Shown: in pieces, positions 1 to 64,000 of the stretch
How positions within the stretch are numbered: position 1 is the first letter of the stretch
How the letters are laid out: each line of letters starts with the position of its first letter
The notes under the pieces: model-generated
The model's database searches: none
What the model saw: the letters and a program-made list of their open reading frames with translations, nothing else
What the model was told of the DNA's origin: nothing
Origin: Eledone cirrhosa
Lineage: Eukaryota
Assembly: GCA_964016885.1 (NCBI GenBank)
Contig: OZ024747.1
Coordinates: 61,070,001 to 61,134,000 of the forward strand
DNA: 64,000 nucleotides
Direction of reading: 5' to 3'
Program-made: the position numbers and the translations under genes

Positions 1-510
1 AGTTACATGCCCTGCTCATAAGGAACTGTTTATTGTTTGATTTTTACAGTTAGATGCCCTGCTCATAAGGAACTGTTTATTGTTTGGTTTTTACAGTTAG
101 ATGCCCTGCTCATAAGGAACTGTTTATTGTTTGATTTTTACAGTTAGATGCCCTGCTCATAAGGAACTGTTTATCGTTTGCTTTTTACAGTTACATGCCC
201 TGCTCATAAGGAACTGTTTCTCGTTTGGTTTTAACAGTTAAATGCCCTGCTCATAAGGAACTGTTTCTCGTTTGGTTTTAACAGTTAAATGCCCTGCTCA
301 TAAGGAACTGTTTCTCGTTTGGTTTTTACAGTTATATTTCCTACTCATGAGGAACTGTTTCTTGTTTTGTTTTTTATAGTTAGATGCCCTGCTCATGAGG
401 AACTGTTTCTCGTTTGGTTTCTTCTGCTCATAAGGAACTATTTCTGGTTTAGTTTCTACTGCTGGATTCCCTGCTAGTAAGGAGCTGTTTCTGGCTTGGT
501 TTCTACAGGT
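1..510. repeat. 47-bp minisatellite (AGTTAGATGCCCTGCTCATAAGGAACTGTTTATTGTTTGGTTTTTAC), about 10-11 copies, truncated by the window start and degenerating rightwards
   Basis: Units start at 1, 48, 95, etc. The last units (424-470) align to the element G segment at 7362-7412. Confidence 0.95.
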
Positions 511-719
511 AGAATGCTATCCAATGCTCCAAACACCAGCTTACTTGTGAAAAAGTTAATTATTTTACTAAATTCCTCCAAATTGCTGGTTATTTTGAAA
601 TTTATTTGAAATTGAGGATGATTTCATTAGAAATCATCCTCAAATTTATGTTTGCTTCCAATGTATGTATAAGTTGAGCCACTATGTTAACAAAAGGATA
701 CAACAACGATTTATATTGA

Positions 720-1440
720 ATGATGAGACTGATTGAACAGTGATACTGAATGGTGAGCTACACTATACAGTGATTCAAATTCAATATTGATCCTTATTGA
801 ACTTATCACACTGACAATGATTGGGCTCACTTATATACAAACAAAGTGTTATAGTGAAGACATGCAATCTAATAGATTAGATGAGGAGATGTGTAGTTGT
901 GGTGGTCAGAATCTTTCTCAGTGGACTTAAGAAGGCCTGAGAAGATGTGTAATTCTAATGGTTAGAGACTTGCTCAGTGGACTTGAGAAGGTCTGAGGAG
1001 ATGTATAATTGTGGTGGTCAGAAACTTACTCAGTAGATTTCAGAAGGCCTGAGATGTGTAAATGTGGTGGTCAGAGACTTGCTCAGTAGACTTGAGAAGG
1101 CCTGAGGAGATGTGTAATTCTGATGGTCAGAGACTTGCTCAGTGGACTTGAGAAGGACAGATAGAGATAGAGTTGTGACGTTACAGATGAAGAGATAAAT
1201 ATTGATTTGCGTGTAGGAGCAGGAGAACTGACCAGGCTAGGGTGTGAGGAGCCGAAGACAAAGGATGCAACCAGAAGATTACGTTAGTTTGTTTTGTCTT
1301 TGTATTCAGTTTACAAGAAAATAGTAGGGTAGAGATTCCTGGAGGATGGGCAGAAGTTAGAGAGGACAGTGTAGTGAAGTGACCAGGTTTGTAAGGTGAA
1401 AGAAGAGTTGATGACGCTGAAGGGAATGTGAAGATGTGGC
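720..1440 (-). mobile_element. Highly decayed Penelope-like retroelement remnant (linker plus GIY-YIG endonuclease region)
   Basis: Hand translation of the minus strand across frameshifts gives, in order, RNLLV..SSHP, PGQFSCS..IYLFICNVTTL, SNLLDCMS, LYISEPNHCQCDKFNKD and VAHH. This is collinear with the Penelope-type pattern RxLLVHS..PGxFPC..TCPFI..SNVIYCI..LYIGETGRxLxDRFxEH..VARHF, recalled from memory. Confidence 0.5.
882..1156. repeat. 56-bp minisatellite, about 5 copies, inside the Penelope-like remnant
   Basis: TGAGGAGATGTGTA...GGTCAGAGACTTGCTCAGTGGACTTGAGAAGGCC units start at 882, 938, 994, 1050 and 1103 (one has a 3-bp deletion). Confidence 0.9.
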
Positions 1441-1669
1441 TGTCATAAAATCAAATTTATACATAGTTGATATATGGTTTGAGTAAGAGAAATCAGATTA
1501 ATTGGCAACAGATTTACTCAATTGCTGAATCATGCTACACTTCACGAGAATTCAGATCAAATCATAATAAATTATAATTTAATCAAACTAAATTTACTGA
1601 ACTGTTGTTTCATTCAAGTTATAAATGTAAGGACAAATAGTGATCACACTTGTAATATATATGGTATGA

Positions 1670-1821
1670 GGCAGTGAGTTGGTAATCTTTAGTACATCAG
1701 ATGCTGTGCTTTGTAGTATTCAGTTTAGTACTCTACACTCTGAGTTCTAATCTTGCTGAGGTCAATTTTACATTTCATCTTTTCAGGGTTTGGGAAATCA
1801 AGTACAAGTCTAGTACTAAGG
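1670..1821 (+). mobile_element. Old, diverged copy of tRNA-derived SINE family A
   Basis: GGCAGTGAGTTGG...CTCTGAGTTCTAATCTTGCTGAGGTCAATTTTACATTTCATCTTTTCAGGG is collinear with the copy at 3711-3897. Confidence 0.7.
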
Positions 1822-1837
1822 ACAATATTTCTTCTAT

Positions 1838-1941
1838 ATCTCTACCTCTCTCTCTCTCTCCCTCCCTTTCTCTCTGCTTCTCTCTCTCTCCCTTTCTCTG
1901 CCTTTCTCACTTTGTCTCTCTGCCCCCCCCCCCTCTCTCTC
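1838..1941. repeat. Degenerate (CT)n polypyrimidine microsatellite
   Basis: Direct inspection. Confidence 0.9.
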
Positions 1942-2302
1942 AGAAACAAAAGTGATAGACTTCACCAGGTTTAAACTACCCAAGACATCAAGAAGACATG
2001 CTATAAACTTATTTTACCCTTATTTTATTCACTTCTTTATATCTAGAACAAGTTTCGACCATTTTCACTTTTATAGCTGGTGTCAGTTGATATAGCTAAT
2101 TTTCTCATTATTAAGTTGTCATTTGGAACATAACATAACAAAGGTTTTTACATAAAATTATGATGGAAGATTTGATGATAAATATAAAGACTGTAAAACC
2201 AACATAGAACCAGGGGTAATCTGAAGCAGTTTGAAATCAAAATTATTTAAAATTTCTAATATATATTATAACAAGAGTGCTGTCTGTCTATCATACTCAC
2301 TT

Positions 2303-2933
2303 TATAGAGAGAGGGAGTGCCAAGGGTGACAGAGAGAGGGAGTATGACAGAGAGGGTGCAGTCGACATCGCCCTCATCTATATATATAGAGGGGGGGGGG
2401 TGCCAAGGGTGACAGAGAGAGGGAGTATGACAGAGAGAGAGGGTGCAGTCGACATCAGCCTCATCTATATATAGAGCGGGGGGCGTGCCAAGGGTAACAG
2501 AGAGAGGCAGTATGACAGAGAGAGAGGGTGCAGTCGACATCGCCCTCATCTATATATAAAGAGGGGGAGTGCCAAGGGTGACAGAGAGAGGGTGCAGTCG
2601 ACATCAGCCTCATCTATATATAGAGCGGGGGCGTGCCAAGGGTAACAGAGAGAGGCAGTATGACAGAGAGAGAGGGTGCAGTCGACATCGCCCTCATCTA
2701 TATATAAAGAGGGGGAGTGCCAAGGGTGACAGAGAGAGGCAGTATGACAGAGAGAGAGGGTGCAGTCGACATCAGCCTCATCTATATATAGAGCGGGGGC
2801 GTGCCAAGGGTGACAGAGAGGCAGTATGACAGAGAGAGAGGGTGCAGTCGACATCGCCCTCATCTATATATATAGAGGGGGAGTGCTAAGGGTGACAGAG
2901 AGAGAGAGGGGGCAGTCGACATCACCCTCATCT
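2303..2933. repeat. GA-rich ~64-87-bp minisatellite, 8 units, with alternating A/B variants
   Basis: The GGGTGCAGTCGACATC core has GTCGAC at 2361, 2448, 2533, 2597, 2681, 2765, 2847 and 2915. Confidence 0.95.
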
Positions 2934-3331
2934 AGTCTATATATAATAGATGTTTATATTCTAAATCACTGTATTTCTCTATAATCTGTTCTCTAGTGAT
3001 TCTGACCAACTTCTGTGTCTTATTAGGAGACTACTTCCTCTTATTGATCATATATTATTACTGTTTTGTTGAATGTCATAATTCCATTGCTACAACCTCA
3101 CTCATTGCCCAATGCCATCAGCTTTAAGTCTTGCCACTCATTCAATGTCACTCAACATCAACATTAGATGGATTAAAAGAATCAACTACTAATATTTTAT
3201 ATGTTTCTAGATTAATCTTGTTAGTGTCTTAAATATCTCAAGTGGCTTATTTCCAAGTGAGTCAGATTACATGGACAAGAAGACAAAGGAGTGAGGAGCT
3301 GATGATGATAACAATTATTACTATTGTTATA

Positions 3332-3560
3332 AATTGGCAGTATCGGTAGAGGGTCGGATGCCATGCTTTGCAGCATAGAGTTATGGTCCTTTATGTTCGA
3401 GTTCAAACGCCGCCAAAGTTAACTTTGCCTTTCATCCTTACGGGGTCGATAAAATAAAGCACCAGTAATACACTGGGGTTGATATACTCGATTTTCCCCC
3501 TCCCCTTCAAATTGTTGGCCTTGTGCCTAAATCAGAAACCATTAATAATAATATTAATAA
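3332..3560 (+). mobile_element. SINE family A copy (longer 3' variant) with AAT-rich tail
   Basis: A-box-like TGGCAGTATCGG, B-box-like GAGTTCAAACGCC, core TTTGCCTTTCATCCTTACGGGGTCGATAAAATAAAG, and 3' end GGCCTTGTGCCTAAATCAGAAACC. Confidence 0.9.
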
Positions 3561-3687
3561 TTGTTTCTACTTTTGGCACAAGGCCAGCAATTACCCAGTG
3601 TATTACTGGTACTTTATTTTACCCGATAAAATAAAGTACCAGTAATACACTGGGTACTTGCTGGCCTTGTGCCAAAAGTAGAAACAA
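3561..3687. repeat. Near-perfect inverted repeat (61-bp arms, 5-nt loop) built from two SINE A 3' ends
   Basis: 3561-3621 is the reverse complement of 3627-3687 with one mismatch. The loop is CCCGA. Confidence 0.95.
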
Positions 3688-3710
3688 TTATTATTAATAT
3701 TATAATAATA

Positions 3711-3900
3711 GGGCGGTGAATTGGCAGTATCGGTAGAGGGTGGGACGCCATGCTTTGACGCATAGAGTTACGGCCCTTGCCATTCTGAGTTCAAATCCCG
3801 CTGAGGTTAAATTTGCCTTTCATCCTTACAGGGTCGATAAAATAAAGTACCAGTAATGCACTGGGATAATTGCTGGCCTTGTGCCAAAAGTAGAAATAAT
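3711..3900 (+). mobile_element. Full-length SINE family A copy
   Basis: Starts GGGCGGTGAATTGGCAGTATCGG, has B box GAGTTCAAATCCC, and ends GGCCTTGTGCCAAAAGTAGAAA plus an ATT tail. AATTATTATTAATATTATAA lies at both 3686-3705 and 3898-3917. Confidence 0.92.
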
Positions 3901-4090
3901 TATTATTAATATTATAAAGAAATTATTATTATTATTATTGATGTTGTTGTTGTAGCAATAACCATGCCTCAGATAACCCTTATTGGCTATGGTTCTGCCT
4001 CTGTAGTTGTTATTGTTATTTTTATCCCTACCCTCATCATCATAGTGATCATGATGTCAGAAAACACAGATTTTATTATCTTAGAATAAC

Positions 4091-4278
4091 TGTTTCTACA
4101 TTTAGCACAAGGCCAGCAATTACCCAGTACATTACTGGTACTTTATTTTATCGACCCCCGTAAGGATGAAAGGCAAAGTTAACCTTGGCGGGATTTGAAC
4201 TCAGATCGTAAAGGGACGTAACTATGCTGGAAAGCATGGCGTCCGACCCTCTACCGATACTGCCAATCCACCGCCCTT
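4091..4278 (-). mobile_element. Full-length SINE family A copy with a 13-bp TSD
   Basis: Reverse-complement match to 3711-3897. ATCTTAGAATAAC is present at 4078-4090 and 4282-4294. Confidence 0.93.
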
Positions 4279-4599
4279 ATAATCTTAGAATAACAAAGAA
4301 TTACATAACAATAAAGAGGGAGTAGCAGTAATACAGAGGACTAAGTGTATTACAAAAACAAATGTGTTCTCCCTTAACTCATTCAAGAATGGACCAGTTT
4401 AAAATGGACTCATCATTTTTGTTTTCCATTTAAAAAGAGGATAATAGCCCTGATATATTATGTTGAAATATACTGGGTGAAAAATATTACTTTGTTTTGT
4501 TTTATTTGTTATCCTTTGCTCTTTATATATTTCTACCACATTGTCTCAGCCTTCTGAAGTCCCTACCAATCAGTTACCTATATAAATGTATTGTTTCAA

Positions 4600-4911
4600 C
4601 ACTCTTCTTCTTCGCCCACTTATTCCGAAGGTCCTGTGAGAAGCAACCATCTCCAAGCAAGATCAGCCAAGCTCATGGATTTTATCCAACCATCTTGCTT
4701 GGGGTCTACCCCTGGGTCTCCTGCCGGTTGGTTTTGCCCATAAAATCTGTCAAGTGGTTCTTTCCTGAGACATTCTAACCACGTGCCCATAATATAAGAG
4801 CTGTGATCTCTCAATTTAGAGAAGTAGCTGCTCCACCTGGAGTAACTCGCTGATCTCCAAGCTATACACTCTATGAAGTATCATTACTCCAAAGACACTT
4901 CAGAGGAAATC
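4600..4911 (-). mobile_element. 5'-truncated RTE-clade (Expander/Rex3-like) LINE 3' fragment, pseudogenised
   Basis: One minus frame reads FL*SVFGVMILHRVYSLEISELLQVEQLLL*IERSQLLYYGHVVRMSQERTT*QILWAKPTGRRPRGRPQARWLD. This matches the typical RTE C-terminal QLRWxGHVxRM..GRRPRGRPxxRWxD motif. It ends in a short (GAA)n tail. Confidence 0.88.
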
Positions 4912-5034
4912 TTAGCTTTAATTGTAATTAATATATTGTTTCATGTGGTATTTTATGACTGAAAGTTCAAGACTGTTGTCCTGGATAGGACATCAGCTCA
5001 CGATATGGTTAAACTTTAATACCTGCTGCTCTAT

Positions 5035-5195
5035 CTAAGGCCTCCTTTGGTCAGAACTGACCATGGATAATAGCCTGTTGTTAGTTCGGCTGGAGCAGCA
5101 TCTTTGGTGGCTAAACAGACCTATACATGAGTAACAGCCTCTGTCACATTGAACACATCTGTATATGGTCTCGGGACTGTTGGATTTATTGCACT
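5035..5195 (-). mobile_element. RTE-clade LINE extreme 3' fragment (C-terminal Cys/His motif plus 3' UTR), copy 1
   Basis: The minus strand reads CNKSNSPETIYRCVQCDRGCYSCIGLFSHQRCC (CxxC..H..C, 'SRIGLFSH' type). It is followed by a GGTCA-N4-TGACC hairpin. Confidence 0.8.
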
Positions 5196-5197
5196 CT

Positions 5198-5482
5198 TAA
5201 CGCCTCCTTCGGTCAAGGCTGACCATGGGTAATATCTTGTCAGCTGGGCTGTAGCAGTATCTATGGTGGCTAAACAGACCTATACGCGAGTGTCAGTCTC
5301 TGTCACATCTGTATATGGTCTGTTGGATTTATTGCACCCCTTTCACCGGGCTCTCCTGTTCACTGTTGCAGTCATCGACCTCACCTCCCCTCCCCTGATT
5401 TGAGGTGTTGATTCAGAGTGTTCCACCATCTTGGCCTGTCAGCTGCGAGGCCCTCCCAGGACTCTTGTGTTGATGCCAGCTG
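5198..5482 (-). mobile_element. RTE-clade LINE 3' fragment, copy 2, frameshifted
   Basis: The minus strand reads GINT/ESWEGLAADRPRWWNTLNQHLKSGE...RRAR*K...YRCDRD*HSRIGLFSHHRYC, followed by the same 3' UTR hairpin. It is directly repeated with copy 1. Confidence 0.85.
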
Positions 5483-5947
5483 CTGCTGCTGCTGGCACTT
5501 ATATAATTCAATTCAGTGAACTGGAACAGTGTGAAATATGTCACCTGTTCTAGAAGTTGAAACTGTAAACTTATGAACCTAGGAAATCATTGCACTTGTG
5601 CAACTCATCAAATTTAAATAGTATCAACATTATTCACGATGTTGTTGTAGTGCTAGTTGCTCTTCTCTCTTGCCTTTTTGTTTATGTGTTTTACTTTTTC
5701 ATCAAAATGTTTTCACCCCTTTGGTTTATGGCAAATTTAGCAGAAAGATGCCAAACTTTTACTGTATGCCAATCTATTTTATTCACCATAAATAATTAGA
5801 AACTTATTGAGTGAAGACGGTAAAATCAATGGTTACAAATCACTTTAGAAGTCTATCTTAAATATAAATCAATCCAATATGAAATTAATCTTGATGTCAG
5901 GCTTGGCATCTTTCCACCAATTACTGAGTTTGTCTTATACAGTTAGC

Positions 5948-6145
5948 AATGTTGTTGTTTTATACTGAGCTTCTGATAGTATTGTTGTTGTTACTGCTAC
6001 AGTGGTAGTGTTGTTGTTGCTGTTGTACTTGTTACTGCTGTGGTGGTGGTTGTGGCTGTTGTCTTTGTTTTTGTTACTGCTTTAGAAGTTCTTGTTGTTG
6101 TTAATGCGATGAAAGTTATGATTGCTGTTATTATTGCTGTGGTGT
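5948..6145. repeat. Degenerate (GTT/GCT)n trinucleotide tract
   Basis: Direct inspection. Confidence 0.8.
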
Positions 6146-6149
6146 GTCT

Positions 6150-6340
6150 GTATATTCATACATATATATGAGCGTGTGGATAGACACATGCACACACAGA
6201 TATATATATATATATATATGCATACACACACACAGACTCACTCACATGAACAATATATATGTACACACATCTACATATATATGTATGTAGATTAGTTTTT
6301 ATATATACGCATATATATATATTTATATATAAGTATATAT
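6150..6340. repeat. Mixed (TA)n/(CA)n microsatellite
   Basis: Direct inspection. Confidence 0.85.
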
Positions 6341-6485
6341 CAATTCAATTTCATTACAGTGGTGTGTATCGGGACTTGGTGGAGGGATCTGTATTGATTC
6401 CCTTAATGGGAGCAGTAAATGGTTCATTTTACTATCAAATTAATTTAAAGTTATAGTCCCCTTCCCTTACCACCGTTTACGTGTC

Positions 6486-6770
6486 ATACCATACCACCAA
6501 CCACCCCGTACCATACCACCAACCACACCGTACCATACCACCAACCACACCATACCACTAACCACCCCATACCAACAGCCACACCATACCATTAACCACC
6601 AACCACGTCACACCACCAACCACATCATACCATTAACTACACCATACCACAAGCGACACTGTACTACCAACTACACCATACCACCAGCCACCAACCACAC
6701 CATACCACAAGCCATACTGTACTACCAACCAACCACAAGCCACACTGTACTACCAACCACACCACACCAT
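6486..6770. repeat. Degenerate CA-rich tandem repeat (ACCATACCACCAACCACACC-like)
   Basis: Recurrent ACCAT/ACCAC/ACCA blocks. Confidence 0.85.
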
Positions 6771-6902
6771 ATCAGATGTGATGGTTGTATAGTGTATAGT
6801 GTGTCAGATGTGATGGTTGTATGGCATATACAGGTGAAGTAATGTGATAGGATAGATCTTTTCTTTTGAGCAACCGAAACACATACTTATTAAATTGTTT
6901 TA

Positions 6903-7048
6903 CTTGTACTTTATTTTATCGATCCCAGAAGGATAAAAGACAAATCTGACCACTGTGGGATTTGAACTCAGAACATAGAGAATCATAACAATTTACCTCA
7001 AACCAATTTTTCTGTAACTCAACTAACCCTACCCCTAATTCACCACCA
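6903..7048 (-). mobile_element. Diverged SINE family A copy
   Basis: GTACTTTATTTTATCGATCCCAGAAGGATAAAAGACAAA...GGGATTTGAACTCAGAAC...AATTCACCACC is collinear with 4138-4277. Confidence 0.75.
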
Positions 7049-7249
7049 TAGATACGTCTATCTTTAATGTCATTTCTGAGCTAAAGTAGCCTGACAAACT
7101 GTAATAAATTGTCCACACAATCTCTATCCAAATTCAATTACAATGTTTAACACAACCAATAGAAACACTTTGCTAAGGTGCCACATAGTTGTATCAAACA
7201 TGGAACTGACCCTGATTCTATTATAGTAAACTATTTGTTTCAGAGTGTT

Positions 7250-7470
7250 CATCAACATCAATATCATCATCGATGTCAGCGTCATTTCATGTCTATTTTC
7301 CATGGTAGCATGGGTCAGACAGGTTATCTTGTTTGAGGGAAGATAGGCCAGGTGATTGTATCTTGCTCATGTAGAACTATTTCTGGTTTGGCTTCTATGG
7401 CTGGATGTCCCCCCTAACACCAACCACATTGACAGTGTGTGTTGGGTTCCTTTTGCCGTGACACCTACAC
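7250..7470 (-). mobile_element. Element G (GAT-tailed retroposon, SINE or LINE-derived) 3' portion, running directly into the 48-bp array
   Basis: A CAT-like tail is followed by CATTTCATGTCTATTTTCCATGGTAGCATGGG...TTCTATGGCTGGATGTCCCCCCTAACACCAACCAC. It is collinear with 11819-12040. Confidence 0.75.
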
Positions 7471-9162
7471 AACCACTTTACAGTGTGGATTGGGTGATTT
7501 TTGTCATGACACATACACAACTACATTACAGTGTCGAGTGGGTTCCTTTTGTCATGACACCTACACAACCAATTTACAGTTTGGACTGGGTGCTTTTTGT
7601 TGTGACACCTACATGACCACTTTACAGTATTTACTGGGTGCTTTTTGTCATGACACCTGCACAACCAATTTACAGTGTGGACTTGGGAGCTTTTTGTCGT
7701 GACACATACACAACCACTTTACAGTGTCGATGGGGTTCCTTTTGTCATGACACCTGCACAACCAATTTACAGTGTGTACTGGGTGCTTTTTGTGACACCT
7801 ACATGACCACTTTACCGTATGTACTGGGAGTTTTTTGTCATGACACCTGCACAACCAATTTACAGTGTGGACTGGTTGCTTTTTGTCGTGACACCTGCAC
7901 AACCAATTTACAGTGTGGACTGGTTGCTTTTTGTCATGACACCTGCACAACCAATTTACAGTGTGGACTGGTTGCTTTTTGTCGTGACACCTGCACAACC
8001 AATTTACAGTGTGGACTGGTTGTTTTTTGTCGTGACACCTGCACAACCAATTTACAGCGTGGACTGGTTGTTTTTTGTCGTGACACCTGCACAACCAATT
8101 TACAGTGTGGACTGGTTGCTCTTTGTCGTGACACCTGCACAACCAATTTACAGTGTCGATGGGGTTCCTTTTGTCATGACACCTGCACAACCAATTTACA
8201 GTGTGTACTGGGTGCTTTTTGTGACACCTACATGACCACTTTACCGTATGTACTGGGAGTTTTTTGTCATGACACCTGCACAACCAATTTACAGTGTGGA
8301 CTGGTTGCTTTTTGTCGTGACACCTGCACAACCAATTTACAGTGTGGACTGGTTGCTTTTTGTCATGACACCTGCACAACCAATTTACAGTGTGGACTGG
8401 TTGCTTTTTGTCGTGACACCTGCACAACCAATTTACAGTGTGGACTGGTTGTTTTTTGTCGTGACACCTGCACAACCAATTTACAGCGTGGACTGGTTGT
8501 TTTTTGTCGTGACACCTGCACAACCAATTTACAGTGTGGACTGGTTGCTCTTTGTCGTGACACCTGCACAACCAATTTACAGTGTGGACTGGTTGCTTTT
8601 TGTCGTGACACCTGCACAACCAATTTACAGTGTGGACTGGTTGCTCTTTGTCGTGACACCTGCACAACCAATTTACAGTGTGGACTGGTTGCTTTTTGTC
8701 GTGACACCTGCACAACCAATTTACAGTGTGGACTGGTTGCTTTTTGTCGTGACACCTGCACAACCAATTTACAGCGTGGACTGGTTGCTTTTTGTCGTGA
8801 CACCTGCACAACCAATTTACAGTGTGGACTGGTTGCTCTTTGTCGTGACACCTGCACAACCAATTTACAGTGTGGACTGGTTGCTTTTTGTCGTGACACC
8901 TGCACAACCAATTTACAGTGTGGACTGGTTGCTTTTTGTCGTGACACCTGCACAACCAATTTACAGTGTGGACTGGTTGCTCTTTGTCGTGACACATACA
9001 CAACCAATTTACAGCGTGGACTGGTTGCTCTTTGTCGTGACACCTGCACAACCAATTTACAGCGTGGACTGGTTGCTTTTTGTCGTGACACCTGCACAAC
9101 CAATTTACAGTGTGGACTGGTTGCTTTTTGTCGTGACACCTGCACAACCACTTTATAATGTG
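7421..9162. repeat. 48-bp minisatellite (CAACCAATTTACAGTGTGGACTGGTTGCTTTTTGTCGTGACACCTGCA), about 36 copies, with a 429-bp internal duplication
   Basis: Period 48 (TACAG at 7861 and 7909). ORF offsets 7819->8248 and 7934->8363 are both 429 = 8x48+45. Confidence 0.97.
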
Positions 9163-9377
9163 AACTACTTTACCTTGTTTAAATTAAAACCTTCCAATCT
9201 ATTTTTATGTAAGAACTTTTATTAAGTTACTTTCTAAACACTAATTTAATAATGAGAAAGTTAGTTACATTACTAAACCCTTTCACATTTTAAAATTATA
9301 TTAAGTATTAATTTGAAAATCATAGGCAGTGTGTTTTGTTAGAAATACGGTAATGAAAAGGTTAGAGCACTATAAAA

Positions 9378-9530
9378 TGGTGAAGTAGCAGAAACAGTAA
9401 AGTAACAGACTAAATACACTACAGCGTTTAATTTTGTCCTTTTATATTCTGGATTCAAGTCTTACTGCTATCAGCTTCACTGTTCATCTTTCTAGAATCA
9501 ATAAAGTCAGTAGCAGTCATATTCTGGGGT
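9378..9530 (+). mobile_element. Strongly decayed SINE A-like copy
   Basis: TGGTGAAGTAGCAGAA...TTCTGGATTCAAGTC...TTCATCTTTCTAGAATCAATAAAG...CTGGGGT preserves the motif order of family A. Confidence 0.5.
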
Positions 9531-9589
9531 GGAGAAGGAGAAGATGAACTCAATCAAGTCTAATCTTCCTAACCTCACCTACTTTTCAT

Positions 9590-10490
9590 CATATGACATG
9601 TGTTGATGTATATGACCTACTTATCATACTTGACAATATATGACTTACCTATTAATGTAGGTGACCGACCTGTCAATGTGTGACCTATCTGTCAGTGTGA
9701 CCTACCTGTTAATGTTGATGTCCTACCTTTCAACATACGACCTACCTGTTAATATGTGACCTAAATAACAATATATGACCTACCTGTTAATGTAGATGAC
9801 CTACCTATCATTTTATTTTTGGTAATTCTTTATTAACTGTTATAAGTTAATATTATAAAGTAGAGGGTCGGACGCCATGCTTTGATGCATAGAGTTACGG
9901 CCCTTGCCATTCTGAGTTCAAATCCCGCCGAGATTAACTTTGCCTTTCATCCTTACGGGGTCGATAAAATAAAGAAACAGTAATGTACTGGCCTTGTGCC
10001 AATAGTAGAAACAATTATAAAGTTAGACAAAAAAATAATCTTTAAATGAAAAAAAAGGGGAAAAAGAGAATGAATCAATGAAAGAAAAGGAGGGATGGAC
10101 AGCCTCTACACTGCAGTCGGGGGGGGGGGGTTAATTCTGCTGTGATGACCTACTTGTCAACATATGAACTAACCCTAATACATGACACACCTGTTATTAT
10201 GATATACCTGTCAACATATGATTTACCTATCATTTGATATGTGACACACCTGATATTATGATATACCTGTCAACATATGATTTACCTATCATTTGATATT
10301 TGACACACCTGCCAGCATATGATTTACCTATTATTTTGATATATGACTTACCTGCCAATGTTTATGACCTAACTATCAACACATCACCTACCTGTCATTA
10401 TATGACCTAATTGACATACTTGCCAGCATATGTGGCATACCTATCACTATATTACCTCCTTATTAATATATGACTTACCTGTCAGCAAAA
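9590..10490. repeat. Degenerate ~19-22-bp tandem repeat (ATATGACCTACCTGTCAAC-like), interrupted by a SINE and unique DNA
   Basis: Recurrent TGACCTACCTGT/TGACTTACCT motifs at 9590-9810 and 10146-10490. Confidence 0.75.
9860..10013 (+). mobile_element. 5'-truncated SINE family A copy with a 10-bp TSD
   Basis: High similarity to 3732-3897. ATTATAAAGT is present at 9852-9861 and 10014-10023. Confidence 0.92.
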
Positions 10491-10494
10491 CTAA

Positions 10495-10850
10495 CTGTCA
10501 ACAACTCACCTACCTGTCAACAACTCACCTTCCTGTCAACAACTCACTTACCTGTCAACAACTCACCTTCCTGTCAACAACTCACTTACCTGTCAACAAC
10601 TCACCTTCCTGTCAACTCACCTTCCTGTCAAGAACTCATCTACCTGTCAACAACTCACCTACTTGTCAACTCACCTTCCTGTCAACAACTCACCTACTTG
10701 TCAACTCACCTTCCTGTCAACTCTCTTACCTGTCAACAACTCACCTTCCTGTCAACAACTCACCTACCTGTCAACAACTCACCTTCCTGTCAAGAACTCA
10801 TCTACCTGTCAACAACACACCTACCTGTCAACAACACATCTACCTGTCAG
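10495..10850. repeat. 19-bp minisatellite ACAACTCACC(T/A)CCTGTCA-type, with 16-bp variants
   Basis: Units at 10501, 10520, 10539, etc. Confidence 0.92.
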
Positions 10851-10935
10851 CATATAACCAACTCACCCACACAAATAAAATCTGTTCAGATGTTATATGA
10901 AAAAGATATAAAAAGAAATTATCAAAACTATTAGT

Positions 10936-11297
10936 GAAGACATGGCTGTGAAGTTAAAGAGTTTGTTTTGAGGTCACATGGTTTTAAGTTCAGTCTCATT
11001 GTACAGGATTCTTGCAGAGTTTCTTTTACTATAGCCTCAGGTTGACCAATCCCTCATGGGTGAACTTTGGTAGATAGAAATTGTGTTTATATAAGTGTAT
11101 GTACTTGTGTTAATGTTCACTAGTTAGTTTTATTTCCCCTACAACATAGCATTTTGACAAATAGAGATCGATAAAATAACTACCAGGCTTGATGTAAAAA
11201 GGAGCAGGTACTGGGGTTGATATGATCCATTAAATCCCATGAAAGTGGTGTGCTAGCATGGCCACAGTCTAATGACTGAAACCAAAAAATAAATAAA
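10936..11297 (+). mobile_element. Diverged tRNA-derived SINE family B
   Basis: Has a tRNA-like head (TGGCTGTGAAGT...AGTTCAGTCTC), then TACTATAGCCTCAGGTTGACCAA..TTTGGTAGA, a GATCGATAAAATAACTACCAGG..TACTGGGGTTGAT segment shared with family A, and ends AGCATGGCCACAGTCTAATGACTGAAAC plus an A-rich tail. It resembles a common octopod SINE from memory. Confidence 0.7.
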
Positions 11298-11399
11298 TGT
11301 CTGTGGATGCAAAGGGCAGAAGAACTCATAAGAGTCAATGGCCATCCAAAAATCTGTAAATATGTATATATACTTGTACATATGTATGTATATGTATAT

Positions 11400-11748
11400 G
11401 TGCACGGGGACATAGAAATAATCGGGCTGGATACCCAATCGCACGGTTAAACCACTGGGAGTAAAGGACCCCTAGCTTTTGTCAGGGCATTTTTCTAGAA
11501 GGCAACTCAGGAAACTGGGATAACCCCGATATAAAACCTGCAGCTCAGTAGTTACCGATGATGTTGATCATTTCTTCTTTTCGGGTTATAGCTACTGTCA
11601 CTCAGAGAGTGGAATTGGCTCAGTGCACAGTCTTTACTCACTTTAAAAAATCTTCACGCACAGGCATTGCACAATAGAATTAATTAATAATTATTAATAA
11701 TGGTATATCGTGCAATGGCCATACACGATAACGAGGGGGCAGCCATCA
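11400..11748. other. Higher-complexity, CpG-containing segment between microsatellites; possibly an unclassified interspersed-repeat fragment
   Basis: Compositional contrast with the flanks only. No ORF or motif was confidently recognised. Confidence 0.25.
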
Positions 11749-11818
11749 TGTATATATGTATTAATTTATTTATGTATGTATGTGAGTGTATATGTATGTA
11801 TGTACATATATATGTATA

Positions 11819-12040
11819 CCATCATCATCATCATTTAATGTCTTTCTTCCATGCTAGCATGGGTTTAGATGGGAATTGTCCTACTTGAGGCAAGATTGGT
11901 CGGGTGACCGTGTCTCAACCGTATAGGACTGTCTGGCAGGTTTTCTACGGCTGGATGCCTTTCCTAACACCAACCACGTTTACAGTATGGACTGGGAGGT
12001 TTTTACCGTGTTACCTACATGGCCACATTACAGCATGGAC
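11819..12040 (-). mobile_element. Element G 3' fragment, the best-preserved copy in the window
   Basis: (CAT)5-TTAATGTCTTTCTTCCATGCTAGCATGGG...TTTTCTACGGCTGGATGCCTTTCCTAACACCAACCACGTTTACAGTATGGACTGGGAGGTTTTTACCGTG. It is inserted in a TA/TG microsatellite. Confidence 0.8.
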
Positions 12041-12197
12041 TGTGTGTACATGTATGTTTTTATGTATATATGTGTGTATGTATGCATGTATATATATATA
12101 TATATATATATGTATATGTATGTTTTTTTGTATGTATGCATGTATATATATATATATGTATATGTATGTTTTTATGTATATATGTGTGTATGTATGC

Positions 12198-12261
<64 letters not shown>

Positions 12262-12386
12262 TTGTATGTATATATCTGTGTATGTATATATATATATGTA
12301 TGTATGTTTGTATGTATATATCTGTGTATGTATATATATATATATATATATATATGTTTGTATGTATATGTGTGTGTGTGTGTATG

Positions 12387-12442
<56 letters not shown>

Positions 12443-12471
12443 TGTATGTATATATGTATGTATGTGTGTAT
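12041..12471. repeat. Compound (TA)n/(TATG)n/(TG)n microsatellite
   Basis: Direct inspection. Confidence 0.95.
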
Positions 12472-12926
12472 AGTTATAACAGTTACAGTATAGAAACAAC
12501 ACAACAAAGGAGTATGCTTTTAGTCAAAGATTTCATAATAGAATTTTCCATTAAATATTATGCAGTAAAGATTAGACGTTTGTTTTTTTACTTGCTTTTT
12601 TGTGTTGTTTATTATTATAATTATTGTTTGTATTTTTAATATTTTGAAAATCACCTCATGGTTTTGGAGAGGAAAAAAATTAATAATGATATAATATGAA
12701 ATAATAAATAAATGCAAAATCTCAATTATCCAAAGCAAAATTAAAATGATGAGAAAACAAAGAGATTTTAATGTTTTAAAACAGAGTTAGGAAGATTGTC
12801 CTAGAGATAATGTTTACTTGCTGATCAGAAGATGTGAAGGAAACAGGGCAATAGTCTTGAGTAAGAGTGTGATATACATACACACACACATATATATATG
12901 ATGATGATATATATATATATATATAT

Positions 12927-12971
12927 CATCATCATCATACGTCCGCTTTTCCCTGCTTGCAAGGGTAGGAC
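12927..12971 (-). mobile_element. Minimal (~45 bp) element G 3' terminus inserted in (TA)n
   Basis: (CAT)4-ACGTCCGCTTTTCCCTGCTTGCAAGGGTAGGAC aligns with the reverse complement of the satellite module (CATCGTTTAACGTCCCTGTTCCACGCTTGCATGGGT). Confidence 0.7.
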
Positions 12972-13129
12972 TATATATATATATATTTATTTACTTATAT
13001 ATATATATATGCTTATATATATGTGTTTGTGTGTGTATGCATGTATGTGTGTGTGTATATATATGTGTGTGAGTGTGTATTACATATATATATATATATA
13101 TGTGTGTGTGAGTTGTATATATATATAAT

Positions 13130-13317
13130 TGTTTCTACTTTTGGCACAAGGCCAGCAATTACCCCAGTACATTACTGGTACTTCATTTTATCGACCCCGT
13201 AAGGATGAAAGGCAAAGTTAACCTCGGCGGGATTTGAACTCAGAATGGCAAGGGCCGTAACTCTATGTGTCAAAGCATGGCATCCGACCCTCTACCGATA
13301 CTGCCAATTCACTACCA
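13130..13317 (-). mobile_element. Full-length SINE family A copy with a 16-bp TSD
   Basis: Reverse-complement match to 3711-3897. TGTATATATATATAAT is present at 13114-13129 and 13318-13333. Confidence 0.93.
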
Positions 13318-13969
13318 TGTATATATATATAATGTGTGTGAGTGTGCATTATATATATGTGTGTGAGTGTGTATATATATAATGTGTGTGAGTGTGTATT
13401 ATATATATAATGTGTGTGTATATATAATGAGTGTGAGTGTATATATATATAATATATAATATATATATATATATATATATAGGGGTTTATTCATATAAAA
13501 ACATTGACTATGCTGAAGAGAAATGACTTTATATATATTTTAATAATGTTATCTATTCTTTGGTTTTTCTATCAGCTCATGAATGGCTCCAAATTACTTG
13601 GTTAAAATTTTCAAAATTACCAAAAGTTAAATAAATATATAAATATTTTTTTAATAATATATTATCGAAATATAATAAAAGGAAAAAATGATAAAATACG
13701 AAAAAGTGGTTGAAAACTAAAATATTGAAATAAAATTTCTTAAAAAGAATCACAAACTGTAATCTTTGTAGTTCGTAATTTTCTAAAATGGATACTTAAT
13801 GAAAAATATATTTCATTTCTTTGAGAAATTGCTTCTGAACGTTTGATATTTAATGAAGGAAGTTAAATGGAAGATAGTTACGGAAGTTCTATGATTGCAA
13901 TATCAAGTAGTGCTACTTTAGTTAGGATGAACTCTCTCTAAATGGACAGGAATACACATGGAAAGCAAC

Positions 13970-16900
13970 ACATCATTATCATTATCAGCAGCAGCAAATT
14001 TATCATCACTATCATCATAGTCATCATCGTTAGCACCACATCATCATCATCTTCATCTTCATCTTCATCATCATCATCAAATTCATCACCGTCATCATCA
14101 TCATCATCGTTATCACCACCACCATCAATATTATCATCATCACCACCACCACCAACATTATCATAATTACCACCATCAGCACCATCACCATTATCACCAC
14201 CATCACCATTATCATCATCACCACCATCACCATCAACATTATTACCATTATCACCAGCACCACCATCATCATTATCATCATCACCACCATCACCATCCAT
14301 TATCACCACCACCACCATCAACATTAACATCATCACTATTATCACCAGCACCACCATTATCATCATCACCACCATCACCATTATCATCATCACCACCACC
14401 ACCACCATCAACATTTTCATCACCAGCACCATCACCACTATAACCAGCACCACCATTATCATCATCACAACCATCACCATTATCATCATCACCACCACCA
14501 CCACCATCAACATTTTCATCACCAGCACCACCACCACCACCATTATCATCACCACCACCAACACCATCATCACCATCACCACCACCATCAACATCATCAC
14601 CATTATCACCATCAACAGCACCATTATCACCACCATCACCATTATTATCATCATCACCATCACCATTATCATCACCACCAACACCATCACCATCAACATT
14701 ATCATCACCACCATCACCACCATTATCATCATCACCAACACCATCACCATTATCATTATCACCAGCACCACCATCACCATTATCATCATCACCAGCACCA
14801 CCACCATCCATTATCACCACCATCAACATTATCATCATCACCACCACCATCACCATCCATTATCACCACCATCACCACCATCAACATTATTACCATTATC
14901 ATCATCACCACCATCACCATTATTACCACCACCACCATCAACATTATCATCATCACTATTATCACCACCACCACCATCAACATTTTCATCACCACTATAA
15001 CCAGCACCACCATTATCATCATCACAACCATCACCATTATCATCATCACCACCATCACCATTATCACCAGCACCACCACCACCACCAACATTATCATCAT
15101 CACCACCATCACCATGACCATTATCACCAGCACCACCATCATCACCATTATCACCATCAACAGCACCATTATCACCACCATCACCATCATCACCACCATT
15201 ATGATCATCACCAGCACCACCACCACCATCCATTATCACCACCACCATCACCATTATCATCATAACCACCACCACCACCATCAACATTATCATCACCACC
15301 ATTATCATCACCACCAGCACCACCATTATCACCACCATCACCATTATCATCATCACCAACACCATCACCATTATCATCATCACCAACACCATCACCATTA
15401 TCATCATCACCACCATCAACATTATCACCATCACCATTATCATCATCATCACCACCATCACCATTATCACCAGCACCACCATTATCACCATCACCATCAC
15501 CATCACCATTATCACCAGCACCACCATCACCATTATCATCATCACCACCACCACCACCAGCAGCATTATCATCATCACCATCACCACCATCAACATTATC
15601 ATCATCACCAACACCATCATCACCACCACCATCACCAGCACCACCATCACCACTATCATCATCACCACCACCACCATCAACATTATCATCATCACCATTA
15701 TCACCAGCACCACCATCACCATTATCATCATAACCACCACCACCACCATCAACATTATCACCATCACCACCATCACCATTATCACCATCATCACCACCAC
15801 CACCATCAACATTATCATCATCACCACCATCACCATCACCAGCACCACCATCACCATTATCATCATAACCACCACCACCATCAACATTATCATCACCACC
15901 AATAACATCACCACCATCACCAGCACCACCATTATCACCACCACCATGATCATCATCACCACCACCACCATCAACATTATCATCATCACCACCATCACCA
16001 TTATCACCACCACACCATCAACATAACCACCACCATTATCATCATCAACATTATTACCATTATCACCATTGTCATCATCACCACCACCACCATCACCACC
16101 ACCACCATTATCATCATCACCACCACCACCATTATCATCATCACCACCACCACCATTATCATCATCACCACCATCACCATTATCACCAGCACCACCATTA
16201 TCATCATCACCATTATCACCAGCACCACCATCACCATTATCATCATCACCACCATCACCATCCATTATCACCACCACCATTATCATCATCACCACCATCA
16301 CCATTATCATCATCACCATTATCACCAGCACCACCATCACCATTATCATCATCACCACCACCACCATTATCATCATCACCACCACCACCATCAACATTTT
16401 CATCACCAGCACCATCACCACTATAACCAGCACCACCAATATCATCATCACAACCATCACCATTATCATCATCACCACCATCACCATTATCACCAGCACC
16501 ACCACCACCATTATCATCACCACCACCACCAACACCATCATCACCATTATCACCACCACCACCATCAACATTATCATCATCACCACCATCACCACCATCA
16601 CCATCATCAGCACCATTATCACCACCATCACCATTATCATCATCACCACCATCACCATTATCATCATAACCACCACCACCACCATCACCAACACCATCAC
16701 CATCACCATTATCATCATCACCACCATCACCATTATCGCCAGCACCACCATCACCATCCATTATCACCATTATCATCATCACCAACACCACCATCAACAT
16801 TATCATCATCACCACCATCACCATTATCACCATCACCACCATCACCATTATCATCATCACCACCACACCATCAACATCACCATTATCATCATCACCACCA

Positions 16901-17375
16901 TCAACATTATTACCATTATCACCATCACCACCATCACCATTATCACCAGCACCACCATCACCATTATAATCATCACCACCATCACCATCCATTATCACCA
17001 CCACCATTATCATCATCACCACCACCACCAACATTATCATCATCACTATTATCACCAGCACCACCATCACCATTATCATCATCACCACCACCACCATCAA
17101 CAATTTCATCACCAGCACCATCACCACTATAACCAGCACCACCATTATCACCATCACCACCACCACCATTATCACCAGCACCATCATCACCAGCACCACC
17201 AGCACCACCATCACCATTATCATCATCACCACCATCACCATTATCACCATCACCACCATTATCACCATTATCATCATCACCACCATTGCCATTATCATCA
17301 TCACCATTATCACCACCACCACCATCAACATCCTCACCATCATCATCACCTCCATCACATTATCATCACCATCAT
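13970..17375. repeat. 3.4-kb degenerate trinucleotide array (CAT/CAC/TAT/CAG/CAA)n with internal block duplications
   Basis: An A is almost invariant every third base. Rare markers recur: CATCCATTATC (about 7 times) and CACTATAACCAGCACC (about 4 times). Confidence 0.97.
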
Positions 17376-17396
17376 TGTTTAACATCTATTTCCCAT
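17376..17396 (-). mobile_element. Remnant element G 3' terminus at the junction between the CAT tract and the satellite
   Basis: CATCAT-TGTTTAACATCTATTTCCCAT, compared with CATCAT-CGTTTAACGTCCCTGTTCCAC (module reverse complement) and CAT-TTCATGTCTATTTTCCAT (7283-7303). Confidence 0.65.
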
Positions 17397-20300
17397 AGAG
17401 ACACTGATATGGACATATACACATATATAGAGACACTGATATGGACATATACACATGTATAGAGACATTGATATGGACATATACACATATACAGAGACAC
17501 TGATATGGACATATACACATATATAGAGACATTGATATGAACATATACACATATATAGACATTGATATGAACATATACACATATATAGAGACACTGATAT
17601 GAACATATACACATAAATAGAGACACTGATATGAACATATACACATATATAGAGACACTGATATGGACATATACACATATATAGAGACACTGATATGAAC
17701 ATATACACATATATAGAGACACTGATATGGACATATACACATGTATAGAGACATTGATATGGACATATACACATATACAGAGACACTGATATGGACAGAT
17801 ACACATATATAGAGACATTGATATGAACATATACACATATATAGAGACATTGATAAGGACATATACAAATATATAGAGACATTGATATGGACCTATACAC
17901 ATATATAGACACTGATATAGACATATACACATATATAGAGACACTGATATGGACATATACATATATATAGAGACACTGATATGGACATATACACATATAT
18001 AGAGACATTGATAAGGACATATACACATATATAGACACTGATATGGACATATACACATATATAGAGACACTAATATGGACATATACACATATATAGAGAC
18101 ACTGATATGAACATATATACATATATAGAGACATTGATATGGACATATACACATATATAGAGACACGGATATGGACTTATACACATATATAGAGACATTG
18201 ATATCGACATATACACATATATAGAGACATTGATATGGACATATACACATATATAGAGACACTGATATGGACATATACACATATATAGAGACGTTGATAT
18301 GGACATATACACATATATAGAGACACTGATATGGACATATACACATATATAGAGACAATGATATGGACATATACACATATATATAGACATTGATATGGAC
18401 ATATACACCCATGCAAGCGTGGAACAGGGACGTTAAACGATGATGATGACAAATATATAGAGACATTAATATGAACATAAATACATATATAGAGACATTG
18501 ATATGAACATATACACATACATAGAAACACTGATATGACACACATATATAGAGACACTGATATGGACATATACATATATATAGAGACACTAATATGAACA
18601 TATACACATATATAGAAACACTGATATGAACATATACACATATATAGAGACACTAATATGAACATATACACATATATAGAGACATTGATATGAACATATA
18701 CACATATATAGAGACATTGATATGAACATATACACATATATAGACACAGATACGGACATATACACATGTATAGAGACATTGATATGGACATATACACATA
18801 TATAGAGACACTGATATGGACATATACACATACATAGAGACACTGATATGGACATATACACATATATAGAGACATTGATATGAACATATACACATATATA
18901 GAGATATTGATATGGACATATACACATATATAGAGACACTGATATGGACATATTACACATACATAGAGACACTGATATGGACATATACACATATATAGAG
19001 ACACTGATATGGACATATAGACATATATATAGACATTGATATGGACATATACACCCATGCAAGCGTGGAACAGGGACGTTAAACGATGATGATGATGATG
19101 ATGATGACACATATATAGAGACATTAATATGAACATATATACATATATAGAGACATTGATATGAACATATACACATACATAGAAACACTGATATGAACAT
19201 ATACACATATATAGAGACATTGATATGGACATATACACATATATAGAGACACTAATATGAACATATACACATATATAGAGACATTGATATGGACATATAC
19301 ACATATATAGAGACACTGAAATGAACATATACACATATATACAGACACTGATATGGACATATACACATATATAGAGACACTAATATGAACATATACACAT
19401 ATATAGAGACATTGATATGGACATATACACATATATATAGAGACATTGATATGAACATATACACATATATAGAGACATTGATATGGACATATACACATAC
19501 ATAGAAACACTGATATGAACATATACACATATATAGAGACACTGATATGGACATATACACATATATAGAGACATTGGTATGGACATATACACATATATAG
19601 AGACATTGATATGGACATATACACATATTTAGAGACATTGATATGAACATATACACATATATAGAGACATTGGTATGGACATATACACATATATAGAGAC
19701 ATTGATATGGACATATACACATATTTAGAGACATTGATATGAACATATACACATATATAGAGACACTGATATGGACATATACACATCTATAGAGACATTG
19801 ATATGAACATATACACATATACAGAGACACTAATATGAACATATACACATATATAGAGACATTGATATGGACATATACACATATATATAGAGACATTGAT
19901 ATGAACATATACACATATATAGAGACATTGATATGGACATATACACATCTATAGAGACATTGATATGAACATATACACATATACAGAGACACTGATATGA
20001 ACATATACAAATATATACAGACATTGATATGGACATATACACATATATAGAGACACTGATATGGACATATACACATATATAGACATTGATATGGACATAT
20101 ACACCCATGCAAGCGTGGAACAGGGACGTTAAACGATGATGATGATGATGACACATATATAGAGACATTAATATGAACATATATACATATATAGAGACAT
20201 TGATATGAACATATACACATACATAGAAACACTGATATGAACATATACACATATATAGAGACATTGATATGGACATATACACATATATAGAGACATTGAT

Positions 20301-23300
20301 ATGAACATATACACATATATAGAAACACTGATATGAACATATACACATATATAGAGACACTAATATGTACATATACACATATATAGAGACATTGATATGG
20401 ACATATACACATATATAGAGACATTGATATGGACATATACACATATATAGACACAGATACGGACATATACACATGTATAGAGACATTGATATGGACATAT
20501 ACACATATATAGAGACACTGATATGGACATATACACATACATAGAGACACTGATATGGACATATACACATATATAGAGACATTGATATGAACATATACAC
20601 ATATATAGAGATATTGATATGGACATATACACATATATAGAGACACTGATATGGACATATTACACATACATAGAGACACTGATATGGACATATACACATA
20701 TATAGAGACACTGATATGGACATATAGACATATATATAGACATTGATATGGACATATACACCCATGCAAGCGTGGAACAGGGACGTTAAACGATGATGAT
20801 GATGATGATGATGACACATATATAGAGACATTAATATGAACATATATACATATATAGAGACATTGATATGAACATATACACATACATAGAAACACTGATA
20901 TGAACATATACACATATATAGAGACATTGATATGGACATATACACATATATAGAGACACTAATATGAACATATACACATATATAGAGACATTGATATGGA
21001 CATATACACATATATAGAGACACTGAAATGAACATATACACATATATACAGACACTGATATGGACATATACACATATATAGAGACACTAATATGAACATA
21101 TACACATATATAGAGACATTGATATGGACATATACACATATATATAGAGACATTGATATGAACATATACACATATATAGAGACATTGATATGGACATATA
21201 CACATACATAGAAACACTGATATGAACATATACACATATATAGAGACACTGATATGGACATATACACATATATAGAGACATTGGTATGGACATATACACA
21301 TATATAGAGACATTGATATGGACATATACACATATTTAGAGACATTGATATGAACATATACACATATATAGAGACATTGGTATGGACATATACACATATA
21401 TAGAGACATTGATATGGACATATACACATATTTAGAGACATTGATATGAACATATACACATATATAGAGACACTGATATGGACATATACACATCTATAGA
21501 GACATTGATATGAACATATACACATATACAGAGACACTAATATGAACATATACACATATATAGAGACATTGATATGGACATATACACATATATATAGAGA
21601 CATTGATATGAACATATACACATATATAGAGACATTGATATGGACATATACACATCTATAGAGACATTGATATGAACATATACACATATACAGAGACACT
21701 GATATGAACATATACAAATATATACAGACATTGATATGGACATATACACATATATAGAGACACTGATATGGACATATACACATATATAGACATTGATATG
21801 GACATATACACCCATGCAAGCGTGGAACAGGGACGTTAAACGATGATGATGATGATGACACATATATAGAGACATTAATATGAACATATATACATATATA
21901 GAGACATTGATATGAACATATACACATACATAGAAACACTGATATGAACATATACACATATATAGAGACATTGATATGGACATATACACATATATAGAGA
22001 CATTGATATGAACATATACACATATATAGAAACACTGATATGAACATATACACATATATAGAGACACTAATATGTACATATACACATATATAGAGACATT
22101 GATATGGACATATACACATATATAGAGACATTGATATGGACATATACACATATATAGACACAGATACGGACATATACACATGTATAGAGACATTGATATG
22201 GACATATACACATATATAGAGACACTGATATGGACATATACACATATATAGAGACACTAATATGAACATATACACATATATAGAGACACTAATATGAACA
22301 TATACACATATATAGAGACATTGATATGGACATATACACATATATAGAGACATTGATATGGACATATACACATATATAGAGACATTGATATGGACATATA
22401 CACATATATAGAGACATTGATATGGACATATACACATATATAGAGACACTGATATGGACATATACATATATATAGAGACACTAATATGAACATATACACA
22501 TATATAGAGACACTGATATGGACATATACACATATATAGAGACACTGATATGGACATATACACATATATAGACACAGATACGGACATATACACATATATA
22601 GAGACACGGATATGGACTTATACACATATATAGAGACATTGATATGGACATATACACCCATGCAAGCGTGGAACAGGGACGTTAAACGATGATGATGATG
22701 ATAATGATGACACATATATAGAGACATTAATATGAACATATATACATACATAGAAACACTGATATGAACATATACACATATATAGAGAGACTGATATGGA
22801 CATATACACATATATAGAGACATTGATATGGACATATACACATATATAGAGACACTGATATGGACATATACACATATATAGACATTGATATGGACATATA
22901 CACCCATGCAAGCGTGGAACAGGGACGTTAAACGATGATGATGATGATGACACATATATAGAGACACTGATATGGACATATACACATATATAGAGACACT
23001 AATATGAACATATACACATATATAGACATTGATATGGACATATACACATATATAGAGACATTGATATGAACATATACACATATACAGAGACACTGATATG
23101 AACATATACACATATATACAGACATTGATATGGACATATACACATATATAGAGACACTGATATGGACATATACACATATATAGACATTGATATGGACATA
23201 TACACCCATGCAAGCGTGGAACAGGGACGTTAAAGATGATGATGATGATGACACATATATAGAGACATTAATATGAACATATATACATATATAGAAACAT

Positions 23301-26300
23301 TGATATGAACATATACACATACATAGAAACACTGATATGACATATACACATATATAGAGACACTGATATGGACATATACATATATATAGAGACACTAATA
23401 TGAACATATACACATATATAGAGATATTGATATGGACATATACACATATATAGACATTGATATGGACATATACACATATATAGACACAGATACGGACATA
23501 TACACATGTATAGAGACATTGATATGGACATATACACATATATAGAGACACTGATATGGACATATACACATACATAGAGACACTGATATGGACATATACA
23601 CATATATAGAGACACTGATATGAACATATACACATATATAGAGACATTGATATGGACATATACACATATATAGAGACACGGATATGGACTTATACACATA
23701 TATAGAGACACTGATATGGACATATACACATATATAGAGACACTAATATGAACATATACACATATATAGAGACACTAATATGAACATATACACATATATA
23801 GAGACATTGATATGGACATATACACATATATAGAGACATTGATATGGACATATACACATATATAGAGACACTGATATGGACATATACATATACATAGAGA
23901 CACTAATATGAACATATACACATATATAGAGACACTGATATGGACATATACATATATATAGAGACATTGATATGGACATATACACATATATAGACACAGA
24001 TACGGACATATACACATATATAGAGACACGGATATGGACTTATACACATATATAGAGACATTGATATGGACATATACACCCATGCAAGCGTGGAACAGGG
24101 ACGTTAAACGATGATGATGATGATAATGATGACACATATATAGAGACCTTAATATGAACATATATACATACATAGAAACACTGATATGAACATATACACA
24201 TATATAGAGAGACTGATATGGACATAAACACATATATAGGGAAATTGGTATTGACATATACACATATATAGAGACATTGATATGAACATATACACATATA
24301 TAGAGACACTGATATGGACATATACACATATATAGAGACACTGATATAGACATTGATATGGACATATACACCCATGCAAGCGTGGAACAGGGATGTTAAA
24401 CGATGATGATGATGATGATGATGATGACACATATATAGAGACATTAATATGAACATATATACATATATAGAGACATTGATATGACATATACACATACATA
24501 GAAACACTGATATGACATATACACATATATAGAAACACTGATATGAACATATACACATATATAGAGACACTGATATGAACATATACACATATATAGAGAC
24601 ATTGATATGAACATATACACATATAGAGACACTGATATGGACATATACACATATATAGAGACACTGATATAGACATTGATATGGACATATACACCCATGC
24701 AAGCGTGGAACAGGGATGTTAAACGATCATGATGATGATGATGATGATGATGACACATATATAGAGACATTAATATGAACATATATACATATATAGAGAC
24801 ATTGATATGACATATACACATATATAGAGACACTGATATGGACATATACATATATATAGAGACACTAATATGAACATATACACACATATAGAGACATTGA
24901 TATGTACATATACACATATATAGAGACATTGATATGAACATATACACATATATACAGACATTGATATGGACATATACACATATATATAGACATTGATATG
25001 AACATATACACATATATAGAGACACTATGGACATATACACATACATAGAGACACTGATATGGACATATACACATATATAGAGACATTAATATGAACATAT
25101 ACACATATACAGAGACACTAATATGAACATATACACATATACAGAGACACTAATATGAACATATACACATATATACAGACATTGATATGGACATATACAC
25201 ATATATAGACACTGATATGGACATATACACATATATAGAGACACTAATATGAACATATACACATATACAGAGACACTAATATGAACATATACACATATAT
25301 ACAGACATTGATATGGACATATACACATATATAGAGACACTGATATGGACATATACACCCATGCAAGCGTGGAACAGGGACGTTAAACGATGATGATGAT
25401 GATGATGACGATGACACATATATAGAGACATTGATATGAACATATACACATATATACAGACATTGATATGGACATATACACATATATAGAGACACTGATA
25501 TGGACATATACACATATATAGAGACATTGATATGAACATATACACATATACAGAGACACTGATATGAACATATACACATATATACAGACATTGATATGAA
25601 CATATACACATATATAGAGACACTATGGACATATACACATACATAGAGACACTGATATGGACATATACACATATATAGAGACATTAATATGAACACATAC
25701 ACATATATAGAGACACTGATATGGACATATACACATATATAGAGACACTAATATGAACATATACACATATATAGAGACATTGATATGGACATATACACAT
25801 ATATAGAGACATTGATATGGACATATACACATATATAGAGACATTGATATGAACATATACACATATATACAGACATTGATGTGGACATATACACATATAT
25901 AGAGACACTGATATGGACATATACACCCATGCAAGCGTGGAACAGGGACGTTAAACGATGATAATGATGATGACACATATATAGAGACATTAATATGAAC
26001 ATATACACATATATAGAGACACTAATATGAACATATACACATATATAGAGACATTGATATGGACATATACACATATATAGAGGCATTGATATGAACGTAT
26101 ACACATATACAGAGACACTGATATGAACATATACACATATACAGAGACACTGATATGAACATATACACATATATACAGACATCGATATGGACATATACAC
26201 ATATATAGAGACACTGATATGGACATATACACCCATGCAAGCGTGGAACAGGGACGTTAAACGATGATGATGATGACACATATATAGAGACACTAATATA

Positions 26301-29300
26301 AACATATACACATATATAGAGACACTGATATGGACATATACACATATATAGAGACATTGATATGAACATATATACATATATAGAGACATTGATATGAACA
26401 TATACACATACATAGAAACACTGATATGACATATACACATATATAGAGACACTGATATGGACATATACATATATATAGAGACACTAATATGAACATATAC
26501 ACATATATAGAAACACTGATATGAACATATACACATATATAGAGACATTGATATGAACATATACACATATATAGAGACACTAATATGAACATATACACAT
26601 ATATATAGAGACACTGATATGGACATATACACATATATAGAGACATTGATATGAACATATACACATATACAGAGACACTGATATGAACATATACACATAT
26701 ATACAGACATTGATATGGACATATACACATGTATAGAGACACTGATATGGACATATACACATATATAGAGACATTGATATGAACATAGACACATATACAG
26801 AGACACTGATATGAACATATACACATATATACAGACATTGATATGGACATATACACATATATAGAGACACTGATGTGGACATATACACCCATGCAAGCGT
26901 CGAACAGGGACGTTAAACGATGATGATGATGATGATGATGATGACACATATATAGAGACACTAATATGAACATATACACATATTTAGAGACACTATGGAC
27001 ATATACACATACATAGAGACACTGATATGGACATATACACATATATACAGACATTAATATGAATATATACACATATATAAAGACATTGATATGAACATAG
27101 ACACATATACAGAGACACTTATATGAACATATACACATATATATAGACATTGATATGGACATATACACCCATGCATGCGTAGAACAGGGACGTTAAACGA
27201 TGATGATGATGATAATGATGACACATATATAGAGACATTAATATGAACATATATACATATATAGAGACATTGATATGGACATATACACATATATAGAGAC
27301 ACTGATATGGACATATACACATATATAGAGACACTAATATGAACATATACACATATATAGAGACACTAATATGAACATATACACATATATAGAGACATTG
27401 ATATGGACATATACACATATATAGAGACATTGATATGAACATATACACATATATAGAGACATTGATGTGGACATATACACATATATAGAGACACTGATAT
27501 GGACATATACACCCATGCAAGCGTGGAACAGGGACGTTAAACGATGATGATGATGATGATGATGATGACACATATATAGAGACATTAATATGAACATATA
27601 TACATATATAGAGACATTGATATGAACATATACACATACATAGAAACACTGATATGACATATACACATATATAGAGACACTGATATGGACATATACATAT
27701 ATATAGAGACAATAATATGAACATATACACATATATAGAGACACTAATATGAACATATACACATATATAGAGACATTGATATGTACATATACACATATAT
27801 AGAGACATTGATATGAACATATACACATATATACAGACATTGATATGGACATATACACATATATACAGACATTGATATGAACATATACACATATATAGAG
27901 ACACTATGGACATATACACATACATAGAGACACTGATATGGACATATACACATATATAGAGACATTAATATGAACATATACACATATACAGAGACACTAA
28001 TATGAACATATACACATATACAGAGACACTAATATGAACATATACACATATATACAGACATTGATATGGACATATACACATATATAGACACTGATATGGA
28101 CATATACACATATATAGAGACACTAATATGAACATATACACATATACAGAGACATTGATATGGAGATATACACATATATAGAGACACAGATATGGACATA
28201 TACACCCATGCAAGCGTGGAACAGGGACGTTAAACGATGATGATGATGATGATGACGATGACACATATATAGAGACATTGATATGAACATATACACATAC
28301 ATAGAAACACTGATATGACAAATACACATATATAGAGACACTGATATGAACATATACACATATATAGAAACACTGATATGAACATATACACATATATAGA
28401 GACACTGATATGGACATATACACATATATAGAGACATTGATATGAACATATACACATATATACAGACATTGATATGGACATATACACATATAGAGAGACA
28501 CTGATATGGACATATACACATATATAGAGACATTGATATGAACATATACACATATACAGAGACACTGATATGAACATATACACATATATACAGACATTGA
28601 TATGAACATATACACATATATAGAGACACTATGGACATATACACATACATAGAGACACTGATATGGACATATACACATATATAGAGACATTAATATGAAC
28701 ACATACACATATATAGAGACACTGATATGGACATATACACATATATAGAGACACTAATATGAACATATACACATATATAGAGACACTGATATGGACATAT
28801 ACACATATATAGAGACATTGATATGAACATATACACATATACAGAGACACTGATATGAACATATACACATATATACAGACATTGATATGGACATATACAC
28901 ATATATAGAGACACTGATATGGACATATACACCCATGCAAGCGTGGAACAGGGACGTTAAACGATGATGATGATGATGATGACACATATATAGAGACATT
29001 AATATGAACATATATACATATATAGAGACATTGATATGAACATATACACATACATAGAAACATTGATATGACATATACACATATATAGAGACACTGATAT
29101 GGACATATACGTATATATAGAGACACTAATATGAACATATACACATATATAGAAACACTGATATGAACATATACACATATAGAGACATTGATTTGGACAT
29201 ATACACATATATAGAGACACTAATATGAACATATACACATATATAGAGACATTGATATGGACATATACACATATATAGAGACATTGATATGAACATATAC

Positions 29301-32300
29301 ACATATATACAGACATTGATGTGGACATATACACATATATAGAGACACTGATATGGACATATACACATGTATAGAGACACTGATATGGACATATACACAT
29401 ATATAGAGACATTGATATGTACATATACACATATATAGAGACATTGATATGAACATATACACATATATACAGACATTGATATGGACATATACACATATAT
29501 ACAGACATTGATATGAACATATACACATATATAGAGACACTATGGACATATACACATACATAGAGACACTGATATGGACATATACACATATATAGAGACA
29601 TTAATATGAACATATACACATATACAGAGACACTAATATGAACATATACACATATACAGAGACACTAATATGAACATATACACATATATACAGACATTGA
29701 TATGGACATATACACATATATAGACACTGATATGGACATATACACATATATAGAGACACTAATATGAACATATACACATATACAGAGACACTAATATGAA
29801 CATATACACATATATACAGACATTGATATGGAGATATACACATATATAGAGACACAGATATGGACATATACACCCATGCAAGCGTGGAACAGGGACGTTA
29901 AACGATGATGATGATGATGATGACGATGACACATATATAGAGACATTGATATGAACATATACACATACATAGAAACACTGATATGACAAATACACATATA
30001 TAGAGACACTGATATGAACATATACACATATAAAGAAACACTGATATGAACATATACACATATATAGAGACACTGATATGGACATATACACATATATAGA
30101 GACATTGATATGAACATATACACATATATACAGACATTGATATGGACATATACACATATAGAGAGACACTGATATGGACATATACACATATATAGAGACA
30201 TTGATATGAACATATACACATATACAGAGACACTGATATGAACATATACACATATATACAGACATTGATATGAACATATACACATATATAGAGACACTAT
30301 GGACATATACACATACATAGAGACACTGATATGGACATATACACATATATAGAGACATTAATATGAACACATACACATATATAGAGACACTGATATGGAC
30401 ATATACACATATATAGAGACACTAATATGAACATATACACATATATAGAGACACTGATATGGACATATACACATATATAGAGACATTGATATGAACATAT
30501 ACACATATACAGAGACACTGATATGAACATATACACATATATACAGACATTGATATGGACATATACACATATATAGAGACACTGATATGGACATATACAC
30601 CCATGCAAGCGTGGAACAGGGACGTTAAACGATGATGATGATGATGATGACACATATATAGAGACATTAATATGAACATATATACATATATAGAGACATT
30701 GATATGAACATATACACATACATAGAAACACTGATATGACATATACACATATATAGAGACACTGATATGGACATATACGTATATATAGATACACTAATAT
30801 CAACATATACACATATATAGAAACACTGATATGAACATATACACATATAGAGACATTGATGTGGACATATACACATATATAGAGACATTGATATGAACAT
30901 ATACACATATATAGAGACACTAATATGAACATATACACATATATAGAGACATTGATATGGACATATACACATATATAGAGGCATTAATATGAACGTATAC
31001 ATATATACAGAGACACTGATATGAACATATACACATATACAGAGACACTGATATGAACATATACACATATATACAGACATCGATATGGACATATACACAT
31101 ATATAGAGACACTGATATGGACATATACACCCATGCAAGCGTGGAACAGGGACGTTAAACGATGATGATGATGATGATGACACATATATAGAGACACTAA
31201 TATAAACATATACACATATATAGAGACACTGATATGGACATATACACATATATAGAGACATTGATATGGACATATACACAAATATAGAGACACTGATATG
31301 GACATATAGACCCATGCAAGCGTGGAACAGGGACGTTAAACGATGATGATGATGATGATGACACATATATAGACATTAATATGAACATATATACATATAT
31401 AGAGACATTGATATGAACATATACACATACATAGAAACACTGATATGACATATACACATATATAGAGACACTGATATGGACATATACATATATATAGAGA
31501 CACTGATATGAACATATACACATATATACAGACATCGATATGGACATATACACATATATAGAGACATTGATATGAACATATACACATATATAGAGACACT
31601 GATATGGACATATACACATATATAGAGACATTGATATGAACATATACACATATACAGAGACACTGATATGAACATATACACATATATACAGACATTGATA
31701 TGGACATATACACATATATAGAGACACTGATATGGACATATACACCCATGCAAGCGTGGAACAGGGACGTTAAACGATGATGATGATGATGATGACACAT
31801 ATATAGAGACACTAATATGAACATATACACATATTTAGAGACACTATGGACATATACACATACATAGAGACACTGATATGGACATATACACATATATACA
31901 GACATTAATATGAATATATACACATATATAGAGACATTGATATGAACATATACACATATACAGAGACACTGATATGAACATATACACAGATATACAGACA
32001 TTGATCTGGACATATACACATATATAGAGACGTTGATATGAACATATACACATATTTAGAGACACTATGGACATATACACATACATAGAGACACTGATAT
32101 GGACATATACACATATATACAGACGTTAATATGAATATATACACATATATAGAGACATTGATATGAACATATACACATGTACAGAGACACTGATATGAAC
32201 ATATACACATATATACAGACATTGATATGGACATATACACATATATAGAGACATTGATATGAACATATACACATATATAGAGACACTATGGACATATACA

Positions 32301-35300
32301 CATACATAGAGACACTGATATGGACATATACACATATATAGAGACATTAATATGAACATATACACATATACAGAGACACTAATATGAACATATACACATA
32401 TACAGAGACACTAATATGAACATATACACATATATACAGACATTGATATGGACATATACACATATATAGACACTGATATGGACATATACACATATATAGA
32501 GACACTAATATGAACATATACACATATACAGAGACACTAATATGAACATATACACATATATACAGACATTGATATGGAGATATACACATATATAGAGACA
32601 CTGATATGGACATATACACCCATGCAAGCGTGGAACAGGGACGTTAAACGATGATGATGATGATGATGACGATGACACATATATAGAGACATTGATATGA
32701 ACATATACACATACATAGAAACACTGATATGACAAATACACATATATAGAGACACTGATATGAACATATACACATATATAGAAACACTGATATGAACATA
32801 TACACATATATAGAGACACTGATATGGACATATACACATATATAGAGACATTGATATGAACATATACACATATATACAGACATTGATATGGACATATACA
32901 CATATAGAGAGACACTGATATGGACATATACACATATATAGAGACATTGATATGAACATATACACATATACAGAGACACTGATATGAACATATACACATA
33001 TATACAGACATTGATATGAACATATACACATATATAGAGACACTATGGACATATACACATACATAGAGACACTGATATGGACATATACACATATATAGAG
33101 ACATTAATATGAACACATACACATATATAGAGACACTGATATGGACATATACACATATATAGAGACACTAATATGAACATATACACATATATAGAGACAC
33201 TGATATGGACATATACACATATATAGAGACATTGATATGAACATATACACATATACAGAGACACTGATATGAACATATACACATATATACAGACATTGAT
33301 ATGGACATATACACATATATAGAGACACTGATATGGACATATACACCCATGCAAGCGTGGAACAGGGACGTTAAACGATGATGATGATGATGATGACACA
33401 TATATAGAGACATTAATATGAACATATATACATATATAGAGACATTGATATGAACATATACACATACATAGAAACACTGATATGACATATACACATATAT
33501 AGAGACACTGATATGGACATATACATATATATAGAGACACTAATATGAACATATACACATATATAGAAACACTGATATGAACATATACACATATATAGAG
33601 ACATTGAGATGAACATATACACATATATAGAGACACTAATATGAACATATACACATATATAGAGACACTGATATGGACATATACACATATATAGAGACAT
33701 TGATATGAACATATACACATATACAGAGACACTGATATGAACATATACACATATATACAGACATTGATATGGACATATACACATATATAGAGACACTGAT
33801 ATGGACATATACACCCATGCAAGCGTGGAACAGGGACTTTAAACGATGATGATGATGATGATGACACATATATAGAGACACTAATATGAACATATACACA
33901 TATTTAGAGACACTATGGACATATACACATACATAGAGACACTGATATGGACATATACACATATATACAGACATTAATATGAATATATACACATATACAG
34001 AGACACTGATATGAACATATACACAGATATACAGACATTGATCTGGACATATACACATATATAGAGACATTGATATGAACATATACACATATTTAGAGAC
34101 ACTATGGACATATACACATACATAGAGACACTGATATGGACATATACACATATATACAGACGTTAATATGAATATATACACATATATAGAGACATTGATA
34201 TGAACATATACACATATACAGAGACACTGATATAAACATATACACATATATACAGACATTGATATGGACATATACACATATATAGAGACATTGATATGAA
34301 CATATACACATATATAGAGACACTATGGACATATACACATACATAGAGACACTGATATGGACATATACACATATATAGAGACATTAATATGAATACATAC
34401 ACATATATAAAGACATTGATATGAACATAGACACATATACAGAGACACTTATATCAACATATACACATATATATAGACATTGATATGGACATATACACCC
34501 ATGCATGCGTAGAACATGGACGTTAAACGATGATGATGATGATAATGATGACACATATATAGAGACATTAATATGAACATATATACATATATAGAGACAT
34601 TGATATGGACATATACACATATATAGAGACACTGATATGGACATATACACATATATAGAGACACTAATATGAACATATACACATATATAGAGACACTAAT
34701 ATGAACATATACACATATATAGAGACATTGATATGGACATATACACATATATAGAGACATTGATATGAACATATACACATATATAGAGACATTGATGTGG
34801 ACATATACACATATATAGAGACACTGATATGGACATATAGACCCATGCAAGCGTGGAACAGGGACGTTAAACGATGATGATGATGATGATGATGATGATG
34901 ACACATATATAGAGACATTAATATGAACATATATACATATATAGAGAAATTGATATGAACATATACACATACATAGAAACACTGATATGACATATACACA
35001 TATATAGAGACACTGATATGGACATATACATATATATAGAGACAATAATATGAACATATACACATATATAGAGACACTAATATGAACATATACACATATA
35101 TAGAGACATTGATATGGACATATACACATATATACAGACATTGATATGGACATATACACATATATACAGACATTGATATGAACATATACACATATATAGA
35201 GACACTATGGACATATACACATACATAGAGACACTGATATGGACATATACACATATATAGAGACATTAATATGAACATATACACATATACAGAGACACTA

Positions 35301-38300
35301 ATATGAACATATACACATATACAGAGACACTAATATGAACATATACACATATATACAGACATTGATATGGACATATACACATATATAGAGACACTGATAT
35401 GGACATATACACATATATAGAGACACTAATATGAACATATACACATATACAGAGACACTAATATGAACATATACACATATATACAGACATTGATATGGAC
35501 ATATACACATATATAGAGACACTGATATGGACATATACACCCATGCAAGCGTGGAACAGGGACGTTAAACGATGATGATGATGATGATGATGATGACACA
35601 TATATAGAGACATTGATATGAACATATACACATACATAGAAACACTGATATGACATATACACATATATAGAGACACTGATATGGACATATACATAAATAT
35701 AGAGACACTAATATGAACATATACACATATATAGAAACACTGATATGAACATATACACATATATAGAGACATTGATATGAACATATACACATATATAGAG
35801 ACACTAATATGAACATATACACATATATAGAGACATTGATATGAACATATACACATATACAGAGACACTGATATGAACATATACACATATATACAGACAT
35901 CGATATGGACATATACACATATATAGAGACACAGATATAGACATTGATATGGACATATACACCCATGCAAGCGTGGAACAGGGATGTTAAACGATGATGA
36001 TGATGATGATGATGATGATGACACATATATAGAGACATTAATATGAACATATATACATATATAGAGACATTGATATAACATATACACATATATAGAGACA
36101 CTGATATGGACATATACATATATATAGAGACACTAATATGAACATATACACACATATAGAGACATTGATATGTACATATTCACATATATAGAGACATTGA
36201 TATGAACATATACACATATATACAGACATTGATATGGACATATACACATATATACAGACATTGATATGAACATATACACATATATAGAGACACTATGGAT
36301 ATATACACATACATAGAGACACTGATATGGACATATACACATATACAGAGACACTAATATGAACATATACACATATACAGAGACACTAATATGAACATAT
36401 ACACATATATACAGACATTGATATGGACATATACACATATATAGACACTGATATGGACATATACACATATATAGAGACACTAATATGAACATATACACAT
36501 ATACAGAGACACTAATATGAACATATACACGTATATACAGACATTGATATGGACATATACACATATATAGAGACACTGATATGGACATATACACCCATGC
36601 AAGCGTGGAACAGGGACGTTAAACGATGATGATGATGATGATGACGATGACACATATATAGAGACATTGATATGAACATATACACATACATAGAAACACT
36701 GATATGACAAATACACATATATAGAGACACTGATATGAACATATACACATATATAGAAACACTGATATGAACATATACACATATATAGAGACAGTTATGA
36801 ACATATACACATATATAGAGACACTGATATGGACATATACACATATATAGAGACATTGATATGAACATATACACATAAATACAGATATTGATATGGACAT
36901 ATACACATATATAGAGACACTGATATGGACATATACACATATATAGAGACATTGATATGAACATATACACATATACAGAGACACTGATATGAACATATAC
37001 ACATATATACAGACATTGATATGAACATATACACATTATAGAGACACTATGGACATATACACATACATAGAGACACTGATATGGACATATACACATATAT
37101 AGAGACATTAATATGAACATATACACATATATAGAGACATTGATATGGACATATACACATATATAGAGACACTGATATGGACATATACACATATATAGAG
37201 ACACTGATATGGACATATACACATATATAGAGACACTAATATGAACATATACACATATATAGAAACACTGATATGAACATATACACATATATAGAGACAT
37301 TGATATGGACATATACACATATATAGAGACATTGATATGAACATATACACATATACAGAGACACTGATATGAACATATACACATATATACAGACATTGAT
37401 ATGGACATATACACATATATAGAGACACTGATATGGACATATACACATATATAGAGACACTAATATGAACATATACACATATATAGAGACATTGATATGA
37501 ACATATACACATATATACAGACATTGATGTGGACATATACACATATATAGAGACACTGATATGGACATATACACCCATGCAAGCGTGGAACAGGGATGTT
37601 AAACGATGATGATGATGATGATGACACATATATAGAGACATTAATATGAACATATATACATATATAGAGACATTGATATGAACATATGCACATACATAGA
37701 AACACTGATATGATATATACACATATATAGAGACACTGATATGGACATATACGTATATATAGAGACACTAATATGAACATATACACATATATAGAAACAC
37801 TGATATGAACATATATACATATATAGAGACATTGATATGAACATATACACATATATAGAGACATTGATATGAACATATACACATATAGAGACATTGATAT
37901 GGACATATACACATATATAGAGACACTAATATGAACATATACACATATATAGAGACACTAATATGAACATATACACATATATAGAGACATTGATATGGAC
38001 ATATACACATATATAGAGACATTGATATGAACATATACACATATATACAGACATTGATGTGGACATATACACATATATAGAGACACTGATATGGACATAT
38101 ACACCCATGCAAGCGTGGAACAGGGACGTTAAACGATGATGATGATGATGACACATATATAGAGACATTAATATGAACATATACACATATATAGAGACAC
38201 TAATATGAACGTATACACATATATAGAGACATTGATATGGACATATACACATATATAGAGGCATTGATATGAACGTATACACATATACAGAGACACTGAT

Positions 38301-41300
38301 ATGAACATATACACATATACAGAGACATTGATATGAACATATACACATATATACAGACATCGATATGGACATATACACATATATAGAGACACTGATATGG
38401 ACATATACACCCATGCAAGCGTGGAACAGGGACGTTAAACGATGATGATGATGATGATGATGACACATATATAGAGACACTAATATAAACATATACACAT
38501 ATATAGAGACATTGATATGAACATATACACATATACAGAGACACTGATATGAACATATATACAGACATTGATATGGACATATACACATATATAGAGACAC
38601 TGATATGGACATATAGACCCATGCAAGCGTGGAACAGGGACGTTAAACGATGATGATGATGATGATGACACATATATAGACATTAATATGAACATATATA
38701 CATATATAGAGACATTGATATGAACATATACACATACATAGAAACACTGATATGACATATACACATATATAGAGACACTGATATGGACATATACATATAT
38801 ATAGAGACACTAATATGAACATATACACATATATAGAGACACTAATATGAACATATACACATATATAGAGACATTGATATGAACATATACACATATATAG
38901 AGACATTGATATGAACATATACACATATACAGAGACACTGATATGAACATATACACATATATACAGACATTGATATGGACATATACACATATATAGAGAC
39001 ACTGATATGGACATATACACCCATGCAAGCGTGGAACAGGGACGTTAAACGATGATGATGATGATGATGATGACACATATATAGAGACACTAATATGAAC
39101 ATATACACATATTTAGAGACACTATGGACATATACACATACATAGAGACACTGATATGGACATATACACATATATAGAGACATTGATATGAACATATACA
39201 CATATATAGAGACACTGATATGGACATATACACATATATAGAGACACTGATATTAACATATACACATATATAGAGACATTGATATGGACATATACACATA
39301 TATAGAGACATGGATATGGACTTATACACATATATAGAGACATTGATATGGACATATACACATATATAGAGACATTGATATGGACATATACACATATATA
39401 GAGACATTGATATGGACATAAACACATATATAGAGTCATTGATATGAACATAGACACATATACAGAGACACTTATATGAACATATACACATATATATAGA
39501 CATTGATATGGACATATACACCCATGCATGCGTGGAACAGGGACGTTAAACGATGATGATGATGATAATGATGACACATATATAGAGACATTAATATGAA
39601 CATATATACATATATAGAGACATTGATATGAACATGTACACATACATAGAAACACTGATATGAACATATACACATATATAGAGACACTGATTTGGACATA
39701 TACACATATATAGAGACACTAATATGAACATATACACATATATAGAGACATTGATATGGACATATACACATATATAGAGACATTGATATGAACATATACA
39801 CATATATAGAGACATTGATGTGGACATATACACATATATAGAGACACTGATATGGACATATACACCCATGCAAGCGTGGAACAGGGACGTTAAACGATGA
39901 TGATGATGATGATGACACATATATAGAGACATTAATATGAACATATATACATATATAGAGACATTGATATGAACATATACACATACATAGAAACACTGAT
40001 ATGACATATACACATATATAGAGACACTGATATGGACATATACATATATATAGAGACAATAATATGAACATATACACATATATAGAGACACTAATATGAA
40101 CATATACACATATATAGAGACATTGATATGGACATATACACATATATAGAGACATTGATATGGACATATACACATATATAGAGACATTGATATGAACATA
40201 TACACATATACAGAGACACTGATATGAACATATACACATATATACAGACATTGATATGGACATATACACATATATACAGACATTGATATGAACATATACA
40301 CATATATAGAGACACTATGGACATATACACATACATAGAGACACTGATATGGACATATACACATATATAGAGACATTAATATGAACATATACACATATAC
40401 AGAGACACTAATATGAACATATACACATATATACAGACATTGATATGGACATATACACATACATAGAAACACTGATATGACATATACACATATATAGAGA
40501 CACTGATATGGACATATACACCCATGCAAGCGTGGAACAGGGACGTTAAACGATGATGATGATGATGATGACGATGACACATATATAGAGACATTGATAT
40601 GAACATATACACATACATAGAAACACTGATATGACAAATACACATATATAGAGACACTGATATGAACATATACACATATATAGAAACACTGATATGAACA
40701 TATACACATATATAGAGACATTGTTATGAACATATACACATATATAGAGACACTGATATGGACATATACACATATATAGAGACATTGATATGAACATATA
40801 CACATAAATACAGATATTGATATGGACATATACACATATATAGAGACACTGATATGGACATATACACATATATAGAGACATTGATATGAACATATACACA
40901 TATACAGAGACACTGATATGAACATATACACATATATACAGACATTGATATGAACATATACACATTATAGAGACACTATGGACATATACACATACATAGA
41001 GACACTGATATGGACATATACACATATATAGAGACATTAATATGAACATATACACATATATAGAGACATTGATATGGACATATACACATATATAGAGACA
41101 CTGATATGGACATATACACATATATAGAGACACTGATATGGACATATACACATATATAGAGACACTAATATGAACATATACACATATATAGAAACACTGA
41201 TATGAACATATACACATATATAGAGACATTGATATGGACATATACACATATATAGAGACATTGATATGAACATATACACATATACAGAGACACTGATATG

Positions 41301-44300
41301 AACATATACACATATATACAGACATTGATATGGACATATACACATATATAGAGACACTGATATGGACATATACACCCATGCAAGCGTGGAACAGGGATGT
41401 TAAACGATGATGATGATGATGATGACACATATATAGAGACATTAATATGAACATATATACATATATAGAGACATTGATATGAACATATGCACATACATAG
41501 AAACACTGATATGATATATACACATATATAGAGACACTGATATGGACATATACGTATATATAGAGGCACTAATATGAACATATACACATATATAGAAACA
41601 CTGATATGAACATATATACATATATAGAGACATTGATATGAACATATACACATATATAGAGACATTGATATGAACATATACACATATAGAGACATTGATA
41701 TGGACATATACACATATATAGAGACACTAATATGAACATATACACATATATAGAGACACTAATATGAACATATACACATATATAGAGACATTGATATGGA
41801 CATATACACATATATATAGAGACATTGATATGAACATATACACATATATACAGACATTGATGTGGACATATACACATATATAGAGACACTGATATGGACA
41901 TATACACACATGCAAGCGTGGAACAGGGACGTTAAACGATGATGATGATGATGATGATGACACATATATAGAGACACTAATATAAACATATACACATATA
42001 TAGAGACATTGATATGAACATATACACATATACAGAGACACTGATATGAACATATATACAGACATTGATATGGACATATACACATATATAGAGACACTGA
42101 TATGGACATATAGACCCATGCAAGCGTGGAACAGGGACGTTAAACGATGATGATGATGATGATGACACATATATAGACATTAATATGAACATATATACAT
42201 ATATAGAGACATTGATATGAACATATACACATACATAGAAACACTGATATGACATATACACATATATAGAGACACTGATATGGACATATACATATATATA
42301 GAGACACTAATATGAACATATACACATATATAGAAACACTGATATGAACATATACACATATATAGAGACATTGATATGAACATATACACATATACAGAGA
42401 CACTGATATGAACATATACACATATATACAGACATTGATATGGACATATACACATATATAGAGACACTGATATGGACATATACACCCATGCAAGCGTGGA
42501 ACAGGGACGTTAAACGATGATGATGATGATGATGATGACGATGACACATATATAGAGACACTAATATGAACATATACACATATTTAGAGACACTATGGAC
42601 ATATACACATACATAGAGACACTGATATGGACATATACACATATATACAGACATTAATATGAATATATACACATATATAGAGACATTGATATGAACATAT
42701 ACACATATACAGAGACACTGATATGAACATATACACAGATATACAGACATTGATATGGACATATACACATATATAGAGACATTGATATGAACATATACAC
42801 ATATTTAGAGACACTATGGACATATACACATACATAGAGACACTGATATGGACATATACACATATATACAGACATTAATATGAATATATACACATATATA
42901 GAGACATTGATATGAACATATACACATATACAGAGACACTGATATGAACATATACACATATATACAGACATTGATATGGACATATACACATATATAGAGA
43001 CATTGATATGAACATATACACATATATAGAGACACTATGGACATATACACATACATAGAGACACTGATATGGACATATACACATATATAGAGACATTAAT
43101 ATGAATATATACATATATACAGAGACACTGATATGAACATATACACATATATACAGACATTGATATGGACATATACACATATATAGAGACACTGATATGG
43201 ACATATACACCCATGCAAGCGTGGAACAGGGACGTTGAACGATGATGATGATGATGATGACACATATATAGACATTAATATGAACATATATACATATATA
43301 GAGACATTGATATGAACATATACACATACATAGATACACATATATAGAGACACTGATATGGACATATACATATATATAGACAGTAATATGAACATATACA
43401 CATATATAGAGACATTGATATGAACATATACACATATATAGAGACACTAATATGAACATATACACATATATAGAGAGATTGATTGGGACATATACACATA
43501 TATAGAGACACTGATATGGACATATACACATATATAGAGACATTGATATGAACATATACACATATACAGAGACACTGATATGAACATATACACATATATA
43601 CAGACATTGATATGAACATATACACATTATAGAGACACTATGGACATATACACATACATAGAGACACTGATATGGACATATACACATATATAGAGACATT
43701 AATATGAACATATACACATATATAGAGACATTGATATGGACATATACACATATATAGAGACACTGATATGGACATATACACATATATAGAGACACTGATA
43801 TGGACATATACACATATATAGAGACACTAATATGAACATATACACATATATAGAAACACTGATATGAACATATACACATATATAGAGACATTGATATGGA
43901 CATATACACATATATAGAGACATTGATATGAACATATACACATATACAGAGACACTGATATGAACATATACACATATTTAGAGACACTATGGACATATAC
44001 ACATACATAGAGACACTGATATGGTCATATACACATATATAGAGACATTGATATGAACATATACACATATATAGAGACACTGATATGGACATATACACAT
44101 ATATAGAGACACTGATATTAACATATACACATATATAGAGACATTGATATGGACATATACACATATATAGAGACATGGATATGGACTTATACACATATAT
44201 AGAGACATTGATATGGACATATACACATATATAGAGACATTGATATGGACATATACACATATATAGAGACATTGATATGGACATAAACACATATATAGAG

Positions 44301-47300
44301 TCATTGATATGAACATAGACACATATACAGAGACACTTATATGAACATATACACATATATATAGACATTGATATGGACATATACACCCATGCATGCGTGG
44401 AACAGGGACGTTAAACGATGATGATGATGATAATGATGACACATATATAGAGACATTAATATGAACATATATACATATATAGAGACATTGATATGAACAT
44501 GTACACATACATAGAAACACTGATATGAACATATACACATATATAGAGACACTGATTTGGACATATACACATATATAGAGACACTAATATGAACATATAC
44601 ACATATATAGAGACATTGATATGGACATATACACATATATAGAGACATTGATATGAACATATACACATATATAGAGACATTGATGTGGACATATACACAT
44701 ATATAGAGACACTGATATGGACATATACACCCATGCAAGCGTGGAACAGGGACGTTAAACGATGATGATGATGATGATGACACATATATAGAGACATTAA
44801 TATGAACATATATACATATATAGAGACATTGATATGAACATATACACATACATAGAAACACTGATATGACATATACACATATATAGAGACACTGATATGG
44901 ACATATACATATATATAGAGACAATAATATGAACATATACACATATATAGAGACACTAATATGAACATATACACATATATAGAGACATTGATATGGACAT
45001 ATACACATATATAGAGACATTGATATGAACATATACACATATACAGAGACACTGATATGAACATATACACATATATACAGACATTGATATGGACATATAC
45101 ACATATATACAGACATTGATATGAACATATACACATATATAGAGACACTATGGACATATACACATACATAGAGACACTGATATGGACATATACACATATA
45201 TAGAGACATTAATATGAACATATACACATATACAGAGACACTAATATGAACATATACACATATATACAGACATTGATATGGACATATACACATACATAGA
45301 AACACTGATATGACATTTACACATATATAGAGACACTGATATGGACATATACACCCATGCAAGCGTGGAACAGGGACGTTAAACGATGATGATGATGATG
45401 ATGACGATGACACATATATAGAGACATTGATATGAACATATACACATACATAGAAACACTGATATGACAAATACACATATATAGAGACACTGATATGAAC
45501 ATATACACATATATAGAAACACTGATATGAACATATACACATATATAGAGACATTGTTATGAACATATACACATATATAGAGACACTGATATGGACATAT
45601 ACACATATATAGAGACATTGATATGAACATATACACATAAATACAGATATTGATATGGACATATACACATATATAGAGACACTGATATGGACATATACAC
45701 ATATATAGAGACATTGATATGAACATATACACATATACAGAGACACTGATATGAACATATACACATATATACAGACATTGATATGAACATATACACATTA
45801 TAGAGACACTATGGACATATACACATACATAGAGACACTGATATGGACATATACACATATATAGAGACATTAATATGAACATATACACATATATAGAGAC
45901 ATTGATATGGACATATACACATATATAGAGACACTGATATGGACATATACACATATATAGAGACACTGATATGGACATATACACATATATAGAGACACTA
46001 ATATGAACATATACACATATATAGAAACACTGATATGAACATATACACATATATAGAGACATTGATATGGACAGATACACATATATAGAGACATTGATAT
46101 GAACATATACACATATACAGAGACACTGATATGAACATATACACATATATACAGACATTGATATGGACATATACACATATATAGAGACACTGATATGGAC
46201 ATATACACCCATGCAAGCGTGGAACAGGGATGTTAAACGATGATGATGATGATGATGACACATATATAGAGACATTAATATGAACATATATACATATATA
46301 GAGACATTGATATGAACATATGCACATACATAGAAACACTGATATGATATATACACATATATAGAGACACTGATATGGACATATACGTATATATAGAGAC
46401 ACTAATATGAACATATACACATATATAGAAACACTGATATGAACATATATACATATATAGAGACATTGATATGAACATATACACATATATAGAGACATTG
46501 ATATGAACATATACACATATAGAGACATTGATATGGACATATACACATATATAGAGACACTAATATGAACATATACACATATATAGAGACACTAATATGA
46601 ACATATACACATATATAGAGACATTGATATGGACATATACACATATATATAGAGACATTGATATGAACATATACACATATATACAGACATTGATGTGGAC
46701 ATATACACATATATAGAGACACTGATATGGACATATACACCCATGCAAGCGTGGAACAGGGACGTTAAACGATGATGATGATGATGATGATGACACATAT
46801 ATAGAGACACTAATATAAACATATACACATATATAGAGACATTGATATGGACATATACACATATATAGAGACATTGATATGGACATAAACACATATATAG
46901 AGTCATTGATATGAACATAGACACATATACAGAGACACTTATATGAACATATACACATATATATAGACATTGATATGGACATATACACCCATGCATGCGT
47001 GGAACAGGGACGTTAAACGATGATGATGATGATAATGATGACACATATATAGAGACATTAATATGAACATATATACATATATAGAGACATTGATATGAAC
47101 ATGTACACATACATAGAAACACTGATATGAACATATACACATATATAGAGACACTGATTTGGACATATACACATATATAGAGACACTAATATGAACATAT
47201 ACACATATATAGAGACATTGATATGGACATATACACATATATAGAGACATTGATATGAACATATACACATATATAGAGACATTGATGTGGACATATACAC

Positions 47301-50300
47301 ATATATAGAGACACTGATATGGACATATACACCCATGCAAGCGTGGAACAGGGACGTTAAACGATGATGATGATGATGATGACACATATATAGAGACATT
47401 AATATGAACATATATACATATATAGAGACATTGATATGAACATATACACATACATAGAAACACTGATATGACATATACACATATATAGAGACACTGATAT
47501 GGACATATACATATATATAGAGACAATAATATGAACATATACACATATATAGAGACACTAATATGAACATATACACATATATAGAGACATTGATATGGAC
47601 ATATACACATATATAGAGACATTGATATGAACATATACACATATACAGAGACACTGATATGAACATATACACATATATACAGACATTGATATGGACATAT
47701 ACACATATATACAGACATTGATATGAACATATACACATATATAGAGACACTATGGACATATACACATACATAGAGACACTGATATGGACATATACACATA
47801 TATAGAGACATTAATATGAACATATACACATATACAGAGACACTAATATGAACATATACACATATATACAGACATTGATATGGACATATACACATACATA
47901 GAAACACTGATATGACATTTACACATATATAGAGACACTGATATGGACATATACACCCATGCAAGCGTGGAACAGGGACGTTAAACGATGATGATGATGA
48001 TGATGACGATGACACATATATAGAGACATTGATATGAACATATACACATACATAGAAACACTGATATGACAAATACACATATATAGAGACACTGATATGA
48101 ACATATACACATATATAGAAACACTGATATGAACATATACACATATATAGAGACATTGTTATGAACATATACACATATATAGAGACACTGATATGGACAT
48201 ATACACATATATAGAGACATTGATATGAACATATACACATAAATACAGATATTGATATGGACATATACACATATATAGAGACACTGATATGGACATATAC
48301 ACATATATAGAGACATTGATATGAACATATACACATATACAGAGACACTGATATGAACATATACACATATATACAGACATTGATATGAACATATACACAT
48401 TATAGAGACACTATGGACATATACACATACATAGAGACACTGATATGGACATATACACATATATAGAGACATTAATATGAACATATACACATATATAGAG
48501 ACATTGATATGGACATATACACATATATAGAGACACTGATATGGACATATACACATATATAGAGACACTGATATGGACATATACACATATATAGAGACAC
48601 TAATATGAACATATACACATATATAGAAACACTGATATGAACATATACACATATATAGAGACATTGATATGGACAGATACACATATATAGAGACATTGAT
48701 ATGAACATATACACATATACAGAGACACTGATATGAACATATACACATATATACAGACATTGATATGGACATATACACATATATAGAGACACTGATATGG
48801 ACATATACACCCATGCAAGCGTGGAACAGGGATGTTAAACGATGATGATGATGATGATGACACATATATAGAGACATTAATATGAACATATATACATATA
48901 TAGAGACATTGATATGAACATATGCACATACATAGAAACACTGATATGATATATACACATATATAGAGACACTGATATGGACATATACGTATATATAGAG
49001 ACACTAATATGAACATATACACATATATAGAAACACTGATATGAACATATATACATATATAGAGACATTGATATGAACATATACACATATATAGAGACAT
49101 TGATATCAACATATACACATATAGAGACATTGATATGGACATATACACATATATAGAGACACTAATATGAACATATACACATATATAGAGACACTAATAT
49201 GAACATATACACATATATAGAGACATTGATATGGACATATACACATATATATAGAGACATTGATATGAACATATACACATATATACAGACATTGATGTGG
49301 ACATATACACATATATAGAGACACTGATATGGACATATACACCCATGCAAGCGTGGAACAGGGACGTTAAACGATGATGATGATGATGATGATGACACAT
49401 ATATAGAGACACTAATATAAACATATACACATATATAGAGACATTGATATGAACATATACACATATACAGAGACACTGATATGAACATATATACAGACAT
49501 TGATATGGACATATACACATATATAGAGACACTGATATGGACATATAGACCCATGCAAGCGTGGAACAGGGACGTTAAACGATGATGATGATGATGATGA
49601 CACATATATAGACATTAATATGAACATATATACATATATAGAGACATTGATATGAACATATACACATACATAGAAACACTGATATGACATATACACATAT
49701 ATAGAGACACTGATATGGACATATACATATATATAGAGACACTAATATGAACATATACACATATATAGAAACACTGATATGAACATATACACATATATAG
49801 AGACATTGATATGAACATATACACATATACAGAGACACTGATATGAACATATACACATATATACAGACATTGATATGGACATATACACATATATAGAGAC
49901 ACTGATATGGACATATACACCCATGCAAGCGTGGAACAGGGACGTTAAACGATGATGATGATGATGATGATGACGATGACACATATATAGAGACACTAAT
50001 ATGAACATATACACATATTTAGAGACACTATGGACATATACACATACATAGAGACACTGATATGGACATATACACATATATACAGACATTAATATGAATA
50101 TATACACATATATAGAGACATTGATATGAACATATACACATATACAGAGACACTGATATGAACATATACACAGATATACAGACATTGATATGGACATATA
50201 CACATATATAGAGACATTGATATGAACATATACACATATTTAGAGACACTATGGACATATACACATACATAGAGACACTGATATGGACATATACACATAT

Positions 50301-53300
50301 ATACAGACATTAATATGAATATATACACATATATAGAGACATTGATATGAACATATACACATATACAGAGACACTGATATGAACATATACACATATATAC
50401 AGACATTGATATGGACATATACACATATATAGAGACATTGATATGAACATATACACATATATAGAGACACTATGGACATATACACATACATAGAGACACT
50501 GATATGGACATATACACATATATAGAGACATTAATATGAATATATACATATATACAGAGACACTGATATGAACATATACACATATATACAGACATTGATA
50601 TGGACATATACACATATATAGAGACACTGATATGGACATATACACCCATGCAAGCGTGGAACAGGGACGTTGAACGATGATGATGATGATGATGACACAT
50701 ATATAGACATTAATATGAACATATATACATATATAGAGACATTGATATGAACATATACACATACATAGATACACATATATAGAGACACTGATATGGACAT
50801 ATACATATATATAGACAGTAATATGAACATATACACATATATAGAGACATTGATATGAACATATACACATATATAGAGACACTAATATGAACATATACAC
50901 ATATATAGAGAGATTGATTGGGACATATACACATATATAGAGACACTGATATGGACATATACACATATATAGAGACATTGATATGAACATATACACATAT
51001 ACAGAGACACTGATATGAACATATACACATATATACAGACATTGATATGAACATATACACATTATAGAGACACTATGGACATATACACATACATAGAGAC
51101 ACTGATATGGACATATACACATATATAGAGACATTAATATGAACATATACACATATATAGAGACATTGATATGGACATATACACATATATAGAGACACTG
51201 ATATGGACATATACACATATATAGAGACACTGATATGGACATATACACATATATAGAGACACTAATATGAACATATACACATATATAGAAACACTGATAT
51301 GAACATATACACATATATAGAGACATTGATATGGACATATACACATATATAGAGACATTGATATGAACATATACACATATACAGAGACACTGATATGAAC
51401 ATATACACATATTTAGAGACACTATGGACATATACACATACATAGAGACACTGATATGGTCATATACACATATATAGAGACATTGATATGAACATATACA
51501 CATATATAGAGACACTGATATGGACATATACACATATATAGAGACACTGATATTAACATATACACATATATAGAGACATTGATATGGACATATACACATA
51601 TATAGAGACATGGATATGGACTTATACACATATATAGAGACATTGATATGGACATATACACATATATAGAGACATTGATATGGACATATACACATATATA
51701 GAGACATTGATATGGACATAAACACATATATAGAGTCATTGATATGAACATAGACACATATACAGAGACACTTATATGAACATATACACATATATATAGA
51801 CATTGATATGGACATATACACCCATGCATGCGTGGAACAGGGACGTTAAACGATGATGATGATGATAATGATGACACATATATAGAGACATTAATATGAA
51901 CATATATACATATATAGAGACATTGATATGAACATGTACACATACATAGAAACACTGATATGAACATATACACATATATAGAGACACTGATTTGGACATA
52001 TACACATATATAGAGACACTAATATGAACATATACACATATATAGAGACATTGATATGGACATATACACATATATAGAGACATTGATATGAACATATACA
52101 CATATATAGAGACATTGATGTGGACATATACACATATATAGAGACACTGATATGGACATATACACCCATGCAAGCGTGGAACAGGGACGTTAAACGATGA
52201 TGATGATGATGATGACACATATATAGAGACATTAATATGAACATATATACATATATAGAGACATTGATATGAACATATACACATACATAGAAACACTGAT
52301 ATGACATATACACATATATAGAGACACTGATATGGACATATACATATATATAGAGACAATAATATGAACATATACACATATATAGAGACACTAATATGAA
52401 CATATACACATATATAGAGACATTGATATGGACATATACACATATATAGAGACATTGATATGAACATATACACATATACAGAGACACTGATATGAACATA
52501 TACACATATATACAGACATTGATATGGACATATACACATATATACAGACATTGATATGAACATATACACATATATAGAGACACTATGGACATATACACAT
52601 ACATAGAGACACTGATATGGACATATACACATATATAGAGACATTAATATGAACATATACACATATACAGAGACACTAATATGAACATATACACATATAT
52701 ACAGACATTGATATGGACATATACACATACATAGAAACACTGATATGACATATACACATATATAGAGACACTGATATGGACATATACACCCATGCAAGCG
52801 TGGAACAGGGACGTTAAACGATGATGATGATGATGATGACGATGACACATATATAGAGACATTGATATGAACATATACACATACATAGAAACACTGATAT
52901 GACAAATACACATATATAGAGACACTGATATGAACATATACACATATATAGAAACACTGATATGAACATATACACATATATAGAGACATTGTTATGAACA
53001 TATACACATATATAGAGACACTGATATGGACATATACACATATATAGAGACATTGATATGAACATATACACATAAATACAGATATTGATATGGACATATA
53101 CACATATATAGAGACACTGATATGGACATATACACATATATAGAGACATTGATATGAACATATACACATATACAGAGACACTGATATGAACATATACACA
53201 TATATACAGACATTGATATGAACATATACACATTATAGAGACACTATGGACATATACACATACATAGAGACACTGATATGGACATATACACATATATAGA

Positions 53301-56300
53301 GACATTAATATGAACATATACACATATATAGAGACATTGATATGGACATATACACATATATAGAGACACTGATATGGACATATACACATATATAGAGACA
53401 CTGATATGGACATATACACATATATAGAGACACTAATATGAACATATACACATATATAGAAACACTGATATGAACATATACACATATATAGAGACATTGA
53501 TATGGACATATACACATATATAGAGACATTGATATGAACATATACACATATACAGAGACACTGATATGAACATATACACATATATACAGACATTGATATG
53601 GACATATACACATATATAGAGACACTGATATGGACATATACACCCATGCAAGCGTGGAACAGGGATGTTAAACGATGAGGATGATGATGATGACACATAT
53701 ATAGAGACATTAATATGAACATATATACATATATAGAGACATTGATATGAACATATGCACATACATAGAAACACTGATATGATATATACACATATATAGA
53801 GACACTGATATGGACATATACGTATATATAGAGACACTAATATGAACATATACACATATATAGAAACACTGATATGAACATATATACATATATAGAGACA
53901 TTGATATGAACATATACACATATATAGAGACATTGATATGAACATATACACATATAGAGACATTGATATGGACATATACACATATATAGAGACACTAATA
54001 TGAACATATACACATATATAGAGACACTAATATGAACATATACACATATATAGAGACATTGATATGGACATATACACATATATATAGAGACATTGATATG
54101 AACATATACACATATATACAGACATTGATGTGGACATATACACATATATAGAGACACTGATATGGACATATACACCCATGCAAGCGTGGAACAGGGACGT
54201 TAAACGATGATGATGATGATGATGACACATATATAGACATTAATATGAACATATATACATATATAGAGACATTGATATGAACATATACACATACATAGAA
54301 ACACTGATATGACATATACACATATATAGAGACACTGATATGGACATATACATATATATAGAGACACTAATATGAACATATACACATATATAGAAACACT
54401 GATATGAACATATACACATATATAGAGACATTGATATGAACATATACACATATACAGAGACACTGATATGAACATATACACATATATACAGACATTGATA
54501 TGGACATATACACATATATAGAGACACTGATATGGACATATACACCCATGCAAGCGTGGAACAGGGACGTTAAACGATGATGATGATGATGATGATGACG
54601 ATGACACATATATAGAGACACTAATATGAACATATACACATATTTAGAGACACTATGGACATATACACATACATAGAGACACTGATATGGACATATACAC
54701 ATATATACAGACATTAATATGAATATATACACATATATAGAGACATTGATATGAACATATACACATATACAGAGACACTGATATGAACATATACACAGAT
54801 ATACAGACATTGATATGGACATATACACATATATAGAGACATTGATATGAACATATACACATATTTAGAGACACTATGGACATATACACATACATAGAGA
54901 CACTGATATGGACATATACACATATATACAGACATTAATATGAATATATACACATATATAGAGACATTGATATGAACATATACACATATACAGAGACACT
55001 GATATGAACATATACACATATATACAGACATTGATATGGACATATACACATATATAGAGACATTGATATGAACATATACACATATATAGAGACACTATGG
55101 ACATATACACATACATAGAGACACTGATATGGACATATACACATATATAGAGACATTAATATGAATATATACATATATACAGAGACACTGATATGAACAT
55201 ATACACATATATACAGACATTGATATGGACATATACACATATATAGAGACACTGATATGGACATATACACCCATGCAAGCGTGGAACAGGGACGTTGAAC
55301 GTTGATGATGATGATGATGACACATATATAGACATTAATATGAACATATATACATATATAGAGACATTGATATGAACATATACACATACATAGATACACA
55401 TATATAGAGACACTGATATGGACATATACATATATATAGACAGTAATATGAACATATACACATATATAGAGACATTGATATGAACATATACACATATATA
55501 GCGACACTAATATGAACATATACACATATATAGAGAGATTGATTGGGACATATACACATATATAGAGACATTGATATGAACATATTCACATATACAGAGA
55601 CACTGATATGAACATATACACATATATACAGACATTGATATGGACATATACACATATATAGAGACATTGATATGAACATATACACATATATAGAGACACT
55701 ATGGACATATACACATACATAGAGACACTTATATGGACATATACACATATATAGAGACATTAATATGAACATATACACATATATAGAGACACTGATATGA
55801 ACATATACACATATATACAGACATTGATATGGACATATACACATATATAGAGACATTGATATGAACATATACACATATATAGAGACACTGATATGGACAT
55901 ATACACATAAATAGAGACACTGATATGGACATATACATATATATAGAGACACTAATATGAACATATACACATATATAGAGACACTGATATGAACATATAC
56001 ACATATATACAGACATTGATATGGACATATACACATATATAGAGACATTGATATGAACATATACACATATATAGAGACACTGATATGGACATATACACAT
56101 ATATAGAGACACTGATATGGACATATACATATATATAGAGACACTAATATGAACATATACACATATATAGAGACACTGATATATACATATACACATATAT
56201 ACAGACATTGATATGGACATATACACATATATAGAGACATTGATATGAACATATACACATATATAGAGACACTGATATGGACATATACACATATATAGAG

Positions 56301-59300
56301 ACACTGATATTAACATATACACATATATAGAGACATTGATATGGACATATACACATATATAGAGACATGGATATGGACTTATACACATATATAGAGACAT
56401 TGATATGGACATATACACATATATAGAGACATTGATATGGACATATACACATATATAGAGACATTGATATGGACATAAACACATATATAGAGTCATTGAT
56501 ATGAACATAGACACATATACAGAGACACTTATATGAACATATACACATATATATAGACATTGATATGGACATATACACCCATGCATGCGTGGAACAGGGA
56601 CGTTAAACGATGATGATGATGATAATGATGACACATATATAGAGACATTAATATGAACATATATACATATATAGAGACATTGATATGAACATGTACACAT
56701 ACATAGAAACACTGATATGAACATATACACATATATAGAGACACTGATTTGGACATATACACATATATAGAGACACTAATATGAACATATACACATATAT
56801 AGAGACATTGATATGGACATATACACATATATAGAGACATTGATATGAACATATACACATATATAGAGACATTGATGTGGACATATACACATATATAGAG
56901 ACACTGATATGGACATATACACCCATGCAAGCGTGGAACAGGGACGTTAAACGATGATGATGATGATGATGACACATATATAGAGACATTAATATGAACA
57001 TATATACATATATAGAGACATTGATATGAACATATACACATACATAGAAACACTGATATGACATATACACATATATAGAGACACTGATATGGACATATAC
57101 ATATATATAGAGACAATAATATGAACATATACACATATATAGAGACACTAATATGAACATATACACATATATAGAGACATTGATATGGACATATACACAT
57201 ATATAGAGACATTGATATGAACATATACACATATACAGAGACACTGATATGAACATATACACATATATACAGACATTGATATGGACATATACACATATAT
57301 ACAGACATTGATATGAACATATACACATATATAGAGACACTATGGACATATACACATACATAGAGACACTGATATGGACATATACACATATATAGAGACA
57401 TTAATATGAACATATACACATATACAGAGACACTAATATGAACATATACACATATACAGAGACACTAATATGAACATATACACATATATACAGACATTGA
57501 TATGGACATATACACATACATAGAAACACTGATATGACATATACACATATATAGAGACACTGATATGGACATATACATAAATATAGAGACACTAATATGA
57601 ACATATACACATATATAGAAACACTGATATGAACATATACACATATATAGAGACATTGATATGAACATATACACATATATAGAGACACTAATATGAACAT
57701 ATACACATATATAGAGACATTGATATGAACATATACACATATACAGAGACACTGATATGAACATATACACATATATAGAGACACTGATATGGACATATAC
57801 ACCCATGCAAGCGTGGAACAGGGACGTTAAACGATGATGATGATGATGACACATATATAGAGACATTAATATGAACATATACACATATACAGAGACACTG
57901 ATATGAACATATACACATATATACAGACATTGATATGGACATATACACATATATAGAGACATTGATATGAACATATACACATATATAGAGACACTATGGA
58001 CATATACACATACATAGAGACACTGATATGGACATATACACATATATAGAGACATTAATATGAATATATACATATATACAGAGACACTGATATGAACATA
58101 TACACAGATATACAGACATTGATATGGACATATACACATATATATAGACATTGATATGGACATATACACCCACGCTAGCGTGGAACAGGGACGTTAAATG
58201 ATGATGATGATGACGATGACACATATATAGAGACACTAATATAAACATATACACATATATAGAGACACTGATATGGACATATACACATATATAGAGACAT
58301 TGATATGAACATATACACATATACAGAGACACTGATATGAACATATACACATATATACAGACATTGATATGGACATATACACATATATAAAGACACTGAT
58401 ATGGACATATACACCCATGCAAGCGTGGAACAGGTACGTTGAACGATGATGATGATGATGATGACACATATATAGACATTAATATGAACATATATACATA
58501 TATAGAGACATTGATATGAACATATACACATACATAGATACACATATATAGAGACACTGATATGGACATATACATATATATAGACAGTAATATGAACATA
58601 TACACATATATAGAGACATTGATATGAACATATACACATATATAGAGACACTAATATGAACATATACACATATATAGAGAGATTGATTGGGACATATACA
58701 CATATATAGAGACATTGATATGAACATATTCACATATACAGAGACACTGATATGAACATATACACATATATACAGACATTGATATGGACATATACACATA
58801 TATAGAGACATTGATATGAACATATACACATATATAGAGACACTATGGACATATACACATACATAGAGACACTTATATGGACATATACACATATATAGAG
58901 ACATTAATATGAACATATACACATATATAGAGACACTGATATGAACATATACACATATATACAGACATTGATATGGACATATACACATATATAGAGACAT
59001 TGATATGAACATATACACATATATAGAGACACTGATATGGACATATACACATAAATAGAGACACTGATATGGACATATACATATATATAGAGACACTAAT
59101 ATGAACATATACACATATATAGAGACACTGATATGAACATATACACATATATACAGACATTGATATGGACATATACACATATATAGAGACATTGATATGA
59201 ACATATACACATATATAGAGACACTGATATGGACATATACACATATATAGAGACACTGATATGGACATATACATATATATAGAGACACTAATATGAACAT

Positions 59301-62300
59301 ATACACATATATAGAGACACTGATATATACATATACACATATATACAGACATTGATATGGACATATACACATATATAGAGACATTGATATGAACATATAC
59401 ACATATATAGAGACACTGATATGGACATATACACATATATAGAGACACTGATATTAACATATACACATATATAGAGACATTGATATGGACATATACACAT
59501 ATATAGAGACATGGATATGGACTTATACACATATATAGAGACATTGATATGGACATATACACATATATAGAGACATTGATATGGACATATACACATATAT
59601 AGAGACATTGATATGGACATAAACACATATATAGAGTCATTGATATGAACATAGACACATATACAGAGACACTTATATGAACATATACACATATATATAG
59701 ACATTGATATGGACATATACACCCATGCATGCGTGGAACAGGGACGTTAAACGATGATGATGATGATAATGATGACACATATATAGAGACATTAATATGA
59801 ACATATATACATATATAGAGACATTGATATGAACATGTACACATACATAGAAACACTGATATGAACATATACACATATATAGAGACACTGATTTGGACAT
59901 ATACACATATATAGAGACACTAATATGAACATATACACATATATAGAGACATTGATATGGACATATACACATATATAGAGACATTGATATGAACATATAC
60001 ACATATATAGAGACATTGATGTGGACATATACACATATATAGAGACACTGATATGGACATATACACCCATGCAAGCGTGGAACAGGGACGTTAAACGATG
60101 ATGATGATGATGATGACACATATATAGAGACATTAATATGAACATATATACATATATAGAGACATTGATATGAACATATACACATACATAGAAACACTGA
60201 TATGACATATACACATATATAGAGACACTGATATGGACATATACATATATATAGAGACAATAATATGAACATATACACATATATAGAGACACTAATATGA
60301 ACATATACACATATATAGAGACATTGATATGGACATATACACATATATAGAGACATTGATATGAACATATACACATATACAGAGACACTGATATGAACAT
60401 ATACACATATATACAGACATTGATATGGACATATACACATATATACAGACATTGATATGAACATATACACATATATAGAGACACTATGGACATATACACA
60501 TACATAGAGACACTGATATGGACATATACACATATATAGAGACATTAATATGAACATATACACATATACAGAGACACTAATATGAACATATACACATATA
60601 CAGAGACACTAATATGAACATATACACATATATACAGACATTGATATGGACATATACACATACATAGAAACACTGATATGACATATACACATATATAGAG
60701 ACACTGATATGGACATATACATAAATATAGAGACACTAATATGAACATATACACATATATAGAAACACTGATATGAACATATACACATATATAGAGACAT
60801 TGATATGAACATATACACATATATAGAGACACTAATATGAACATATACACATATATAGAGACATTGATATGAACATATACACATATACAGAGACACTGAT
60901 ATGAACATATACACATATATAGAGACACTGATATGGACATATACACCCATGCAAGCGTGGAACAGGGACGTTAAACGATGATGATGATGATGACACATAT
61001 ATAGAGACATTAATATGAACATATACACATATACAGAGACACTGATATGAACATATACACATATATACAGACATTGATATGGACATATACACATATATAG
61101 AGACATTGATATGAACATATACACATATATAGAGACACTATGGACATATACACATACATAGAGACACTGATATGGACATATACACATATATAGAGACATT
61201 AATATGAATATATACATATATACAGAGACACTGATATGAACATATACACAGATATACAGACATTGATATGGACATATACACATATATATAGACATTGATA
61301 TGGACATATACACCCACGCTAGCGTGGAACAGGGACGTTAAATGATGATGATGATGACGATGACACATATATAGAGACACTAATATAAACATATACACAT
61401 ATATAGAGACACTGATATGGACATATACACATATATAGAGACATTGATATGAACATATACACATATACAGAGACACTGATATGAACATATACACATATAT
61501 ACAGACATTGATATGGACATATACACATATATAAAGACACTGATATGGACATATACACCCATGCAAGCGTGGAACAGGTACGTTGAACGATGATGATGAT
61601 GATGATGACACATATATAGACATTAATATGAACATATATACATATATAGAGACATTGATATGAACATATACACATACATAGATACACATATATAGAGACA
61701 CTGATATGGACATATACATATATATAGACAGTAATATGAACATATACACATATATAGAGACATTGATATGAACATATACACATATATAGAGAGATTGATT
61801 GGGACATATACACATATATAGAGACATTGATATGAACATATACACATATACAGAGACACTGATATGAACATATACACATATATACAGACATTGATATGGA
61901 CATATACACATATATAGAGACATTGATATGAACGTATACACATATATAGAGACACTATGGACATATACACATACATAGAGACACTGATATGGACATATAC
62001 ACATATATAGAGACATTAATATGAACATATACACATATATAGAGACACTGATATGAACATATACACATATATACAGACATTGATATGGACATATACACAT
62101 ATATAGAGACATTGATATGAACATATACACATATATAGAGACACTGATATGGACATATACACATATATAGAGACACTGATATGGACATATACATATATAT
62201 AGAGACACTAATATGAACATATACACATATATAGAGACACTGATATGAACATATACACATATATACAGACATTGATATGGACATATACACATATATAGAG

Positions 62301-64000
62301 ACATTGATATGAACATATACACATATATAGAGACACTGATATGGACATATACACATATATAGAGACACTGATATGGACATATACATATATATAGAGACAC
62401 TAATATGAACATATACACATATATAGAGACACTGATATATACATATACACATATATACAGACATTGATATGGACATATACACATATATAGAGACATTGAT
62501 ATGAACATATACACATATATAGAGACACTGATATGGACATATACACATATATAGAGACACTGATATTAACATATACACATATATAGAGACATTGATATGG
62601 ACATATACACATATATAGAGACATGGATATGGACTTATACACATATATAGAGACATTGATATGGACATATACACATATATAGAGACATTGATATGGACAT
62701 AAACACATATATAGAGTCATTGATATGAACATAGACACATATACAGACACACTTATATGAACATATACACATATATATAGACATTGATATGGACATATAC
62801 ACCCATGCATGCGTGGAACAGGGACGTTAAACGATGATGATGATGATAATGATGACACATATATAGAGACATTAATATGAACATATATACATATATAGAG
62901 ACATTGATATGAACATGTACACATACATAGAAACACTGATATGAACATATACACATATATAGAGACACTGATATGAACATATACACATATATAGAGACAT
63001 TGATGTGGACATATACACATATATAGAGACACTGATATGGACATATACACCCATGCAAGCGTGGAACAGGGACGTTAAACGATGATGATGATGATGATGA
63101 TGATGACACATATATAGAGACATTAATATGAACATATATACATATATAGAGACATTGATATGAACATATACACATACATAGAAACACTGATATGACATAT
63201 ACACATATATAGAGACACTGATATGGACATATACATATATATAGAGACAATAATATGAACATATACACATATATAGAGACACTAATATGAACATATACAC
63301 ACATATAGAGACATTGATATGTACATATACACATATATAGAGACATTGATATGAACATATACACATATATACAGACATTGATATGGACATATACACATAT
63401 ATACAGACATTGATATGAACATATACACATATATAGAGACACTATGGACATATACACATACATAGAGACACTGATATGGACATATACACATATATAGAGA
63501 CATTAATATGAACATATACACATATACAGAGACACTAATATGAACATATACACATATACAGAGACACTAATATGAACATATACACATATATACAGACATT
63601 GATATGGACATATACACATATATAGACACTGATATGGACATATACACATATATAGAGACACTAATATGAACATATACACATATACAGAGACACTAATATG
63701 AACATATACACATATATACAGACATTGATATGGAGATATACACATATATAGAGACACAGATATGGACATATACACCCATGCAAGCGTGGAACAGGGACGT
63801 TAAACGATGATGATGATGATGATGACACATATATAGAGACATTGATATGAACATATACACATACATAGAAACACTGATATGACAAATACACATATATAGA
63901 GACACTGATATGAACATATACACATATATAGAAACACTGATATGAACATATACACATATATAGAGACACTGATATGGACATATACACATATATAGAGACA
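17395..64000. repeat. Large 32-bp satellite array (>46 kb, roughly 1,350 monomers estimated from length), continuing past the window end
   Basis: Monomer AGAGACA(C/T)T(G/A)ATATG(G/A)ACATATACACATATAT, with 29-34-bp indel variants, in a single orientation throughout. Confidence 0.99.
18408..63824 (+). repeat. Interspersed module CCCATGCAAGCGTGGAACAGGGACGTTAAAC(GAT)n, about 75-80 copies within the satellite; span runs from the first to the last copy
   Basis: First copy at 18408-18448, then about 19053, 20103, 20761, 21811, ... 63050, 63775. It always lies between GGACATATA(C/G)AC and ACACATATAT-type flanks. Confidence 0.97.

Follow-up and report, generated by a model that had tools for sequence, protein, structure and literature searches.

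The locus described here raises a simple question: how did the same short 3' end of a retroposon come to lie, dozens of times over, at one fixed site of a 32-bp tandem repeat? The window, that is the whole stretch of DNA that was analysed, comprises 64,000 nucleotides of the Eledone cirrhosa genome (contig OZ024747.1, forward strand, positions 61,070,001 to 61,134,000), and an initial annotation, made from its letters alone, had proposed that a truncated insertion was captured and amplified with the satellite. Our analysis leads to much the same answer: the module is a LINE stub, and its 169 copies very probably go back to one abortive insertion that was copied passively as the minisatellite grew. 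The mechanism is an ordinary one of which this is an unusually clean example, and neither a new way of satellite movement nor a new centromere motif is shown by the module array.

The minisatellite and its inserted module

The features of the array and of one representative module are listed below, with positions counted from the first letter of the window.

17395..64000, forward strand: 32-bp tandem array, a single-locus minisatellite, from monomer matches; continues to contig position 61,188,570
17395..18407, forward strand: left end of the array, without modules
18408..63805, forward strand: span of the 78 modules of the window, each made up of the final 31 nt of the LINE and a (GAT)n tail
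19054..19084, forward strand: representative module, equal to the 3' end of a dispersed LINE subfamily
19055..19068, forward strand: inner 5-bp hairpin of this module, with a 4-nt loop
19085..19106, forward strand: (GAT)n tail of this module
19051..19054, forward strand: left-hand ACAC of the apparent target duplication, the last two bases of which fit the parent too (microhomology)
19107..19110, forward strand: right copy of the duplication, the first base of which fits the tail too

A search of the window at up to three mismatches gives 78 modules, every one on the forward strand and all in one register of the monomer, in good agreement with the 75-80 fixed-site copies claimed earlier; 100 shuffled controls gave no match. 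The left-hand 14 nt of the module are identical in 72 of the 78 and one base off in the remaining 6, and the 14 nt to the right of the tail are identical in 75. Spacing is irregular, 181-1308 bp with a mean of 589 bp, and the array runs for 1,013 bp before its first module, so that the annotated values (about 180-1300 bp, a mean near 600 bp and a module-free first kilobase) hold as well. The array itself extends 54.6 kb beyond the window, to a total of 101,176 bp with ∼2,820 monomers and 169 modules, the exact count of 169 resting on one assembly that has no N across the region. Its second end, outside the window, also lacks modules over 2,353 bp, and once-only monomer types make up 25% of the module-free left end versus 2% of the interior. 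Each of the 169 modules is one of 19 variants, with 14 of the 31 module sites variable; the length of the (GAT)n tail differs among them, and variants with a broken hairpin exist. The apparent ACAC duplication is present as described, but its true length is only 1-4 bp since the left AC and the right A also match the parent element.

All 2,166 monomer matches found in the genome at up to two mismatches fall within this one array, on one contig. With a 32-bp unit, within the 10-100 bp usual for minisatellites, one locus and interspersed variant units, the array is a single-locus minisatellite and not a genome-wide centromeric repeat. Among the 73 of 164 flanking ORFs that were scanned there was no host gene, with transposase and LINE domains only, no Rfam match was obtained within window positions 1-22000, and no description of this array was found in the non-subscription literature searched.

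The parent LINE and its terminal hairpin

Comparison of the module with dispersed repeats, the check suggested in the annotation, confirms an origin from a retroposon 3' end with severe 5' truncation and identifies an exact parent, a ∼4-kb RTE-like LINE whose final 31 nt and (GAT)n tail make up the module. There are 559 exact 26-mer matches genome-wide, 107 in the array and 452 dispersed, the latter a minority variant among at least 41,591 degenerate 3' ends of the LINE. Upstream of the dispersed exact matches lie a common 3' UTR and then an ORF with domains for an endonuclease and a reverse transcriptase. In consecutive ORF pieces of copy L075 the Pfam matches are Exo_endo_phos_2 (1.5e-8) and RVT_1 (1.6e-11 and 3.4e-15), in copy L179 two consecutive ORF pieces are in the same frame, and relatives of ∼1,050 aa carry the same two domains; all five long copies that were read have a broken ORF. 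RTE-clade LINEs are not known to carry an RNase H domain, and no RNase H family is among the Pfam matches of the three ORF pieces. The C-terminal motif resembles that of RTE and no named RTE reference is among the relatives found, hence the cautious label RTE-like.

One hundred exact copies end in (GAT)n tails and begin at scattered 5' positions, with a median length of 750 nt and a full-length start near 4.0 kb common to four of them; mean identity of the family to one copy is 96.6%. A SINE was rejected as the source because these copies have no common 5' head and continue into the UTR and ORF of the LINE; the parent is the LINE itself and a SINE is unnecessary. A TA-like microsatellite adjoins 70 of the 100 on the 3' side, and among 97 copies considered for target duplications 51 lie in simple repeats, 27 have none and 19 have duplications of 6-28 bp, many of them TA-rich; RTE-clade LINEs typically make duplications of some 6-12 bp. 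As portrayed in PMC2887409 and, for octopus RTE-2_OV, PMC9115989, RTE-clade LINEs resemble the parent in having endonuclease and reverse transcriptase in one long ORF region, a simple-repeat tail and many truncated copies; the parent differs in its 3' UTR of ∼470 nt with an internal 112-bp repeat in 1-6 copies, its PHD-like finger C-terminal to the reverse transcriptase and its clear (TA)n target bias. A search for RTE-2_OV itself gave no motif match in 8 supplement files, the sequences of that study being unreported, as stated in PMC13282606.

Three relatives of the LINE lie inside the window:

11819..12047, reverse strand: older truncated relative of the parent, 82-91% identical to copy L179 and 24/31 to the module
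7250..7616, reverse strand: old diverged relative of the LINE 3' end, 69% identical to L179 and 22/31 to the module
12927..12968, reverse strand: independent stub from a sister LINE family, hairpin plus tail, within a (TA)n tract, 23/31 identical to the module

These had been put forward as matching the module, and they are indeed related to it; none of them is its parent, the exact one being found elsewhere in the genome. The relative at 7250..7616 runs into a 48-bp array.

The 3' end of the parent is predicted to form a two-part stem before the tail, at -16 kcal/mol, an energy not beyond that of shuffled sequences (z of -0.6 to -1.2). The inner helix is paired at 99% in 20 ends, one pair having both partners altered in the sister family, where the outer helix falls out of register; this conservation is partly circular, as the extraction pattern fixed several of the paired bases. 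In the module the outer stem has lost its 5' arm and only the inner 5-bp hairpin is retained, with a predicted fold of -6.5 kcal/mol versus -16 for the parent end, and when flanks are included the hairpin is absent from the best predicted fold. Truncation at the hairpin base with a TATA flank occurs in 93 of 11,338 cases versus 15 of 8,607 at a site ∼30 nt further up, an excess of about 5-fold (odds ratio 4.7, p 7e-11; counted on the reverse strand). A truncation hotspot is thus probably located at the base of the terminal hairpin, and hairpin-plus-tail stubs are a normal product of the parent LINE; the excess also offers a testable clue to the stalling of such reverse transcriptases.

Origin and amplification of the module

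The case for a single origin is carried by the monomers on either side of the module. A G variant is found in 168 of the 169 host monomers versus 959 of 2,651 other monomers, an A variant in the next monomer in 168 of 169 cases versus 1,339 of 2,651 elsewhere, and a rare monomer type follows the module 101 times in 169, with 99 occurrences among 2,651 monomers elsewhere; the linkage decays on both sides. Given the two common junctions and the linked variants in 168/169, descent from one insertion via DNA-level duplication is likely, as the initial annotation had supposed. Near-exact duplications of 5,148, 5,118 and 3,346 bp and smaller ones carry runs of module variants, the array ends are less homogenised than the middle, and modules diverge by 1.6%, dispersed copies (82 counted out of 89) by 1.7%.

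Repeated, independent insertion of the LINE at one favoured site of the monomer would be in keeping with its preference for TA-rich targets and its frequent truncation at the hairpin base, and one dispersed stub (L118) does have a similar left junction. We nevertheless assign this explanation virtually no chance, for among 100 dispersed copies only 6 are so short (≤38 nt) and even those differ in their 5' ends (29-38 nt), no longer LINE copy occurs in the array and no tail outside the modules, and the amplified variant accounts for a minority of the ends (452 of at least 41,591); the common truncation point and the linkage in both flanks refute it. It is also very improbable that most copies reflect assembly over-expansion of a much smaller array, even though near-exact duplications of up to 5 kb lie in the array middle, where part of the kilobase duplications could be of this kind, and public sequencing runs did not validate the array length. 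Against this, 115 of 168 inter-module segments are distinct, there are 19 module variants and many tail lengths, the region is free of N, and one contig of another run (X4) bridges the left junction with 79 and 31 letters, 3 differences and a depth of 3.7, uncalibrated since a unique flank was present in none of 4 runs. A contig of run X1 was not counted, having only 30 letters on the left, and two RAD runs, with 0 junction reads, are uninformative for the array.

The course of events that we favour, one insertion followed by passive copying, starts from a LINE with scattered 5' truncations, a (TA)n-like target preference and an excess of truncations at the hairpin base. Target-primed reverse transcription into a TA-rich monomer would have stopped just past the hairpin, the new end presumably being joined via 1-2 bases of microhomology. 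Instead of a direct insertion, however, the founding event could have been a repair-templated one, as the duplication is only 1-4 bp long and RTE target-site duplications peak at 10-12 bp according to PMC4245944. Unequal exchange or replication slippage, acting after the LINE subfamily arose, may then have generated the duplications, which are seen as common junctions, linked variants in the monomers of either flank and nested, near-exact copies of up to 5 kb, with the module a probable neutral passenger marking the history of the array. One datable insertion provides a clean natural tracer by which this duplication history can be read, and most of the 101-kb array postdates the appearance of the young LINE subfamily and grew outwards from the middle. 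Near-exact repeats end near modules in 23% of cases versus 14% for random positions; a role of the module as recombination hotspot was set aside because tail-length changes break exact matches at modules.

Function, mobilisation and comparison with known systems

An alternative is that a single insertion is now kept and spaced by function, the module being a candidate protein-binding box, methylation seed or small-RNA target. The modules make up 8.7% of the CpG-poor array yet hold 493 of its 592 CpGs (83%), each contains the LINE-identical 31-mer, and no gap is shorter than 181 bp where random placement would give ∼38 gaps of four monomers or fewer, a minimum for which the size of the duplication unit may be responsible. 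Diversity per site is nevertheless 0.030 in the module versus 0.019 and 0.001 in the adjacent linked flanks, so that the protein-binding box envisaged in the annotation is not supported as a constrained element; hairpin-breaking variants and irregular spacing also speak against function, and a repeat present on one chromosome only cannot be a general centromere repeat. We found no evidence pointing to module function and regard it as unlikely. The CENP-B box of alpha satellite is a short, GC-richer, CpG-bearing motif in one register of a subset of monomers. The module is likewise all of these, but unlike the box it is an insertion, is irregularly spaced, shows no higher conservation than its flanks and is confined to one locus. 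If the reverse transcriptase often aborts just past the hairpin, as the truncation counts suggest, it would seed the genome with minimal stubs; that one such stub, amplified 169-fold, made the array a target or source of LINE-directed small RNAs and silencing is similarly doubtful.

The annotation had further speculated that satellite transcripts could be retro-mobilised; in such a scenario the LINE machinery would copy transcripts ending in a module into DNA, for integration at other loci or back in the array. The module does keep the inner hairpin and tail, the LINE family is young, and a stem-loop is a recognised signal in two zebrafish L2 elements according to PMC4176376. Such re-mobilisation is scarcely credible, however, as a genome-wide search for dispersed, module-ended satellite pieces found none: 32-nt junction matches at up to three mismatches are in the array in 169 of 169 cases, as are all the monomer matches. 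With the satellite confined to one locus, this assembly is free of retro-mobilised orphans. With a shorter junction pattern 171 matches were obtained versus 169 local ones, the two extras vanishing with the longer pattern, and the sole right-junction match outside the array belongs to a sister-family tail within TA-rich DNA. If pieces were re-inserted into the array, the downstream monomer would become random; it is instead fixed together with the 3' junction (168/169). The module also lacks the 5' arm of the outer stem, and the 169 module ends are 0.4% of the at least 41,591 such LINE ends.

PMC3542110 describes a related situation for R2 in Drosophila rDNA, where truncated non-LTR insertions in a tandem array are likewise copied by exchange and traced by their 5' truncations; 335 of 386 truncations there are single-copy, which is attributed to selection on rDNA units. 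Here, by comparison, one truncation of an element that is not site-specific reached 169 copies in a non-coding minisatellite. Transposon-derived tandem repeats presented in the review PMC9659126, namely the common cetacean satellite (L1 3' part), chicken HinfI (CR1) and mouse Ms6-hm (MaLR), provide a parallel to the amplification of LINE 3' sequence within a tandem repeat. In those cases the monomer itself is element-derived, whereas the 32-bp monomer here has no LINE match and ∼1/17 of the monomers host the LINE stub as a guest.

A probable single insertion copied within the satellite

Searching with up to 3 mismatches for the module, a 31-nt stub plus (GAT)n tail, gives 78 matches in the window, every one on the plus strand, and none in 100 shuffled sequences, in good agreement with the 75-80 or so modules that the initial annotation had placed at one fixed site of the 32-bp monomer. 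The module interrupts the monomer at a single register throughout the window; the 14 nt to its left are identical in 72 of 78 cases and differ by 1 base in the remainder, while the 14 nt to its right are identical in 75. Spacing is 181-1308 bp with a mean of 589, much as first described (about 180-1300 bp, mean near 600). With neighbouring stretches added the whole array covers 101,176 bp (contig G000:C7, 61,087,395-61,188,570) and includes 169 modules among ∼2,820 monomers; the commonest module form accounts for 104. Both array ends are free of modules, over 1,013 bp and 2,353 bp, the former matching the module-free first ∼1 kb noted originally. Simple tracts lie on either side:

window 14002-17375: (CAT/CAC)n tract, 3.4 kb, left of the array
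L066 (array's right side), about 4570-5150: shorter (GGT/GAT)n tract, opposite in orientation to the left one

The 169 modules likely go back to one insertion that was then copied as DNA. A G variant in the host monomer accompanies 168/169 modules versus 959/2,651 other monomers, an A variant in the next monomer 168/169 versus 1,339/2,651, and a rare monomer type follows 101/169 modules versus 99/2,651 elsewhere; the proposal of a truncated insertion captured and amplified with the satellite is supported by variants linked on both sides. The chance that two same-offset monomers are identical is 0.29 and 0.18 adjoining the module and 0.06-0.16 farther away on both sides, the value for two monomers overall being 0.04. 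Runs of module variants recur in near-exact duplications of 5,148, 5,118, 3,346 and 2,968 bp and smaller ones, unique 120-mers are more frequent at the array ends than in the middle, and the copying would have proceeded by exchange between repeats. Because divergence from the commonest letters is similar for modules (1.6%) and dispersed LINE copies (1.7%; 82 of 89 copies, after dropping the 7 whose counts indels had inflated), the expansion is likely about as old as the LINE subfamily, postdating its origin. A wholesale assembly artefact is argued against by the 115 of 168 inter-module segments that are distinct; the left junction is spanned by one contig of other sequencing runs, thin support. 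We are highly confident that the origin of the feature is explained.

As described in excerpts of the respective papers, truncated R2 copies in rDNA, duplicated by crossover (PMC3542110), and transposon-derived tandem repeats (PMC9659126) are among the closest systems in mechanism. A search of the literature other than subscription papers found no account of this array.

Parent LINE and truncation at the hairpin base

The claimed retroposon 3′ terminus could be traced to its source: of the 559 places in the 3.0 Gb genome that match a 26-nt module word exactly, 107 fall within the array and the remaining 452 in dispersed copies of a LINE, for whose 3′ end a degenerate pattern gives at least 41,591 matches. 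The first 100 exact dispersed matches listed, all from contigs C1 and C2, share a 3′ UTR of ∼470 nt. The ORF region upstream encodes an endonuclease, a reverse transcriptase and, more weakly matched, a PHD-like finger; 4 copies share a start ∼4.0 kb upstream. Stops or frameshifts occur in 5/5 long copies read, and mean identity to one dispersed copy, L179, is 96.6% for copies >300 nt. Relatives in public data (∼1,050 aa, the same domain types, ∼50% identity) carry no family name. The element is classed as RTE-like by fitting features, the RTE features being those given in PMC2887409, PMC4245944, PMC3747384 and PMC9115989. For stem-loop recognition the source is PMC4176376, on L2 elements; PMC13282606 and PMC5786205 were further background. 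Element G copies at window 7250-7315, 11819-11863 and 12927-12965, offered earlier as matches, are identical at only 22, 24 and 23 of 31 positions and represent older or sister families.

Within the 3′ UTR a 112-bp internal repeat is present 1 to 6 times (59 longer copies; for example L006, L008, L014, L169 and L207), and dispersed copy L149 carries, joined upstream, a segment of itself in inverted orientation, resembling 5′ inversion. Further tandem arrays were also noted:

window 7421-9166, minus strand: 36.5 copies of a 48-bp unit, matching the same family's 3′ UTR (75-80% over ∼100 bp); judged by sequence, a second minisatellite, directly LINE-derived
L067:3593-5762 and L066:9654-9998: similar arrays, suggested by ORF listings

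Dispersed copies have a median length of 750 nt, with 6/100 at ≤38 nt and 0/100 at 39-79 nt, and a TA-like microsatellite follows 70/100. TATA-flanked truncation occurs genome-wide in 93/11,338 at the hairpin base and in 15/8,607 at a control word lying ∼30 nt farther upstream, an odds ratio of 4.7 with p 7e-11 (single control position, TA-flanked copies only). These are reverse-strand counts, chosen because the array lies entirely on the forward strand, where overlapping starts are also counted repeatedly. We read 23 TA-flanked hairpin-base stubs; a sister-family stub of the same hairpin-plus-tail type lies at window 12927-12968.

Hairpin and insertion junctions

The parent end is predicted to fold into an inner 5-bp hairpin within an outer 5-bp stem, of which the module would keep the inner hairpin and lose the outer stem; fold energies are no greater than those of shuffles. 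Among 20 ends, pairing in the inner helix reaches 99%, including one two-sided change, and derives partly from the choice of ends. The reported ACAC duplication is present as an apparent repeat of just 1-4 bp, with microhomology at both ends. Seven modules carry two linked changes that make the imperfect hairpin a perfect 14-bp palindrome, and a different change, found in 17 modules, halves the hairpin mismatch; these could reflect either conversion by other subfamilies or template-switch correction at the DNA level. Modules so changed include:

window 58169-58199
window 61313-61343
window 39521, and others

Mobility, constraint and neighbouring elements

Retro-mobilisation of the satellite, which predicted dispersed module-terminated pieces, is refuted in this assembly: all monomer matches genome-wide (1,003/1,003 exact; 2,166/2,166 at ≤2 mismatches) and all 32-nt junctions (142/142 exact; 169/169 at ≤3 mismatches) lie inside this one array. 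A 26-nt junction pattern gives 171 matches genome-wide versus 169 locally, with 2 extras that disappear under the 32-nt pattern. The right junction has 142 genome matches versus 141 in the array, and the additional one, considered as an orphan, is a sister-family tail within TA-rich DNA.

The suggestion of a protein-binding box fares poorly, as the module is more variable (0.030 per site) than the adjacent 11 nt (0.019) and 13 nt (0.001); diversity of the whole monomer pool, 0.084, is above that of the module. Counting against pure neutrality are the concentration of CpGs in modules (493/592 of the array) and the absence of short gaps, the closest modules being 181 bp apart and no gap falling below five monomers, where random placement predicts ∼38 shorter ones. 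Duplication-unit size, the one account offered, may explain the missing gaps, and that the module has a function is very improbable.

The repeat content as a whole may resemble that of octopod genomes. Other elements include a dispersed ∼190-bp element, SINE-like by eye and without an Rfam match, further minisatellites, and broken transposase fragments downstream of the array:

window 3340-3540, 3710-3900, 4095-4280, 9860-10015, 13130-13315, both orientations: ∼190-bp element
window 1-504, 882-1156, 2303-2934, 9641-10849: local minisatellites of 47, 56, 84 and 19 bp
L067:7013-8990 and L069:2639-2872 (array's right side): hAT-type (DUF4371, dimerisation domain) and mariner-type fragments
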